A stretch of DNA of 64,000 bases from Clostridiales bacterium. GTDB taxonomy: Bacteria > Bacillota > Clostridia > Christensenellales > CAG-138. Made by a program: the position numbers and the translations under genes. How positions within the stretch are numbered: position 1 is the stretch's first letter; the number at the start of each line of letters is the position of its first letter. The stretch covers positions 5,224 to 69,223 of the forward strand of contig SFCQ01000005.1 of the NCBI GenBank assembly GCA_004558525.1. Reading direction: 5' to 3'. The notes under the pieces are model-generated. The model was not told the DNA's origin. It was given only the letters and a program-made list of their open reading frames with translations, and did no database searches. Below, piece by piece: positions 1 through 64,000 of this stretch.

Positions 1-123
1 ACGCTCGTGGATATCCGATACCTCCAGCCCGAGCGCCTCGGCACCTGGCTGACCTTCGATACCCAGGACGTCCTCTTCCTCTACAGCGCCCCCGTCCTCA
101 ACAGCAGCGAGACCATCCGCTAA
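1..123 (+). CDS. 3' end of an unidentified CDS entering from the left edge
   Basis: Open frame from position 1 to TAA at 121-123. Codons are GC3-rich like the adjacent recombinase island. Hairpin follows at 134-156. Confidence 0.35.
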   Translation, partial: TLVDIRYLQPERLGTWLTFDTQDVLFLYSAPVLNSSETIR

Positions 124-133
124 AACAAAACAA

Positions 134-156
134 GAGCCGCCCATCATGGGCGGCTC
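134..156 (-). terminator. Hairpin GAGCCGCCC-atcat-GGGCGGCTC, T-rich tail on the minus strand
   Basis: Perfect 9-bp GC-rich stem. The minus-strand reading is followed by ttgttttgtttta. It lies downstream of the minus-strand amidohydrolase remnant. Confidence 0.5.
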
Positions 157-204
157 CTGCTGTATATGGAAAAGATCTGCTCTCAAGCGAACAATTGAGG
201 ATCG

Positions 205-831
205 TCAAGTCAGATGCCGAGGAGGCGTTTGGCGTTGCCGCCGAGGATGGCGGCTTTTTCTTCGCCGGAGAGGGGCAGACGGCGGATGTGCTGCAGATCG
301 TTCTGCGGGCTTCCCCAGTGGCAGTCGCTGCCGAACAGGATCCGCTCCGCGCCGAAGGCCCGGACAAGGGAAACAAAGGTCTCGTCGGAAAGCATCTGCC
401 GGTCCAGCGGCAGCGCTTCGTCCCGCGGGGTGAGCGAGCCGAGGGAGAAGGACGTATCGAGCAGGGCAGACGTATCTGCCAGCAGTTCCTGCACCTGCTC
501 CCAGCAGCGCCAGCACGAGCTTCACCGGACCGACCTGCCGCAGCGCACTGCGCGCCTTTTCCGGCGTGCAGCAGGCATAGCCGGGGAAGCCGATGTCATA
601 GCCCGCGTGCATGACCACGATGAGACCGAGCGCACCGGCGCGCTCGAGAATGCGCAGGTATTTGGGGTCGTCCAAATCGATCTTCTGATAGGCCGGGTGG
701 ATCTTGACGCCGCGCATGTTGGCCGCGGCGAGGCGGTCGAGCTCCTGCTTCCAGTCTTCGTAATCCGGGTGGATGCAGCCGAAGGAGAACATATTTGTGA
801 CGAACGCGTGTTCGTTGTGCGCGGCGGGCAA
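205..831 (-). pseudogene. Amidohydrolase-family (TIM-barrel metal hydrolase, PF04909-like) gene, frameshifted and probably N-terminally truncated
   Basis: The N-terminal two thirds (..GVKIHPAYQ..VVMHAGYD..VKLVLA) are in the 205-831 frame. The C-terminal third (WEQVQELLADTSALLDTSF..ILFGSDCHWG) continues in the 210-494 frame. The frame switch is near 500-512. No His-x-His start motif is seen. Confidence 0.6.
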
Positions 832-971
832 GGCGGAAAAGGAGCTGCGGGGCGTAAAGCGCTACGTCAACATCTTCTACCGCATCTACAACGGCAGGCG
901 CAAGCACGATATTCTTCCCATGAAGTTCTGACCGCCTGCACAGCTTCAATTCAACCATAAGGAGGTAATCC

Positions 972-1148
972 ATGCAGGAAAAGCGGACAAAACCCGGCGA
1001 AAAAGCAAAACATGATCTGAATGAGAAAACGACCTATCGCTTCGGCAACAGGTCGTTTATTGTTGAACCGGTATTCAAGGAGGAGCCACAGAACACATTG
1101 GGCTGCGTTCTTCTGCGCCTGATGAAATCGGAATCTGCGGGGGCGTAG
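972..1148 (+). CDS. Small transposon-associated protein, TnpW-like (58 aa)
   Basis: ATG at 972 follows AAGGAGG. The motif TTYRFGNRSFIVEPVFKEE..LLRLM resembles small proteins found next to serine recombinases in clostridial elements. It is below the length cut-off of the ORF track. Confidence 0.45.
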   Translation: MQEKRTKPGEKAKHDLNEKTTYRFGNRSFIVEPVFKEEPQNTLGCVLLRLMKSESAGA

Positions 1149-1260
1149 TCCCAGGCGGCGGGGCATATCTCCGCCGCATACATGACAACAGGGCGAGACA
1201 GTGATATACTTGTTGTGGAATACAAGTGTTGCTGTTCGGCTGCCCGGAAAGGAGGACTGC

Positions 1261-2976
1261 ATGAAACAGTCGAATAACAACAAAAAATCCCGTGACGTGA
1301 CCGCCTTTCTGTATGAGAGGCTTTCCCGTGACGATAACATGGACGGCGAGAGCTACAGCATAGGGAATCAGAAAAAACTGCTCACCAAGGTAGCAAAGGA
1401 AAAAGGCTACACAAACCTGGTTCATTTTTTTGACGACGGCATCTCCGGCGTTACGATGGATCGTCCCGGCTTTGCCGATATGATTCAGCAGCTGGAGCAG
1501 GGAAAAGCAGCGGCGGTGTTTGTAAAAGATCTCAGCCGCCTGGGTCGTAATTACATCGAGGTCGGCAGACTGACCGAGGAGTTCTTCCCCAATCACGACA
1601 TTCGGCTGGTCGCTGTTTCGGACAACATCGACACCGACGAAGGTGAGAACGAGCTGGCTCCCATCCGCAATCTTTTCAACGAATGGTATGCGCGCGACAT
1701 CAGCAAGAAGCGGCGCATCAGCAACAAGATCAAGGGCAATGCCGGAGAACCCATGGGGCAGCCTCCTTACGGGTACATCAAAGACCCTGAGAACCCCAAA
1801 CGCTGGATCGTGGACGAGGAAGCGGCGCAGGTCGTGCGGCGGATTTACCGCATGACGCTGGAAGGGGTCGGAACGGAGCAGATTGCCGCGAAGCTTGAAG
1901 AGGACGGTATCCTGACCCCGCGCGCCTACTGGCACTCCAAGGGAATCAATCGCCCCGGCAAAGTCAAGGATCTGCCGCCCACCCATTGGAACAGCTCCAG
2001 CGTCATAAAGATGCTTTCCGTGCAGGAGTATTGCGGGGACATTCTCAACTTCAAGACCTATTCCAAGTCATACAAGAACAAGAAACGACTGGAGAATGAC
2101 CGTGAGAACTGGGCGATTTTCAAGGATGTGCATGAGCCGATCATTGAGCGTGCCGTCTTTGAACAGGTGCAGCAAAAGCGTGGCAAGATGAGAAAGCGTC
2201 AAGCGAAGGACGGCGAAAGGAGCATGTTTTCCGGGCTTCTGGTCTGCGCCGACTGCGGGAGCAACCTTCATTTTCATTTCAATCAGGGAAACCCGGAGAT
2301 CAAGTATTTCAACTGCTCCAACTACAAGGGCAATCGCGGCACCTGCGGCTCCACGCACTATGTCCGAGTGGACTTTCTGGAGCAGGTCGTTCTCGGCGAA
2401 ATCCGTCGTCTGACGAAGTATGCCGGCCTTTACGAGGACGATTTTCTCAAAGAAGTGATCGGTCACTCCCGGCAGGCGGAGGAAACGGAGCGCAGACTGA
2501 AGGAGAAGGAACTGAAATCACTCCTTACCCGCGACGATGAACTGGACGGCCTGTTCGAGCGCATCTATGAGGACAATGTTTCCGGCAAGCTCAGCGACGA
2601 CCGCTTTGCGAAGATGTCCCGCCGCTATGAGGAGGAACAGAAGGAGCTTTCGGAGAAAATAAAAAAGCTCCGTTCCGAGATAGAGAAGCAGAGCAGCCGC
2701 GCAACCTCAACGGATATGTTCGTGTCCATCGTCCGCAAATACACCCGCGCCAGAAAGCTCACGCCGCGGATGCTCAACGAACTGGTGGAGAAAATCGAGG
2801 TCTACAATGCCGAGAAGATCGACGGCGAATGGGTACAGCGGCTTCGCATTCACTACAACTGCGTGGGGGAAATGAACATTCCCAACGAACCGGCACTGCC
2901 CATCCCGGCCGTCACCGTCAACACCAGAAAAGGTGTGTTCGTGAGCTACACGACCGACGACAGACCCGCTGTTTGA
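1261..2976 (+). CDS. Large serine recombinase (resolvase/invertase N-domain, recombinase domain, zinc ribbon, coiled-coil C-terminus)
   Basis: Motifs include AFLYERLSRDD..SIGNQ (catalytic Ser region), VKDLSRLGRN, and CADCGS..CSNY..C zinc ribbon, with a long C-terminal coiled coil. RBS GGAAAGGAGG precedes the ATG at 1261. Confidence 0.9.
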   Translation: MKQSNNNKKSRDVTAFLYERLSRDDNMDGESYSIGNQKKLLTKVAKEKGYTNLVHFFDDGISGVTMDRPGFADMIQQLEQGKAAAVFVKDLSRLGRNYIEVGRLTEEFFPNHDIRLVAVSDNIDTDEGENELAPIRNLFNEWYARDISKKRRISNKIKGNAGEPMGQPPYGYIKDPENPKRWIVDEEAAQVVRRIYRMTLEGVGTEQIAAKLEEDGILTPRAYWHSKGINRPGKVKDLPPTHWNSSSVIKMLSVQEYCGDILNFKTYSKSYKNKKRLENDRENWAIFKDVHEPIIERAVFEQVQQKRGKMRKRQAKDGERSMFSGLLVCADCGSNLHFHFNQGNPEIKYFNCSNYKGNRGTCGSTHYVRVDFLEQVVLGEIRRLTKYAGLYEDDFLKEVIGHSRQAEETERRLKEKELKSLLTRDDELDGLFERIYEDNVSGKLSDDRFAKMSRRYEEEQKELSEKIKKLRSEIEKQSSRATSTDMFVSIVRKYTRARKLTPRMLNELVEKIEVYNAEKIDGEWVQRLRIHYNCVGEMNIPNEPALPIPAVTVNTRKGVFVSYTTDDRPAV

Positions 2977-2987
2977 GCAGAAAAAAA

Positions 2988-3030
2988 GCGAGTGTTCTCA
3001 CAGCTTTTCAAATGCTGTAAGAACACTCGC
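2988..3030 (-). terminator. Long inverted repeat or terminator at the element/chromosome boundary
   Basis: GCGAGTGTTCTcACAGC-ttttcaaat-GCTGTaAGAACACTCGC. An A7 run lies on the + side, so the T-run is on the minus strand. It sits exactly where codon usage changes. Confidence 0.5.
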
Positions 3031-3054
3031 CATGAGGAAAGGAATAGGATTGAA

Positions 3055-3774
3055 ATGAACGATACTATTAACAAATTGGCTCAGCTTATAGGCTCCAATC
3101 TTTGGCTTGCGCCCGCGCTTGCGCTGCTGGCTGGACTGCTTACGAGCTTTACGCCATGCTCGCTTTCAACCATACCGCTGGTGCTCGGCTGCGTGGGAGG
3201 GCTGGATACGCATGAACCCAAGAAGGCGTTCAGGCTTTCGCTGGTGTTTGCATTAGGCTCAATGCTCACGTTTACGGCGCTTGGCGTGCTTGCTTCGCTT
3301 ATAGGCGAGCTGCTCAACGGGCTTGGCATATGGCTGCATCTTATACTGGCGCTGATACTCATTGCAATGGGGCTTCAAATGTTCGGCGTGTTTGAGATAT
3401 TGCCGGAGACCTCCGTAAAGGGAAGGGGCAAAGGCGGATATAAACAGACGTTTTTTGCCGGCCTGCTCGCGGGCGCTTTCTCGTCGCACTGCACAACGCC
3501 GGTCCTTATAGCCATGCTTGCCATAGCCGCGAACAAGGCCAGCCTTTTATACGGGGTGATACTGCTCGTTATATTTTCGATTGGCCACGGCATACTTTCT
3601 GTGGTTGCGGGCACGAGCGCGGGCTTTGTTACAAGGCTAATGGCCGACCCGCGCTACCACAAGGCGGCAAGGATAATAAGAATAGCGCTTGGCGTGATAA
3701 TAATGCTCGCTGCCGCATATCTGCTTTTTGAGGTGATAGGGGAAGGTTTTTTCCATATGGAGCATGAGCATTGA
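3055..3774 (+). CDS. ccdA: Cytochrome c biogenesis / thiol-disulfide transporter, CcdA (DsbD family)
   Basis: Polytopic membrane protein with SFTPCSLS and HCTTPVL motifs, both Cys-containing. ATG at 3055 follows GAGGAAAGG. Confidence 0.8.
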   Translation: MNDTINKLAQLIGSNLWLAPALALLAGLLTSFTPCSLSTIPLVLGCVGGLDTHEPKKAFRLSLVFALGSMLTFTALGVLASLIGELLNGLGIWLHLILALILIAMGLQMFGVFEILPETSVKGRGKGGYKQTFFAGLLAGAFSSHCTTPVLIAMLAIAANKASLLYGVILLVIFSIGHGILSVVAGTSAGFVTRLMADPRYHKAARIIRIALGVIIMLAAAYLLFEVIGEGFFHMEHEH

Positions 3775-3806
3775 GCTTAGGTAGCGCCTGATCGATAAGC
3801 GCTTCC

Positions 3807-4163
3807 CTAACGCGCAAGCTTTTCAAGATACCATACCGCAACGCCCATGAGGCCCCACAGCATGGAAAAGGCAGGGCAGACCTGGCCGAGTATGTTGAGG
3901 GGCATTTTGCTGTAGTCCCACACGGCAAGCTTCAGCTTAAGATTCAATACTATGCCTGCGGCAAGCTCAACAAGCGATATCAGGATAAGCCCTATTATAT
4001 ATGCGAGCCATACCGGCGCATCTATAATGGAATAAAGCCACCAAAGCAGCATGCCGCATAAGCCGCCGGCTATGCCCATACTTACATGCGTGCGTGCGCG
4101 CCAAAGTATCTCTAACCCCATATATATAAGCCCTGAGGCAACAAAAATAATAACAAGCTCCAT
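3807..4163 (-). CDS. Small polytopic membrane protein (putative ABC-transporter type IV / DUF1113-like)
   Basis: Four predicted TM segments and a WDYS..PLNI.G motif. Confidence 0.55.
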   Translation of the reverse strand: MELVIIFVASGLIYMGLEILWRARTHVSMGIAGGLCGMLLWWLYSIIDAPVWLAYIIGLILISLVELAAGIVLNLKLKLAVWDYSKMPLNILGQVCPAFSMLWGLMGVAVWYLEKLAR

Positions 4164-4369
4164 AATAAAAGCTTGCCCGAAGGCGGGGGTTAATATGCTT
4201 ATTATTTATTATAATGAAAACTCAGCGAAGCGCCGGTTGAGCCGGCACGTCAGGCCGGCCGATTATTACGCTATAATAAAAGTACACGGAATTTTTACAG
4301 CATTGTGGCTGTACATATCACAAGTTTTGAATTAGAATAAAACTGACACGTTATACCCACGGAGGATAT

Positions 4370-5257
4370 ATGAATAAACCGTACTTTATAGTGAACCCCG
4401 TATCGGGCTCCGGATTGGCGAAGGAGAAGTTTGGGCGGGTATCGGCTCTGCTTGACGCTAAGGGAGTGGAGTATTCTTACGATTGCACAAACGCGCCGCA
4501 TCACGCGACGGAGCTTGCAAAAAAAGCCGTTGAAGATGGAAAAAAGCTTATTGCGGCCGTTGGCGGGGACGGGACGGTGAACGAGGTCGCGGCAGCTGTA
4601 ATAGGCACTGACGCGGCGATGGCGGTGCTGCCGTTCGGCACGGGCAACGACTTTACAAAGGTGATGGGCTTTGCAAAGGACGTTGAAGGGGCCGTGGATA
4701 CTATAATAAACGGAATCATAAGGCATGCCGACGCGGCTGAGGTGAACGGCAGGCCGTTTATAAACGTTGCAGGGCTTGGCTTTGACGTTTCCGTGCTTAG
4801 GGCTACGGAGAAATACAAGGCAAAATACAACGGCATGTTCCCATACATATTAGGCATAGTAGATGTGCTGAAGAACCTTGAAACCATGCCGCTCACCATA
4901 GAGCATGACGGCGAAACGGAAAAATGCGATTCTATAATAATGAGCGTGGGCAACGGGCAATACATAGGCGGCGGCATGAGGGCCGTGCCTATGGCCGACC
5001 CTTTTGACGGCATGCTTGACATATGCTATGTTGAAAAAGTAAGCATATTCAAGTTTTTATGCCTGCTGCCAAGCTTTATAAAGGGAAAGCATATTAAGTA
5101 TACGGACATAGTGCATCATATCAGAACAAAACAGATATCCGTAACTTGCCCGTCAAGCTGCACGTTACAGCTTGACGGCGAGGTGGACATGTCAACTCCG
5201 GCGGTGTTCAGGGTGCTGCCAGGCGCGCTCAAGGTGCTGCTGCCGAAAGGAGAATAA
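4370..5257 (+). CDS. Diacylglycerol/lipid kinase family protein (YegS/DagK type)
   Basis: Motifs NPVSGSG, AVGGDGTVNEV, PFGTGNDF and the C-terminal LDGE motif. Confidence 0.85.
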   Translation: MNKPYFIVNPVSGSGLAKEKFGRVSALLDAKGVEYSYDCTNAPHHATELAKKAVEDGKKLIAAVGGDGTVNEVAAAVIGTDAAMAVLPFGTGNDFTKVMGFAKDVEGAVDTIINGIIRHADAAEVNGRPFINVAGLGFDVSVLRATEKYKAKYNGMFPYILGIVDVLKNLETMPLTIEHDGETEKCDSIIMSVGNGQYIGGGMRAVPMADPFDGMLDICYVEKVSIFKFLCLLPSFIKGKHIKYTDIVHHIRTKQISVTCPSSCTLQLDGEVDMSTPAVFRVLPGALKVLLPKGE

Positions 5258-5263
5258 GCCATA

Positions 5264-6163
5264 ATGGATAATGATGATAAAAACAAGCTCTATTTTATCG
5301 TGAATCCGGTATCCGGCTCGGGAGAGGGCATGCGCAGATTTGCCATAGCAAGAGGCTTGCTTGAAAAGAGGAACGCCGAATACGGCTTTTGCTACAGCGA
5401 ATACCCCGGGCATGCCGTTAAGCTTGCAAAGCAGGCAATAGAAAACGGCGAAAGAAACATTGTCGCCGTCGGCGGGGACGGCACGCTGAATGAAGTTGCG
5501 AGCGTTGTAAAGGATCATAAGGGAGTAAGGCTCGGCCTGCTGCCGTTTGGCACGGGAAACGACTTTGCAAGGGGTATAGGGCTTCCGGAGGATGAAGAGG
5601 GGCTTGTGGACGCGCTTTTGAGCGGCAATACCAGAATGGTGGACGCAGGAGCCGCCGGAGACGGGTTCTTTATGAACGTTGCGGGCTTCGGCTTTGATGT
5701 TGACGTGGTGCGCTATACGGAAAAATACAAGCGCAAGCTCAACGGTATGCTTCCATATATGCTGGGCATACTAAAGGCGCTTATATATCTATCCAAAACA
5801 GAGGCCGAGATAGAGACCGATTCCGGCGAAAGCTTCAGCGTAACGGCGATACTGCTTTCCGCCTGCAACGGCACGCGCTTTGCCGGCGGGATAAACCTTG
5901 CGCCGCAGGCTGAGCAGAGCGACGGGCTGTTGGACATATGTATACTTAAAAAGGTGAACAGACTCAGGTTCCTTTACCTTTTGCCAAAGTACATGAAGGG
6001 CAAGCACCTTAAGTACAAGGACTTTATGTACTTTAAGGCAAAGAGCATAAGGGTGGATACGGCATCTAATATGCCTATGGAGTGCGACGGGGAGATAATG
6101 GGACATACCCCGGCGGTGTTCAGGGTGCTTGAAAACGCGATAGAGCTTATGATTGGTGAATGA
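5264..6163 (+). CDS. Diacylglycerol/lipid kinase family protein, tandem paralog
   Basis: Same motif set (NPVSGSG, VGGDGTLNEV, PFGTGNDF, CDGE). Lies 6 nt after the previous stop. Confidence 0.85.
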   Translation: MDNDDKNKLYFIVNPVSGSGEGMRRFAIARGLLEKRNAEYGFCYSEYPGHAVKLAKQAIENGERNIVAVGGDGTLNEVASVVKDHKGVRLGLLPFGTGNDFARGIGLPEDEEGLVDALLSGNTRMVDAGAAGDGFFMNVAGFGFDVDVVRYTEKYKRKLNGMLPYMLGILKALIYLSKTEAEIETDSGESFSVTAILLSACNGTRFAGGINLAPQAEQSDGLLDICILKKVNRLRFLYLLPKYMKGKHLKYKDFMYFKAKSIRVDTASNMPMECDGEIMGHTPAVFRVLENAIELMIGE

Positions 6164-7305
6164 TGGCGAGAAGAAGATTAAGATCGGTAAACAAGGCGTT
6201 TACAATAAAGAGGCTGCTGCTTATAGCGCTTGCCCTGGGGCTTATAGCCGCGGGCGTGTTCGGCGTTAAGGCATACCTGTCCTCGCGCTCCTCGTTCGGC
6301 ACTCAGACTGCGCTGCCGTTTTATTCGGAGGCCGTGTATGCCTGCTCAAACGGCGTATTCTATTATGTCGAAGGCGGCAAGCTGCGTTGCTACGACCCGA
6401 AGAATCCGGACGGGGCTACGGAGATGGACCTTGGCACGAGCGATGTTTCAATAGCTGCGGGCGGCGGCACGGCGGCGCTGTATTCAGGCACGGCTGTGCA
6501 GATAATAGGCGCAAGCGACTTTATAGACGTTGGCGGCCAGGTGCTTTCCTTAAGGTGTGCGGCCAACCACATTGCCGTGCTCAGGCTGGACCCGTCCGGC
6601 GCGGCGGCCGTGCTTGTATATGATAAGACAGGCACGCTTGTTGACGTTATAGAGCAAAAGGACGATATATTGCTCGATTGCGGCTTCTACAGCTCAGACG
6701 GCGGGGACCTGATGTGGACGCTTTCGCTTTCCTCATCGGCGGCAACGCCGCTGACCACGCTTACTACCTACAGCTACCTTAAGCAGAGCAATGAAAGCGT
6801 GGCCACGATGTCCGGCGTTATAACGGTGCAGAACCAGCTTGTGGACAGGGTGGTATTTACAAAAAACAGCATATTCATATCCGGCACAGAGCAGCTGATG
6901 CGCTGCGACGCCGGAATAAGCGGCGAAAGCTGGAGGCTGCTGACTTACGGCTACAAGATGACAGACAGCTCAACATCGGCGGCAAGGCCCGTTTTTCTCT
7001 TTGTCCCAAGGGGAGAGGAGGGCGAGACCATGAACATGGTGAAGCTGTATTCTGCGGACGAGGCCGCGCAGCCGGCGGCCAGCGCAAGGACCGTGCAGCT
7101 TAAAGAGGGCGTACATTCGATAATGCTATGCTCAGGCAAGCTGGCGGCGTTTTCGGACACAAAGCTGTACATATACTCGGCGGCGGGCAAGCTGAGCGCA
7201 ACATATGAGCTTGACTTCAGCTGCTCGGGCGCGAAAAAGCTGAGCGAGAACGAGGTCATATGCGAATCTTCCGACGGCGCGCTCAGGCTTATAAAGCTTA
7301 AATAA
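6160..7305 (+). CDS. Membrane-anchored protein of unknown function
   Basis: N-terminal TM helix, then a repeat-like beta-rich region. ATGA overlap with the upstream kinase gene. Host-type codons. Confidence 0.6.
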   Translation: MMARRRLRSVNKAFTIKRLLLIALALGLIAAGVFGVKAYLSSRSSFGTQTALPFYSEAVYACSNGVFYYVEGGKLRCYDPKNPDGATEMDLGTSDVSIAAGGGTAALYSGTAVQIIGASDFIDVGGQVLSLRCAANHIAVLRLDPSGAAAVLVYDKTGTLVDVIEQKDDILLDCGFYSSDGGDLMWTLSLSSSAATPLTTLTTYSYLKQSNESVATMSGVITVQNQLVDRVVFTKNSIFISGTEQLMRCDAGISGESWRLLTYGYKMTDSSTSAARPVFLFVPRGEEGETMNMVKLYSADEAAQPAASARTVQLKEGVHSIMLCSGKLAAFSDTKLYIYSAAGKLSATYELDFSCSGAKKLSENEVICESSDGALRLIKLK

Positions 7306-7353
7306 GCATAAGCGCTTAAAGCATATTATTATCCGGCAAAGGAGGGGACAGGG

Positions 7354-8064
7354 TTGAACCTGATAGACATAGCCGTTATAGGCGTGCTGGCGCTGTTTAT
7401 ACTGCATGGCATATACAAGGGCTTTTTGCCGACGCTTTTATCGATAGGCGCATATATACTGGCATGGCTGGCAGCCATAGTACTGCTGCCGGTCGGCTCA
7501 AACAGCATACGCGGGAGCGAGAAGCTCTTTAACACCATGCTTTACTATACCGAGGGCAGCGAATACGTTAACGATGTTGAGCTTGCAAGAAAGAGCATAG
7601 ACGAAATAAGCACGGATACGCTGAACGCCGTATTTGCAAAGGCCGACCTGCCGTATCCTATGGCCAAGAACATAGCGGACAACATTGCGCGTGAATCCTT
7701 TGCCGAAAACGGGATAACCACGCTTGGCGACTATTTCAACCAGACGATAGTTATAGTGTTTATAAACATACTGGTGTTCATTGCGATGTTTGCCATAATA
7801 AGGATAATACTGGCATTTATTATAAACGGAGTGGATTATGCATGGACGCTGCCTAAGCTCAGGGTGGCGGACAGGGCCATAGCCGGCGGCATAGGGCTTA
7901 TAAGGGGAATACTTGCGGTGTTTTTGCTGTTCATGCTGCTGCCGATAGTGCTTATAGTGCTTCAGGGCAAGTTTGCGTTTTTGACCGATATGGTGAACGA
8001 TTCCATGATGGCTAAGTTCTTTTACAGGACAAACTTTTTGCTTAGCATGATGCCTGGCAGATAG
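7354..8064 (+). CDS. CvpA-family membrane protein
   Basis: TTG start follows AAGGAGGGG. N-terminal region (IDIAVIGVLALFILHGIYKGF) and TM layout are typical of CvpA. Confidence 0.7.
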   Translation: MNLIDIAVIGVLALFILHGIYKGFLPTLLSIGAYILAWLAAIVLLPVGSNSIRGSEKLFNTMLYYTEGSEYVNDVELARKSIDEISTDTLNAVFAKADLPYPMAKNIADNIARESFAENGITTLGDYFNQTIVIVFINILVFIAMFAIIRIILAFIINGVDYAWTLPKLRVADRAIAGGIGLIRGILAVFLLFMLLPIVLIVLQGKFAFLTDMVNDSMMAKFFYRTNFLLSMMPGR

Positions 8065-8132
8065 AATAAGGCGACAGGATAGCTTATCAACGATAGTATT
8101 GGATATATACGGGCGATGGAGGATAAACGACT

Positions 8133-8999
8133 ATGTACCTTGCCGACAGCTGGCATGATTATGAGATAATAGACGCAGGGGACGGGGAAAAGCTTGAACG
8201 CTGGGGAGGCGTTACGCTGCTTAGACCCGACCCGCAGGCGGTATGGCCCATGGGCGCAGGCAATAAAAAGCCGGACGCGCACTATATACGCTCCTCAAGC
8301 GGGGGCGGGCATTGGGAATACAACAGCCGGCTTGAAGAAAGCTGGACCATAAAATGGAAGGAGCTTACCTTTTTGGTAAGGCCTACGGGCTTTAAGCATA
8401 CGGGGCTTTTTCCGGAGCAGGCTGTCAACTGGGCGTGGATGCAGGATATAATACGCGCTAACCCAGTGATAAACGGTGAAAAGCCGAGGGTGCTGAACCT
8501 GTTCGCCTATACGGGCGGGGCAACGTGCGCGCTTGCAAGCGCCGGAGCCGAGGTGGTGCATGTTGACGCGGCAAAGGGTATGGTGGCATGGGCAAAGGAC
8601 AACCTTGCAAAAAGCGGGCTTGCCGAAAAGCCGGTAAGGTTTATAGTGGACGACGTTATGAAGTTCGTGCTGCGCGAACAGAGGCGCTGCAGGAGCTATC
8701 ATGGCATACTTATGGACCCGCCAAGCTACGGCAGGGGACCGAACGGAGAAATGTGGAAAATAGAGGAAGGCTTGTATCCCCTGCTCAAGGAATGTGTTAA
8801 GCTTTTGAACGAGAACGCCCTGTTCTTCCTGATAAACTCATATACAACAGGGCTTGCGCCCACGGTGCTGGCAAACGCGCTTAAGGTCGCGCTTGACGGG
8901 AAGGGCCGCTTTGAAGCCGGCGAGGTCGGCCTGCCCATAACGAGGAACGGTGAAAGGCTTGTGCTTCCCTGCGGCGCGAGCGGCAGATGGACAAAATAA
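8133..8999 (+). CDS. Class I SAM-dependent methyltransferase (RlmI/K-like C-terminal fold)
   Basis: VLNLFAYTGG SAM motif, DPPS(Y) motif, N-terminal PUA-less domain. Confidence 0.8.
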   Translation: MYLADSWHDYEIIDAGDGEKLERWGGVTLLRPDPQAVWPMGAGNKKPDAHYIRSSSGGGHWEYNSRLEESWTIKWKELTFLVRPTGFKHTGLFPEQAVNWAWMQDIIRANPVINGEKPRVLNLFAYTGGATCALASAGAEVVHVDAAKGMVAWAKDNLAKSGLAEKPVRFIVDDVMKFVLREQRRCRSYHGILMDPPSYGRGPNGEMWKIEEGLYPLLKECVKLLNENALFFLINSYTTGLAPTVLANALKVALDGKGRFEAGEVGLPITRNGERLVLPCGASGRWTK

Positions 9000-9024
9000 G
9001 CAATAATTATAAAGGAGACGCATT

Positions 9025-9279
9025 ATGCACTACACTTTTTATCCCCAGGGAGTATGCTCAAGAAAGATAGAGCTTGACGTTGAGGACGGGCGCGTACACA
9101 ACATATGCTATATAGGCGGCTGCAACGGCAACCTTAAGGCGCTTGGCGCGCTTGCCGAAGGCATGACCGTTGACGAGGTAATAGCAAGGCTTGACGGCAT
9201 AACCTGCGGCGATAAGAGCACGTCCTGCTCTGACCAGCTTGCGAGGAACCTCAAGGCCGCGCTTAAAGATGCCAAGTAA
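9025..9279 (+). CDS. TSCPD-domain protein (TIGR03905-like)
   Basis: 84 aa with GGCNGNLKA and TSCSDQLA motifs. Confidence 0.7.
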   Translation: MHYTFYPQGVCSRKIELDVEDGRVHNICYIGGCNGNLKALGALAEGMTVDEVIARLDGITCGDKSTSCSDQLARNLKAALKDAK

Positions 9280-10102
9280 GGGTAAGCTATCGGCCCTGTA
9301 TTTCAGCCCGACAGGCTCGGCAAAAAAGGCGGCCGTGGCCGCGGCAGGCGCTATGGCGGAAAAGCTTGGCGCTGCTTATAAAGCAATAGAGTATATAGAC
9401 TATACTCAAAAGGCGAACAGGGATATAGAATACCGCTTTTCAAGAGGCGATATAGCAGTATTTGCAATGCCGGTATATGCCGGCAGGATACCGAACATAA
9501 TACTGCCTGCGCTTAAGGCAAACGTTATCGGGAACGCGACATACGCCGTTCCCATATGCGTATACGGGAACAGGAGTTATGGCGACGCGCTAAGGGAGCT
9601 TATACTGCTTTTGGAGCAGAACGGTTTTTTGCCCATATCGGCCGCGGCAATGGTCAGCGAGCACGCCTTCAGCGATAAGATAGCTAAAAACAGGCCTGAC
9701 CAGGCTGACCTTGCGTTATTGCGGGCGTTTGCCCAAAGAACGGCGGAAAAGCTTATACAAGGCAAGGCGCATGCATTGGATATAGACAGGAAAAAAGAGA
9801 TAGAGCCATACTATACGCCCCTAAAAGCCGGCGGCGAAAGGGCAAGCTTTCTTAAGGCGAAGCCCGTGACCGATAAAAGCAGATGCACGCGCTGCGGCAT
9901 ATGCGCTGCGGCATGCCCAATGCAGAGCATACGCAAAGCTGAGCCCTGTATAGTTGAAGGTATTTGCATAAAATGCCAGGCCTGCATCAAATGCTGCCCG
10001 AACAAGGCAAAGCATTTTGACGATGCGGACTTTTTATCGCACGTCAAAATGCTTGAAAACAACTATGCCAAGCCGAATGACAGCCTGTTTATGGAAAACT
10101 GA
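9269..10102 (+). CDS. Flavodoxin-like / 2x[4Fe-4S] ferredoxin fusion protein
   Basis: YFSPTGS flavodoxin-like N-terminus. The C-terminus carries CTRCGICAAACP and CIKCQACIKCCP cluster motifs. Start overlaps the upstream stop. Confidence 0.75.
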   Translation: MPSKGKLSALYFSPTGSAKKAAVAAAGAMAEKLGAAYKAIEYIDYTQKANRDIEYRFSRGDIAVFAMPVYAGRIPNIILPALKANVIGNATYAVPICVYGNRSYGDALRELILLLEQNGFLPISAAAMVSEHAFSDKIAKNRPDQADLALLRAFAQRTAEKLIQGKAHALDIDRKKEIEPYYTPLKAGGERASFLKAKPVTDKSRCTRCGICAAACPMQSIRKAEPCIVEGICIKCQACIKCCPNKAKHFDDADFLSHVKMLENNYAKPNDSLFMEN

Positions 10103-10108
10103 TAAGCT

Positions 10109-10297
10109 TTACAGATCGTCGGCATCCTGCACAGGCTGAGCGTACGGACCGTCGATATCCCGTCCGGTGTAGCTGCCCTGAACATCGGAGGGGATATTTG
10201 CTTTTCCGGTAGAAGTAAAGGCTTCTATGGCCTTATGAGGTTTTTTTGCTTTTGAGCCTGATCTGTGATTTTTGTTATCCTTAATTGGTCCGTTCAT
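10109..10297 (-). CDS. Hypothetical small basic protein (62 aa)
   Basis: ORF only. RBS spacing is poor. It could be non-coding. Confidence 0.2.
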   Translation of the reverse strand: MNGPIKDNKNHRSGSKAKKPHKAIEAFTSTGKANIPSDVQGSYTGRDIDGPYAQPVQDADDL

Positions 10298-10370
10298 TAA
10301 ATATTAACACCGTCCTTTCAGCATTAGCTTGGCTGTGGGGCGGTTTTTTATTATTAAATTTAAGATTTTT

Positions 10371-10390
10371 TGTGCGGCAAATGTGCAACT
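10371..10390 (-). promoter_or_regulatory. Two TTGC(C)GCACA / TTGCACA motifs (read on the minus strand) upstream of module 1
   Basis: The + strand reads TGTGCGGCAAaTGTGCAAC. The same core recurs about 6 times upstream of module 2 (40856-40899 and 41050-41067). Confidence 0.4.
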
Positions 10391-10395
10391 TCAGG

Positions 10396-10425
10396 CGTTT
10401 CGGTACAAAAATATGTACCGAAACG
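10396..10425. promoter_or_regulatory. Perfect 11-bp inverted repeat CGTTTCGGTAC-N8-GTACCGAAACG
   Basis: Seen directly. Lies 20 bp upstream of the putative -35. Could be an operator or a hairpin. Confidence 0.55.
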
Positions 10426-10446
10426 GCATTTCGACGATTTTTGCGG

Positions 10447-10475
10447 TTGACGAACAAAAGTTTGCATATTATCAT
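10447..10475 (+). promoter_or_regulatory. Sigma-A-like promoter candidate for module 1 (TTGACG-17-TATCAT)
   Basis: Hexamers with 17-nt spacing. A second TTGACA at 10475-10480 is followed by the 12-bp palindrome ACAAACGTTTGT (10489-10500). Confidence 0.4.
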
Positions 10476-10522
10476 TGACACAAACAGAACAAACGTTTGT
10501 AACATGGAAGGGAGAAAAGGAA

Positions 10523-11053
10523 ATGCGATATACGAACAGGGACATGATAGAAAACGGCATGCTCGTGCCGGCGCCAAGAAGGGCAAAAAGGAACGTTGGC
10601 TGCCACATAAAAGCTACCGATGCTGAAAGGACGGCTTTCAAATGCACGGAAAAGAGGCTGAGCCAGCTTGGAATGGTGCAGCGCAGGCTTGAGGACGAAA
10701 GGAGCGACTACTGCGAGCTTAAGGAGCTTGGCGTGGAAGCGCTGAGGAGCCACGATGCTTCCTTTGTAAGCCTTATAAGCCCGGGCATGCGGCTTGACCC
10801 GATGGAGGCGCACGCGGTGCAGATGCAAAGGCTTGAAAAAAGGATATCCGCGGACGGGCGCGAGATAAAAAAGATGCGCTCCGCACTTAAGGATATAGAG
10901 AACGACCCGTATTACGCGGTGCTTGAGCTTTACTACGAGCATGGCATGAAGGACGAGGCGATAGGCGAAAAAATGGGCTACGACAGGAGTACCATCGCCA
11001 GACACCGCAGCAGGCTCGTCAGGCTGCTTGCATGCAGGCTTTATGGGGTATGA
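10523..11053 (+). CDS. ArpU/RinA-like phage late transcriptional activator (sigma-70 region-4-like HTH at the C-terminus)
   Basis: The C-terminus YYAVLELYYEHGMKDEAIGEKMGYDRSTIARHRSRLVRLLA is an HTH. It sits directly upstream of terL, as in many Firmicute phages. ATG at 10523 follows GGAAGGGAGAAAAGGA. Confidence 0.55.
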   Translation: MRYTNRDMIENGMLVPAPRRAKRNVGCHIKATDAERTAFKCTEKRLSQLGMVQRRLEDERSDYCELKELGVEALRSHDASFVSLISPGMRLDPMEAHAVQMQRLEKRISADGREIKKMRSALKDIENDPYYAVLELYYEHGMKDEAIGEKMGYDRSTIARHRSRLVRLLACRLYGV

Positions 11054-11056
11054 GCC

Positions 11057-12397
11057 ATGGAGCTTGTGCTTTACGGCAGGCCAAACCCGAAGCAGGCCGA
11101 GTTTTTTGCATCAACAGCCGCGCACACGGCGTATGGCGGAGCAAGGGGCGGCGGCAAAAGCTGGGCCATGCGGAGGAAGCTGGTGCTGCTGTGCCTCAGC
11201 TATCCGCAGCTCAACTGCCTGCTCATGCGCCGCACGCTGCCGGAGCTTAGGGAGAATCACGTTATACCCCTTTTAAGGGAGCTTGGCGACATGGTGCCGT
11301 ATAACTCCACGGAAAGGGTGTTCCGCTTCCCAAACGGCAGCAGGCTCAAGCTTGGCTATTGTGACGGCGCGAACGACGTATATCAATATCAGGGCCAGGA
11401 GTACGACGTTATAGGCCTTGAGGAGGCCACGCATTTTACGGAGGAGCAGATGCGCTTTATAACCACCTGCAACCGCACCACCAAGGCGGGCTTCAGGCCG
11501 AGGATGTACTACACCTGCAACCCGGGCAACGTGGGCCACGGCTGGGTGAAAAGGCTGTTTATAGACAAGCGCATGGAGAACGGCGAAAGGAGGGAGGATT
11601 ACGCCTTTATTCCGGCGAGCATATACGATAACGAGGTGCTGCTGAGCGCTAATCCTGAATATGTAAGGGCGCTTGAAAGCCTGCCGGAGGATATGCGGAG
11701 GGCGCACCTTTACGGCGACTGGGACGCGCATGCAGGCCAGTATTTCAGGGAGTTTTCAAGGCTTAAGCATATCGCCGCGCCGTTTGAGCTGCCAGCCTGG
11801 TGGCGAAGGTTCAGGTCCATGGACTGGGGCTATAACGACCCGTGCTGCGTGCTTTGGCACGCCGTTGACGGCGACGGCAGGGTATACACATACAGGGAAC
11901 TGTATGTGCGCGCCATGCGTGCGGATCAGGTGGCGAAAAGGATAAAGGAGCTGAGCGCAGACGAGGACATAGCATACACCGTGGCAAGCCCCGACCTATG
12001 GCAGAAGCGGGGCGCGATACTGAGAAGCGAGGGCGGCTTTGAGGGGGAAAGCCTTGCCGAGCTTTTCGCAAGGGAGGGAGTGCCCATGCTGCCGGCCGAC
12101 AATGCGCGGGTTGCCGGCTGGCAGAGGGTGCGCGCATACATGGCCGACGGAGCCGACGGCAAGCCCATGTGGCAGGCGTTCGACTGCTGCGAAAACCTTA
12201 TACGCACGCTGCCGATGCTCATGTACAGCGAGCATAACAGGGAGGACGCCGCGGACGGCGAGGATCACGCGCCGGAATCGCTGAGGTATGCGCTGATGTC
12301 AAGGCCTGTCAAGAGCAGCATAAAGCAAAAGCTTGCGCACAGGCCGTACGACCCATTTTCAACTCCCCGCCGAGAGGCCGGGTTTATGAACGAATAA
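11057..12397 (+). CDS. terL: Terminase large subunit
   Basis: Walker A GGARGGGKSW, Walker B-like VIGLEEATHF, and the nuclease-domain DWGYNDP motif. 446 aa, uninterrupted. Confidence 0.9.
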   Translation: MELVLYGRPNPKQAEFFASTAAHTAYGGARGGGKSWAMRRKLVLLCLSYPQLNCLLMRRTLPELRENHVIPLLRELGDMVPYNSTERVFRFPNGSRLKLGYCDGANDVYQYQGQEYDVIGLEEATHFTEEQMRFITTCNRTTKAGFRPRMYYTCNPGNVGHGWVKRLFIDKRMENGERREDYAFIPASIYDNEVLLSANPEYVRALESLPEDMRRAHLYGDWDAHAGQYFREFSRLKHIAAPFELPAWWRRFRSMDWGYNDPCCVLWHAVDGDGRVYTYRELYVRAMRADQVAKRIKELSADEDIAYTVASPDLWQKRGAILRSEGGFEGESLAELFAREGVPMLPADNARVAGWQRVRAYMADGADGKPMWQAFDCCENLIRTLPMLMYSEHNREDAADGEDHAPESLRYALMSRPVKSSIKQKLAHRPYDPFSTPRREAGFMNE

Positions 12398-12434
12398 AGC
12401 ATAAAGAACAAATTAAACCAAGGAGGAAAAAGAC

Positions 12435-14015
12435 ATGATCAAACAGGACGAAGCGAGGATAGAGCGTATATACGAGCTGTTCGATGAATACCGAAACGCA
12501 TACGCGGCTGAGTGGGAAAGGCTTGAAAGGTGCGAAAGGCTGTACAGGGGGGAGCATTGGCACGACGTTGCGCAAAAGGACAAGCGCGAGCCGAGGCCGG
12601 TGACGCCCGTGCTGCAATCCACCATAGAAAACGTGCGCGCAGACCTTATGGACCAGATGCCGGAGGCCGTTGTTACCGCAGACGATCCGGCAAACGCAAG
12701 GGCGGCAAGGGCGCTTACCGCGATATTGAGCGAGAACCACCGCCGCTGCCGCTACGACAGGGAATATGCAAAGCTGCTGCACGACCTGCTGATAGGGGGC
12801 TACATGGTGCAGGAGACAGGCTTTGACCCGCACTTTGACGGCGGGCTTGGCGGCGCGTTCCTCAGGCATGCTGACGCGCACAACGTGCTTTTCGACCCGC
12901 TTTGCGCGGACATACAGGACTCAAGGGCCATATTCAAGTTTGCGCCGTATCCGAAGGATTGGTTCAGGAGCCGCTATCCAGAGCATTACGACAAGCTTAA
13001 AAGCGACGCCAACACCATACTGCCGCAGGCGGACGCCCACCTTTCAAGGGGCAACGCCGAAAGGGTGCTTATGATAGAGTGCTGGGAGAGGGAATTTGAT
13101 AAGCAGACAGGCAGGTACAGGGTGCATGTGGCAAGGCTTGCGGGCAGGCGAATGCTGGAGGACAGCAGGAGCGTAAAGCCGGAGGGCTACTACGCCCACG
13201 GTGAATATCCCTTTGTGGTGACGCCGCTGTTTGCAAGAAAAGGCACCGCGCTTGGCTACGGCTTTATTGACATGTTCGCCACGCAGCAGCTTTATGCCGA
13301 CAAGCTTGACCAGATAGTGCTTAAAAACGCGCTTATGGCATCGCACAACAAGCTGCTCATAACCGGCGCATCCGGCTTCGATGCGGACGATCTGAGGGAT
13401 TGGTCAAAGGAGGTGCATCAGGGCGACAGCCTTGCGGGAATAACATGGTTCCCGACCGCGCCGCTGCCAAGCTATATCGCCCAATATGCCGAAAGCATAC
13501 GCCAGAGCATAAAGGAGGAATCCGGCTCAAACGATTTTTCAAGAGGCACGACCTATGGCGGCGTTACCGCGGCAAGCGCCATAGCCGCGCTGCAGGAGGC
13601 AAGCGGCAAAAGAAGCAGAATGATAGCAAGGCTTATACACGGCGCATTTGAGGAGGCCGTAAGGCAGGAGGTTGAGGTGGAAAGGGAGTATTGCTCATTC
13701 CCGCGCACGGTAAGGATAGAGGGGGAAGAGCCTATGAGCTTTACGAGCGAGGATATGTATGCATTGTCCGGCCTTAACAACAATCTGCCCATAGAGTTTG
13801 CCGTTACCGTAAAGGCGCAGAGGGAGAACAGGTTCACCGTTGCCGCGCATAACGAGACCGTGCTTTCACTTGTAAAGCTTGGCATGCTGGCGCCTGATAT
13901 AGCGCTTGAGCTTATGCTGTTCGACGGTAAGGAACAGGCGCTCGCCATGATGAAGGAAAGAAACGGGGCCAATAATGATATGCAGGCTAACGAAGCTCAA
14001 GCGATGCAAATGTAA
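12435..14015 (+). CDS. Portal protein
   Basis: 526 aa, immediately after terL, with strong RBS AAGGAGG. Size, acidic C-terminus and position are typical of portals. No database check was possible. Confidence 0.75.
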   Translation: MIKQDEARIERIYELFDEYRNAYAAEWERLERCERLYRGEHWHDVAQKDKREPRPVTPVLQSTIENVRADLMDQMPEAVVTADDPANARAARALTAILSENHRRCRYDREYAKLLHDLLIGGYMVQETGFDPHFDGGLGGAFLRHADAHNVLFDPLCADIQDSRAIFKFAPYPKDWFRSRYPEHYDKLKSDANTILPQADAHLSRGNAERVLMIECWEREFDKQTGRYRVHVARLAGRRMLEDSRSVKPEGYYAHGEYPFVVTPLFARKGTALGYGFIDMFATQQLYADKLDQIVLKNALMASHNKLLITGASGFDADDLRDWSKEVHQGDSLAGITWFPTAPLPSYIAQYAESIRQSIKEESGSNDFSRGTTYGGVTAASAIAALQEASGKRSRMIARLIHGAFEEAVRQEVEVEREYCSFPRTVRIEGEEPMSFTSEDMYALSGLNNNLPIEFAVTVKAQRENRFTVAAHNETVLSLVKLGMLAPDIALELMLFDGKEQALAMMKERNGANNDMQANEAQAMQM

Positions 14016-15354
14016 AACCGCAGGCTGAGCCCTGGCTGCGCTTAAGCGTTACCGCCGCCGCACTAAGCTCGCCGGATTCGGCGGTCCCGGGGGCGCCGAA
14101 GCATATCATGCCGTAGAGCGTTACGGTATCGCCCTCGCTTACCGCGTCATCTATGCGCAGGGCGTAGGCGGCGCGGGGATATACGGGCAGCATAACGCTT
14201 GAACCGTCAAGATATGTGCCGTCGGACTGGGTATATATATCCTCCGGAAGGGGAGAGGCGAAAAACGATGCGTATACGCGCTCATATTCTGCAATATCAA
14301 CGGCCACGAAGCGCGTCTGCTCGGTACCGGCGGTGAAGCGCCTGGTCATAAATACGGATACGATATACGGATCGGCAGATGAGGCCTCAAAGCCGGCATA
14401 ATCAAGCGCGCAGGCAGCCACAAGGTCGTTGAGCGGGCCTACGAGCGAGGCATACTCGTCAGCCGTGATAACATCGCCGACGCAATCGGGATAAAATGCC
14501 GCCCTGGGTATGATGAACGTCATAGGCCCGCTGCCCGCCTCAGAGAGCATGCCGTCCTCCAATATCACGCCAAAGCCCGATGCGGAGGCGAAAAAGCCCG
14601 AGTATATGTCTATTGCCAGGGCGATATCGTCAACGGTGACATCGCCAAAGGTGCTTTCGGGGTCGGAGCCGATTATGTTGAATATCTGCTGGGCGGCAAG
14701 GGGCTCTACGTCATAGACCCCTGCCGCTGCGGCAAGGGAGAGCCTTTCGCCGGCCTGAGAAAGCACTATGGCGCTTAAAGACGTTTCCAAATTGTCGCCA
14801 AAGGAGTTGGTTTGAGTGAAGAATATGTTTGTAAAGCCAAGTACGCTTTCAACATAGCAATCGACGACGGTGTGCGCGCCGCCCTCACCATCGGCATAGG
14901 GCAAAAGCTCGTTTGATACAAGCTCAAGCAGCTCCTCTTCATATTGGGCTATGGCCAAATTGGCTTTTTCGCTGCCAACAAAGCTATCCTCAAAGCTTGG
15001 AATGGTGTAATCGAGCCTGAACAAAGCCGCGCCTTCATCAGCGCCTTCGGGATAAAACACGGTACGGGTAACGAGCTTTACGCCGTCAGCCTCGCCCAAA
15101 GCAGTGCCGCCGCCGTTAGGCATGGAGATAGCAAAGGCCGTGCCAATGCCTGCTTGACTTGAAACGGCCGAAGGGGACGCCGTTTGCGCGGGTATCTCCA
15201 CCTGAGCCTGGCCGGAAAGAGCGGCATCGTGAGCATCGCCGGCTGTAACGGGAGCCTGAGCCGCCGCTTCACAGCCGAAAAGAAGCGCCGCGATAATGGC
15301 GCACAGAATAACGGATAAGCATTTTTTTAGCGATATATAGGAAGCAGATTTCAT
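13987..15354 (-). CDS. Lipoprotein of unknown function
   Basis: Signal peptide with lipobox LLFGC at the ATG at 15354 (RBS GAGGTG). Its 3' end overlaps the portal stop convergently by 29 nt. Confidence 0.7.
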   Translation of the reverse strand: MKSASYISLKKCLSVILCAIIAALLFGCEAAAQAPVTAGDAHDAALSGQAQVEIPAQTASPSAVSSQAGIGTAFAISMPNGGGTALGEADGVKLVTRTVFYPEGADEGAALFRLDYTIPSFEDSFVGSEKANLAIAQYEEELLELVSNELLPYADGEGGAHTVVDCYVESVLGFTNIFFTQTNSFGDNLETSLSAIVLSQAGERLSLAAAAGVYDVEPLAAQQIFNIIGSDPESTFGDVTVDDIALAIDIYSGFFASASGFGVILEDGMLSEAGSGPMTFIIPRAAFYPDCVGDVITADEYASLVGPLNDLVAACALDYAGFEASSADPYIVSVFMTRRFTAGTEQTRFVAVDIAEYERVYASFFASPLPEDIYTQSDGTYLDGSSVMLPVYPRAAYALRIDDAVSEGDTVTLYGMICFGAPGTAESGELSAAAVTLKRSQGSACGFTFASLELR

Positions 15355-15419
15355 AACAAAAGCACCTCGCTTGCAGGATACCATAATCAGGCCGCGGGTA
15401 CAACAGCATATTTTGTAAA

Positions 15420-15647
15420 TTGGGAGGGATTTATTTGGCAAAAACGCGCAAGGCCGCAATGAAGGCCACAATAGACGCATGCATACTGACGCTTATGCAG
15501 ATATGCACTAAAGAGGACGCAAGGGACGCGGACAGGATAGCCGCGGCGAAGCTGTTGGTAGACATATGCGCCGACAAGACCGCGCCCGAGCAGGACGGAG
15601 AGCTGAAGATAGTATTAAAAGACGTTCCGCCGGAATATATAAGATAG
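15420..15647 (+). CDS. Small ORF whose sequence resembles only the C-terminal segment of phage small terminase subunits
   Basis: DRIAAAKLLVDICADKTAPEQDGELKIVLKDVP resembles the common TerS C-terminal pattern (DR..AA.LL.. then a short beta tail). No N-terminal HTH is present. The start is uncertain: TTG at 15420 or ATG at 15459. Confidence 0.3.
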   Translation: MGGIYLAKTRKAAMKATIDACILTLMQICTKEDARDADRIAAAKLLVDICADKTAPEQDGELKIVLKDVPPEYIR

Positions 15648-15784
15648 AGCCGCAAAGAACATATAATATATATAATACTTGCTTCCGTTGAATTGCTGAG
15701 CATAGGCGGCGTACAATATAAAAAATCATATTACATATTTTGCACATACACAAATATCATCAGCGAACATAAGGAGGAACGAAC

Positions 15785-16975
15785 ATGCCGGCTTATGCAC
15801 ACAGAATGGACGGAATAACCGGAAGCGCGATAAGGGAGCTTTTCAAGCTTTTGGCGAAGGGGGATATAATATCCTTCGGCGGCGGCAATCCGTCCGCATC
15901 GAGCTTTCCTGTAGAGGACGTGAGGAGGATAACGGACGATCTGCTTGCAACCAAGGCTGAGCAGCTATTGCAGTACGGCGCGACGGAGGGCTATGCGCCG
16001 CTGAGGGCTGCGATAAGCGAGCATATGCTAAAGCCCAAGGGGGTAGTCGCGGACGAAAGCTGCATACTGCCGACCACCGGCTCCATACAGGGCATGGACC
16101 TTATATGCAGAATTTTTATTGACAGGGGGGACAGGGTGCTTGTTGAGGCGCCGACGTTCCTTGGCGTGCTGCAAACGCTCAATATTGCCGGGGCGGAGCT
16201 TGTGAGCGTACCGTCTGACGACGAGGGAGTAGTGACAGACGAGCTTGAGGAGCTTATAAAAAAGCACAGGCCTAAGCTTTTCTACTGCATACCGACATTC
16301 CAGAACCCTTCCGGCAAGACGCTTGGGCTTGAAAGAAGGAAGGCCATAGCAAGGCTTGCCACAAAATATGATATGATAGTTGCCGAGGACGACCCGTACT
16401 GCGACCTTAGATACCGCGGCGAGGCGCTGCCGCCGATAAAGAGCTTTGACGAATCCGGCCATGTTATTCTGCTCAACAGCTTTTCAAAGATAATATCGCC
16501 GGGCATAAGGGTTGGAAGCGCATACAGCACGCCCGAAATAATACGCAAGATGACAATAGCCAAGCAGGGCGTTGACACGCACACGCCCAACCTTACCCAG
16601 GCTATTGCGGCCGAGTTTTTGAACAGGGGGCTTTTGCCCGTACAGTTAAAGCGCATATGCCCCGAATACGGCGCAAGGCTTGACGCCATGCTTAACGCCA
16701 TGGACGCTTATTTCCCGGAGGAATGCAGCTTCACCAGGCCGGAAGGAGGCCTGTTCGTATGGGGCGAATGCAAGGGGCTTGATATGCTTAAGCTTGTAAG
16801 CAGGGCGACTGAAGAAAAGAAGATAGCCTATATACCGGGCGTACACTTCTATTCCCATCCTGAGGGCCGCGAGGGAACGTTCAGGCTGAACTTCTCCGGA
16901 ACGGCGTTTGAGAACATAGATACGGGCATACGCAAGATGGGCGAGCTGATGAAGGAAGCTTTGGCGGAGAAATAA
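15785..16975 (+). CDS. PLP-dependent aminotransferase (class I/II, 2-aminoadipate/aromatic type)
   Basis: FGGGNP, the NPSGKT motif, the SFSK PLP-lysine region, and the C-terminal FRLNFS. Confidence 0.85.
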   Translation: MPAYAHRMDGITGSAIRELFKLLAKGDIISFGGGNPSASSFPVEDVRRITDDLLATKAEQLLQYGATEGYAPLRAAISEHMLKPKGVVADESCILPTTGSIQGMDLICRIFIDRGDRVLVEAPTFLGVLQTLNIAGAELVSVPSDDEGVVTDELEELIKKHRPKLFYCIPTFQNPSGKTLGLERRKAIARLATKYDMIVAEDDPYCDLRYRGEALPPIKSFDESGHVILLNSFSKIISPGIRVGSAYSTPEIIRKMTIAKQGVDTHTPNLTQAIAAEFLNRGLLPVQLKRICPEYGARLDAMLNAMDAYFPEECSFTRPEGGLFVWGECKGLDMLKLVSRATEEKKIAYIPGVHFYSHPEGREGTFRLNFSGTAFENIDTGIRKMGELMKEALAEK

Positions 16976-17051
16976 AAGCTTAAACCCCAAAAAGCGGCGG
17001 TTGGGCGAACGCCTTTGCCATTTTGGGCGGCTTGCTTTTTGAAAATGGGCA

Positions 17052-17099
17052 TAAAAAGGGTCGCCGGCAAATTCACATGACGATGTGTGCCGGCGGCCC
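17052..17099 (-). terminator. Intrinsic terminator of the 109-aa orphan gene
   Basis: 12-bp stem GGGTCGCCGGCA/TGCCGGCGGCCC, followed by TTTTTA on the minus strand. Confidence 0.6.
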
Positions 17100-17145
17100 G
17101 TTTCCGTATTTGGCTGCCAGGCTCAGCTTGACGGAAGCATGGCTT

Positions 17146-17475
17146 TTACAAACCGAAATGAATAATCCATTTGTTCTCAAAAACGGCTCTTATCATAAGC
17201 GCTTTTAATTCGGACAATCCGCGCCTGTTGTCAATAACCGCTATGAATGCGGGCATTGAAGTTGGCGGAATAAGAGTAACGCCTGTGTAAGCAAGCCCTT
17301 TTCCGGGAACATCAATGGTATGCCAAAAGAAATCTATATCGTTAAATTGAGCAACAATATCCTCCAGATAATCATCGTTAACAGATATGCAGTTGTATTT
17401 CTGCGGTTGGTATTCATCATATCTATGACCGTGCTTTGGAGCCTCCTGCATAATGCCAAATTCATGCTTTGCCAA
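17146..17475 (-). CDS. Hypothetical protein (109 aa), compositionally foreign
   Basis: Visibly AT-richer than its neighbours and uses ATT for Ile. It has its own terminator. I recognise no motif. Confidence 0.5.
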   Translation of the reverse strand: MAKHEFGIMQEAPKHGHRYDEYQPQKYNCISVNDDYLEDIVAQFNDIDFFWHTIDVPGKGLAYTGVTLIPPTSMPAFIAVIDNRRGLSELKALMIRAVFENKWIIHFGL

Positions 17476-17558
17476 TTTGCCACCACCTTTGTTACCATCA
17501 AAAAAGGGCGGCAGTAATGATTATGATTACAGCCGCCAAGGCTAATATGCCCGCCCGT

Positions 17559-18470
17559 TTACCAGAGCTTTTCTGTGTATACTCCCTTTGCCTTGAGCTG
17601 ACGGAGCTTTTCTACTACTATGGGCTTATCCTCTTTATGCGTAACGCCGAACCATGCATCGTGCGTGGATTCCACGCGCACGGTGCATTTGCCCTGCTCT
17701 ACCGCCCTGCATACGGCCACGGGGAGGAGATCCTCATATTTCATGGGATTCGCTTCAAGCCCCTTGGCTATGTTATGGCGGAAGCTTTCATCGAGTATAT
17801 CGAATATGCTGTTTGAAAAGCCCCAGCAGTTCATGGAAACCGTTGTCCCCCTGGGTATGGCTACGGCGGAGCCGTCATCCAGGGTGGCTATGGCTCCGGA
17901 ACCGGACTTGGCTATGCGCATACGCTCGACTATGGAGCTTAAACGGCCTTTTTCGTCAACCTCGCATACGCCCCTTGTGACCTCGCCATGCTCGGGCAAT
18001 GTGTTTTCAACAGGATAGCCTATGTTGATATGCTCATTTTGGCCGTGGGCAGAGGTGAGAAAGCCGTAAAGACGCTTAAAAGCCTCCGGCCCGTAATAAT
18101 CGTCCGCATTTATTACGGCGAACGGCCTTGTGCCCACCGCAGGACGCGCGCAAAGCACGGCGTGCGTGGTGCCGAGCGGCTTTTCGCGCCCTTCTGGGAG
18201 GGATACGCCCTCCGGCAGCATGGAAAGCTCCTGATAGGCATAATCAACTTTGATGAATTTTGAAACACGGTCGCCAATAGCGGCATGGAAGGCGCCGCTG
18301 ATGCCCCGCTTTATAAGGAACACTACCTCGTCAAAGCCGGCGCGGTGAGCGTCGAACACGCTGAAATCGATTATTATATGGCCTTCGTCGTCTATGGGGT
18401 CTATCTGTTTAAGGCTGCCGTAGCGGCTGCTCATGCCCGCCGCCATTATAACAAGCACAGGTTTTTCCAT
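17559..18470 (-). CDS. Sugar-phosphate nucleotidyltransferase family protein
   Basis: N-terminal VIMAAGMSSRYG..K signature (GxGtRxxxxxK type). Start chosen at MEKPV, with AAGGAG upstream. Confidence 0.8.
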   Translation of the reverse strand: MEKPVLVIMAAGMSSRYGSLKQIDPIDDEGHIIIDFSVFDAHRAGFDEVVFLIKRGISGAFHAAIGDRVSKFIKVDYAYQELSMLPEGVSLPEGREKPLGTTHAVLCARPAVGTRPFAVINADDYYGPEAFKRLYGFLTSAHGQNEHINIGYPVENTLPEHGEVTRGVCEVDEKGRLSSIVERMRIAKSGSGAIATLDDGSAVAIPRGTTVSMNCWGFSNSIFDILDESFRHNIAKGLEANPMKYEDLLPVAVCRAVEQGKCTVRVESTHDAWFGVTHKEDKPIVVEKLRQLKAKGVYTEKLW

Positions 18471-18638
18471 TTTTTGAAAACATCTCCTTATCATGATTTT
18501 CAGGTTTGCTTCCTTGATTATAACACGGACAAAGCGATTATGGGAATAAGCATAGCCGCTGTATAAGCCAAAGAAGTGTGGGAATAATACAGCTATGATG
18601 CGTCGGCATGGCCGACAGCCAATAAGGAGGCATAAACA

Positions 18639-19097
18639 ATGAAAAAAACGCTTATTCTGGTGTGTGCGGCTCTGCTTGCGGCGGCTATGCTTGGCTGCAC
18701 GGGCAACAAGCTGCCCACGACACCGGCGCCTATGGTCTCGCCTACGGTCAAACCGAGTCCTGTGCAGACCATAGTACCTACGCCGACCGCTGCGGTTTCG
18801 CCAACGGCTGAGGCAAGCCCCACGGCAGGAACCTCTCCCGCGGCGGGCAACGAAACGATAGAGGGCTTTAAGGAAGGCGAAAAGATAGAGCCTGACAAGC
18901 TGCCCGAAAAGGTTACCGCTGCCATAAAGGAGAAATATGCAGATGCCAAGATAACCGGCGCCACCTACGCCACATATATGGAGGGGCAGACATATCTTGT
19001 TACCCTTTCAGGCGCGGGAGAGGGAGTGGACAAGGTGTATGTAAATCCCGACGGCACTATTATTCCCTACAAGGCGCAGTCTACAGCCAAACCATAA
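18639..19097 (+). CDS. Lipoprotein with a Pro/Thr-rich linker and a small C-terminal globular domain
   Basis: Lipobox AMLGC, a PT-rich low-complexity region, and RBS AAGGAGG. Confidence 0.7.
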   Translation: MKKTLILVCAALLAAAMLGCTGNKLPTTPAPMVSPTVKPSPVQTIVPTPTAAVSPTAEASPTAGTSPAAGNETIEGFKEGEKIEPDKLPEKVTAAIKEKYADAKITGATYATYMEGQTYLVTLSGAGEGVDKVYVNPDGTIIPYKAQSTAKP

Positions 19098-19166
19098 ACA
19101 TAACGGTTGGCGAAAAGGTGGGAATGCCCCCACCTTTTTCTGTTGCTGCCTGCTTACAAATACAGA

Positions 19167-19646
19167 TTATCTTTTGCCGAAAAGCTTGGCCATAGGCTCA
19201 ACTATGGCTGCAAAATCCTCTATGCTTTTGTTAAGGCTTTCAACATCAAACTGAGAAATAACGTTAAGCGCCCTGTGCATTTCCTCAAGCGAAGCTTCAA
19301 CATCGCCCAAAGCTGCGCTCAATGTGTATTTGCCCTGCTCTGCAAGCTCGTTTATGCTTTCGCTCATGCCGGCAAAATCGACCTGATTCAGCGTTTTTGC
19401 AACGCTGTTCAGCTCGCATGCAGCCTTGTTGGCGTTATCGAGCGTTGCGGCGGCCTTGGGTATAAGCACGCAGCACAGCACGGCTATGCTGACGGCAAAT
19501 ACGGAAAGCGCTATCATTATAACATAAGATCTTAAGCGGATAAGCTTTCTGTCGGCTTCGCTGTTTTCCGCTATGCGCCTGAGAAGCGATAGCATCTCTT
19601 CATCTTTTGGCAGGTTTGCTGCTGCGGTCTGGACTGCGGTTTCCAT
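19167..19646 (-). CDS. Single-pass membrane protein, coiled-coil ectodomain, unknown function
   Basis: One TM helix (VIMIALSVFAVSIAVLCCVLI). ORF with host-type codons. Confidence 0.55.
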   Translation of the reverse strand: METAVQTAAANLPKDEEMLSLLRRIAENSEADRKLIRLRSYVIMIALSVFAVSIAVLCCVLIPKAAATLDNANKAACELNSVAKTLNQVDFAGMSESINELAEQGKYTLSAALGDVEASLEEMHRALNVISQFDVESLNKSIEDFAAIVEPMAKLFGKR

Positions 19647-19727
19647 TTATTGCTCCTCCTGAATGATGATTGTATTAAGGCGGCAGGAATACTTAGTGCT
19701 GAAAAAGCTGAGCATGGCCTATGGCGG

Positions 19728-20975
19728 CTACTCTTCCGCCTTTACGCTGTTGCGGAAGGATTGCGGGGTCATAAGCTTTTGCTTCACAAAGTGGCGCGAA
19801 AGCGTCTTGGTATTATGATAGCCTACCTCAAGCGCAACGTCCATAACGCTCATATTGGTGGAAAGCAAAAGCTCGCTTGCCCTGTTTATGCGCACGGAAT
19901 TGAGGTATTCGTCAAAGTTCTTTTCCACCTGATACATAAGTATCCTGTTAAGCTCAGGCACGCTCATGCCAAAGCGCGAGGCGGTGCTCTGCGCGGTAAG
20001 GTCCTCCTTATAATAGCGGTAGATATAGCGCACTATCTCATACGCCATGCGGCTTTCTTCCACCTTGCATATCTCGCCGACCCTTGCGTAGGTCTTTCTG
20101 TATTCGTTTATCCTCATGCCGACCCTTGCCGAAAACACCTTGGATATATGCGAAGCGTCAACATAGCCCAATATTTCCGCAAGCTCCTCCACCGTAAAAT
20201 CCGTATAAAGAAGATAGTTAGCCGTTTTGCCTATGCGCATCTCGTTGCGGAGATCGACGAAGGAAAGGCCGGTAAGCCCCGTTATGTATGCGCTTATGCT
20301 GCCCTCAGACATATAAAACACGCGTGAAAGCATGGATAAGGTGAGCTTTTTGTTGCAGTGGGCGTACATGTAGCGCAGTATCTCGCTCCTGTCCGGAACA
20401 TCGTCCTGCTCCATATAGCCGCTTGCGCCGCTGTGCGCGCAGCAGCGCTCATACAGCACAACAAGCTCGACCAGCTTGTTCATAACATATATGCTGCCAA
20501 GCGGCTTGGCCGCGCTTTCAAGTGTGGATTCCATGCCAAGCTCGTCCCTTAACGCCATGAACAGCCTTTCTATTTGCGCACCCATACTCTTTTCGGGCAT
20601 TATGACGGGGGAAGCCGCAACGTCCCGCATCCAGGCCACGGGAAGCCCGCCGGCATCGTAAAACGACTTCATCACCCTGTTGAGCGTGTCCAGATGATAG
20701 ACAAGCAGGGAATACTGCAAAGGTTCCTCAACGGCCGTTACCGTGGTTATCTGCCACGGCAGCACCGCCACGAGCGAGCCGGGCGCGAGCTTATAGGGCT
20801 TTGACTGTATCGTTATTTCGCCGCGGCCCTTTCTTATCAGCAGGAAGCGCGCCTCCTGATGTATAAGGGGCCTTGTCGGCTTTTCTATGACCTCGTGATC
20901 GAAGCTTGCAAGCTTGCTTTGGTCAAGGCGCGACCTTGCCATGGATTGTATCTGCACTATGTCAGGCATGGGCAT
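19728..20975 (-). CDS. AraC-family transcriptional regulator with a cupin sensor domain and two complete AraC-type HTH domains
   Basis: Cupin-like N-terminus (LLIRKGRGEITI). First HTH domain is ILRYMYAHCNKKLT..INEYRKTY. Second is IVRYIYRYYKEDLT..TPQSFRNS. Confidence 0.85.
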   Translation of the reverse strand: MPMPDIVQIQSMARSRLDQSKLASFDHEVIEKPTRPLIHQEARFLLIRKGRGEITIQSKPYKLAPGSLVAVLPWQITTVTAVEEPLQYSLLVYHLDTLNRVMKSFYDAGGLPVAWMRDVAASPVIMPEKSMGAQIERLFMALRDELGMESTLESAAKPLGSIYVMNKLVELVVLYERCCAHSGASGYMEQDDVPDRSEILRYMYAHCNKKLTLSMLSRVFYMSEGSISAYITGLTGLSFVDLRNEMRIGKTANYLLYTDFTVEELAEILGYVDASHISKVFSARVGMRINEYRKTYARVGEICKVEESRMAYEIVRYIYRYYKEDLTAQSTASRFGMSVPELNRILMYQVEKNFDEYLNSVRINRASELLLSTNMSVMDVALEVGYHNTKTLSRHFVKQKLMTPQSFRNSVKAEE

Positions 20976-21346
20976 ACTCCAAATAAATGCATTGCTTGGT
21001 ATAACAATAATATATTAGCCTAACCGCCTAGGCTTTTCAATATTAAAAGGACAAAATTAAGGAATTTTATTGTATTTTATTTTGATATAACAGTGTCCGA
21101 ACATCGGGCGGCGGGCGCCGTGAAACGCGCATGTGCGGCGGATATGTGTCCGCTGCCGGCGGAATGGGGAGCGAGCAAGAGCTGAAAGCAGAATCAAAAA
21201 CGGCCGTTTATTACATTGAAAGCTCAAAGCGCGTGTCTCATGGCAAAATACAATAAGTTGTATAATAACATATAAGAGCAATATCACTATTTATCATCAT
21301 GGATATCATGGAAAAACGCAACAAAATAATACGGAGGTCAAAACAA

Positions 21347-22393
21347 ATGGACAATATCAGGGTTGCTGTGTGGGGCTTCGGCGCTATGGGCGGCGGCATA
21401 GCTAGGGTGCTGCTCGATAAAAAGGGCGTTGAGATAACCGGCGTATGCGACATACACCCTCAGCGCGTGGGCAGGAGCATATTTGAGCTTTTGAACGTTG
21501 AGCGCGGGGACAGGAAGGACGTGCTCGTTTGCGACGACATTAACAAGGTAGCGGCAAAGGGCGCGGCTGACATATGCGTCATAGCGACGGACTCATTTAC
21601 AAAAAAGGTGTTCCCCAAAATAAAGCTTGTTGTTGAAAACGGCATAAATGTTGTATGCACGGCTGAAGAGATGAGCTACCCAAAGGCCAACCAGCCCGAG
21701 CTTGCCGCGGAGATGGACGTCCTTGCAAAGGCCAACGGCGTATCCATACTTGGCACGGGCATAAACCCGGGCCTGATGATGGATCTGCTTGCGGTATGCC
21801 TTACCGGCTGCATGACCAATGTTGAAAGCGTGCAGTGCCGCAGGGTCAACAGCCTTTCGCCCTTTGGGCCGGCGGTAATGGAGGAGCAGGGCGTGGGGTT
21901 AAGCGTTAAGGCGTTCGAGCAGGGCGTTGAGGACGGCAGCCTTGCCGGCCACGTCGGCTTTGCGGAATCCGTTGGCATGATAGCGGAGGCGCTTGGCTGG
22001 AAGGTGGACAAATTTGAGCAGCAGATGAAGCCCATAGTCACCACCGTTGACCGCAAATCGCCCTATGGCTTTGCCAAGGCGGGAGACGTTGCGGGCGTGA
22101 ACATGACCGGTCAGGGCTATGTTAACGGCGAGATAAAGATAGACATGATACACCCGCAGCAGATAGAGCCGGAGATGGAAGGCACCCACACCGGCGACTA
22201 CATAGTGCTCAAGGGCACCCCCAACGTAAACATGGCGATAAATCCCGAGGTGGACGGCGGCATAGGCACCATAGCCATGATAGTGAACATGATACCGCAC
22301 GTTATAAACGCGCGCCCGGGCCTTAAGACCATGCTTGACCTGCCCGTGCCGCGCGCGATAATGGGCGACATGCGCGACATGATAGAAAGATAA
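21347..22393 (+). CDS. ord: 2,4-diaminopentanoate dehydrogenase
   Basis: Rossmann start IRVAVWGFGAMGGG. DapB-like fold and size. Position at the head of the ort/ora cluster. GGAGG RBS. Confidence 0.8.
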   Translation: MDNIRVAVWGFGAMGGGIARVLLDKKGVEITGVCDIHPQRVGRSIFELLNVERGDRKDVLVCDDINKVAAKGAADICVIATDSFTKKVFPKIKLVVENGINVVCTAEEMSYPKANQPELAAEMDVLAKANGVSILGTGINPGLMMDLLAVCLTGCMTNVESVQCRRVNSLSPFGPAVMEEQGVGLSVKAFEQGVEDGSLAGHVGFAESVGMIAEALGWKVDKFEQQMKPIVTTVDRKSPYGFAKAGDVAGVNMTGQGYVNGEIKIDMIHPQQIEPEMEGTHTGDYIVLKGTPNVNMAINPEVDGGIGTIAMIVNMIPHVINARPGLKTMLDLPVPRAIMGDMRDMIER

Positions 22394-22459
22394 GGATAAC
22401 TATTCAGCTTGGGCTGAACAACTGAAAAGATAGCTTAATGAATTTTTTCGGAGGCAAAA

Positions 22460-22762
22460 ATGGCTAAAAAAGGCGACTGGGTATTGACCCACAGCATAGT
22501 GCTGACACCGGAGCAGAGGGCGGCGCAGGTACCCGAGGATACGCACAGGGTCCCCCTTGAAATGTGGATAAAGGGAAGGCTGACTGAAGATGCGGAAATA
22601 GGAGATACCGTTGAGATAGTCACAAGAACCCAAAGACGCGTTAAGGGCAGGCTTATCGAGGTGAATCCCCGCTATACTCACGACTACGGCGAGTTCGTGC
22701 CGGAACTGCTTGAGATAGGCGACACGGTGCGCGGCATACTTTTCGGAGGTGACGGCAAATGA
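22460..22762 (+). CDS. ortA: 2-amino-4-ketopentanoate thiolase, alpha subunit
   Basis: 100-aa protein (KGDWV..RVPLEMWIKG..) directly upstream of ortB and overlapping it, as in the Clostridium sticklandii cluster. Confidence 0.8.
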   Translation: MAKKGDWVLTHSIVLTPEQRAAQVPEDTHRVPLEMWIKGRLTEDAEIGDTVEIVTRTQRRVKGRLIEVNPRYTHDYGEFVPELLEIGDTVRGILFGGDGK

Positions 22763-24162
22763 AGGACGTAAGCTACGATGCGATAATGAGCCGCAAGGCG
22801 GAGATAATAAAGGCCGCCGTAGGCATGGATTATTCAAGGTTCGAGTCCGGCTCAATAGCGTTTGACTATGAGGGCATGATGAAGGCCACGGGCTTTGACA
22901 TAAACGAGGTGCGCCGCATACAGGAAAGCTTCTCGATAGGCCACACGCCGCTTATAGAGCTTAAAAACATAACAGCCCTTGCGAGGAAGATGGCTCCCAA
23001 GGGGAAGGGCGCAAGGATATTCATTAAGGATGAAGCCGCCAACCCAAGCGGAAGCTTTAAGGCCAGAAGGGCCGCAACGAGCATATATACCGCCAGGGAG
23101 ATGGGCTACAAGGGCGCGCTTGCCGCGACAAGCGGAAACTACGGCGCGGCTGTCGCATCCATATGCGCAATGGCCGGGCTTAAGTGCATAATAGTGCAGG
23201 AATGCTACGATTCAAGGTATGTGGGCCAGCCCGAGATAATTGAAAAAGCCAGAAAGTGCGAGGCGTTCGGCGCGGAGGTCGTGCAGCTCACCGTCGGGCC
23301 GGAGCTTTTCTATGAGGCGCTGCGTCTACTTGAGGAGACAGGCTACTTCAACGCGTCGCTCTATACGCCGTATGGCATAATAGGCGTCGAGACGCTCGGC
23401 TACGAGATAGTTGAGCAGTTCCGCGACAGGTTTGGCAAGGATCCGGACGCGGTGGTTTGCACCAACGCAGGCGGCGGCAACCTTACCGGTACCGCAAGGG
23501 GGCTTAGGAAGGCCGGCTGCAGCGCAAAGGTAATAGCCGCAAGCGTTAACCTGAGTGGACTCCATATGGCAAGCGATACCCAGTTCAACAGGAAGTCCTT
23601 TACCACAGGCCACACCGGCTTCGGCATGCCCTTTTCCACCTGGCCGGACAGGAGCGACGTGCCGAGGAGCGCCGCACGGCCGCTGAGGTACATGGACCGC
23701 TACGTTACCGTTGCCCAGGGCGAGGTGTTCTATATGACAGAGATGCTCGCATCGCTTGAAGGCCTTGAGCGCGGACCTGCCGGCGATACGTCGCTTGCGG
23801 CAGCGTTCAGCGTAGCTCAGGAGATGGACGAGGATCAGTGCATAGTCGTTCAGGAGACCGAGTACACCGGCGCGGGCAAGCACGTCAATCCTCAGCTTGC
23901 GTTCGCCCGCAAGAACGGCATAGACATACGCTTTGGCGATCCTAAGGACGAGACGCCGGGCACAAACATAATACTGCCCGCCCATCCCTCGCTTATAAAG
24001 GCCCGCGATGTGGACATAGACCATATGCGCCGTTCGCTTATAAAGAACGCCATAGCAAGCGTACATCACGCGCCCACAAAGCAGGACATGGAATTCCTTG
24101 CTCAGGAGGTGCAGCGCGACGTGCCTTATGTTGAAAAGGTGATGGCGGAGCTTAAAAAGTAA
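22759..24162 (+). CDS. ortB: 2-amino-4-ketopentanoate thiolase, beta subunit (PLP, Trp-synthase-beta fold)
   Basis: PSGSFKARRA PLP-lysine motif and SGNYGAA. 467 aa. Confidence 0.85.
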   Translation: MKDVSYDAIMSRKAEIIKAAVGMDYSRFESGSIAFDYEGMMKATGFDINEVRRIQESFSIGHTPLIELKNITALARKMAPKGKGARIFIKDEAANPSGSFKARRAATSIYTAREMGYKGALAATSGNYGAAVASICAMAGLKCIIVQECYDSRYVGQPEIIEKARKCEAFGAEVVQLTVGPELFYEALRLLEETGYFNASLYTPYGIIGVETLGYEIVEQFRDRFGKDPDAVVCTNAGGGNLTGTARGLRKAGCSAKVIAASVNLSGLHMASDTQFNRKSFTTGHTGFGMPFSTWPDRSDVPRSAARPLRYMDRYVTVAQGEVFYMTEMLASLEGLERGPAGDTSLAAAFSVAQEMDEDQCIVVQETEYTGAGKHVNPQLAFARKNGIDIRFGDPKDETPGTNIILPAHPSLIKARDVDIDHMRRSLIKNAIASVHHAPTKQDMEFLAQEVQRDVPYVEKVMAELKK

Positions 24163-24257
24163 GCGCCGGATATCCGGCGGACGAATGCCGCCTTACCTGA
24201 TGCATAAAACGGGCGAGGCGGCGGACACAACATATTTTATCGGGAGGAGATCGAATA

Positions 24258-24608
24258 ATGAAAAGAGAGGACGATTTTGAGAGCCGCAGGGCGAGCGTTG
24301 CCAATCTTAGCGACAAAGAGCTTGAGCAGCGTTTCTGGTCGCTTGCGGAGCAGATCGTAGACCCGCTTTTGAAGCTTGGGTATGAGAACACTTCGCCGGC
24401 CATAGAGAGGAGCGTGCTGCTGCGCATGGGCTTTTCATCCATAGAAGCTAAGGCAATAGTTAACGGCTGCATAGAGCGCAACCTGCTTGGCCACGGCGCA
24501 GGCAACGTTGTTTACAGGCTGAGCAAGGCAAGGAGCATGGACTATATAGAAGCCGGCAAGGCCCTTTGCGAAGGCAGGCTTTGGGACGAAGCCGCGGCGC
24601 AGTTCTAA
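24258..24608 (+). CDS. oraS: D-ornithine 4,5-aminomutase, S subunit
   Basis: 116 aa, directly upstream of the large B12/PLP subunit. Confidence 0.8.
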   Translation: MKREDDFESRRASVANLSDKELEQRFWSLAEQIVDPLLKLGYENTSPAIERSVLLRMGFSSIEAKAIVNGCIERNLLGHGAGNVVYRLSKARSMDYIEAGKALCEGRLWDEAAAQF

Positions 24609-24620
24609 CGGAGGTACGGC

Positions 24621-26843
24621 ATGAGCGAATATAAACTTGATCCGGAAAAGAATATCGACGTTTCCGAAATACTTAAGGACCTTGAGCATTATCACCCGCG
24701 CCGCCACGGCTGGACATGGCGCAAGCCGGCGCCCGGGCTGAAGCTGGGCCAATTCACATATGAGGATTGCTCCGAGCCGCTCAAGCGCAGCGTTCCGCTG
24801 CCGCCGGCGCACTACTTTGACGATATAGACCCGCAGCCGCTGCCGGTAATAACCACGGAAATAGCCTCCGGCCGCTTTGAGGACGATATACGCCGCATGC
24901 GCCTTGCCGCGCACCACGGCGCGGACCACATAATGGTAATACGCACGGCCGGACAAAGCCACTTTGACGGGCTTATAGAGGGTACCCCGCAGGGCATGGG
25001 CGGCATACCTGTTACAAGAAAGCAGGTACGCGCACAGCGCAAGGCGCTTGACATGATAGAGGACGAGGTAGGGCGCCCGATAAACTACCATAGCTATGTT
25101 TCCGGCGTCGCCGGGCCGGATATAGCCGTTATGTTCGCAGAGGAAGGCGTTAACGGCGTGCATCAGGACCCGCAGTACAACGTTATATACAGAAACATAA
25201 ACATGATAAGGAGCTTTGTTGACGCCTGCGAGAGCAAGAAGCTGATCGCCTGGGCGGGACAGGCCCAGATAGACGGCGCGCACAACGCCAACGCCACGGC
25301 GAGGGACGCATGGAAGGTAATGCCCGAGCTTATGGTGCAGCATGCCATAAACGCCATATTCTCGGCCAAGGTAGGCGTGGATAAGAAGAACATCTGCCTT
25401 TCCACCGTGCCGCCTACGGCGACGCCGGCGCCCTGCATACACATTGACCTGCCGTATGCCGTTGCGCTTCGCGACCTGTTCCACGAATACCGCATGAGGG
25501 CGCAGATGAACACCAAGTACATAGAGTCCTCAACAAGGGAAGCTACCGTTACCCATGTGCTGAACATGATAATATCCAAGCTTACCAGCGCGGATATACA
25601 ATCCACCATAACCCCTGACGAGGGCCGGAACGTGCCATGGCACATATACAACATAGAGGCCTGCGACACGGCAAAGCAGGCGCTTGTAGGCATGGACGGG
25701 CTTATGGAGATGGTCGAGCTTAAGAAGGACGGCTATCTCAGGGATAAGGCCAGGGAGCTTAAGGAGCGCGCGGTGCTCTTCCTTGAGGAGATGGTTGAGA
25801 TGGGCGGCTACTTCAACGCGGTGGAAGCCGGTATGTTCGTAGACAGCGGCATGTTCCCCGAGCGCAACAACGACGGCATAGCAAGGAAGATAGACGGCGG
25901 AATAGGCGCAGGCACCATAGTCAGGCGCGAGGAGGACTACATGGCCCCCGTTACCGCGCACTACGGCTACAACAACATAGCCCAGTACGGCGCGGCCAAC
26001 CCGAGCGACCTCATAGGCGGCTGCACGCTTGAAAAGCCGGAAAAGATAGTGTTCATAGACGAGCTGGACGAGGAGGATAACTGCAACGTGCGCATGGGCG
26101 AGGTGAAGGATTTTGCCCAGCCAGGCGCAAAGCTGATAAGGCCCGAAATGGAATGGCTCGCCGACGGAACGATAATGCTAACAATGTTCTTCCCCGCCGA
26201 TAAGCGCATAGCCGAGGCTGCGGCGATAGAGTGCTGCCGCAAGATGGGGCTGACCGACATAGAGGTCATCTCCAAGGAGATAATGCATCCCGCGGAAGGC
26301 ACGCGCATAGAGGCTAAGGGCAAGGTGCCATTCAGCATAGAGATAGACAAGCTCGTGCTTCCACAGGAGCCTGACGTGATGAGCGACGATGAGATACGCG
26401 CCGACATAGAGCGCAGGCTCATGAAGGTTGTGTGCGGCACGGTGGGCGAGGATGAGCACAGCGTCGGCCTTAGGGAGATAATAGACATAAAGCACGGCGG
26501 CATAGAGAAGTACGGGATAGAGGTGCATTACCTGGGCACCAGCGTTCCCCCTGAAAAGCTTGTTAACGCCGCAATAGAGCTGGATGCGGACGCTATGCTT
26601 GCCTCCACCATAATCAGCCATGACGATATTCACTATAAGAACATAGCCAAGATAAACCGCATCGCAACAGAGATGGGCGTGCGCGACAGGCTGATATTCG
26701 TGGCGGGCGGCACGCAGGTGGCCTCCGCGCAGGCAAGGGCTAACGGCGCGGACGAAGGCTTTGGCCGCGGCAGCCACGGCAACCATGTTGCCACCTTCCT
26801 TGTGAAGAGGCGCAGGGAGCTTGAGGCTGAGGGCAGGATGTAA
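24621..26843 (+). CDS. oraE: D-ornithine 4,5-aminomutase, E subunit (PLP TIM barrel plus C-terminal B12-binding Rossmann domain)
   Basis: 740 aa. The C-terminal domain has a DxHxxG-type region (GEDEHSVGLREI). Consistent with lysine/ornithine aminomutase architecture. Confidence 0.85.
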   Translation: MSEYKLDPEKNIDVSEILKDLEHYHPRRHGWTWRKPAPGLKLGQFTYEDCSEPLKRSVPLPPAHYFDDIDPQPLPVITTEIASGRFEDDIRRMRLAAHHGADHIMVIRTAGQSHFDGLIEGTPQGMGGIPVTRKQVRAQRKALDMIEDEVGRPINYHSYVSGVAGPDIAVMFAEEGVNGVHQDPQYNVIYRNINMIRSFVDACESKKLIAWAGQAQIDGAHNANATARDAWKVMPELMVQHAINAIFSAKVGVDKKNICLSTVPPTATPAPCIHIDLPYAVALRDLFHEYRMRAQMNTKYIESSTREATVTHVLNMIISKLTSADIQSTITPDEGRNVPWHIYNIEACDTAKQALVGMDGLMEMVELKKDGYLRDKARELKERAVLFLEEMVEMGGYFNAVEAGMFVDSGMFPERNNDGIARKIDGGIGAGTIVRREEDYMAPVTAHYGYNNIAQYGAANPSDLIGGCTLEKPEKIVFIDELDEEDNCNVRMGEVKDFAQPGAKLIRPEMEWLADGTIMLTMFFPADKRIAEAAAIECCRKMGLTDIEVISKEIMHPAEGTRIEAKGKVPFSIEIDKLVLPQEPDVMSDDEIRADIERRLMKVVCGTVGEDEHSVGLREIIDIKHGGIEKYGIEVHYLGTSVPPEKLVNAAIELDADAMLASTIISHDDIHYKNIAKINRIATEMGVRDRLIFVAGGTQVASAQARANGADEGFGRGSHGNHVATFLVKRRRELEAEGRM

Positions 26844-26940
26844 TCAGCTATAAACGGGTGTGAAGAGTATATGGAGGGGGGAAAAAGGAACCCTCCTCCC
26901 ATATAGTGCAGCATGAGGTTTTATTCTATGGCAGGTGCGG

Positions 26941-28302
26941 ATGAATATAGATGTTCTTGTGGCCGAGATAGGGTCAACTACAACGCTTGTTAATGCCTTT
27001 GCAGGCATCAATACTGATGAACCAAGGTTCATAGGCCAGGGCCAGGCGCCCACGAGCGTGCTTGAAGGCGATGTGCGCATAGGCCTTGAAGGGGCCGTGG
27101 AGGACCTTAAAAACAGGCTTGGCTTGGATAAAATCGAATATGGTGAGATGCTCGCAACATCAAGCGCGGCGGGCGGCCTGAGGATGTGCGTACACGGGCT
27201 TGTGTATGATATGACCGTTAAGGCGGCGCAGGCGGCGGCGCTTGGCGCGGGGGCCATTGTTACCATGGCTACGGCGGGCAAAATGAGCGAATATGATATA
27301 GAGGACCTTGTTGCATCAAGGCCCAACCTTATACTGCTCGCTGGCGGAACGGACTACGGCGAGAGGGAGACCGCGCTTTACAACGCAGCAAGGATAGCCG
27401 AAACGCGGCTTAAGGCTCCCGTTATATACGCGGGTAACGTGCAGAACCAAAGGGCCGTGATGGACATATTCAAAAAAGCCGGGGTGAGCTGCACGGTAAC
27501 GGAAAACGTTTACCCAAAGCTTGACAAGCTGAATATTGAGCCCGCAAGGAAGATAATACACAAAGTTTTTGAAGAGCATATCATAAAGGCCCCGGGCATG
27601 GAGCATATAAGGGATATGGTAACGGGCAGCATAATGCCTACGCCGGGAGCCGTTATGGAAGCGGTGCAGCTCATCTACAACGAAATAGGCGACGTTGTGG
27701 CCGTTGACATAGGCGGAGCCACTACGGACGTACACTCCGTGACCGGCGGGAGCGAGGAGATAGGCATACTTATGACCAGCCCTGAGCCGTTTGCAAAACG
27801 AACGGTGGAGGGCGACCTTGGCCTGTATGTTAATGCAAAAAACCTTATTGAGCGCATAGGCGAGAGCGCGCTGCAAAACGAGCTTGGGATAGATATGGAG
27901 GCCGTTATGGCGAATTATCTGCCCATACCCAAAACGGAGGGGCAATTTAAGCTGACGGAAAGGCTGTGCAGGGAGGCGGGCCTTGTTGCGCTTGAAAGGC
28001 ATGCAGGCGCGCTGAGATACATATACACGCCGAGCGGAAGAAAGACCGTTGCGGAGGGCAAGGATCTTACAGCCGTAAAGACCATTATAGGCACAGGCGG
28101 CGCGCTGACAAGGCTTCCGCACAGGGAGCAGCTTTTGCGGGCGCTTGCCGACTGCAACGCCACGGGCATGATGCTCTATCCCAAGCCCTCAAAGATAAGG
28201 CTGCTGTTTGATGATGATTATATCATGGCTTCGCTTGGCGTGATGAGCAAGCATTATCCCGAGGCGGCGCTCAAGCTTATGAAGCGCTCGCTGAACATAT
28301 GA
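26941..28302 (+). CDS. GlmL/MutL-like mutase accessory (reactivase-type) protein, ASKHA fold
   Basis: Motifs DVLVAEIGSTTT and VDIGGATTDVHS are actin-like ATPase phosphate motifs. Position between oraE and orr is as in known ornithine clusters. Confidence 0.75.
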   Translation: MNIDVLVAEIGSTTTLVNAFAGINTDEPRFIGQGQAPTSVLEGDVRIGLEGAVEDLKNRLGLDKIEYGEMLATSSAAGGLRMCVHGLVYDMTVKAAQAAALGAGAIVTMATAGKMSEYDIEDLVASRPNLILLAGGTDYGERETALYNAARIAETRLKAPVIYAGNVQNQRAVMDIFKKAGVSCTVTENVYPKLDKLNIEPARKIIHKVFEEHIIKAPGMEHIRDMVTGSIMPTPGAVMEAVQLIYNEIGDVVAVDIGGATTDVHSVTGGSEEIGILMTSPEPFAKRTVEGDLGLYVNAKNLIERIGESALQNELGIDMEAVMANYLPIPKTEGQFKLTERLCREAGLVALERHAGALRYIYTPSGRKTVAEGKDLTAVKTIIGTGGALTRLPHREQLLRALADCNATGMMLYPKPSKIRLLFDDDYIMASLGVMSKHYPEAALKLMKRSLNI

Positions 28303-28353
28303 GCTAAGCATAATAATAAGCGTAATAAGCACAAACGGAAGGGAGAGAAGCCA

Positions 28354-29421
28354 ATGTATCCGCGTGTAATTGTGGACATGAAGAAGCTTAAGCATAATAT
28401 GGACGCTATAACCGCCATGTGCCATCAGCAGGGGCTGAGCGTCGCCCTGGTCACAAAGTGCGTATGCGCTGCCGAGCCGATAGTTGAGCTTATCAACTCC
28501 ACACAAGCAGATTTTATAGCCGATTCACGCCTGTTGAACCTGAAAAGGATAAAAACGGATAAGCCGAAGTATCTTCTGCGCATAGCGCAGCCGTGCGAGG
28601 CTGAAGAGGTAATAGAATACTGCGACATAAGCCAGCAGAGCGAGCTTATGACGATACGCCTGCTTGCAGAGCAGGCCGAACTGCAGGATAAGCCGCACAA
28701 GATAGTGCTTATGGTCGACCTTGGCGATTTGAGGGAGGGCGTGTTCTACAAAAACAGGGACGAGCTGAAAACGCTTGCGCTTGCCGTTAAAGATGCAAAA
28801 ATGCTGGAGCTTTTCGGCATAGGCGTGAACCTGACCTGCTTTGGCGGCATAATACCGGACGAGGACAACCTTAACGAGCTTGTGAGCATAGCAAAATGGC
28901 TCAGGAGCGAAACCGGATTGAGCATACCCTTTGTATCCGGAGGGAACTCAAGCAGCCTGCTGATGCTTAAGAAGGGCAAGCTGCCAAAGGGCATAACCAA
29001 CCTGAGGATAGGCGAAGGGTATCTGCTTGGCAACGAAACGGACACATGCAGCCGCATGGAAGGCTTTTACGGCGATGCGTTCACCTTTGAAGCGAGCATA
29101 GCCGAGCTTAAAAGAAAACCCTCAAAGCCAATAGGCAGGAGCGGCTACAACGCCTTTGGCGAGGAGGTAAGCTTTGAGGACAGGGGCGAGATGCTCAGGG
29201 CCATACTTGCCGCAGGAAGGCAGGATATACCGTTTGACGGGCTTTCGCCGCTTGAAGAAGGGGTGGAGATACTCGGCTCAAGCTCGGATCACCTTATAGT
29301 CAATTTGACAAACGCCAGGAGTGATTTTGCCGTGGGGGACGTTTTGCGCTTCAACATGAACTATGTTGCCGTGCTTGACGCCTACACCAGCGAATTTATA
29401 GAAAAGGATTATATTTATTAA
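28354..29421 (+). CDS. orr: Ornithine racemase (alanine-racemase N-terminal fold)
   Basis: VTKCVC PLP-lysine region and alanine-racemase-like barrel. Last gene of the ora cluster. Confidence 0.75.
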
Positions 29422-29455
29422 CAAGTATACTAAAACAACAAAAGGAGAAACTACA

Positions 29456-30448
29456 ATGCCTGTAAATCTTAAAGGACGTTCATTTTTAACACTGAAGGAT
29501 TTTTCAACTGAGGAGATACGCTATCTTCTTGACCTTGCGCATGACCTTAAGGCCAAAAAGCGCGCCGGAATAAAGGGCGATCTGCTTGCCGGACGCAACA
29601 TAGTGCTGCTTTTTGAAAAGACCTCCACCCGCACGCGCTGCGCTTTCGAGGTCGCCGCGTATGACGAGGGCGCAAACTGCACATTCCTTTCCAACAGTCA
29701 GATGGGCAAAAAGGAATCGCTTGAGGATACCGCCAAGGTGCTTGGCCGCTTCTACGACGGCATAGAGTTCAGGGGCTTCAAGCAGAGCGACGTTGAGCTG
29801 CTGGCAAAATACAGCGGAGTACCCGTATGGAACGGCCTGACCGATCTGTATCACCCCACCCAGATACTGGCCGATCTGCTCACCATAGAGGAGCATGTGC
29901 ATAAGCCGCTTAACAAGGTGAAATTTGTTTACGCCGGCGACGCGCGCAACAACATGGGCAATTCCCTTATGATAGGCGCCGCAAAGATGGGCATGGAGTT
30001 CGTAGGCCTCGCGCCTAAGGCGCTGTTCCCCGACCCCAAGCTCGTTGCCGAGATGGAGGAGGTCGCAAAGACCACAGGCGCAAGGATAACCTTTACCGAG
30101 AACATAGACGATGTGAAGGGCGCCGACGTTATCTATACGGATGTTTGGGTATCGATGGGAGAAGAGGACCAGTTTGCGGAGCGCATAGAGCTGCTTGAGC
30201 CTTACCGCGTGAACGCAGAGATGATGAAGAAGACCGGCAATCCGGACTGCATATTCCTGCACTGCCTGCCCAGCTTCCACGATCTTGAAACCATAGTTGG
30301 CCGCCAGATATACGATCAGTTCGGGCTTACCGAGATGGAGGTCAGCGATGAGGTGTTCCGCTCGTCCGCCTCAAAGGTGTTTGACGAGGCCGAAAACCGC
30401 ATGCACACGATAAAGGCGGTTATGGTGGCCACAATAGGCCGCCAGTAA
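29456..30448 (+). CDS. argF: Ornithine carbamoyltransferase
   Basis: STRTR carbamoyl-phosphate motif, HPTQ, and HCLP near the C-terminus. Whether the role is catabolic or anabolic cannot be decided from sequence. Confidence 0.9.
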
Positions 30449-30515
30449 GGCAAAACCAACAAGGTAAGCCGTAACACGGTATACCGGCTTACTCTATAAA
30501 ATGGGCTTGAATCAA

Positions 30516-30541
30516 GGGGCGGAAGCGAGAGCTTCCGCCCC
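30516..30541 (+). terminator. Hairpin GGGGCGGAAGC-gaga-GCTTCCGCCCC downstream of argF
   Basis: Perfect 11-bp stem with no clear T-run. It abuts repeat copy 1. Confidence 0.5.
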
Positions 30542-30567
30542 AGCCTGTCGATAAACCCTGGTTTCGG
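30542..30567 (-). repeat. Intergenic repeat family, copy 1 (inverted orientation)
   Basis: The reverse complement CCGAAACCAGGGTTTATCGACAGGCT matches the core of copies at 51108, 57833 and 62343. Confidence 0.65.
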
Positions 30568-30822
30568 TTTCAGACATATGCAGCGCGCCTTGTTGCCGCA
30601 CCGTTAACACATCGGCGGCAGCTATAAATTTACATTTTGCTTACATGTTGATGATGATTCGATTACATCTTTTTTCTATAATGGTCGTATAAGGAAGCCC
30701 TGATCTATTCGGCACAGCATCATTGCGGCTGATAATTCCGTCATGGCTCATGCAAAAAGTCTCGCCATGCTGCCATTTCGCGTTAACCGGCGCTTCCATC
30801 GACCATAGGAGGGGGTACTCAA

Positions 30823-32373
30823 ATGAAGAAGCTCATCGTTTTAAGCTTGTGCGCGACCATTCTGCTTGCGGCCTGCCAGCCCACGCCGGAAAAGCAGGTA
30901 GTCATACAAAAGGACATGGAGCAGATGATAGAGAAGGCCATCGCTGCGCCGGAGGTACAGCCTGCAGAGGAGGTAAAGCAGAGCGATGCCGCCAAGGAAA
31001 AGAATCCGCTTTATGACAAGCTGGGAATCCCCGAACGCTGGATAGCCGGGGACGAGGCCTTGAACGGCAAATTCGTAATAAAAGCGGATACGGATATAGC
31101 TTTGCCGGAAGCGGATAAGCTGCCTATAGTCAGGGTACAGGCGGGCAGATTCTCGCAGGAGATGGTGGACAGGTTCTTTGAGGTGTTTTGCGGCGACACC
31201 GTGATGTATGAGGACACGGGAGAAAGGGACAAGCAATACTATGCCGATTATATATTGAAATTGCAGCAGAGCCTTGCAAAAATAGATGAAGCGGATAATG
31301 CTGACAAAGAGGAAAGCAGCCGGCTGAGGGAAAAGACGCAGGCTCACATAGAGGAGCTTGAAAAGCAGTATAAAAAAGCGCCGGATCATGTGGAATACCC
31401 AATATGCGACGGCAAGCTTAAAACCAACAGGATTGATGAAAACAAGCTAAAGGGCTCAAACACATACATTCAAGCATACGCAAAGCCGGGGGATTATAAC
31501 TCGACGATGATAGAGATAAACAACGACGCCGAGTATACAATGGATTCTTCCTATGCCTTTAAGGATGAATACGGAAACACGGTTGTAGTTTCGCCTTCAA
31601 GCGGCAGCTATGTATGGTTTTGCAGGGACGGCGTAACCGGCTCAAAGTCAAGATCCCGTAATTTGGTTGACCCTGTGCGCGATGTCACTGCGGAATCGCT
31701 TTCGGGTGAAAGCGTGGAAACAAAGCTTGGCATAACGCCAAAGCAGGCAAGGGAAAGGGCGCAGGAGACGCTCGACGCTCTCGGCCTTGACTATATGGCG
31801 ATAGACCGCGTCGAGCTTTGCCAGGGCTGCCGCGAGGAAAACAAGGGCGTGCAAAGCTATTGCGTGCGCGTGCTAAGGAGCATAAACGGCACGCCGCTCG
31901 AGGGCAGGAACGACTATTCGGAATCCGAGATAGAGGGGGTGGGCGTAGGCCGCGAATGGTGGTATGAATCGTGCGAGATAGTCGTAGACGACGAGGGAAT
32001 AGCCTCATTCTACTGGATGGGGCCGCTCGAGGTTACGGATATACTTGGCGAGGACGCGAACCTTATACCGTTTGAGGATGTGGAGAACGTGTTTTTGAAG
32101 ATGCTGCCTGTCGTAAACGGGGACTGGGTGAGCAGGGCGGAGACAGCTGTGACTTACACCGTGGAGAAGGTGCGGCTCGCGCTATGGAGGATAATAGAGA
32201 AGGATTCATACACAAAAGGCTTGCTCGTGCCTGTTTGGAACATATACTGCGCGAGCGAGTACACTACAGAGCTTGGCGAACCGTACAGCAGCAGCGCCCT
32301 GTATTATAACAAGCCGACGCTTTGCATAAACGCCATCGACGGCTCGATAATAGATACAGAGAGGGGTTATTGA
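30823..32373 (+). CDS. Lipoprotein, tandem paralog A (516 aa)
   Basis: Lipobox LLAAC. The C-terminal ..LVPVWNIY..INAIDGSIIDTERGY is shared with paralog B. Confidence 0.75.
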   Translation: MKKLIVLSLCATILLAACQPTPEKQVVIQKDMEQMIEKAIAAPEVQPAEEVKQSDAAKEKNPLYDKLGIPERWIAGDEALNGKFVIKADTDIALPEADKLPIVRVQAGRFSQEMVDRFFEVFCGDTVMYEDTGERDKQYYADYILKLQQSLAKIDEADNADKEESSRLREKTQAHIEELEKQYKKAPDHVEYPICDGKLKTNRIDENKLKGSNTYIQAYAKPGDYNSTMIEINNDAEYTMDSSYAFKDEYGNTVVVSPSSGSYVWFCRDGVTGSKSRSRNLVDPVRDVTAESLSGESVETKLGITPKQARERAQETLDALGLDYMAIDRVELCQGCREENKGVQSYCVRVLRSINGTPLEGRNDYSESEIEGVGVGREWWYESCEIVVDDEGIASFYWMGPLEVTDILGEDANLIPFEDVENVFLKMLPVVNGDWVSRAETAVTYTVEKVRLALWRIIEKDSYTKGLLVPVWNIYCASEYTTELGEPYSSSALYYNKPTLCINAIDGSIIDTERGY

Positions 32374-32374
32374 T

Positions 32375-33922
32375 ATGAGGAAGCTTTGTGCCGTTATGCT
32401 GTGCTTGGCTTTTATGCTTGCGGCCTGCCAGCCCACGCCGGAAAAGCAGGTGGTCATACAAAAGGACATGGAGCAGATGATAGAGAAGGCGCAGAAAACG
32501 CCGGGCATCACACAGGAGGCAGCGCAGGGCGGGCTGAGGGAAAGGCTTGGCGCGCCGCAAAGGTATACGGCGGATATTGTGGATAAAAGCGGCAAATTCT
32601 ATTTTAAGGCCGATGTTGAGCTGACGATACCCGAGGTCGATGCAATGCCTATGGCCTGGGTGGAGGCGGCAAATTTTGAGCAGGATATGGTGACGAGGCT
32701 GTTCGATGCGCTGTGCGGGGACAGGGAGATGTATGTCTGGAACGAGACGATATCAAAGAATCAGATAGAGAAAAGCATAGTACATTATCAAAGCGAGATA
32801 GCCGTGAGCCAAAGCGAAGCATATACCGAGATGTGCAAGAAAACGATAGAGAACCTAAAAAAACAATACAAAACGGCTCCGGAAAGCGTGGAGTATAAGC
32901 CGTGCAGCGGCATGCTCGAATTGATGGAGATAAGCGGCACGGGGGTGATAGACGGCACGATGGAATACCTTGAAGCGGTGGAGAATACTGAGGAAAAGTC
33001 AGGCCGTTGGTTTTTGGTTAAGAACAATATCAATTATAACGAGAACAATAAAAGGGCGCATAGCGAAAGCGATCAGGAGGGTAATATCTCAAGCCGATCG
33101 CAGAGGAGCGACGCGGAGCTAAGATACAAAAGAGAAAACAGGATAGGGAGTATACTCCGTGGCAACGGGGGTAAGCCGGTTGGCGATGAACGCAAGATGA
33201 TAGATATATCGCCTGAGGCAGCGGTAAAGACCGCGGTGGATTTCCTTGAATCGGTTGGTATCTATAGCATGGAGCCAAACGGGATAAGGCTTATGAGCAA
33301 TCATTACAGCAGGGAAGAGCTTGAAAGATTAGTTGAATATACGATAGAGAATGACGAGCAAGAGAAGATAGACAGAATAATACGCGATTATGGCAGCATA
33401 GAGAGCTTTTACAACAGGGACAAAGAACACCAGGGTTATGAAATTGAGTTTTTACGCACGATGAACGGGGTCAAGGTAGCTTCCGACTACAATGCTACAC
33501 GCAGCGGCAGCGACGATGCCTATGCAGCACCAGAGTGGGCAAACGAAAAGCTGAGTATAGTTGTAAATGACGAGGGAATATTTGAATTACAATGGATACA
33601 GCCGCTAAACGTTACAGAGCTGATAACTGGCAGCGCAGAACTGCTGCAATTCAGCGAGATACGCGTTGTAATAGAAAAGATGATGGAGGTGATATACGGC
33701 CCGTTTTCAAGAGAACATGAAAATGAAGGAAAGACATATGAAGCGACGAGCATAGAGCTTTCGTTAATGCGCATAAATGCGCGGGATACTATAACAAAAG
33801 GTCTTTTAGTGCCGGTCTGGAGTGTATACAGCGAGGACAGCAATAATTATAACGAAAAGACTTCCGTGCTGGCGGTCAATGCCATCGACGGCAGCATAAT
33901 AGATTTGCAAACAGGCTACTGA
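32375..33922 (+). CDS. Lipoprotein, tandem paralog B (515 aa)
   Basis: Lipobox MLAAC. Same N-terminal 25 mature residues and same C-terminal motif (LVPVWSVY..VNAIDGSIIDLQTGY). Confidence 0.75.
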   Translation: MRKLCAVMLCLAFMLAACQPTPEKQVVIQKDMEQMIEKAQKTPGITQEAAQGGLRERLGAPQRYTADIVDKSGKFYFKADVELTIPEVDAMPMAWVEAANFEQDMVTRLFDALCGDREMYVWNETISKNQIEKSIVHYQSEIAVSQSEAYTEMCKKTIENLKKQYKTAPESVEYKPCSGMLELMEISGTGVIDGTMEYLEAVENTEEKSGRWFLVKNNINYNENNKRAHSESDQEGNISSRSQRSDAELRYKRENRIGSILRGNGGKPVGDERKMIDISPEAAVKTAVDFLESVGIYSMEPNGIRLMSNHYSREELERLVEYTIENDEQEKIDRIIRDYGSIESFYNRDKEHQGYEIEFLRTMNGVKVASDYNATRSGSDDAYAAPEWANEKLSIVVNDEGIFELQWIQPLNVTELITGSAELLQFSEIRVVIEKMMEVIYGPFSREHENEGKTYEATSIELSLMRINARDTITKGLLVPVWSVYSEDSNNYNEKTSVLAVNAIDGSIIDLQTGY

Positions 33923-34003
33923 CGATATAAACCCGGGTTTAATTAAATAATCTTAGGGCAATCCTCTTATTATCGGATTAAAAGATGATGGGAGGATTTT
34001 TTT

Positions 34004-34585
34004 GTGAACATGATTTGGATAAAGAGAATAGCCGTTATCGCCCTGGCTGCGGCGCTTACAGCGCCTATGCTGCCGCGTGGCGCGGCGGCGGAGGGCGCCG
34101 AGGGCGTGTTCAGGCTGCACATAATCGCAAACAGCGACAGCGAGGACGACCAGCGCATAAAGCTTGAGGTAAGGGACAGGGTGCTTATGACGATGCAGTC
34201 GCTGGGCGGATGCAAAAGCGCCCGGGATACGGAGAGTAAGCTTATGCAAAACGGGAAAACGATGCTTGAAGCCGCGGAAAACGTGCTTGCTGAGAACGGA
34301 ACGGACTACGGCGCGCAGCTTGTTGTGGGCGAGTTTGATTTTCCGGACAGGGTGTATGGCGACAAGGTCTATCCCAGAGGACGCTACAGGGCGCTTAGGA
34401 TAGTGCTTGGCGAAGGCAAAGGGCATAACTGGTGGTGCGTAATGTTTCCGCCGCTATGCATAGCGGAGACGGATAATGGGGAAATTGATATAAACAAGCT
34501 TGAATTGAAAAGCTGGATAATAGAAAAGCTGAAAAGCATAGACGGAGGAAAGCTATGGGAAAAACTAATGTCAAGGCTTGGCTGA
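34004..34585 (+). CDS. spoIIR: Stage II sporulation protein R
   Basis: The FRLHIIANSDSEDDQRIKLEVRDRVL motif is diagnostic of SpoIIR. A signal or TM segment lies at the N-terminus. Confidence 0.85.
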   Translation: MNMIWIKRIAVIALAAALTAPMLPRGAAAEGAEGVFRLHIIANSDSEDDQRIKLEVRDRVLMTMQSLGGCKSARDTESKLMQNGKTMLEAAENVLAENGTDYGAQLVVGEFDFPDRVYGDKVYPRGRYRALRIVLGEGKGHNWWCVMFPPLCIAETDNGEIDINKLELKSWIIEKLKSIDGGKLWEKLMSRLG

Positions 34586-35229
34586 GGCTGGCGCTTATAT
34601 TCATGCTGTGCCTGAGCATAAGCGGCGCCGCTATGGCGGCTACGCTTAGGGTAGGCTCAAGCGGAGAAGAGGTTAAGACGCTGCAGACGAAGCTGAAGCG
34701 CTGGGGCTACTATACCGGCAGCATAGACGGCGTTTTCGGCTCGGGTACCAAGAAGGCAGTTATAGCGTTTCAAAAGAAAAACGGCCTTACGCCGGACGGA
34801 ATAGTAGGGCCTGCAACGCTTAAGGCGCTAGGTATGCAGAGCAGCGGCGGCTCAAGCGCGAGCAGCGGCTCAAATACGAACGGAAATCTATATCTGTTGG
34901 CAAGACTGGTATACGGAGAGGCGAGAGGCGAGCCGTACAAGGGGCAGGTGGCCGTGGCGGCTGTTGTGCTGAACAGGGTGAAGAGCAGCAAATTCCCCAA
35001 CAGCGTGAGCGGCGTGATATACCAAAGCGGCGCATTCAGCGTGGTAAGCGACGGGCAGATAAACCTTACGCCGGATGAAACCGCCATAAAGGCCGCGCGC
35101 GACGCAATGAACGGCTACGACCCGACGAACGGCTGCCTATACTATTATAACCCCGCAAAGACCACCAACAAATGGATGCTGAGCAAGCCGGTGCTTCTGC
35201 GGATAGGCAATCACGCGTTTTTCAAATAA
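34555..35229 (+). CDS. sleB: Spore cortex-lytic enzyme SleB (PG-binding domain plus Hydrolase_2 domain)
   Basis: PG_binding_1 repeat (VKTLQTKLKRWGYYTGSIDGVFG..T..AV..FQ). Catalytic domain ARLVYGEARGEPY..VAAVVLNRV. Confidence 0.85.
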   Translation: MGKTNVKAWLRLALIFMLCLSISGAAMAATLRVGSSGEEVKTLQTKLKRWGYYTGSIDGVFGSGTKKAVIAFQKKNGLTPDGIVGPATLKALGMQSSGGSSASSGSNTNGNLYLLARLVYGEARGEPYKGQVAVAAVVLNRVKSSKFPNSVSGVIYQSGAFSVVSDGQINLTPDETAIKAARDAMNGYDPTNGCLYYYNPAKTTNKWMLSKPVLLRIGNHAFFK

Positions 35230-35265
35230 GAATTACAGGCATAAGCTTACGGGAGAAAATAAGAT

Positions 35266-36711
35266 ATGGAACGCTTTGACGGGAATGAATCTGAAAACAA
35301 AAAAAACAGAGCGATAGAGAACATGGCTGACGTTGAGCCGGTAGAATACGAAAAAGGCAAGCTTATAAGGGGCGGCGGCTTCTGGCATGCGGTGAGGACG
35401 ATAGCGCTGCCTGTGCTGCTGGCTGTGGCGCTTGTGGCCACGGCGCTATGGGGGGACGAGCAAAGGACGCTTGCCGACGGCTACAGAAGAAACAGCGAAA
35501 ACATATACAGAAGGGCTTTTACCGAGCTTTGCGACGACATGAGCAACATGCAGACCGCCCTGGGCAAACTGAGGGTGGCGGCGGCTCCGGGGCAATACAT
35601 GCTGCTGCTTGACGATATATGGCGGCTTTCCGGCTCCTGCGTGAGCCTGATGAGCCAGATACCGTCATCGCATATAGATACGGCAGAGCTGAACAGCTTC
35701 GTCGTGCGCATAGGCGATTATGCGCGCTCCTTAAGCAAAAAGGCGCTTGAGGGGGAGGAAAGAAGCGAGGACGATATGAAGCGGCTTGAGGAGCTTTACA
35801 CAAAATGCGCCGAGATAAGCCGCGAGCTTAACGACAGGCTGAGCATAGGCGACGTGCCTACGGCGGCAATAACCAACAACGACTACTTTTTAAGCGCCTC
35901 CGGCACAGAAGAGGACGACAAGCAGGACGAGGATATAGACAAGTTCCCGACGCTTATATACGACGGCCCCTTCAGCGAAAGCAGCGAAAAGCGCGAGGCA
36001 AAGGGCCTGGGCGGGGATATGATAGACCAGGAGAAGGCAAAGCAGCAGGCCGAGGCTATAACGGGCATATCCGGCTTTGAGCTGACGGGCGAGACGGATG
36101 GAACGATACCGTCGTGGGACTTTTCCTCAACGGAAAATGACTCAAGAGAGGTGGATATATCCATAAGCAAGCAGGGAGGCAAGCTTGTTTGGCTGATGGG
36201 CTCCGCCACAGGCACGGCAAACGAGGTGCCGCCTAAGGACAAGGCTGACGAGCTTAAAAATGCGGCGCTCGAGTGGCTGGGCAAGGCGGGCTTTGACAAC
36301 ATGAAGGCCACATACGCGCAATACTATTCAGGCGCGGCTGTGATCAACTTTGCCGCGACAAAGGACGAGATAATACTATACAACGACCTTGTAAAGGTAT
36401 GGGTGGACGTCGATACAAAAGAGATAATAGGCGCGGACGCGAGGAACTATCTTTTCAGCCACTGCGAAAGGGAGCTGGCGGAGCCTGCGATAAGCCCCGA
36501 GGAGGCCGAAGCCAGGGTATCGGTAAATCTTGAAATAGAGTCGAGGGAGCTGGCGCTGATACCGCTTACGCCCGAAACGGAGAAGCTTTGCTATGAATTT
36601 AAGGGCAGATGCGGCGAGGACGAGTACATAGTATACATAGATGCGCAAACAGGCTATGAGCAGCAGATATTCGTTATAATAAATACCGAAAACGGGCAGC
36701 TCACGATATAG
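35266..36711 (+). CDS. ypeB: Germination protein YpeB
   Basis: Follows sleB. N-terminal TM, about 480 aa, C-terminal PepSY-like repeats. Confidence 0.75.
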   Translation: MERFDGNESENKKNRAIENMADVEPVEYEKGKLIRGGGFWHAVRTIALPVLLAVALVATALWGDEQRTLADGYRRNSENIYRRAFTELCDDMSNMQTALGKLRVAAAPGQYMLLLDDIWRLSGSCVSLMSQIPSSHIDTAELNSFVVRIGDYARSLSKKALEGEERSEDDMKRLEELYTKCAEISRELNDRLSIGDVPTAAITNNDYFLSASGTEEDDKQDEDIDKFPTLIYDGPFSESSEKREAKGLGGDMIDQEKAKQQAEAITGISGFELTGETDGTIPSWDFSSTENDSREVDISISKQGGKLVWLMGSATGTANEVPPKDKADELKNAALEWLGKAGFDNMKATYAQYYSGAAVINFAATKDEIILYNDLVKVWVDVDTKEIIGADARNYLFSHCERELAEPAISPEEAEARVSVNLEIESRELALIPLTPETEKLCYEFKGRCGEDEYIVYIDAQTGYEQQIFVIINTENGQLTI

Positions 36712-36845
36712 GCTGACAGCTTAAAGCAAAAGCGCCGAAAAGGAAAAAGATTGTTAAAAAACCAGAAAATGCCGCGATACGGGCAGTAAGGGCATTGACA
36801 AGGCCGATAAGACGGTTAAAATATATGTAACAACCGTCATCGCCT

Positions 36846-37475
36846 TTGGGAGAATTAAGCTTGTTCAACGCATATGATATAGTTACCGAAGCGATAGACC
36901 GAGCCACGGAGGGTAAACCGGTGGGGCGGTCTAAAGCTGTTTATTCCCCAAAATGCTTTGGCTACAACATAACGCTGCCATATACCGGCGGGGACGCCGG
37001 CATGGCCGGGGAGATAAAAGCCGCCTGCAACGCCGCAATGAATAGGGAATACATAGCCGGGGCGGAAACGCATGCGCGGAGCATATGGCTGAAGCTGGAC
37101 AAAAAGGAGATAGAGAGCCTGCTCAGAGCGGCTGTACGGGAGCTGCCGGAAGCCGGATTGGCAGACGGCGACACTATGGCCGGCTTCACACTGATGAAGA
37201 TGAGGACGCTGGCTAAAAGCGGAGACAGGGGCTTGAGCGAGGATGCGCGCATACTGCACGCGATGTGGCTGGCGCTTGGCATAACGGCATTCCATAAGGA
37301 TAAAAAGAGGACGAGGGCCAGACTTACGGAGGCGTGCAAAGCGATAGACGGCATGTTTTCAGGCTTTGCGCCGGATAAACGCGCAAGCGCAAGGGCCATG
37401 AACGGGCTTGCCGGCATGGCGGCGCACAAGCTTATATACGCAGGGATAATTATAGAGGAGGATGGATATATATGA
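36846..37475 (+). CDS. Hypothetical protein (about 200 aa), start uncertain
   Basis: Host-type codons. ATGA overlap with the downstream MBL gene. No recognisable motif. Confidence 0.45.
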   Translation: MGELSLFNAYDIVTEAIDRATEGKPVGRSKAVYSPKCFGYNITLPYTGGDAGMAGEIKAACNAAMNREYIAGAETHARSIWLKLDKKEIESLLRAAVRELPEAGLADGDTMAGFTLMKMRTLAKSGDRGLSEDARILHAMWLALGITAFHKDKKRTRARLTEACKAIDGMFSGFAPDKRASARAMNGLAGMAAHKLIYAGIIIEEDGYI

Positions 37476-38119
37476 CTATTAAATGGCTTGGACACAGCTG
37501 CTTTTTGATGACTACGGACAACGGGACAAGGATAATGACGGACCCATGCGACCCTGATACGGGCTATAATATAAAGCCCGTGGAATGCGACATACTTACG
37601 ATAAGCCACGATCATCACGACCACAACTATGCGGCGCTTGCGCTCGGCGAGCCCGTCAGGATAGATAGCAGCGGCGAATACAGAGTGAAGGACGTGAGCA
37701 TAACCGGCATAAACACATGGCATGACGATGCGAAGGGCAAAAAGCGCGGAGAGAACATTGTGTTCGTATTTGAATTTGACATGATGAGGATAGTGCATCT
37801 TGGCGACCTTGGCGAGGTGCCGGACGCGGAGACGCTTAAAAAGATAGGCCATACGGACGTGCTGCTGACGCCCGTGGGCGGGGTATACACGATAGATGCA
37901 AAAGGGGCCAAGGCCGTGGCGGACGCGCTTAAGCCCAAGGTGATAATACCTATGCACTACAGGACCCCCGCGCTGGCATTTGACCTTGAGGATCTATCAA
38001 AATGCATAGCGCTTGTAAAGGATAGGCCAATACACTATATACGCAACAGCGAGGCGCACCTGAGTAAGGACTCGCTTGGTACGGACAGGGTGATAACCCT
38101 TGAATACGCCAAGGAATAA
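37472..38119 (+). CDS. MBL-fold metallo-hydrolase
   Basis: HDHHDH metal motif (ISHDHHDHN). 215 aa. Confidence 0.85.
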   Translation: MTIKWLGHSCFLMTTDNGTRIMTDPCDPDTGYNIKPVECDILTISHDHHDHNYAALALGEPVRIDSSGEYRVKDVSITGINTWHDDAKGKKRGENIVFVFEFDMMRIVHLGDLGEVPDAETLKKIGHTDVLLTPVGGVYTIDAKGAKAVADALKPKVIIPMHYRTPALAFDLEDLSKCIALVKDRPIHYIRNSEAHLSKDSLGTDRVITLEYAKE

Positions 38120-38145
38120 ACAGGCTTATAATCAATAAAGGACAG

Positions 38146-40065
38146 ATGGACAACAGCGTTTTTGCAAGGCATGATTCCAGGCTGAAGGAGTTCCGCAGGC
38201 CATTCGGCGCGGCACGCGAGGGCGAAAGCATAAGGCTTTATATAGAAGCGCAGGGCGTTGCGCGGGCAAAGCTGAGGCTTTGGAGGGAAAACAGGCAGGA
38301 GATAATTGAAGGCGAAAAATGCGGCGGAGGCTTTACCTTCGCCTTTTTGACCGGCGGAGCGGGAATAATCTGGTACTATTTTATACTTGAGACAAAGGAC
38401 GGCACGCGCTATTTGGGCTCAAGCTCCCCGCTTGGCTGCGGGGACTCCAGGATAAGCGAAAACGAGCCGAACTCATGGCAGATAACGGTTTATCAGGCCC
38501 GTTTTGAGACGCCGGAAAGCGCGAAGGGCGCTATGGCTTACCAGATATTTCCGGACAGGTTCTTTAAGAGGGGCAGGGGCGGCCTTGCGCGCACGCAAAG
38601 AAGGGAAGCGCTGAACTGGGACACGGTCGCGCACGAGGATTGGGACGAGGAGGTAATGTATACCCCGCTGCCAAACAAAAGGGACTACGACCCATGCGAT
38701 TTTTACGGCGGCGACCTTGACGGGATAAGCGCCAAGCTTGATTACCTTGCAGAGATAGGCGTTACGCACATATATCTTAACCCGATATTTGAGGCGCAGG
38801 CCAACCACAGATACAACACGGGCGACTACCACAGGGTAGACGAGATGCTCGGCGGCGAGGAGGCGCTGAAAAGGCTCATCGCAGAGGCTAAAAAAAGAGG
38901 CATAAGGCTAATGCTTGACGGCGTGTTTTCGCACACCGGGGCCGAGAGCGCATACTTTAATAAAACGGGCAGGTATCCCGGGCTTGGCGCGTATCAGGGC
39001 GAAGGTTCCGCCTACTATAGTTGGTACGGCTTTGAGCATTTTCCGGACAAGTATGCTTGCTGGTGGGGATTTGAATCGCTGCCGGAGGTAAACGAGCTTG
39101 ACAGGGGGTATATGGCGTTCATAGCGGGAGTTGTAGACCATTACGCAAAGCTTGGCATAGATAGCTGGAGGCTTGACGTTGCGGACGAGCTGCCTGACGA
39201 GTTTATAGCGTTCCTGAGAAGGGAGCTTAAGAGCCGCTGCCGCGACGGGCTTTTGATAGGAGAGGTATGGGAGGATGCCTCCACAAAGTGCGGGCCAAAC
39301 GGAAGAAGGCGCTATACCGACGGGCATGAGCTTGACGGGGTTATGAATTACCCGTTTATGGAGGCTGTATACGGCTTTTTGTTGAACAGGATAGACGCGC
39401 CCGAGCTTGCGCTCCGGCTTACGGCGCTTAGGCAGAATTACCCGAAGGCATTTTATGAATCGAGCCTGAGCATGCTTTCAAGCCACGATACGCTAAGGCT
39501 TTTGACAGCCCTGTCCGGCGCGCCGGACAGGAACGCCATATCAAGAGAAGAACAGGCCGTATACAGGCCGGACGCGGACATGCTGAGGATAGGCAAAAAG
39601 CGGGTAACGCAGGCTCAGCTGATACAGCTTCTGCACCCGGGCATACCGTGCGTATACTATGGGGACGAAGCCGGAATGGAGGGCATGGCGGACCCATTCA
39701 GCAGGAGGACATATCCCTGGGGAAAAGAGGACGAAGAAATAAAGGGCAGGTTTATGACTATTGCCAGGCTGAGAAGGGAAAGCGACGCGATAAGATACGG
39801 CAAATGCTGCTTTGCATATAAAAACGAAGATGTGTTCATTATACTTAGGAGCATGGAAAAAAGCTGCGCAATGGGTATAGTTAACAGGAGCGGGCGCGAA
39901 AAGAGCTTTTATATAGACAGGAGCGACTTTTCGTATGGACCCGACGCGGACGGGGTGATGCTGGATACAGGCGTAAGCGACGTGCTTGACGGGGGCAGCA
40001 AGACGGGCGAAAACGGCAGAATGTTTATAAGAATCAAGCCCTACTCGGCGATGCTGCTATGTTGA
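38146..40065 (+). CDS. Glycoside hydrolase family 13 (neopullulanase/cyclomaltodextrinase-like alpha-amylase)
   Basis: GH13 conserved regions DGVFSHT, GWRLDVADE, EVWED and (S)HDT. Confidence 0.85.
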   Translation: MDNSVFARHDSRLKEFRRPFGAAREGESIRLYIEAQGVARAKLRLWRENRQEIIEGEKCGGGFTFAFLTGGAGIIWYYFILETKDGTRYLGSSSPLGCGDSRISENEPNSWQITVYQARFETPESAKGAMAYQIFPDRFFKRGRGGLARTQRREALNWDTVAHEDWDEEVMYTPLPNKRDYDPCDFYGGDLDGISAKLDYLAEIGVTHIYLNPIFEAQANHRYNTGDYHRVDEMLGGEEALKRLIAEAKKRGIRLMLDGVFSHTGAESAYFNKTGRYPGLGAYQGEGSAYYSWYGFEHFPDKYACWWGFESLPEVNELDRGYMAFIAGVVDHYAKLGIDSWRLDVADELPDEFIAFLRRELKSRCRDGLLIGEVWEDASTKCGPNGRRRYTDGHELDGVMNYPFMEAVYGFLLNRIDAPELALRLTALRQNYPKAFYESSLSMLSSHDTLRLLTALSGAPDRNAISREEQAVYRPDADMLRIGKKRVTQAQLIQLLHPGIPCVYYGDEAGMEGMADPFSRRTYPWGKEDEEIKGRFMTIARLRRESDAIRYGKCCFAYKNEDVFIILRSMEKSCAMGIVNRSGREKSFYIDRSDFSYGPDADGVMLDTGVSDVLDGGSKTGENGRMFIRIKPYSAMLLC

Positions 40066-40161
40066 AATGCCGCCGCCATTATGATAGAATAAACTGACCA
40101 ATGAAGGAAGCTGCCCGAAGGGGGCGGATAAGGTTTAGAATAAACTACGGAGGATAACACA

Positions 40162-40359
40162 ATGGTTGAAAAGACTATGACCATCGAAGAGATACTGCGC
40201 CAGGACGAAGGCCTTGCCAACATACTGCTGGCGAGCGGCATGCACTGCCTTGGCTGCGTTATGGCCAGCGGCGAAAACCTTGAGCAGGCCTGCGCGGTAC
40301 ACGGCATAGACGCCGATGCGCTAACTAAGCAGCTGAACGATTATCTTGCAAACAAATAA
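40162..40359 (+). CDS. DUF1858-domain protein (hybrid-cluster-protein-associated redox disulfide domain)
   Basis: 65 aa with GMHCLGC motif. Confidence 0.65.
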   Translation: MVEKTMTIEEILRQDEGLANILLASGMHCLGCVMASGENLEQACAVHGIDADALTKQLNDYLANK

Positions 40360-40365
40360 GCTGCT

Positions 40366-40845
40366 GTGAACGCAAAAAAGCTTGCAAGGGGGGCCATAAC
40401 GGCCGCCCTTTATGCATTGATAACGGTAGCGATAGCGCCTATAAGCTCGGGGCTGATGCAGCTAAGGCTTTCGGAAGGGCTATGCGTGCTGCCCTATTTT
40501 GCGCCCGAAACGGCGATAGGGCTTTTTGTGGGCTGCGTAGCTGCGAATCTTATAACCGGCGCAATGTGGCTGGACGTTGTGTTCGGCAGCCTTGCTACGC
40601 TTGCCGCAGGGCTTATCACGGCCATGATAGGAAAAAGGGGGCTTTCAAAATGGATAGCGCCGCTGCCGGCGGTGATAATAAACGCGCTGGTGATAGGGGC
40701 GGTGCTGTGCTACGGATACAAGGTGGGCGCGGAATATTATGCTTGCGCATTGTATGTTGCGCTTGGCGAGGCCATAAGCTGCTACGCCGTGGGCATGCCG
40801 GTATGCGCCGCGATAAGGCCGATAGAAAAGAAGCTGTTCGGCTGA
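40366..40845 (+). CDS. queT: Queuosine precursor transporter QueT
   Basis: GTG start. ITAALYALITVAIAPISSG..RLSE N-terminus and 5-TM layout are typical of QueT. Confidence 0.75.
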   Translation: MNAKKLARGAITAALYALITVAIAPISSGLMQLRLSEGLCVLPYFAPETAIGLFVGCVAANLITGAMWLDVVFGSLATLAAGLITAMIGKRGLSKWIAPLPAVIINALVIGAVLCYGYKVGAEYYACALYVALGEAISCYAVGMPVCAAIRPIEKKLFG

Positions 40846-40855
40846 TTTTTGGACC

Positions 40856-40899
40856 TTTGCGCACAGTTTGCACACAATTGGCGCACGTTTTGGCGCACA
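40856..40899 (+). promoter_or_regulatory. Four direct repeats TTTGCGCACA / TTTGCACACA / TTGGCGCAC / TTTTGGCGCACA upstream of the module-2 promoter
   Basis: Seen directly, at roughly 11-bp periodicity, ending about 33 bp upstream of the -35. Confidence 0.55.
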
Positions 40900-40931
40900 A
40901 AGCCGCAGCAAAAGACGCATGTTTTTTGCCG

Positions 40932-40960
40932 TTGAAATGCGCAGACGCATAAGCTATAAT
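40932..40960 (+). promoter_or_regulatory. Near-consensus sigma-A promoter (TTGAAA-17-TATAAT)
   Basis: Hexamers at 40932-40937 and 40955-40960. The spacer contains the palindrome ATGCGcagaCGCAT. Confidence 0.55.
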
Positions 40961-40970
40961 TAACACGCTG

Positions 40971-41018
40971 GAAGAACAGGCAAGGGAGCTATCCCAAACC
41001 CGTTCTTCTTTTATTTTT
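40971..41018 (+). terminator. Intrinsic terminator 1 in the module-2 leader
   Basis: Outer stem GAAGAAC/GTTCTTC around an interrupted extended hairpin (GAAGAACaGG ... CCcGTTCTTC) with inner stem GGGAgctaTCCC, followed by TTTTATTTTT. Confidence 0.65.
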
Positions 41019-41022
41019 GGCG

Positions 41023-41050
41023 AGCGCCGGCCGTAACGGGCGCTTTTTTT
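41023..41050 (+). terminator. Intrinsic terminator 2 in the module-2 leader
   Basis: Stem AGCGCC..GGCGCT, followed by T7. The inverted pair TGTGCG-taaaa-CGCGCAC follows at 41050-41067, just before the RBS. Confidence 0.6.
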
Positions 41051-41081
41051 GTGCGTAAAACGCGCACGGAAAGGAGACGCG

Positions 41082-41729
41082 ATGAACTTAAGGACAGATG
41101 TGCCGCATGAGCTGCCTGATACGGAGCTTAAAAGCAAGGGGCGCGGCGCGGTGAAGGAGGCCCTAATGCAGCTTAGGGCCGAGGGGTATCCCGTTGAACT
41201 GCCGAAGGAGGCGGCAGAGGATACGGACGAGGAGCAGCTTAGCGCCGAAGCGGTGCGCGAGGCCTATGAAAACAGCATAGAGTACAGGCTCGGCTGCGAG
41301 ATAATGGACGGGCTGACCCAGAGCTACGGATTGAGCAGCGAGGATGCGGAGGCAATGCTGACGGGAGAGTATTCGCCAAAAAGCTGCCAGATTATAGCCT
41401 CAAGAGCTGCCGAGGTGCTCAGCAGGCTGAACGCTGAAAACAAGCTTAAAAGGCCGATAGACAGCTACCTTGAGGAGGAGGGCTTTCTTTCAATGCTCAG
41501 GCAGATGCCCGTTGAGCTTGCGGTGAGGATAAAGGAGGCCGAATGGGAGGCCGAGGGCGCAAGCAACGCAAGAAGCGACGGCGAGAGGAACGCAATAGAA
41601 AAGCTGCGCGCACGCCAGGCGCTGCCGGCGCCGATGCGCACCATAATCCCAGCCAGCGCCGAGCCTGACTTCGCTACCATGTCAAGCGAGGAATTCAAGC
41701 GATTTAAGCAGAGGCATTTCGGCCAGTAA
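41082..41729 (+). CDS. Putative scaffolding protein
   Basis: Acidic, helical, low-complexity 215-aa protein immediately upstream of the capsid gene. RBS AAGGAG. Confidence 0.5.
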   Translation: MNLRTDVPHELPDTELKSKGRGAVKEALMQLRAEGYPVELPKEAAEDTDEEQLSAEAVREAYENSIEYRLGCEIMDGLTQSYGLSSEDAEAMLTGEYSPKSCQIIASRAAEVLSRLNAENKLKRPIDSYLEEEGFLSMLRQMPVELAVRIKEAEWEAEGASNARSDGERNAIEKLRARQALPAPMRTIIPASAEPDFATMSSEEFKRFKQRHFGQ

Positions 41730-41797
41730 GCGGCAAAGCAGAGCCGGAACAGAAACAGAAAATCAAAAGCTGAAACAAAAAGAAAGGAAATAAAACA

Positions 41798-42991
41798 ATG
41801 AACACCAACACCACTTTTTCTACATCAGATAGCACCGGCCTCAACAAGCAGTACTTCGACAGGCAGCTTCTTGAAGGCGCTAAGACCCGCTTCGTATTCA
41901 CCAAGTACGGCCAGAAGCGAACCGTCCCCCTCAACAACGGCAAGAGGGTGGAGTTCCGCCGATGGAACCTTTTTGACATTGACGACAAGATGTGCGCCCT
42001 TGAGGAGGGCAGGACTCCGGACGGGCAGTCCCTTTCCCAGAGCAGCGTTGAGGCAGGGCTTACCCAGTACGGCGCATATGTCGAGATAAGCGACCTGCTT
42101 GAGGATACCGCCTACGACAAGGTGCTTAGCGACAGCGCGGAGCTGCTTGGCGAGCAGATAGGCACCGTTATGGAATGGGTCACCCGAGACGCAATTTCAA
42201 GCGGCAACAACGTGCAGCGCGTGGGCGGCAAGTCCAGCCGAAGCGAGATAGCCGCAACGGATACGCTGACTGTAAACGAGGTGAGGAAGGCCGTGCGCAC
42301 GCTCAAAAAGGCCAAGGCGCGCCCCTTCACTATGGACGGGCGCAGGCCCCACTATGTTTGCATATGCTCCCCTGACGCGGTGTACGACCTGCAGAACGAT
42401 TCGCTTTGGCAGGATGTTTCCAAGTATTCCAATGCCGAAAGCATATACACCGGCGAGATCGGCAGGCTTTTCGGCGTGGTATTTGTTGAATCCACTGAAG
42501 CCAAGGTGATACACCAGGCGGTACACACCAAGGTGGCGAGCCACACAGCCAACAGCGCGGACATTACGCTTGCTGAGATAAGCGACGCCGCTGCCGCCTA
42601 CATGGGCCGCGAAGGCGCCAGGATAAACATAGGCGACAACGAGTATACCGTGAAGAGCGTAGACAAGGCCAATAATATGATAACCCTTACCGCCGCCGTG
42701 ACCACCGCAATAGCCGCCGATACCGTTGTATACAGCAAGGAGGCCGGCGCGCTTGCAAGCGACAAGACCGCCGCAGACGTACACATGACCCTTATATTTG
42801 GCAAGGACGCATACGGCGTTATAGACCTTGAGAACGGCGCGATGGAGAGCATAGTAAAGCCCCGCGGCAGCGCAGGCGCGGACGACCCGCTGAATCAGCG
42901 TTCCACAGTAGGCGCGAAGGTAACGGGCTTTGCGGCAGTTATACTGAACGATCTGTGGATAGTGCGCATAGAGCATGGCGTAAGCGCCTGA
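41798..42991 (+). CDS. Major capsid protein (HK97 fold, N4-gp56-like family)
   Basis: N-terminal pattern QYFDRQLLEGAKTRFVF..YGQKRTVPLNNGKRVEFRRW and the C-terminal DLWIVRIEH are typical of this capsid family. Confidence 0.8.
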   Translation: MNTNTTFSTSDSTGLNKQYFDRQLLEGAKTRFVFTKYGQKRTVPLNNGKRVEFRRWNLFDIDDKMCALEEGRTPDGQSLSQSSVEAGLTQYGAYVEISDLLEDTAYDKVLSDSAELLGEQIGTVMEWVTRDAISSGNNVQRVGGKSSRSEIAATDTLTVNEVRKAVRTLKKAKARPFTMDGRRPHYVCICSPDAVYDLQNDSLWQDVSKYSNAESIYTGEIGRLFGVVFVESTEAKVIHQAVHTKVASHTANSADITLAEISDAAAAYMGREGARINIGDNEYTVKSVDKANNMITLTAAVTTAIAADTVVYSKEAGALASDKTAADVHMTLIFGKDAYGVIDLENGAMESIVKPRGSAGADDPLNQRSTVGAKVTGFAAVILNDLWIVRIEHGVSA

Positions 42992-43050
42992 TGCGGCTTT
43001 ATTAAAAATCAGGAAGAGCAAACAGATAAGCATATAAGGAGGGAAGGAGC

Positions 43051-43335
43051 ATGGACATGATGAGCGAAAGGGAAATGGAACGCGAAATCAGCGCCGCGCT
43101 CGACGCTCAGCGCGCCGAGGAACAGGTTGAAATCATGCTCGCTAAGCTTCCGGGGGTAAGCAATTACCCCTGGGAGGGCGCGCTGAACGGCCACTTTTAC
43201 AGGATAAAAAGGGGAGTCAGGGTGAGAGTGCCAAGGAGCATAGCTGAGCTGATAAGCGAAAACGAGCGCATATGCGAGGAAAGCCGGAGCGAGCTGAACG
43301 AATACGCGAAAGGCGCGGGCAAAAGGCTTGGATAA
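43051..43335 (+). CDS. Phage structural-module protein, unknown function (94 aa)
   Basis: Strong RBS AAGGAGGGAAGGAG. In-operon position after the capsid gene. Confidence 0.55.
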   Translation: MDMMSEREMEREISAALDAQRAEEQVEIMLAKLPGVSNYPWEGALNGHFYRIKRGVRVRVPRSIAELISENERICEESRSELNEYAKGAGKRLG

Positions 43336-43346
43336 GGGGTGAGGAT

Positions 43347-43895
43347 ATGACGCTGAACGACATTATAGTTAACGCGCTTATGCAGATGGACAGGGGGCAT
43401 GACGCGCAGACGCTTGACATATGGCGAGACAAGCTGACGGGCTTTGCCAACGATGCGATAGCCGACCTTGCGATGACGATAAAGCCTGTACGGACGGAAA
43501 AGGCCGAGATAGACAACAGCTGCATAGATTGCTCAAGGCTGCAAAGGGAATGCGTTAAGGTGGTAAGGGTACGCATAAACGGCAGGGATATGCCGTTTTA
43601 TGGCGACGATGCCGACGGCAGCATAATACTGCTTGACAACACGGACGAGGAGCAAGCGGAGATAACATACCGCTTTATGCCCAAAACGCTTAGCGCCGCA
43701 ACAGATGAGCCGGAGCTGCCGGTAAGGTGCCACAACCTGATAGTTACATACGTTGTTGCGAGGGAAAGGGCCGCGGGAGACGTTGGCACGCAAAGGGGAG
43801 GCAACATATATTTTCAGCTATACGAAGCCGGGAAGCTCAAGCTAAGGCCGCACATAGGCGGAGCCGACGCATACAGGCTTGTGAACAGGTGGTGA
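43347..43895 (+). CDS. Putative head-tail adaptor (P22 gp4-sized, 182 aa)
   Basis: Assigned on position and size only. ATG at 43347 follows GGGGTGAGG. Confidence 0.45.
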   Translation: MTLNDIIVNALMQMDRGHDAQTLDIWRDKLTGFANDAIADLAMTIKPVRTEKAEIDNSCIDCSRLQRECVKVVRVRINGRDMPFYGDDADGSIILLDNTDEEQAEITYRFMPKTLSAATDEPELPVRCHNLIVTYVVARERAAGDVGTQRGGNIYFQLYEAGKLKLRPHIGGADAYRLVNRW

Positions 43896-43899
43896 GGCA

Positions 43900-45324
43900 A
43901 TGTCGAGGACTATATACCACATAAACGAGTTTGTGGGAATAGATCAATCCCATGACGAGAACGGCCTTAAACCCATGATGAGCCCCGACGCATGCAATAT
44001 GGACACCACCGACGGCAATTTGAGCGTGGCCAGGGGGTGCGTCAGGCACATACAGGCGGCCATACCCGGAGATGGGGGAATACACGCGCTGAAGATATTC
44101 TCTACGCTTTCTGGGGACATGTTCATAGCCGCGGCGGGTGAGAGCATATACGCCTACAAGGACGGGGAATGGAAAAGCGTGTACACATATTCAGACGGGC
44201 TGAGCGAGCACCATTTTGACTTTGTACAGGCGCAGATAGCGTCAAAGGACTATTTGATAATAGCAAGCGGGGAAAAGCAGCTTGTAAAGTTTGACGGAAC
44301 GACGGCTGCGCCGTTCGGCAGCGAGGAGGAATTATCAAACAAGGCTGTGGGCTACCTTGCGATGTACAGAAGCAGGCTGTTTTCGGCAGGAGACAAGGAA
44401 AACCCGAACAGGCTGTATTGGTCCCAGCTGCCAGGCGGGACAAGGAGCATAGAAAGCTGGGGCCCCGTGGAGGCCAGCCCGAACGTTGAAGGCGGCCATA
44501 CCGAGGTAGGCAGCATGAAGAGCGACCCGATAGTAGGCCTTGCGGCGCTGAGCAATCAGCTTATCATATTCAAGCAGAACAGCATATACAGGCTGCTTGG
44601 AGATAAACCGAGCAACTTTATTGTTGAAGAGGTGGAGGCAAGGAACGAAAGCACCGTTTATACGGCCATAGTAAAGCGCGCTGGCAGCTTATTCTTCCTT
44701 ACAAAGGGAGGATTGTGCATATTCAACGGCGTTAACGCGCAAACGATGGCCGACGCAAGGCGTATACAGGGGATACTGAAAAACTCATCGACAGCAGACA
44801 GCCGTGGGGCGATATGCCGCGACAAGCTGTACTTTACCATAAGCGAAAACAACAAATGCGCCATGATAGAATACGACCTTACAAGGGGCGCGTACATGCT
44901 GAGGAGAGGCTTTACGGCATACGATATATGCTCCAAGGGCGGCACGGTATACCTGGTCAACGAGAACCGCTGCGTATGCAGGCTGGACGAAGGTACGAGC
45001 TACGATGGCGCTCCCGTGAACGCATACTGGCAGACGCCTAAGACCGACCTTTACGACAAGGGCGGGATAAAGGCCATGCGAGCGCTTTATTTAAGGGGTC
45101 AAAGCGACGATGCCGACAGCGCGACGCTGATAGACGTGACGATAGGCGGGTGCGTAACGACATACCGCACGCTTTTGCCCAAAAGCGAAAACGACGTGCT
45201 CGAGGTGCCGCTGCAAAACGAGGGAAGGACGTTCTGCATGCGCATATACAATGAAGCCGGAGGCAGCTTTACGCTGAAAAGCGGCATGGAGGCCGAGTTT
45301 GACGCAAGGAGGAGGAGCGAGTAA
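43900..45324 (+). CDS. Putative tail hub / DNA-stabilisation protein (P22 gp10-sized, 474 aa)
   Basis: Size and position mirror gp10 of P22-like podoviruses. Beta-rich sequence. No search was possible. Confidence 0.45.
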   Translation: MSRTIYHINEFVGIDQSHDENGLKPMMSPDACNMDTTDGNLSVARGCVRHIQAAIPGDGGIHALKIFSTLSGDMFIAAAGESIYAYKDGEWKSVYTYSDGLSEHHFDFVQAQIASKDYLIIASGEKQLVKFDGTTAAPFGSEEELSNKAVGYLAMYRSRLFSAGDKENPNRLYWSQLPGGTRSIESWGPVEASPNVEGGHTEVGSMKSDPIVGLAALSNQLIIFKQNSIYRLLGDKPSNFIVEEVEARNESTVYTAIVKRAGSLFFLTKGGLCIFNGVNAQTMADARRIQGILKNSSTADSRGAICRDKLYFTISENNKCAMIEYDLTRGAYMLRRGFTAYDICSKGGTVYLVNENRCVCRLDEGTSYDGAPVNAYWQTPKTDLYDKGGIKAMRALYLRGQSDDADSATLIDVTIGGCVTTYRTLLPKSENDVLEVPLQNEGRTFCMRIYNEAGGSFTLKSGMEAEFDARRRSE

Positions 45325-45500
45325 TGGCGATGGACATGAGGGCGCTATACACCATAGCGCTTACTGCGCAGAGGGAAAGCCCTACGGCTGAGGAGGACAT
45401 AAAGGCGAACGAAAACTGCCTTAACCAGAATTTCACCATATTGGCGCAGAAGATAGAGGAGCTTGAAAACAGGGTAAAGGCCCTTGAAAGCGCGACATGA
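45324..45500 (+). CDS. Small coiled-coil protein (58 aa)
   Basis: TAATG overlap with the upstream stop. Heptad-like C-terminus (ILAQKIEELENRVKALE). Not in the ORF track, which omits ORFs under 60 aa. Confidence 0.4.
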   Translation: MAMDMRALYTIALTAQRESPTAEEDIKANENCLNQNFTILAQKIEELENRVKALESAT

Positions 45501-45568
45501 GGCGAGATATGAACTAAAAACCGCAGCAAAAACAGACACAGCATAAAAACAAACAGGGAGGAATAACA

Positions 45569-46480
45569 ATGGCAAGCTATTATGTTACCGGCTACAGCAC
45601 GCCGCAGGGCGTGAGCAGCCGGGCGGACGTGAGAGAATGGCAGAACAGGCTTGGGGTCAAGGCGGACGGGATATGGGGCCCCAAGACACAGGCTGCATAC
45701 GAGCAATACAATGCGGCAAACTCGCTCAACACGTTCCAAAACTACTATAACACGATTATGGGCGCGCTGAGCGTGCCTTCGATAAGCGTAAACGTACCCT
45801 CAAAAGAGGCGCTTAAGGCGGATATATCAAGCTACCTCAGGCCGAGCGTTGATCTTGCGATATCGAACAGGCGCGCAAGGGGAGAAACGAACAAGGCGGA
45901 GCTTGATGCGGACGCCGTGAGCCGCGGCATGGGCGCATCGACATATGTGACCAGCATGAAGGGCCGCGAGGACGGCAAGGTGGAAAGCGACATTTCAATG
46001 ATGGAGGCGCAATACACCGCCACGCTTGCCGAGCGCATAGCGAGCGCGCTTGAAAAATACGAGGCGATGAGCATGCAGGCGCAGATGCAGAACGCTCAGT
46101 ATGCCTACAACGCGCAGAGTACGGCGCTTGGGCTGGCATCGCAATGGTTCAACAGCTACATGAACAACGCCGCAAAAAACGTGAAGCGCAGCGGCGGCAC
46201 ATCCTCAAAGGGCGGACTTGGCCTGGCAAGCAAAAACATGTCCACAAAGGATTATATTCGCTTTGTAGGCGGGCTTTCCGGCTCCGAAAGATCGATGCTG
46301 TACAATTCCGGCTCCACAGAATGGGCCCTTATGCGCCTTGAGCTGCAGGACGCGCTCGGCAAGGACGGCTACAACGAGGTACGCTCGGCCTTCCCGGTGG
46401 CGCCGCTTAGGACAACGGGTATAGGCGCTTCCAAATCCACAAACAGGAGGAGCGGATCATGGGCGACAATACGACGGTAA
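45569..46480 (+). CDS. Virion-associated protein with an N-terminal peptidoglycan-binding domain
   Basis: VREWQNRLGVKADGIWGPKTQAAYEQ is a PG_binding_1 motif. The remainder is helical and Ser/Ala/Met-rich. Confidence 0.55.
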   Translation: MASYYVTGYSTPQGVSSRADVREWQNRLGVKADGIWGPKTQAAYEQYNAANSLNTFQNYYNTIMGALSVPSISVNVPSKEALKADISSYLRPSVDLAISNRRARGETNKAELDADAVSRGMGASTYVTSMKGREDGKVESDISMMEAQYTATLAERIASALEKYEAMSMQAQMQNAQYAYNAQSTALGLASQWFNSYMNNAAKNVKRSGGTSSKGGLGLASKNMSTKDYIRFVGGLSGSERSMLYNSGSTEWALMRLELQDALGKDGYNEVRSAFPVAPLRTTGIGASKSTNRRSGSWATIRR

Positions 46481-47550
46481 GCGTGAAAAAGGAGTTTGGA
46501 GTATCGCTTGATATTGCAAGGAGCATATCTAACCGAGAATTTACCGTTGTTGAAGGCGACACCGGCAATGTGCTTAAGATAACGCTGAATAACGACGGTG
46601 CGCCGGTAGATCTGACAGGATGCAGGGTGATGGCGCTGTTTTCAAAATCCGACGGCACAACGGTGTGCCAGGACAGCGGGGAAGCGGGCAGCGGAGTAAG
46701 CGTTGGCGGCACGAACAATAACGAGATAACGATTGCCCTTTTTGCTTCGTCCGTATCGCCGGGCATGGTGGAATGCGAGATACAGGTGTACTCCGGGAGC
46801 GGCCAGGAGACGCTTATAACGACGGCACAGTTCAACTTCAAATGCAGAAGGGGCATACTTAACGCGGACACCGTGGCTGCCGTTCCGCAATACCCTATAC
46901 TTGTATCCCTTATAAGGGACATGAACGAGATTGAGGCGAGCACAGAAAACCTGATAGAGAGCAACATCAGTATACAGGCCGCGGAGGAGAAGCGCGTGCT
47001 GGCCGAAACGCAGAGGAGCAACGCCGAAAATACCAGAAACAGCAACGAGGCCGAGCGCAAGCAGGCCGAAATGGAAAGGGATGCAAGCGAAAAGGTACGC
47101 GCCAACAAGTTCAACCAAAAAGAGCGCGAGCTTGACGAGCTGATGGATACGGCAAGCGGGCTTATAGCGGAGCTTCAGGGGGTCGGAGAGGGCTCAACGC
47201 CTATAAGGAGCATAGTCGGCATACTTAAGGGCGACGGTACGGAGATATCCGCCGCGCAGTCCGGCGTGGATTACGAGGCGCCGGCGGCTGAAGCTTCGGC
47301 ATTGCCCGAATCCGGCACGGCACTGAGCGAGGACACGGTGTATACGCCAACTTCGGCCGTAGGCACATATCAGTTCGTGCCGCCTGCGTCCGGCTGGGCG
47401 CACGGCAGCTTTACAACGGCCGAAAACGCGGCGGTGACTTTTGCCGGCGGCAGCAGGTTTCTCGGCCAAGCGCCCGAAATAGCAGGGGGCAAGACGTATG
47501 AGTTTGACGTGCTTGACTGCGTATGGGCGATACAGGAGGTAAGCGGCTGA
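46459..47550 (+). CDS. Tail fibre / receptor-binding-type protein with a BppU-N-like Ig domain and central coiled coil
   Basis: FTVVEGDTGNVLKITL..PVDLTGCRV..ITIALF..ECEIQVY pattern, then an EAERKQAEMERDASE coiled coil. Confidence 0.5.
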   Translation: MGDNTTVSVKKEFGVSLDIARSISNREFTVVEGDTGNVLKITLNNDGAPVDLTGCRVMALFSKSDGTTVCQDSGEAGSGVSVGGTNNNEITIALFASSVSPGMVECEIQVYSGSGQETLITTAQFNFKCRRGILNADTVAAVPQYPILVSLIRDMNEIEASTENLIESNISIQAAEEKRVLAETQRSNAENTRNSNEAERKQAEMERDASEKVRANKFNQKERELDELMDTASGLIAELQGVGEGSTPIRSIVGILKGDGTEISAAQSGVDYEAPAAEASALPESGTALSEDTVYTPTSAVGTYQFVPPASGWAHGSFTTAENAAVTFAGGSRFLGQAPEIAGGKTYEFDVLDCVWAIQEVSG

Positions 47551-48374
47551 TGATACCCAAAAGATTTGCGTTAAGGCGAAGAATGTTCGCCAAAAAGGGC
47601 GGCGGCGGGGGCGTTGCCGCCCTTAGTATAAGCTATAGCGGCGAATGGACGGATCACGGCATGGTGGCGATGACAGGGGGCGAATACAGACTGCTTGAGT
47701 TTAGATCGTCAGGCACGCTGAGTATAGCGAAGCCGGTGAATTGCGAGGTATGCGTTGTTGGCGGCGGTGCGGACGGCAGCAGCGGCAGCAAAACAGAAGG
47801 CCAAGCCGGAGTCGGGGGCGCGGGAGGCTACCTTAAGAACGCAAGCCTGACTGCTTACAGCGGCGGAGGCGTTATCATCGGCGCGGCAAAGGGTGCATCC
47901 TCCATAGGAGGCATAGTGGCCAACGGCGCAGCATCAAAGAACGGAGGTACCGGCGCAGGCGGAGCGGACATACAGGCAGCCGGCAAGGGCGACGGAATAA
48001 GCAAGTATCCATTCGGAGACAGCGCATATGAACAATGGCAGGACAAGCCGCACTGCGGAGGCGGCTCCGGAGGAGTGCTTGAATATGTGCCGGAGGACGA
48101 ATACTACTTTGGCGGCGAGGGCGGCACGAACGGCGGCGACGGCAAAGCGGCTGCCGAAAGCACAAAATCGATAACGCACGCCACGCCGGGAGGCAAGTAC
48201 GGCGGGGGCAGCGGAAGCAAGGGCAAGGGCTCCGCGGCGAGCTACTATGGCTCGGGCGGCGGAGGCGGCACATATTATGTACGCAGCAGCTCAAGCGAAA
48301 CGGCGGCTGCCGGAGGAAGCGGGTATCAGGGCATAGTGTACCTGAGGATAGCAAAAACACAGTCAGAGGAATAA
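47550..48374 (+). CDS. Glycine-rich tail-fibre-like protein
   Basis: ATG at 47550 overlaps the upstream TGA, with GGAGG upstream. Repeated GGxGG tracts throughout. Confidence 0.55.
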   Translation: MIPKRFALRRRMFAKKGGGGGVAALSISYSGEWTDHGMVAMTGGEYRLLEFRSSGTLSIAKPVNCEVCVVGGGADGSSGSKTEGQAGVGGAGGYLKNASLTAYSGGGVIIGAAKGASSIGGIVANGAASKNGGTGAGGADIQAAGKGDGISKYPFGDSAYEQWQDKPHCGGGSGGVLEYVPEDEYYFGGEGGTNGGDGKAAAESTKSITHATPGGKYGGGSGSKGKGSAASYYGSGGGGGTYYVRSSSSETAAAGGSGYQGIVYLRIAKTQSEE

Positions 48375-48398
48375 AGAAAGGAGCATCAGCGGATATAC

Positions 48399-48656
48399 AT
48401 GAGATACGCGGTGATAAAAAACGACACGGTAGAAAACGTTATAGTCGCCAAAAGCGAAAACAAGGCCGAGCTTGAAAAGCTGCTTTCGGCCGAGCTTGAG
48501 GACGCGTCTATATACGGGCTTGAGGCGGGCGACATGCGCATAGACGGAAAGTGGACAAGAAACCATGCCGGCGAGCAGATAACGCTTGATGAAAACGCGA
48601 CATACGACGAGCTTTTAAGCTATATAGAGGAACTGGAGGGGCTTATATATGGTTAA
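48399..48656 (+). CDS. Hypothetical phage protein (85 aa)
   Basis: In-operon ORF with host-type codons. Confidence 0.45.
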   Translation: MRYAVIKNDTVENVIVAKSENKAELEKLLSAELEDASIYGLEAGDMRIDGKWTRNHAGEQITLDENATYDELLSYIEELEGLIYG

Positions 48657-48765
48657 GCGCAGGGAAATACAGCAAAGGATAGCAAGGGCAAAGGCCGAGC
48701 TTATTAAAAAGCTCGGCAGGCCTTATGCCGGAGACGGGGTAAAGGAAGATGGAAAGAAGGAGTGA
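48649..48765 (+). CDS. Possible very small basic ORF (38 aa) bridging to the endolysin gene
   Basis: The ATG overlaps the preceding stop and the ORF's own stop overlaps the endolysin start. No other support. Confidence 0.25.
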   Translation: MVKRREIQQRIARAKAELIKKLGRPYAGDGVKEDGKKE

Positions 48766-49501
48766 ATTTGCGGCGTGGCTTGAGCGGCAAACCGGCAGCG
48801 CATATGTGTGGGGCGCGCAGGGACACAGGGTGGAGCGCGATGGCAGCGTCCACCTGAGGGACAGGGAGGTGAGCCCTAACTACATAAGCTGGACAAAGCT
48901 GAGGGAGACGAGCCGCAAAAACGCGGAAAGAGCGGCAGCCTATATAAGAAAAAAGCTTGATGAGGGGGCGGAAAGCATCAGCTGCTACGATTGCAGCGGC
49001 CTTATAATGGCTTATCTTAAGGAGATGAAGGGCTACCTAACATGCGACATGACGAGCAGGGCGCTGTTTTTGATAACTGAGGAGATTGCTAAAGACGAGC
49101 TTGACATCGGCGACCTTGTATTCAGGCACAACGGGGAGAGGATAGTACATGTAGGCGCATATGTAGGCAACGGCTTTGTTATAGACAGCCGCGGAAGGGA
49201 CGCGGGCGTTGTTAAGCAGAGCATAAGCAGCTTCCCGTGGAACAGGTTCGGCAAGCTCAAGCTGCTGGACAGGAGCGAAGAGACTCAAGAGCATGTGCCA
49301 TACTACGGCAAATGCTGCGGAAAAAGCGTTTATGTAAGAAGCGGAGCCGGTACGGCATATCCCATACTTGCAACGGCGCACAGTGGAGACAAGCTGATCG
49401 CGCTGCCCGAGGAAAACGGCTGGCAGAGGATAGCCATATGCTGCAAAGGAAAAATGCTTACAGGATACATGAGCGCAAAATATATAGAATATGCATATTG
49501 A
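48749..49501 (+). CDS. Endolysin: NlpC/P60 cysteine peptidase plus C-terminal SH3 domain
   Basis: YVWGAQG..YDCSGLI (catalytic Cys), HVGAYVG (His), and an SH3-like C-terminus VYVRSGAGTAYPILA..GWQRI. Confidence 0.8.
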   Translation: MERRSEFAAWLERQTGSAYVWGAQGHRVERDGSVHLRDREVSPNYISWTKLRETSRKNAERAAAYIRKKLDEGAESISCYDCSGLIMAYLKEMKGYLTCDMTSRALFLITEEIAKDELDIGDLVFRHNGERIVHVGAYVGNGFVIDSRGRDAGVVKQSISSFPWNRFGKLKLLDRSEETQEHVPYYGKCCGKSVYVRSGAGTAYPILATAHSGDKLIALPEENGWQRIAICCKGKMLTGYMSAKYIEYAY

Positions 49502-49514
49502 AGGGAGAATTATT

Positions 49515-49925
49515 ATGAGCGAAAAGGCTGTTATGTGGATAAAAGGAGCGATAGCCGCCCTGGGCGGGGCCGCGGCTTATCTTTGGGGACCATGGGACGC
49601 GCTGATAAACGCGCTTATAGCGCTGGTGGCGCTTGACTACGTTACGGGCGTTATATGCGCGGCTGCCAATAAAAGGCTGAGCAGCGAGATAGGCTTTAAG
49701 GGGCTTATAAAAAAGGCGCTTATATTTGCGCTGGTAGCCGTGGCCGGAGTTGCGGACAAGGTGATACCGGCTACGAATCAGGCGATACGCGCGGCGGTGA
49801 TACTGTTTTACATAGCTAACGAGGCGATAAGCATACTTGAAAACGCTGCTGAGCTTGGCTTGCCGGTACCTGAAAAGCTTAAGGCGGTACTTATTAAAAC
49901 AAAAGGCGAGGATAAGGCAGAGTAA
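49515..49925 (+). CDS. Holin (phage_holin_4-type, 3-4 TM)
   Basis: LDYVTG.. and FKGL.KK motifs, with TM helices. RBS GAAGGGAG. Confidence 0.75.
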   Translation: MSEKAVMWIKGAIAALGGAAAYLWGPWDALINALIALVALDYVTGVICAAANKRLSSEIGFKGLIKKALIFALVAVAGVADKVIPATNQAIRAAVILFYIANEAISILENAAELGLPVPEKLKAVLIKTKGEDKAE

Positions 49926-49930
49926 AACGG

Positions 49931-49959
49931 TTGCCGAGGCGTTAAAATCAGATTATAAT
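49931..49959 (+). promoter_or_regulatory. Promoter candidate TTGCCG-17-TATAAT for the DnaC-like gene
   Basis: Hexamers and spacing seen directly. Confidence 0.4.
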
Positions 49960-49997
49960 GGGAGCATATGAACTAAAGACGATATCAAGGAGGAAGT

Positions 49998-50921
49998 ATG
50001 CTCCCCGAGGATATTCAAAAGCAATACGACATAAGCCGCAAGCGGGCGATAGACGAGGCTGAAAAGCGCAAGGAAATGGCATACAGGGCATGGCCGAGGC
50101 TTAAGGAGATAGACGGCGAGATACGCGATATATCATTTAAGCTTGGCATAGAGCTTGTTAACGCAAAGGATAGGGACGCGGTGCGCCATAGAACAGCGGA
50201 AAAGCTTGAGCTGCTTACAAGGGAAAGAAATGAGCTGCTTAAACAGAACAAGCTTGACGGAAGCTGCCTTAAGCCGCGCTATAACTGCCCGAAATGCGGC
50301 GACACGGGCTTTTTGCCTAACGGCGGGCTTTGTCCCTGCGCAAGAATGAAGCTTGCGGGCAGGCGATACGCATCCTCAGGAATAAGTGAAAACGCTGGCT
50401 TTGACAGGTTCGACAGCTCCATATTCAAAGATGCGGAGCAGCTCAAGCGCACCCAAAAAGCCGCCAAGATATGCCGCGAATACGCGCAGAGCCTTGAATA
50501 CAACGGGGCGCGCGGGCTGCTGCTTATGGGTGAAACAGGGCTTGGCAAAACGTTCTTGATAGACTGCATAGGCAGGGAGGCCATTGAAAGAGGCTTCGGC
50601 GTAAAAAAATACACAGCCTACAACCTTATAGACGCAACGCTGAGGGCGTTGAGGGCGCGCACTGCCGGGCCGGAGATTGCGGAGGCCGACCTGCTGATGA
50701 TAGACGACCTCGGCACGGAGCCTATGGTGCCCGGGATAACTATAGAAACGCTTTTTGCGCTGATAAACGAACGGCAGTTTTCCGGCAAGGCCACGGTGAT
50801 AGCGACCAACCTTACAAAAAACGACATATACGAGCAATACGGCGAAAGGATAATATCAAGGCTTTTTGCATCGCGCGAGTTTGCGGCGATAACGCTTAAG
50901 GGGAACGACCTTAGAGTATAA
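49998..50921 (+). CDS. DnaC/DnaI-like AAA+ helicase-loader-type ATPase with an N-terminal zinc ribbon
   Basis: CPKCGDTG..CPC zinc ribbon, Walker A GETGLGKT, Walker B LLMIDDLG. Confidence 0.8.
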   Translation: MLPEDIQKQYDISRKRAIDEAEKRKEMAYRAWPRLKEIDGEIRDISFKLGIELVNAKDRDAVRHRTAEKLELLTRERNELLKQNKLDGSCLKPRYNCPKCGDTGFLPNGGLCPCARMKLAGRRYASSGISENAGFDRFDSSIFKDAEQLKRTQKAAKICREYAQSLEYNGARGLLLMGETGLGKTFLIDCIGREAIERGFGVKKYTAYNLIDATLRALRARTAGPEIAEADLLMIDDLGTEPMVPGITIETLFALINERQFSGKATVIATNLTKNDIYEQYGERIISRLFASREFAAITLKGNDLRV

Positions 50922-50952
50922 CAGGGCTTCAGAATACAAAATGCCGAGAGTG

Positions 50953-50989
50953 TCGAAAAAGTGGCTTAACGCCACTTTTTCGAGTTTTT
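50953..50989 (+). terminator. Intrinsic terminator of the DnaC-like gene
   Basis: Stem TCGAAAAAGTGGC/GCCACTTTTTCGA, followed by GTTTTTA. Confidence 0.7.
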
Positions 50990-51107
50990 ACGGGTTTTGC
51001 CTCTCGCTCACGCTCCCGGGCGGCAAAACCCGAAAGGCATGAAAACCTGAAGGTTTTCATACGTTCTGACGTGCATGCCGTCAGAGCCGGAATTAGCTTA
51101 AGGGGCA

Positions 51108-51144
51108 GCCGCCCCTTAACAACCCCAAGGTTTATCGACAGGCT
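51108..51144 (+). repeat. Intergenic repeat family, copy 2
   Basis: GCCGCCCCTTAACAACCCCAAGGTTTATCGACAGGCT, followed by hairpin 51147-51184. Confidence 0.65.
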
Positions 51145-51146
51145 GC

Positions 51147-51184
51147 GCCGGCCTTCCATGTATAGGAAGGCCGGCTGTTTTTTT
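51147..51184 (+). terminator. Hairpin GCCGGCCTTCC-atgtata-GGAAGGCCGGC followed by a T-run
   Basis: 11-bp perfect stem followed by TGTTTTTTT. Confidence 0.65.
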
Positions 51185-51199
51185 GGTTTTGGATTTTTA

Positions 51200-52012
51200 T
51201 TACTCGGCGGCTTCTTCGCCGGTTACGGAATAGTCGATTATGCAGCCGCAGGGGCAGACCTTTGCACACGCGCCGCAGCGGGTACACTTGTCGGAATCTA
51301 TGCGGGCATAACCATCTTCAACGGCTATGGCGCCATACTTACATTCCTTGACGCAGCGGCCGCAGGCGATGCAGGCCTTCATGCACGCGGCGCGGGCAAC
51401 GCGGCCGGTATCCTTGTTGCGGCAAAGCACAAGCACCTTAGTCTCTGCCGGTATAAGCCTTATGGCGCTCCTCGGGCAGGTGTTTACGCAGTTGCCGCAG
51501 GCAACGCATTTGTTGGAATCTATAAGCGCGATGCCATTGTTTATGCTTATTGCGCCGAACGCGCAGACCTTCATACAGTCGCCAAGACCTATGCAGGAAT
51601 ACGGACACTCCTTGGGTCCGCCCGCCATTGAAGCGGCGGCGGCGCAGCTACGGTAGCCATCGTACTTATAACGCTCCTTGGCTATACCGTTATGACCCTG
51701 GCATATAACGCGCGCGACCATCTTTTCGCCGGCCTCTAACTCTATGCCGAGTGCCTCGCTTATGGCGGCAAGGTCTGCGGCGGCGCAGGCATTGGGCTTA
51801 GCTTCGCCGTTTACAACGGCTTCGGCAAACGCCGCACAGCCTGCATATCCGCAGGCGCCGCAGTTTGCCCCGCCAAGCGCTTCGCTGACCTTGGCAATGC
51901 GCGGGTCAACCTCCACAGCCAGCTTTTTATCCGCGACCTCCAGCAATATGCCGAATATAAGGCCGATTACGCCCAGCACGCCCAAAGCAAGCAATACGGG
52001 GATCCACTCCAT
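51200..52012 (-). CDS. rnfB: Rnf complex subunit B (polyferredoxin)
   Basis: N-terminal TM, CGACGYAGC motif, and several CxxCxxCxxxCP motifs. RBS AAGGAGGG. Confidence 0.9.
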   Translation of the reverse strand: MEWIPVLLALGVLGVIGLIFGILLEVADKKLAVEVDPRIAKVSEALGGANCGACGYAGCAAFAEAVVNGEAKPNACAAADLAAISEALGIELEAGEKMVARVICQGHNGIAKERYKYDGYRSCAAAASMAGGPKECPYSCIGLGDCMKVCAFGAISINNGIALIDSNKCVACGNCVNTCPRSAIRLIPAETKVLVLCRNKDTGRVARAACMKACIACGRCVKECKYGAIAVEDGYARIDSDKCTRCGACAKVCPCGCIIDYSVTGEEAAE

Positions 52013-52025
52013 ACTTGTTCCCTCC

Positions 52026-52640
52026 TTAGGAGCCGAGGCCCGCAAAGCCCATGAAAGCCACGGACATGAGGCCGGCTATTATAAGCGAGCTTGAAAAGCC
52101 CTTGAGACAATTGGGCACCTTCGATGTTTCTAGCCTCTCCCTTACGCCGGCCATAAGCACTATGGCGAGCAGGAAGCCCAAGGCGCCGAATACGCCGTTC
52201 AATACCGAGAAAAGCAGATCGTACTCTACAAGCTGACCGCCTATGGTTATGGGATCGCCTATGTTAAGCAGGCAAACGCCCAAAACCGCGCAGTTGGTGG
52301 TTATAAGCGGCAGATATATGCCGAGCGCCTTATAAAGCGACGGGCTGCTCTTTTTGATGAACATTTCAACTATCTGCACCAGGCTGGCTATTACCAGTAT
52401 GAACACTATGGTGTTCAGGTAAGCAAGCCCAAGCGGCACGAGCAGATAAGTGTATATAAGATAGGTGAAAAGCGAGGCAAGAGCCATTACAAACGTGACG
52501 GCGAGACCCATGCCGGTAGCGGTTTCGACCTTGTTGGATACGCCGAGGAATGGGCAGTTGCCAAGATAACGAGAGAATATGAAGTTGTTGGTAAGCACGC
52601 AGTTTACCATGAACAGAAGCACCTTCACTATGCCGCTCAT
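52026..52640 (-). CDS. rnfA: Rnf complex subunit A
   Basis: NNF(I/V)..LG.CPFLGVS motif. 6-TM protein. Confidence 0.9.
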   Translation of the reverse strand: MSGIVKVLLFMVNCVLTNNFIFSRYLGNCPFLGVSNKVETATGMGLAVTFVMALASLFTYLIYTYLLVPLGLAYLNTIVFILVIASLVQIVEMFIKKSSPSLYKALGIYLPLITTNCAVLGVCLLNIGDPITIGGQLVEYDLLFSVLNGVFGALGFLLAIVLMAGVRERLETSKVPNCLKGFSSSLIIAGLMSVAFMGFAGLGS

Positions 52641-53281
52641 GCGCGTATCACTCCTTTCTCATCACTCTTTTTCTTTGCAGCCTTTTCGGTGAAGTAGTTG
52701 GCAATGCCAAGCACAAGACCGAATACAATGAAGCCGCCGGGCGCCATGAGCGCAAGAAGCATGGGCTCAAAGCCGGCGCCGAATATGCTTATGCCGAATA
52801 TGCTGCCGCTGCCGAGTATCTCACGCACCATACCGATAACGGTTATTGCAAGCGTAAAGCCTGCGCCCATGCCAAGACCGTCCGCCGCGCTGAGCAAAGG
52901 CCCGTTTTTGCTTGCAAACGCCTCAGCCCTTGCAAGTATTATGCAGTTGACGACGATAAGCGGTATGAATATGCCAAGGCTCGCGTAAAGCGCAGGCACA
53001 AAGGCTTTCACTATCATCTCTACCAATGTAACGAAGGTACATATAACGACTACGAACGCCGGAATACGGATCTTATCAGGAATGATGTTCCTAAGCAGGG
53101 ATATGACCACGTTTGAACCGACAAGCACAAACGTTGCCGCCGCGCCCATACCGACGGCGTTTGTAGCGCTGGTTGTCGAAGCGAGCGTGGGGCATATGCC
53201 CAGAACAAGCCTCAGCGTCGGGTTTTCGTTGAGTATTCCGTTAAAGAATACGCTTGAAAGTGTCTTTTCTTTTTTAGCCAT
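52637..53281 (-). CDS. rnfE: Rnf complex subunit E
   Basis: NENPTLRLVLGICPTLA motif. Confidence 0.9.
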   Translation of the reverse strand: MAKKEKTLSSVFFNGILNENPTLRLVLGICPTLASTTSATNAVGMGAAATFVLVGSNVVISLLRNIIPDKIRIPAFVVVICTFVTLVEMIVKAFVPALYASLGIFIPLIVVNCIILARAEAFASKNGPLLSAADGLGMGAGFTLAITVIGMVREILGSGSIFGISIFGAGFEPMLLALMAPGGFIVFGLVLGIANYFTEKAAKKKSDEKGVIRA

Positions 53282-54245
53282 TGGCCTTTTCCTCCTTCAG
53301 GCGGCCATAAAGCCGGGGCTTAACATATTTATCAAGAAGAGGAGTGACTATATTCATAATGAGTATGCCATAGGTCACGCCTTCCGGATAGTTGCAGAAG
53401 TTCCTTATTACGACAACTATTATGCCGCAGCCGGCAGCATAGATGAATTGGCCTTTTGAGCTCATCGGGCTGGTGGTATAATCCGTTGCCATGAACACGG
53501 CGCCGAGCATGACGCCGCCGGCCAGTATGGCCTGCACAGGGTCGTTGCCAAGTATTGCCGAGAACACGAATACCACCGCAAGGAACGTTACTGGTATGCG
53601 CCAGGTTATTACCCTGCGCATGAGCATGTAGATAAGGCCGATAAGTATGGCAGCCTTCGATACCTCGCCTATACAGCCGGGTATATTGCCAAGGAACATG
53701 TCAAGATAAGTAGCGTTGTAGCTTCCGCTAAGCACCGTTGCGCTGGTAACACCGTCCGCAGCGGCCTGCTCCCAGAATGGAAGCGACTTGAAAAGGAAAA
53801 CGCTGCCGTTCCAGTCGGACGGTATGAACGTGGTCATGCGCACGGGCCAGCTTGCAAGCATTATACCCCTTGCGGCAAGCGCGGGATTGACGAAGTTATC
53901 GCCTATGCCGCCGAAAAGCTGCTTAACGAGTATTATCGCAAGGCCGCTGCCGATCACGGGCAGCCACCATGGCGCCGTTGGCGGGAGGTTTAGGCCAACA
54001 AGAAGGCCGGTGACAGCCGCGCTCAGGTCGCCTACCCTTATGGTCTTATGCGTAAGCTTCTGCCAAAGATACTCAAACAGGACCGCTGAAAATGTGGATA
54101 TAACCACCAGCAGCGCCGCGTTTACGCCAAAGTAGTATATGCCGGCTATGGTAGCGGGCATAAGCGCGATTATAACATCGAGCATCAAGGAGCGCGTGTT
54201 CTGCTGGCTGCGCACATGTGGCGCGGTTGAAATATACAGGCTCAT
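53274..54245 (-). CDS. rnfD: Rnf complex subunit D
   Basis: Polytopic protein with an FMATDYTTSP FMN-attachment-type motif. Its stop overlaps the rnfE start. Confidence 0.9.
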   Translation of the reverse strand: MSLYISTAPHVRSQQNTRSLMLDVIIALMPATIAGIYYFGVNAALLVVISTFSAVLFEYLWQKLTHKTIRVGDLSAAVTGLLVGLNLPPTAPWWLPVIGSGLAIILVKQLFGGIGDNFVNPALAARGIMLASWPVRMTTFIPSDWNGSVFLFKSLPFWEQAAADGVTSATVLSGSYNATYLDMFLGNIPGCIGEVSKAAILIGLIYMLMRRVITWRIPVTFLAVVFVFSAILGNDPVQAILAGGVMLGAVFMATDYTTSPMSSKGQFIYAAGCGIIVVVIRNFCNYPEGVTYGILIMNIVTPLLDKYVKPRLYGRLKEEKANG

Positions 54246-54246
54246 A

Positions 54247-55575
54247 TTACTTCCTCCTTGCCGCGGCGGCAATTGCGTCCTTAGTGTTCTTGAATGCCGC
54301 GGTCAGCCATCTTCTTGAGGGGCAGGCATAGGAGCAGCAGCCGCACAGTATGCAGTCCATAACGTGGTTGGCTTTTGCGCCTTCAAGGTTGCCGGCATCG
54401 CAAAGATGCTTGAGCTTATACGGGTCAAGACCCATCGGGCAAGCCTCTACGCAGTGCGCGCAGCGGATACATGGCTCCTCAACAACGCTCTTGGCGTCCT
54501 TTTCATTATATACGACAACGCCGCCGTTGGCCTTGGCAATGGGAAGATCCGCATTGGCGGCGCAAACGCCCGTCATGCCTCCGCCCATAACTATCTTGCC
54601 GGCTTCCTCGCTGTAACCACCGCATTCGCCTATCATGTCGGCAACGATGGTGCCTATCCTTACCCTGAGGTTAGCGGGATTTATCACCTTGCCCGTTACC
54701 GTGGTTATGCGCTCTATAAGCGGCTTGCCGTCTATAACGGCATCGGCTATGGCGGCGGCGGTAGCGACGTTGGTGACTATGGTATGCACCTCAATAGGAA
54801 GCTTTCCGCTTGGTACCTGGCGGCCGGTAACGGCGTGTATAAGCTGCTTTTCACCGCCCTGCGGGTACTTGGTGCGAAGCACGGCTATCTCCACCCCTTC
54901 GCGGCCGGCAGCGGCCTTGCGCATAGATTCAACGGCCTCCATCTTGTTGTCCTCTATGGCTATTACGCCGCGCTTTACGCCCAAGGCGCGCATCTCGGCC
55001 CTTAGCCCGTCAACTACCCTTCTCGGCTCCTCTATCATCAGCCTGTAGTCGGCGGTAAGGAATGTTTCGCACTCCGCGCCGTTGAGTATTATAGTGTCGC
55101 AGGTCTTACCCTCCGGAAGGGTGAGCTTTACATGCGCAGGGAAGCTGGCGCCGCCCATGCCGCATATGCCGGCGGCCTTTATTGCCGGGATTATAAGGGA
55201 CGGATCAACGGTTTCCACGTTGCCGTAGCCCTTTAAGCCGTCCACCCATTCGTCAGCAAAGTCATTCTGTATGCATACGCACATAACGGGCGCCGCGCCT
55301 GTGGTGAGCCTCGGCTCAACGGCTGTGACCTCGCCTGAAATGCTGGCATGCACCGGAAGCCCGAGACCGCCGACAGGTTCGCCTATAAGCTGGCCAACCT
55401 TGACATGGTCGCCCTTTTGCACACAGGGCTTGGAGGGAGCCCCAAGGTGCATACTCATGGGTATGACCACCGAATCGGACACGAACGGCCTGATTGGGGC
55501 GTTTCGGGTCGGCAGCTTGCCCTCATGCTGGCTATGCAGAGGGTGTACGCCGCCCTTAAAGGAATACTTTGGCAA
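54247..55575 (-). CDS. rnfC: Rnf complex subunit C
   Basis: FKGGVHP N-terminus, GMGGA(S/T)FP NADH/FMN motif, and two 4Fe-4S motifs at the C-terminus. Start uncertain: TTG at 55575, GTG at 55584 or ATG at 55647. Confidence 0.85.
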   Translation of the reverse strand: MPKYSFKGGVHPLHSQHEGKLPTRNAPIRPFVSDSVVIPMSMHLGAPSKPCVQKGDHVKVGQLIGEPVGGLGLPVHASISGEVTAVEPRLTTGAAPVMCVCIQNDFADEWVDGLKGYGNVETVDPSLIIPAIKAAGICGMGGASFPAHVKLTLPEGKTCDTIILNGAECETFLTADYRLMIEEPRRVVDGLRAEMRALGVKRGVIAIEDNKMEAVESMRKAAAGREGVEIAVLRTKYPQGGEKQLIHAVTGRQVPSGKLPIEVHTIVTNVATAAAIADAVIDGKPLIERITTVTGKVINPANLRVRIGTIVADMIGECGGYSEEAGKIVMGGGMTGVCAANADLPIAKANGGVVVYNEKDAKSVVEEPCIRCAHCVEACPMGLDPYKLKHLCDAGNLEGAKANHVMDCILCGCCSYACPSRRWLTAAFKNTKDAIAAAARRK

Positions 55576-55784
55576 ACAAAGCACCTGCCTTTCGGATCTG
55601 TTGCAGATTTGATTTGATATTTTGACGGAAAAGAATGCGGCGTGCATACTTTTACGCTAAACAAACTGTATTTTCGATATTATAGCACACAATTAACGCA
55701 TAGTGTAGTGTTTAACACTCGTTACTTTTTTAACTTTCAAGCTGCTTGCTATACTTGAGGCCATGATTATGATATGATGCAACT

Positions 55785-56765
55785 ATGATAAACGATTACA
55801 TAAAAAGCTCGGCGCTTGAATTGGGCTTTGCCGGCGTATATATGCTAAGATTGGCCAAGCTTGAGGATTGGCGCGTACATGCGCTCACGCTTGGCACGGA
55901 TCATGGCATGCCGTATGATATATCCATAAAATATCCGGACGCCTTTGCCGTGGCGATGCTGGTATGGGCATATTCGCCGTTTGAAACAAGCGAAAGGATA
56001 AGCCCGTACTATATTGCGAGCAACGCCTCCTACCATGCGGCGAAAAAGCTTGAAGCCAGCCTTAAGCAAAGCGGCTTCAGCGTTGAGCGGGCGTTTGTGC
56101 CGGCAAGGGCGCTTGCGCTTGCAAACGGGCTTGGGCATCAGGGAAAAAACGGTCTTATGAGCATTGCGCCGTATGGAACGAGGATAGTGCTTGAAACGCT
56201 TATAATAAACCAGCCGTGCGAGTTTTCCGTTATAAGCGATACAAATAATATATATAATATAAACTATATACATAAAAAGGAAGAGATTAACGGAATATAT
56301 GAAGAGGCGGCCTGCCCAAGCGGCTGCACGGCATGCATAAACGCCTGCCCCATGGGCGCGATAAGCCAAAACGGGCTTGATGTAAAGCGCTGCATGCGAT
56401 ATATAATGGAGAACGGATATACGGACGAGGTGAGAAAAAAGCAGGCGACTTTCCTTGGGTGCGAGGCATGTCAGAACGTTTGCCCAAAGAACAGCCGCTT
56501 GACAAGGCAAAAGCCTTCTGAAGCCATCAAAAGAGCCTTTGACATAAAAAGGCTGCTCGATGGCGACACAAAGGCGGCAAGGGAGATAGTAGGCCGCAAC
56601 ATAACGGGCAACGGCAGGCTCACTATGGAGGCGATAGCGTTTGCGGCGAGGGACGGCATGTACGAAGGCGAGATAAGGGCGTGCCTCAACTCCCCCTTTG
56701 AGCAGGTGAGGCAGGCTGCAGGCTGGGCGATAAGCGAATATTTCGATAAATTATTGCAACGATAA
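55785..56765 (+). CDS. queG: Epoxyqueuosine reductase QueG-like protein
   Basis: Motifs CPSGCTACINACP and CEACQNVCPKN. C-terminal HEAT-like repeat (VRQAAGWAI). Confidence 0.7.
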   Translation: MINDYIKSSALELGFAGVYMLRLAKLEDWRVHALTLGTDHGMPYDISIKYPDAFAVAMLVWAYSPFETSERISPYYIASNASYHAAKKLEASLKQSGFSVERAFVPARALALANGLGHQGKNGLMSIAPYGTRIVLETLIINQPCEFSVISDTNNIYNINYIHKKEEINGIYEEAACPSGCTACINACPMGAISQNGLDVKRCMRYIMENGYTDEVRKKQATFLGCEACQNVCPKNSRLTRQKPSEAIKRAFDIKRLLDGDTKAAREIVGRNITGNGRLTMEAIAFAARDGMYEGEIRACLNSPFEQVRQAAGWAISEYFDKLLQR

Positions 56766-57019
56766 TGCAAAGCATTGTTACCGAAACATAATTGAAGTTT
56801 GAGACTTTTGTAATACTTCTGTGATGCTTTTTCCCCGCCGATGCTTTATAATAAGCATCAGAAAGAGAGAGCAACCTTTCAAAAACGAGCAAACAACATG
56901 AGACCGGCCCTTCTGAAAAGAGGGGCTGTTTTTTTATGCATTTTTGTTGACTGATAATCGAGTATGGGGTATCCTATCTGATAAGGAAGCCACATAAATG
57001 CCATAGGAGAAAGCCCAAG

Positions 57020-57778
57020 ATGGAAACGGAAAACCGAAAAGCTGATAAGAAAAAAGCTAAGGAGCCTAAGCTCGCTCAGAACATAATGAACTGCGAAGCC
57101 AAAACCTTTATAGGCAAAAGGATCCACATAGTCACAAAGGACGGCGCTACGGGCGCGCAGGCAAGGGCCTTTATGAACAAGCTTGAGTCTGACGGCACCA
57201 TGGAGCAGCTCAAGGCTTTTGCAGCCGAAGAAAAAAACTACATTGCCGGAATATGCACAAACTTCACGTCAAAGGGCTATGATTACTGGGTGGCCGTCGA
57301 GGTGGAGCCGGACATGGAAAGGCCCGAGGGCTTTGAGATGACAGAGACGCCTGAGGGCAGCTACGCCTACTTTGAATGTGAAGGCGGCAGCGAGGAAGCC
57401 ATCGCCAAAAAGTGGGAGGAGGTATACAACAAATGGTTCCCGAAATCGGGTTACAACCACAAGGGCACGCAGGAAATAGAGGTATATCCGGCAGGCGATA
57501 TGGAGGCCGAGGGCTACCGCTGCACGCTGCTGGTTCCCGTCAGGCCGCTTGAAAAGATACCGCTGAGCAAATACAGGCGCAACAGCCTCGGCAGCGCGCC
57601 GTTCATACTGCTGGGCAGCGTTGTGGGCCTGCTGATAGCCGGAAACAAAGCTACGGATACAAAGACGATGCTCATCGCCGCGCTTATCGGCGGCGCGCTT
57701 GCGTGGTTCGTATACGACTACGTTATGAAAAGGCGCAGGCAGAGGGAAGAGGAAAAGGAGCAGGACAGCGACAGATAA
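57020..57778 (+). CDS. GyrI-like (AraC effector-binding fold) protein with a C-terminal TM anchor
   Basis: GyrI-like pattern (..YAYFECEG..W..VY..WFP.SGY..EIEVYP), then a TM helix and a basic tail. Confidence 0.65.
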   Translation: METENRKADKKKAKEPKLAQNIMNCEAKTFIGKRIHIVTKDGATGAQARAFMNKLESDGTMEQLKAFAAEEKNYIAGICTNFTSKGYDYWVAVEVEPDMERPEGFEMTETPEGSYAYFECEGGSEEAIAKKWEEVYNKWFPKSGYNHKGTQEIEVYPAGDMEAEGYRCTLLVPVRPLEKIPLSKYRRNSLGSAPFILLGSVVGLLIAGNKATDTKTMLIAALIGGALAWFVYDYVMKRRRQREEEKEQDSDR

Positions 57779-57832
57779 CGCGGCCTGTGCCTAAACCGCA
57801 AAAGAGCATATGCGCAGCATAAAACCGAGAAA

Positions 57833-57866
57833 CGCCCCTTAACAACCCCAGGGTTATCGACAGACC
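57833..57866 (+). repeat. Intergenic repeat family, copy 3
   Basis: CGCCCCTTAACAACCCCAGGGTTATCGACAGACC, followed by terminator hairpin 57869-57910. Confidence 0.65.
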
Positions 57867-57868
57867 GA

Positions 57869-57910
57869 CACTTGGGGTCAGGTTGAGCGCCTGACCCCAA
57901 GTGCTTTTTA
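57869..57910 (+). terminator. Intrinsic terminator (CACTTGGGGTCAGG-N8-CCTGACCCCAAGTG followed by a T-run)
   Basis: 14-bp perfect stem followed by CTTTTTA. Confidence 0.7.
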
Positions 57911-57921
57911 TGTAAGCTTTT

Positions 57922-58200
57922 TTATTCCGTTTTCAGAAAGCGGGAATAGCCGTTACCGTACTGGACGCAGCGGGAAATCCGGCTAAGGGTAGCTGAGGAG
58001 ATGTCGGACTTGGCCATTACCTGGTTGTAGGTGTTGCCCTCCAGCAGAAGCCTGGCGGCGTAGCACCGCTCGGCCATGTTTTCCAGCTCTTTAACGGTAC
58101 ACAGATCCTCAAACAGCGCCCTGCAGTCGTCCGCACGGTCGATTGACGCGATAAGGGCGTAAAGGTCGTTCAGCTTCTTCTGCCGGACATCCTGCTCCAT
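57922..58200 (-). CDS. YerC/YecD-family TrpR-like DNA-binding protein
   Basis: 92 aa. LCT..E...M..R......L..G.TY...........S.ATLSR..R pattern. Confidence 0.75.
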   Translation of the reverse strand: MEQDVRQKKLNDLYALIASIDRADDCRALFEDLCTVKELENMAERCYAARLLLEGNTYNQVMAKSDISSATLSRISRCVQYGNGYSRFLKTE

Positions 58201-58211
58201 GGAATTCCCTC

Positions 58212-58952
58212 CTAAAATCTTTCCTGTGCTCCCCGCAGAAAGGCCCTGGTCTTTTCGCTGCGCGGATGGTCGAATACGGCTTCGGGGGTACCGGTTTCTT
58301 CAATGACCCCTTCTGCCATATAGATTACCACATCCGCCACGGATTTTGCAAACTCCATTTCATGCGTGACCACGATCATGGTGGTATTCCGCTCCTTAAG
58401 GCCGCGGATAACCCGCAGCACTTCACCCGTCAGCTCCGGATCAAGGGCCGAGGTCGGCTCGTCAAAGCAGAGTACCTCCGGATTCAGGGCCAGGGCGCGG
58501 GCAATGGCTACCCGCTGCTGCTGCCCGCCAGACAACTGCCAAGGGTAGGCGTCAACCTTTTGGGACAACCCCACCTGCTCCAGCAGACTAAGGGCTTTTT
58601 CGCGGATCTCATCTGCCGGATGCTGCTTCAGCAAAGAAGGGGCCAGGGTGACATTTTTCAGCACGGTATACTGGGGGAAAAGGTTGAAATCCTGAAACAC
58701 CAGGCCGAAATGCAGCCGGTTTTGGCGCACCTCTTCTTCGGAATTGCTTAGCAGCTCCTTGCCGTTTATCAGAATCTCTCCGGCATCGGGGGTTTCCAGA
58801 AAGTTCAGGCAGCGAAGCAGGGTGGTCTTGCCGCTGCCCGAGGAGCCGATTATGGAGAGCACCTGACCCTGCTCCAGAGAAAAACTGACGCCCTTGAGCA
58901 CATCGGTGCTTCCAAACCCCTTTTTTAAGTTGTTGACCTGCAAGATTGGCAT
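58212..58952 (-). CDS. Polar amino-acid ABC transporter, ATP-binding protein
   Basis: Walker [10 protein letters not shown], signature LSGGQQQR, Walker [12 protein letters not shown]. Confidence 0.9.
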
Positions 58953-58956
58953 CCTG

Positions 58957-59598
58957 TCACCCCCTGAAATAGGATAGCTTCTTTTCCAGCTTGCCGAACA
59001 GAACCGTCAGGCCGCCATTGAAAACCAGATAAAAGACACCCGTGTAGAGAAGGGGCCAGAGCAGGCCCTTGCGGATAAACTGCTCGCCGGACCAAATGAC
59101 CTCGTAAATGCCTATCACGCGGGCAAGGGAGGTATCTTTGACAAGGGTGATGACCTCGTTGCTCATGGGGGCGAGGATGCGCTTGATAACCTGAAGCAGC
59201 ACGATTTTCCGGAATATCTGCCCCTTAGTCATGCCCAGCACCTGGCCGGCCTCGTACTGCCCCCTTGGGATGGACTCAATGCCGCCACGGTAGATTTCGG
59301 AAAAATAGCAGGCGTAGTTGATGGAAAAGGCTACAAGTGTGGCCGTGATGCGGGGCATGGCGGTCAGGCCGAGGATAAGGCCGGGGCCGAAGAAAATGAT
59401 TATCAGCTGAAGCATCAGCGGCGTGCCGCGAATGACCCATACAAAGCCCCTGCTCAGTACGCGCAGCGGCGTCCAGCGGCTCATGGAGCCAAAGCAGATG
59501 ACAAGACCCAGCGGGATGGAGAAAGCCAGCGTAAGTATAAAGATTTTCAGGGTTTCCAGGAAGCCGGACATTAGCTCCATAGTCACCGTAAGGAACAT
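58957..59598 (-). CDS. Polar amino-acid ABC transporter permease (His/Glu/Gln/Arg type)
   Basis: EAA-loop region ([14 protein letters not shown]) and 5 TM helices. Confidence 0.9.
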
Positions 59599-59656
59599 AA
59601 TCGATTACCTCATGTTGAAATTGAATTGCGCTGCGGCGGGAAGCGCAGCGCAGCGC

Positions 59657-60436
59657 TTATTTAACCAAAGTCAGGCTGTACTTTTCGGCCAGGGCATCCA
59701 GAGTGCCGTCTTCCATGAGCTTGGCCATCACTTCATTGAACTTGGCGGTCAGATCGGAGCCCTTGCGGAAGCCGACGCCGTACTGCTCATCGGTCAGGCT
59801 GATGCCGGAGGACAGGCTTTCATAGCTGGTGCCCGGGCCGGTCATGGCGTTTGCCATGGTGATGTCGATTACGCAGGCGTCTGAGGTTCCTGCGGCCACT
59901 TCCAAAACTGCGGCGCCCTGATCCTGAACGGCAATGTAGCCGTCGATGCCCAGCTCCTTGAGGGCGGCTTCACCTGCGGAGCCGCTCTCCACGGCGAAGG
60001 TCAGACCTGCCAGGCTTTCAACGCTGTCGTAGTCCGCAACCACGTCCGCTTTCATGACGACGACCTGCGCGTTGGTGACGTAGGGATCGGAGCAGCTGGT
60101 ATTCAGGGTGACCTCATCCGTGATGGTCATGCCGTTCCAGATGCAGTCGATGTTATTGGTTTGCAGTTCGTAGAACTTCTTGCCCCAGTCGGAGAGAACG
60201 AAGAATTCCACGTCAACGTCCAGCTCCTTGGCAAAGAGTCGGGCAAATTCGGCGTCGAAGCCGGTCCATTCGCCGTTTTCGTCCTTGTAGTCCATGGGCG
60301 CATAGTCGGTGATGCCGACGATAAGGGTGCCCTTGTCCTGAACGTATTTCAGGTCGGAGCCGGAGGTGGAGGCGCAGCCGGCAAACATGCAGGCGGCAAG
60401 CAGCGCGGGGAGCAGAAGTGCAATGATTTTTCTCAT
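59657..60436 (-). CDS. Amino-acid ABC transporter substrate-binding lipoprotein
   Basis: Lipobox FAGC. SBP_bac_3-type sequence (GFD.EFA...A..L). ATG at 60436 follows GGAAAGGAAAG. Confidence 0.85.
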   Translation of the reverse strand: MRKIIALLLPALLAACMFAGCASTSGSDLKYVQDKGTLIVGITDYAPMDYKDENGEWTGFDAEFARLFAKELDVDVEFFVLSDWGKKFYELQTNNIDCIWNGMTITDEVTLNTSCSDPYVTNAQVVVMKADVVADYDSVESLAGLTFAVESGSAGEAALKELGIDGYIAVQDQGAAVLEVAAGTSDACVIDITMANAMTGPGTSYESLSSGISLTDEQYGVGFRKGSDLTAKFNEVMAKLMEDGTLDALAEKYSLTLVK

Positions 60437-60550
60437 AAATATCTTTCCTTTCCATTTGCGTTTAATGCTTAATGCTCGCATTATACTTTATCACGCTAAA
60501 GTTGTAAAGTGGAATTTGCAAAAATCGATGGAATTTTGTCAACTGCTCAG

Positions 60551-60583
60551 AAAAAAAGCCGGAAGGGCGGCAGCCTTTCCGGC
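60551..60583 (-). terminator. Intrinsic terminator on the minus strand
   Basis: Stem GCCGGAAGGG/CCTTTCCGGC with T7 on the minus strand. Confidence 0.6.
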
Positions 60584-60722
60584 AGGGTGATGTTTTATTG
60601 GCTCTATGTAAATAGTCGGAGGTATACAAGTAATACCCACAGATTTTATTTGAAATGAAGCCTCTGCGGCTTTTAGGTCCAATCCTGTGGAGACTGCGGC
60701 CTAAAAAGTGTTGGCGGCGGTT

Positions 60723-61364
60723 TTAACTGAACATGCCGAGATAATAGTCCAAGGAAGCGCCGGTTACGTCGGTTATGGTTATGTTGGCTATGAACCTGCC
60801 AAGCTTGTGCAGCAGCACATATTGCTTAAAGCTTATGCCGGATACCTCAACATCGAACTCGGCGCAAAGATACTTGTCGGAGCCTATGGCGTATTCTGCG
60901 TTGCCGACGTGGGTGTACTTTGTGCCGTCGTTTGAATCCTCCATCTGGGAAACGATCTCATCCATTATGGCTTGGGTGCTTGCTATGGCGCCGCCGAATA
61001 TATTCACGTTTTCGTACATTATGAATACATTGTCAAAGGAGTCCGGATCCTGAACCAGCGTGTCATACACTATGTCAACGCCGCTTAGATCCTCTCCGGC
61101 CTCACCCACATCGGCTCCCATAAGATCGGCAAGCTCCTCATCGGTGGATACTACCCAGTTTTCCGGTGGGGTGAAGGTGAAGCTGACATAATCGTTGGTG
61201 TAGGAGCCGTTTTGCCATGTGCCTCTTGTAAGCTTGCTGTCAGCAGCGGCCGATACTGTGGCATCGGCATCGGCCTTCCCCTTATTTGTGAGCTTGCTCA
61301 GGCCGCAGCCGGTGAGCGGGACGAGCATTATGAGCGCCAAGGCGGCGGCGATTAGCTTTTTCAT
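60723..61364 (-). CDS. Lipoprotein of unknown function
   Basis: Lipobox LTGC at the ATG at 61364. Host-type ATA-rich codons. Confidence 0.7.
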   Translation of the reverse strand: MKKLIAAALALIMLVPLTGCGLSKLTNKGKADADATVSAAADSKLTRGTWQNGSYTNDYVSFTFTPPENWVVSTDEELADLMGADVGEAGEDLSGVDIVYDTLVQDPDSFDNVFIMYENVNIFGGAIASTQAIMDEIVSQMEDSNDGTKYTHVGNAEYAIGSDKYLCAEFDVEVSGISFKQYVLLHKLGRFIANITITDVTGASLDYYLGMFS

Positions 61365-61453
61365 GAAAATACCCCTTTTTCTTATTGGCACGTTAACGTG
61401 CCTGCATAGGGGCATTATATCATCTAAGCAGCGGCCGGACAAGCCGAAACGGC

Positions 61454-62314
61454 TTATATATCAGCTTCTATATATTTACGGTAGCCCTCCATACCGTCCG
61501 CATTGCTTGGATGGAGGGTCCTTATGCCCATGCCGCGCATGGCGTAAAGCAGCACAAGCGCGCCCGGGATTATGACATCATGCCTTTTTGCGAGCAGGGG
61601 TATCTGCCTTCGCTTTTCGTCGCCTATATCGAATAAGGAGCGCATGAGCCTCTCTATGCTCTCTATGGTAAGGGCGGAGTTTTCCACAGCGTGCGCATCG
61701 TAAGTCTCAAGCCCGAGCGACAGGGCGGCAAGAGTGGTTATCGTACCGCCTACGCCTATCCAATCCTCCATTCTTATTCTGGGGAATACGAAAAGACCTT
61801 CGCAGCTTGAAAACACGGCCTGCTTGAGAGAGCTAAGCTCATTTGAGCCGCATGCGGAGCATATGTCCTTGGCCCTTACGCAGCCCATAGGCGCGCTTGT
61901 TGCAAAGGAGGCGGATACGAGCTGGCATGAGCCGCCGCCAAGGTCGATAAGCCCCCAATCCTCCTTATCGGCTATGCCCGCGCCTATAAGCGCAAGGCGC
62001 GCCTCCTCGTCACCGGAAAGCACGCGCACGGGCATTATGGCTCCGGCAAGGGTCAGGAACCTGCTGCGGCTTTCATCATCGGCATCGCGCACGGCGCTCG
62101 TTGCGTAGGCGTAAGGCTTAAGCCCTTCCTCCGCGGCAAGAGAAGCGAAGAAGCTGAGCGCGTCTATACTGCGCGCTATGGCGGCATCGGAAAGCCTGCC
62201 GGTCTCTACTATGCTCTCGGCAAGCCTTGTGGTGATGAGCCGCTTTTCGCCGCCCCTGCCCAAATACCGTATGGAGTTGCTGCCGATATCTATTACGGCT
62301 GCTTTGCTTGGCAT
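61454..62314 (-). CDS. Ppx/GppA-family phosphatase (N-terminal ASKHA domains only)
   Basis: AVIDIGSNS(I)R start motif and DLGGGS motif. Confidence 0.8.
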   Translation of the reverse strand: MPSKAAVIDIGSNSIRYLGRGGEKRLITTRLAESIVETGRLSDAAIARSIDALSFFASLAAEEGLKPYAYATSAVRDADDESRSRFLTLAGAIMPVRVLSGDEEARLALIGAGIADKEDWGLIDLGGGSCQLVSASFATSAPMGCVRAKDICSACGSNELSSLKQAVFSSCEGLFVFPRIRMEDWIGVGGTITTLAALSLGLETYDAHAVENSALTIESIERLMRSLFDIGDEKRRQIPLLAKRHDVIIPGALVLLYAMRGMGIRTLHPSNADGMEGYRKYIEADI

Positions 62315-62342
62315 CTATTATCCTCCAAAAACATATTGGGCT

Positions 62343-62378
62343 GCCGCCCCTTAGCAACCCCGTGTTCTTCGACAGGCT
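62343..62378 (+). repeat. Intergenic repeat family, copy 4 (more diverged)
   Basis: GCCGCCCCTTAGCAACCCCGTGTTCTTCGACAGGCT. Terminator-like hairpin follows at 62408-62432. Confidence 0.55.
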
Positions 62379-62407
62379 CAAATATAAAACACACTTATAT
62401 AAGTTAT

Positions 62408-62432
62408 AAAAAGTGGAGCAGCTCCACTTTTT
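62408..62432. terminator. Bidirectional terminator-like palindrome AAAAAGTGGAGC-a-GCTCCACTTTTT
   Basis: A-run and T-run flank the stem. Lies downstream of divIC (minus strand). Confidence 0.55.
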
Positions 62433-62453
62433 ATAGCCTGTATTATAACTGTT

Positions 62454-62735
62454 TTAATCCGTTATGTTGAACTTTATATCCTCCGGCAATACAAGCCCCA
62501 GCTTTTCCCTTGCATACTGTATCCGGTATTCCCTGCTCTTGGCGTATTCTATCATGTATTCAAGCCTTTGCTCCTCCGCCTGGAGCTGAGCGTATTGCTC
62601 GTCCAGCTCGGCCTGGCGCGCGGCTATCTCCTTAAGCTTTGCGCTCTGCGATATAAATACTATAGCCGCGAAAGCGACGCATAAAAGCGTCAAAAACGCT
62701 ATGAATCTTGGCGTGACCCTTAGCCTGTGCCTCAT
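62454..62735 (-). CDS. divIC: Septum formation initiator (DivIC/FtsB family)
   Basis: TM helix plus coiled coil (QAELDEQYAQLQAEEQRLE). Conserved yabP-yabQ-divIC order. Confidence 0.7.
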   Translation of the reverse strand: MRHRLRVTPRFIAFLTLLCVAFAAIVFISQSAKLKEIAARQAELDEQYAQLQAEEQRLEYMIEYAKSREYRIQYAREKLGLVLPEDIKFNITD

Positions 62736-62820
62736 GCCGCCCTCGCCTCCATAATAAGATAAGGATAGATACGCAGGTATACCCTTCCATATATATTTAT
62801 AAAGCATACGGGAGCATATT

Positions 62821-63171
62821 TCAAGCCTTATTTTTCCTGTACGCCGCTTTTTTGGACTTTATAAGGGCGTTCAGCTTATGCCTTATGCTTGCGCCTATTA
62901 GCCGCATGGGGAAGCGGCAATACAAAAGCACGCCGAGAAAAATGCATATAACGGAATACAGGCGTATCCTGCCCTCGTCCGCTATAAGAAATATCAATGC
63001 CGCCATGCAGCCCGCCGCAACATAAAAAAGCGCGTCGAACACGGCCGATATGAGCCTGCCTTCGCCAAAGGGCAGCCTTATAAAGGCCGATACATCATAA
63101 ATAAGCCCTATCAGCATGCCGCCGTAAAGCGAGATAAGGCATATGCGTATTTCCTCAGCAACATGGCCCAT
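62821..63171 (-). CDS. yabQ: Spore cortex biosynthesis protein YabQ
   Basis: Small polytopic protein immediately downstream of yabP, with an overlapping stop and start. Confidence 0.65.
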   Translation of the reverse strand: MGHVAEEIRICLISLYGGMLIGLIYDVSAFIRLPFGEGRLISAVFDALFYVAAGCMAALIFLIADEGRIRLYSVICIFLGVLLYCRFPMRLIGASIRHKLNALIKSKKAAYRKNKA

Positions 63172-63464
63172 CAGCGGAACATTCTTGAAAACAGGCTGCC
63201 GCGCTGCTCCTGCGTATCGGTGTACTCAAGGGCGTATATCTCGCCCTCAACTATCACCTGGGCGTCGTCCAGGCTCAGCTTTGTCATGTGCAGGCCGCTG
63301 CCTTCTATCCTGAGCGCGCCAACGTCCGTGACAAGCTCTATTTCAGTTTCGTTGAAGCAATCCACATCCTTTACGCCGCTTACGCTCATAAGCTCGCGCC
63401 CTTCGATATGCACGCTGTGCGTGCGTATGCGCGAGGCCGAGCCTTCTGTGAGGATCCTGTCCAT
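63171..63464 (-). CDS. yabP: Sporulation protein YabP
   Basis: H.V.IEGRE.MSVSGVKDV..FNE..I.L.T..G.L.IEG..LH pattern. ATG at 63464 follows AAGGAGG. Confidence 0.8.
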   Translation of the reverse strand: MDRILTEGSASRIRTHSVHIEGRELMSVSGVKDVDCFNETEIELVTDVGALRIEGSGLHMTKLSLDDAQVIVEGEIYALEYTDTQEQRGSLFSRMFR

Positions 63465-63731
63465 GCAATGCCTCCTTTTGTGCATTTTGGTTATGGACAA
63501 ATATATGCGCTAAATGTACAAAAAATACATAACATGTTCACTTGTTGCCGCTTGACAACGGGCTTGGGTTAACTGTAATATGTATATGTCGGTAAATGAG
63601 GCATACGAATGCCGCAAGTCGTGTTTTAATTCCAACAATATGGGCATAATACTTATAAATGAACTGGTATATACACGATCAGCATAGCACGTTAAAGTTT
63701 ATTTTTGTGCGTTCTTGAAAGGAGCAGCATT

Positions 63732-64000
63732 TTGACTAAAGAGCAATTACTTGAAAAATCATTGGGCGACCTCAGGGAGATAGCCAAGCTTCAGGGCGTA
63801 AAGTCCATCACAAAATACCGTAAGAACGAGCTGGTGGATATAATAATGAACGGCGGGGCAAAGCCGCAGGAGGCGGATAAGGCCGGTACTGATGACGCTG
63901 AGCCGGCAGCCGCCGATGCGCAGCCTAAAGCCGACCCGCAGGCGGCAAAAAACGAGCAGCCTGTACAGAGCATACAGGGCGAGCAGGCGGAGACGCAGGG
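63732..64000 (+). CDS. rho: Transcription termination factor Rho, 5' part (runs off the window)
   Basis: TTG start follows GAAAGGAG. Rho_N motif LGDLREIAKLQGV..YRKNELVDII is followed by an acidic low-complexity insertion. Confidence 0.7.
   Translation, partial: MTKEQLLEKSLGDLREIAKLQGVKSITKYRKNELVDIIMNGGAKPQEADKAGTDDAEPAAADAQPKADPQAAKNEQPVQSIQGEQAETQ

Follow-up and report, generated by a model that had tools for sequence, protein, structure and literature searches.

The window, a stretch of 64,000 nucleotides from a common gut Clostridia bacterium, contains a short-tailed phage particle gene set that is split into two blocks, M1 (10523-14015) and M2 (41082-49925), separated by about 27 kb of host genes. 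M1 is composed of a sigma-like regulator, the large terminase (TerL) and a P22-type portal. In M2, a candidate scaffold gene and the gene of an N4-gp56-family capsid protein are joined by those for an adaptor, a nozzle resembling P22 gp10, a PG-binding protein, a fibre of the BppU type, an endolysin and a holin. A preliminary description had placed these genes in two co-oriented modules of uninterrupted ORFs; all of them are present, intact and on the + strand, and the ~16 ORFs are intact in every strain sampled. The intervening DNA carries the host-type genes listed in that description, but the first gene past the portal is a convergent lipoprotein-like gene and not the aminotransferase gene. 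The features are the following:

10401-10420 (no strand): palindrome CGGTACA-N6-TGTACCG upstream of the regulator promoter
10447-10498 (+): sigma-A-like promoter of the regulator, TTGACG-17-TATCAT, from a promoter scan
10452-10463 and 10487-10498: LexA-type boxes at the regulator promoter, GAACAAAAGTTT and GAACAAACGTTT, respectively
10523-11053 (+): regulator, 176 aa, HTH/sigma70-region-4-like (PHROG 36, E 1e-11; HTH_23; weakly sigma70-ECF)
11057-12397 (+): TerL (Terminase_6N/3; PHROG 979, E 2e-53)
12435-14015 (+): P22/SU10-type portal (PF16510, E 1e-25; PHROG 156, E 2e-52)
13987-15354 (-): lipoprotein-like gene, 455 aa (signal peptide and lipobox LLFGC in the translation)
40857-40900 (+): four GCRCAC(A) repeats with 11-12 nt spacing upstream of the M2 promoter, read from the sequence
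40932-40960 (+): strong sigma-A-like M2 promoter, TTGAAA-17-TATAAT (11/12 consensus positions)
40970-41051 (+): M2 leader ahead of the scaffold candidate gene, containing two hairpins of the intrinsic-terminator type, both with a U tract behind them
41082-41729 (+): scaffold candidate, 215 aa, proposed from position only
41798-42991 (+): major capsid protein, N4-gp56 family (TIGR04387, 251.7 bits, cutoff 60; PHROG 1357, E 4e-67)
43051-43335 (+): conserved small protein, 94 aa, order kept in all relatives
43347-43895 (+): SU10-adaptor-like head-to-tail adaptor (PF24175, E 9e-6, 26.7 bits, just below the cutoff of 27)
43900-45324 (+): tail nozzle/hub, predicted beta-propeller of the P22 gp10 / T7 gp12 type (AF2 model and Foldseek)
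45324-45500 (+): 58-aa ORF behind the nozzle gene, called in all assemblies
45569-46480 (+): 303-aa protein with an N-terminal PG-binding motif (PG_binding_1, E 2e-4), kept in relatives
46459-47550 (+): BppU_N fibre/baseplate protein (PF10651, E 6e-7; several tail-fibre PHROGs)
47550-48374 (+): distal tail / receptor-binding candidate, Gly-rich, 274 aa (L077 homologue with PF21722 Gly_rich_2)
48399-48765 (+): small ORFs of 85 aa and 38 aa (the latter at 48649-48765) ahead of the endolysin gene, called in all assemblies
48749-49501 (+): NlpC/P60 + SH3 endolysin (Pfam)
49515-49925 (+): holin, Phage_holin_4_1 (PF05105, E 5e-41)
49998-50921 (+): DnaC/IstB-like AAA+ ATPase (NF005304, 228.6 bits; PHROG 50)
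50953-50983 (+): strong terminator

The regulator had been labelled ArpU-like. However, the NCBIfam ArpU model is not matched, PHROG 36 being matched instead, and the protein is a candidate for a late activator or an antiterminator. The stop codon of its gene precedes the TerL start by 4 nt. In clusters with portal identity of ~60-63% the regulator gene is oriented divergently, which disfavours the assignment of its product as a small terminase (TerS), and it is absent beside TerL in a cluster with portal identity of ~58% and in L175. The TerL start codon is intact in all strains, and no variation occurs in its Walker A, Walker B and nuclease motifs throughout the clade. The lipoprotein-like gene converges on the portal gene and overlaps its end; it has no match in Pfam or PHROG. 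A homologue is located behind the portal in most loci of the split clade, with 49% identity where the portal has 85% and 31% where the portal has 60%. The gene is linked to M1 in relatives, its membership of the element being uncertain.

The scaffold candidate shows no family match in Pfam or PHROG and, in contiguous relatives, is found between the portal and capsid genes. The N4-gp56-type capsid call holds, with a TIGR04387 score far above the cutoff, and the protein described as adaptor-sized matches the SU10-adaptor family at the score given above. The 474-aa hub-sized protein is identified from its predicted structure (AlphaFold model, pLDDT 92.4) as a podovirus tail nozzle, with Foldseek matches to Pa223 (9nwi_Y, E 4e-23, TM 0.80) and P22 gp10 (8eap_D, E 1e-16), and also to SU10 and T7. 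The PG-binding, BppU-like, NlpC/P60-SH3 and holin calls are each backed by a family match, and the Gly-rich call by that of the L077 homologue. The 94-aa product is a candidate head-completion or decoration protein, and the 303-aa product a candidate for a wall-binding or ejection protein associated with the tail. Wall-degrading domains are added in some relatives. Conservation of the BppU_N protein between species is confined to its N-terminal domain, and the region 47550-48374 is replaced in other species.

Two small ORFs that belong to M2 (45324-45500 and 48649-48765) were missing from the preliminary description. ORFs of 58-63 aa occupy the position of the first one in L078, L160, L162 and L175, and L077 contains a homologue of the 85-aa ORF. 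The DnaC/IstB-like ATPase gene, which follows the holin gene and stays with M2 in relatives, had also been left out. It is found behind the lysis genes in the window, L077, L106, L160 and L162, and its downstream neighbours differ in the four loci where they are readable. This gene travels with M2 and is probably a member of the element.

Pfam/PHROG and repeat searches of the window found no integrase, repressor, tape measure or att-like repeats at the split element, as previously described, nor a TerS. No primase, replication gene or other satellite hallmark was found in the window, and sheath, tube and tape measure genes of the PBSX type are not among the Pfam and PHROG matches of M1 and M2.

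Regulatory sites are conserved as well. The LexA-type motif occurs 7 times in the window against 1.9 expected, a number reached in 0 of 100 shuffles. In 9 of 10 species a LexA-type box occupies the homologous position, and it is kept at the regulator promoter across clusters with portal identities of 60-100%; in L115 and L028 it is the only site at this promoter. No such box was found upstream of TerS/TerL in phage-type relatives. Ordinary prophages are also commonly under LexA control. The palindrome at 10401-10420, a candidate operator or activator site, has an equivalent inverted repeat at the same position in 8 species despite diverged surroundings. The GCRCAC(A) repeats are candidate activator sites, and similar TGCRCA repeats precede the late modules of L160, L162, L175, L115 and L028. 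The M2 leader RNA has a predicted fold of -47.3 kcal/mol (z -2.9), and promoter-plus-terminator leaders of this kind exist in L160, L162 and L175, and before TerL in L115 and L028.

Misassembly around the junctions had been raised as a concern. Both junctions are reproduced in more than 40 independent assemblies, and 892 blocks of public assemblies list the exact portal protein. Look-ups anchored on the portal and the capsid gave the same context in 20 of 20 places. In those anchored on the host genes queT and aminotransferase, all 10 places per gene had the modules, with M1 and M2 on the same contigs, ~26 kb apart. Every assembly of the species that was sampled has both modules at the same pair of loci, and the split arrangement is neither a misassembly nor a strain oddity.

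Among ~90 related loci with portal identities of ~58-100%, none has scaffold or capsid genes behind the portal. The break between portal and scaffold is common to a whole clade of species and is real in the lineage; that it was a single event would follow from the portal tree, in which all split loci group as one clade and which was built by simple NJ with no bootstrap or support values. In the next species, M1 is again followed by the lipoprotein and then the aminotransferase genes, and M2 lies again between queT and the DnaC-like gene, so that both insertion sites are shared. In the sister group, with portal identities of 57% or less, the genes are colinear; the group includes viral contigs of 36-40 kb with the order TerL-portal-scaffold-capsid, 6 of which carry a P22 gp3-like TerS; this gene was not found at the split elements. 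Close contiguous prophage relatives, which would have spoken against a host-retained system, were not encountered, contiguity being restricted to these distant elements.

The order of the blocks varies: M1, 27 kb and M2 in the window, M2, 4 kb and M1 in L077, and M2 directly before M1 in L175. As read from gene order, these differences between lineages show repeated rearrangement. L174, a chromosomal locus of the sister group, has portal-scaffold-capsid and no TerL nearby; because of this, and because the regulator is missing in the ~58% cluster and in L175, the system may be decaying in some lineages.

Sequence comparisons demonstrate that both blocks are chromosomally inherited under purifying selection. 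Within the species, most module genes have pN/pS values of 0.03-0.27 and the scaffold candidate has 0.51, against 0.01-0.44 for flanking host genes, values that derive from small SNP counts and, for portal and capsid, are biased by the choice of loci. Between species, orthologues of M1 and M2 are intact at 57-86% protein identity, and dN/dS is 0.09-0.30, well below 1 and in the range of flanking host genes, with a dS of ~1, equal to theirs and near saturation. The shared codon habit noted previously is also borne out: RSCU correlates with that of the intervening genes at 0.96 for M1 and 0.98 for M2, the ATA share of Ile codons is 0.84-0.86 in M1, M2 and intervening genes alike, and the usage of the modules is that of strongly biased host genes.

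The statement that no podovirus-like system of this kind had been described in Clostridia is outdated, since FpGTA of Faecalibacterium is a two-locus, podovirus-like, GTA-like element (PMC12946183) published earlier (2024 preprint; Nat Commun 2026). In Faecalibacterium prausnitzii, 40 nm particles containing 8.5-9 kb of host DNA have been shown experimentally, and GTA-type packaging of 4-6 kb DNA has been seen in Christensenellaceae, with no gene cluster assigned (PMC12946183). Like FpGTA, the window set is chromosomal in gut Clostridia, podovirus-like and placed at two separate loci (PMC12946183). Compared by part types, both share a component kit and its order: TerL, portal, N4-gp56-family capsid, adaptor, P22 gp10-like nozzle, BppU-like fibre, receptor-binding protein, holin and endolysin. 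Lysis genes end the tail locus in both, and FpGTA has no integrase or replication module, none having been found in the window set either. However, the break in FpGTA comes behind the head-nozzle genes and puts the fibre and lysis genes at a distance of 125 kb, whereas the window set is split between portal and scaffold by 27 kb. FpGTA encodes a putative TerS that lacks a DNA-binding domain, and its portal and capsid genes flank a Prp-like gene, while the window set has no detected TerS and a scaffold candidate in the place of the Prp-like gene; it adds a sigma-like regulator controlled by a LexA box and the DnaC-like ATPase. The host orders also differ, and FpGTA particles and DNA have been demonstrated experimentally, whereas particles of the window set are predicted from its genes.

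The RcGTA-type gene transfer agents of Alphaproteobacteria (Rhodobacter, Caulobacter), BaGTA and VSH-1 are phage-derived, vertically inherited under purifying selection and encoded at more than one locus. They lack integration and replication functions, depend on lysis genes, are regulated by the host and have lost or weakened TerS specificity; a further hallmark of GTAs is a head capacity below the DNA length of the gene set. The window set shares the phage origin, vertical inheritance, purifying selection, multi-locus organisation, lack of integration and replication functions and an apparently lost or weakened TerS specificity, and it would likewise rely on its lysis genes and be tied into the regulation of the host. 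In contrast, those agents are siphovirus- or myovirus-like with HK97-type heads, derive from unrelated phage lineages, are controlled by CtrA/GafA or other regulators in place of a sigma-like one under a LexA box, and reside in Gram-negative hosts. In podophages of the P22/SU10 type and in the uncultured viral contigs L036, L179 and L180 (36-40 kb), the genes for portal, TerL, capsid, adaptor and nozzle are homologous and follow the same order, with identities of up to 65% for TerL and likewise for the capsid, but they are contiguous, several with gp3-like TerS, whereas the window set is split, has no TerS found and is flanked by conserved host genes.

We regard it as moderately probable that the split set is an anciently domesticated, probably SOS-induced, GTA-like podovirus particle system. 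The preference of the preliminary description for a host-retained particle producer over a prophage corpse is strengthened by the shared loci, the clade-wide break and the low dN/dS; a host-retained system is favoured because the intact set is inherited under selection in related species.

It is unlikely that the particles are made without gene transfer, as PBSX-like SOS-induced killer particles or as a programmed-lysis device in which packaged DNA is a by-product. PBSX of Bacillus subtilis, a chromosomal element of Firmicutes as is the window set, is SOS-inducible, packages 13 kb of host DNA, lyses its producer and cannot propagate. The LexA-type box before the regulator would fit such a role, as would the PG-binding protein, the wall-degrading domains of some relatives and the distal fibre genes, which are swapped between species, even among genomes with identical capsid protein, as in strain-targeting weapons. 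The FpGTA authors leave the same option open for FpGTA (PMC12946183). However, TerL and portal are conserved as strongly as the structural genes, with invariant TerL motifs, which is unexpected if packaging is irrelevant. Podovirus tails have no contractile sheath for puncturing cells. PBSX itself is encoded by a single uninterrupted cluster of the myovirus type, which includes sheath, tube and tape measure genes.

Quite improbable is a dependence on a helper, that is, another prophage or element of the same genome that supplies the small terminase, replication or induction and whose DNA is packaged, or that exploits the blocks as satellite-like, shared parts. TerS was not found near TerL, though phage-type relatives have one, and the window represents just 64 kb of the genome. 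Nevertheless, helpers are usually strain-variable, while the blocks are fixed and syntenic across species, show no satellite hallmark and encode a complete virion set including tail and lysis genes. Very improbable, in our opinion, are inert remains of an old prophage cut in two by rearrangement and intact by chance or hitch-hiking. The lack of integrase, repressor, replication functions and TerS and the repeated rearrangement would agree with such remains, but not the intact ORFs in every sampled strain, the host-like dN/dS of intact orthologues, the invariant catalytic motifs or the regulatory motifs kept amid diverged DNA. Separate co-option of single genes for non-particle functions, such as DNA translocation or wall remodelling in sporulation, is highly improbable: spoIIR-sleB-ypeB are neighbours and sporulation/germination genes lie directly upstream of M2 in two species, but M2 neighbours are unrelated in other species, no evidence of a sporulation-type promoter was found and the whole colinear virion kit is retained together with holin and endolysin.

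According to the GTA-like reading, a P22/SU10-like podophage with an N4-gp56-family capsid would have become fixed in the ancestor of a Christensenellales-type lineage, would have shed the small terminase along with integration and most replication functions, and would have been broken between portal and scaffold genes. DNA damage would inactivate LexA and derepress the promoter at 10447-10498, leading to the production of the sigma-like regulator, TerL and portal. The regulator would then enable RNA polymerase to start at, or read through, the terminator-containing M2 leader, and scaffold, capsid, adaptor, nozzle, fibres, endolysin and holin would be made. P22-type terminases normally require a small subunit, and a TerS gene might lie in another part of the genome or have diverged too far for detection; without a sequence-specific one, TerL would pack host DNA into the heads. 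Finally, lysis would free short-tailed particles, whose fast-changing fibre may bind related cells.

The virion-type genes of the window lie in two blocks, module 1 (M1, 10523-14015) and module 2 (M2, 41082-49925), and the gene map proposed for them in the preliminary description was borne out by ORF listing and family searches. M1 is a compact unit of three genes:

10523-11053, + strand: 176-aa HTH regulator (PHROG 36, E 1e-11)
11057-12397, + strand: TerL (family searches)
12435-14015, + strand: portal protein of the P22/SU10 type (family searches)

M2 starts with a scaffold candidate, followed by a capsid protein of the N4-gp56 family (251.7 bits against NCBIfam TIGR04387, whose cutoff is 60), a 94-aa protein, an SU10-adaptor-like protein and a 474-aa protein. 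Its second half codes for a 58-aa ORF, a protein with a PG-binding motif, a fibre with a BppU N-domain and a 274-aa protein of Gly-rich type, and the block ends with two small ORFs (85 and 38 aa), an NlpC/P60-SH3 endolysin and a holin.

For the portal, capsid, adaptor and nozzle proteins, sequence searches of the PDB returned nothing useful, and structure-based searching alone worked. The AlphaFold model of the 474-aa protein (pLDDT 92.4, built from 38 homologues) is grouped by Foldseek with podovirus tail nozzles, such as that of Pa223 (E 4e-23, TM 0.80) and those of VP1, P22 gp10, SU10 and T7 gp12. Because of this match, the short-tailed virion set that had been proposed from protein size now has a predicted structure behind it. 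The designation of the regulator as ArpU-like was not confirmed: the curated ArpU model of NCBIfam is not matched, a weak match to sigma70-ECF region 4 is found instead (25.7 bits, cutoff 42.9), and PHROG 36 is annotated as "transcriptional regulator". The AlphaFold model of this protein, made from the single sequence, is poor (pLDDT 67). A DnaC/IstB-like ATPase gene (49998-50983 with its terminator; NF005304) is located 3' of the lysis genes in five lineages, its downstream neighbours differ among the four lineages in which they are readable, and the sole strong terminator comes 3' of it. This ATPase gene seems to travel with M2.

As the preliminary description had it, the two blocks are split by about 27 kb of host-type genes, in which family searches identified host operons. 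From M1 to M2, this DNA contains a convergent lipoprotein-like gene, an aminotransferase gene, a small variable island and an AraC regulator gene; the ornithine fermentation operon, OTC, two DUF6034 genes and spoIIR-sleB-ypeB; and an MBL-fold gene, an amylase gene, DUF1858 and queT. The codon habit that both blocks were said to share with the intervening genes is reflected in RSCU correlations of 0.96 (M1) and 0.98 (M2). The ATA/AGG/CTT bias is stronger in M1, M2 and the ornithine/sporulation stretch (21299-40845) than in the left and right flanks of the window. Selection for translational efficiency has been reported in genes of gene transfer agents (GTAs), and the codon bias of M1 and M2 recalls such reports.

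Several features of the intervening DNA deserve mention. The lipoprotein-like gene (13987-15354, - strand; 455 aa, no family match) runs towards the portal gene from the opposite side and shares 29 nt with its end. A homologue adjoins the portal gene in most loci of the split clade described below and evolves much faster, showing 49% identity where the portal shows 85%; it could code for a surface protein tied to the system (a receptor or an immunity protein?) or be merely an old flanking gene. The small island (16975-19700) is of variable content, with a NADAR-domain gene and unknown ORFs, is partly missing in strains L010 and L207, and has the codon usage most distant from that of the modules (RSCU r 0.78-0.81). 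The two DUF6034 genes (30823-33922) are tandem paralogues of about 515 aa, one copy being in pieces in the assemblies L015 and L016.

Searches against Pfam, PHROG and NCBIfam revealed no genes for integration, lysogeny or autonomous replication in or beside M1 and M2, the DnaC-like ATPase being the sole exception. Neither a repressor nor a tape measure was found by family searches of the window, and only short direct matches at chance level surround either block. Neither Pfam nor tblastn detected a gp3-like or other TerS in the window or among the chromosomal loci, whereas phage-type relatives carry one; a small subunit may be encoded in another part of the genome or have diverged too far for these searches. 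The tblastn queries, two phage TerS proteins run against the window and all loci, matched nothing outside phage-type contigs. The absence of integrase, repressor, tape measure and flanking repeats noted at first sight was upheld for the window.

The arrangement is constant within the species. Identical copies of the portal protein occur in 892 blocks of public assemblies, those of the capsid protein in 499, and among the matches listed all 20 portal or capsid contexts have neighbours identical to those of the window. In order to avoid selecting loci on the phage genes themselves, host genes were also used as anchors. Among the matches listed, the scaffold and capsid genes come after queT in 10 of 10 places (the queT protein of the window is found in 3,625 blocks), and the regulator-TerL-portal-lipoprotein series precedes the aminotransferase gene (2,596 blocks) in 10 of 10. 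Long contigs of 156 kb and 367 kb each carry both anchors, at a distance of about 26 kb. The assemblies sampled come mostly from human gut and also from pig gut. The split is neither an assembly artefact nor a strain-specific feature.

Portal and capsid homologues form a gradual range of identity from 100% down to about 55%, belong mostly to MAGs of Clostridia or Christensenellaceae, and in many cases are located on contigs of 100 kb to 1.6 Mb. Relatives were collected by scanning genomes, metagenomes and viral contigs, and the window proteins were then mapped onto the loci; a scan of a genome collection with a single portal protein yielded 11 loci, the window's own species being absent from them, and the alignment-based metagenome scan was far more informative. 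In about 90 loci, with portal identities of about 58-100% and at least seven species-level clusters, scaffold and capsid genes never follow TerL-portal. The next species (portal 85%; one record is named "Christensenellaceae bacterium Phil1") possesses both insertion sites with syntenic flanks: the lipoprotein and aminotransferase genes come 3' of M1, and M2 lies between spoIIR-sleB-ypeB-amylase-queT and the DnaC-like gene. Other arrangements are found at greater distance. In two loci with 70% portal identity (L077 and L106), M2-DnaC is followed by three host genes and then M1; in L175 (61%), TerL-portal is placed directly 3' of M2; in the clusters at 60-63% the regulator is divergent from TerL; and in the cluster at about 58% TerL-portal stands alone among host genes.

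Loci with portal identities of 56% or less, some of them on viral contigs of 36-40 kb, are colinear, in the order (TerS)-TerL-portal-scaffold-capsid-adaptor-nozzle. TerS is immediately 5' of TerL in six colinear loci, two of which were recognised by Pfam GP3_package (P22 gp3 type) and the other four by similarity to one TerS matching that family. PHROG annotation of the non-structural half of one viral contig (L036) was uninformative. In a portal tree (neighbour joining, without support values) all split loci form one clade, with the contiguous loci as sister or outgroup. The simplest history would be a single break in an ancestor, with chromosomal rearrangements later. A chromosomal locus, L174 (portal 57%), groups with the contiguous loci in the tree and has portal-scaffold-capsid-adaptor-nozzle contiguous (7640-20476), no TerL or lysis genes being found within 10 kb; its phage genes adjoin a methyltransferase orthologue (71% identity) whose window counterpart sits upstream of M1. 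The 5.6 kb contig L109 shows yet another order: its portal gene (62% identity) comes immediately after BppU-like and g85-like tail genes, TerL being absent from the junction.

The stretch that separates the BppU N-domain from the endolysin gene is exchanged among species (about 15300-17650 in the related loci L078 and L079; 14536-15266 in L160). Even genomes whose capsid protein is identical differ in it, one having a 404-aa gene where the other has a collagen-like gene of 317 aa. The pattern resembles diversification of receptor binding.

Every module gene is intact in 10-12 strains of the species. Among these strains most module genes have a pN/pS of 0.03-0.27, and the scaffold candidate has 0.51; the estimates for portal and capsid are biased because those loci were chosen by exact protein identity. 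Flanking host genes show 0.01-0.44, and pS is equal in both sets. Against the next species, dN/dS is 0.09-0.30 for the modules and 0.10-0.59 for the flanking host genes, with dS about 1 in both, so that the ratios are rough because dS is close to saturation. The similar dS and dN/dS in modules and flanks indicate that the modules have evolved at the pace of their neighbours and under constraint, and the selection check proposed in the preliminary description (dN/dS well below 1) came out in favour of a host-retained system. The Walker A, Walker B, coupling and nuclease motifs of TerL do not vary over the clade. Calls of TerL with 404 or 443 aa in some strains were considered as possible N-terminal damage and discarded as caller artefacts, because the start codon and the Walker A region are identical in all strains.

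The regulator gene is preceded by a promoter (TTGACG-17-TATCAT, 10447-10475) bearing two GAAC-N4-GTTT boxes, which we take to be the core of the Gram-positive LexA (Cheo) box. Seven LexA-type boxes occur in the window against 1.9 expected, a number that no shuffle reaches. A box is found at the homologous position in nine of ten species, in DNA that is barely alignable, and a GGTAC-N-GTACC palindrome farther upstream is also kept across species. In the 60% and 63% portal clusters the only LexA-type box of the locus is just upstream of the divergent regulator gene, and none was found before TerS or TerL in phage-type relatives. The promoter of M2 (40932-40960) is close to the consensus. Four GCRCAC repeats with a spacing of 11-12 nt precede it, and two terminator hairpins with U tracts lie between it and the scaffold gene; no known RNA family was found by Rfam in the window, this leader included. 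The same type of promoter-terminator leader precedes M2 in L160, L162 and L175, and stands before TerL where the regulator is divergent. The M2 promoter of L162 contains a LexA-type box and that of L078 a version with one mismatch. In L160, from a sister species, a MITE-like element of about 300 nt, bordered by or containing long inverted repeats, has inserted between the two leader terminators (about 9050-9290). These elements suggest a cascade in which release of LexA from the predicted boxes would allow the regulator to be made, and the regulator would in turn activate the late modules or antiterminate at the terminator leaders.

What kind of element this is can be judged against known systems. 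A capsid-forming PICI would have an integrase, alpA and a replication module and no tail genes, while the window has tail and lysis genes, and neither integrase nor replication genes were found in or beside the blocks. The contractile sheath, tube and tape measure of a PBSX-like defective myophage or tailocin are lacking in the window, whose tail is of nozzle type. For an intact temperate prophage, integrase, repressor, replication genes, att repeats and a contiguous genome would be expected, none of which is seen in the window. A prophage corpse is unlikely. The comparative evidence gives good support to a host-retained, putative particle producer, the reading favoured at the outset. Among the traits that define GTAs, the virion genes are chromosomal and vertically inherited (fixed loci, syntenic flanks, one split clade), the blocks and their surroundings hold no integration, lysogeny or replication module, the DnaC-like ATPase aside, and structural and packaging genes are under purifying selection comparable to that of flanking host genes, with dS near saturation.

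The statement that no podovirus-like system of this kind had been described in Clostridia does not stand, since a very similar two-locus podovirus-type element, FpGTA of Faecalibacterium, has been published (PMC12946183; 2026, preprint 2024). Its first operon codes for a possible TerS, TerL, portal, a Prp-like protein, an N4-gp56 capsid, adaptor, P22 gp10-like nozzle and further proteins, and a second one, 125 kb away, for a BppU-like fibre, a receptor-binding protein, holin and endolysin; the nozzle, adaptor and fibre are annotated after PDB 8eap, 7sp4 and 4v96, respectively, and the 40 nm particles hold 8.5-9 kb of host DNA (PMC12946183). Compared by part types, the window element has a predicted kit that matches it in content and order: the FpGTA capsid (RCH50849.1) carries the NCBI family name of TIGR04387, as does the window capsid, and adaptor, P22 gp10-like nozzle and BppU-like fibre are also shared. 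However, FpGTA keeps its head-packaging operon intact and has fibre and lysis genes at the second locus, whereas the break in the window separates portal from scaffold and leaves the genes for nozzle, fibre and lysis with the capsid gene. The window element also differs in that no TerS candidate was found in the window, in its own regulator with predicted LexA boxes, and in the DnaC-like ATPase kept at the end of M2. With FpGTA already published, it adds to a kind already known and is not a new kind.

Two Christensenellaceae MAGs, QANA01 (6.3 kb) and HGM11616 (4.1 kb), showed GTA-type packaging in the FpGTA study, with no gene cluster named (PMC12946183); those reads come from genomes other than that of the window. 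Our literature search found no paper describing the Christensenellales gene set of the window. We tentatively propose, with somewhat less than even confidence, that the window element is the missing gene set for the packaging of 4-6 kb of host DNA into faecal virus-like particles in Christensenellaceae. It would be a family- or order-wide podophage, anciently domesticated and packaging without TerS, with a two-step circuit in which LexA derepression of the sigma-like regulator would be followed by read-through of the terminator leaders at separate late modules.

In the human gut, bacterial DNA seems to be commonly packaged in a GTA-like way, and the genes behind it have so far been known only for Faecalibacterium. 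With this locus a second gut lineage, very prevalent in view of the 3,625 assembly blocks that hold its queT protein, gains a set of candidate genes that is concrete and conserved, together with a regulatory model whose handles are a candidate LexA box, a dedicated regulator and terminator leaders. Its evolutionary intermediates, from a contiguous phage with TerS through permuted adjacent blocks to widely separated blocks, offer a rare and unusually clear view of a phage becoming a host organelle-like system. If the proposal is true, podovirus-type GTAs would, together with FpGTA, be a general feature of gut Clostridia.
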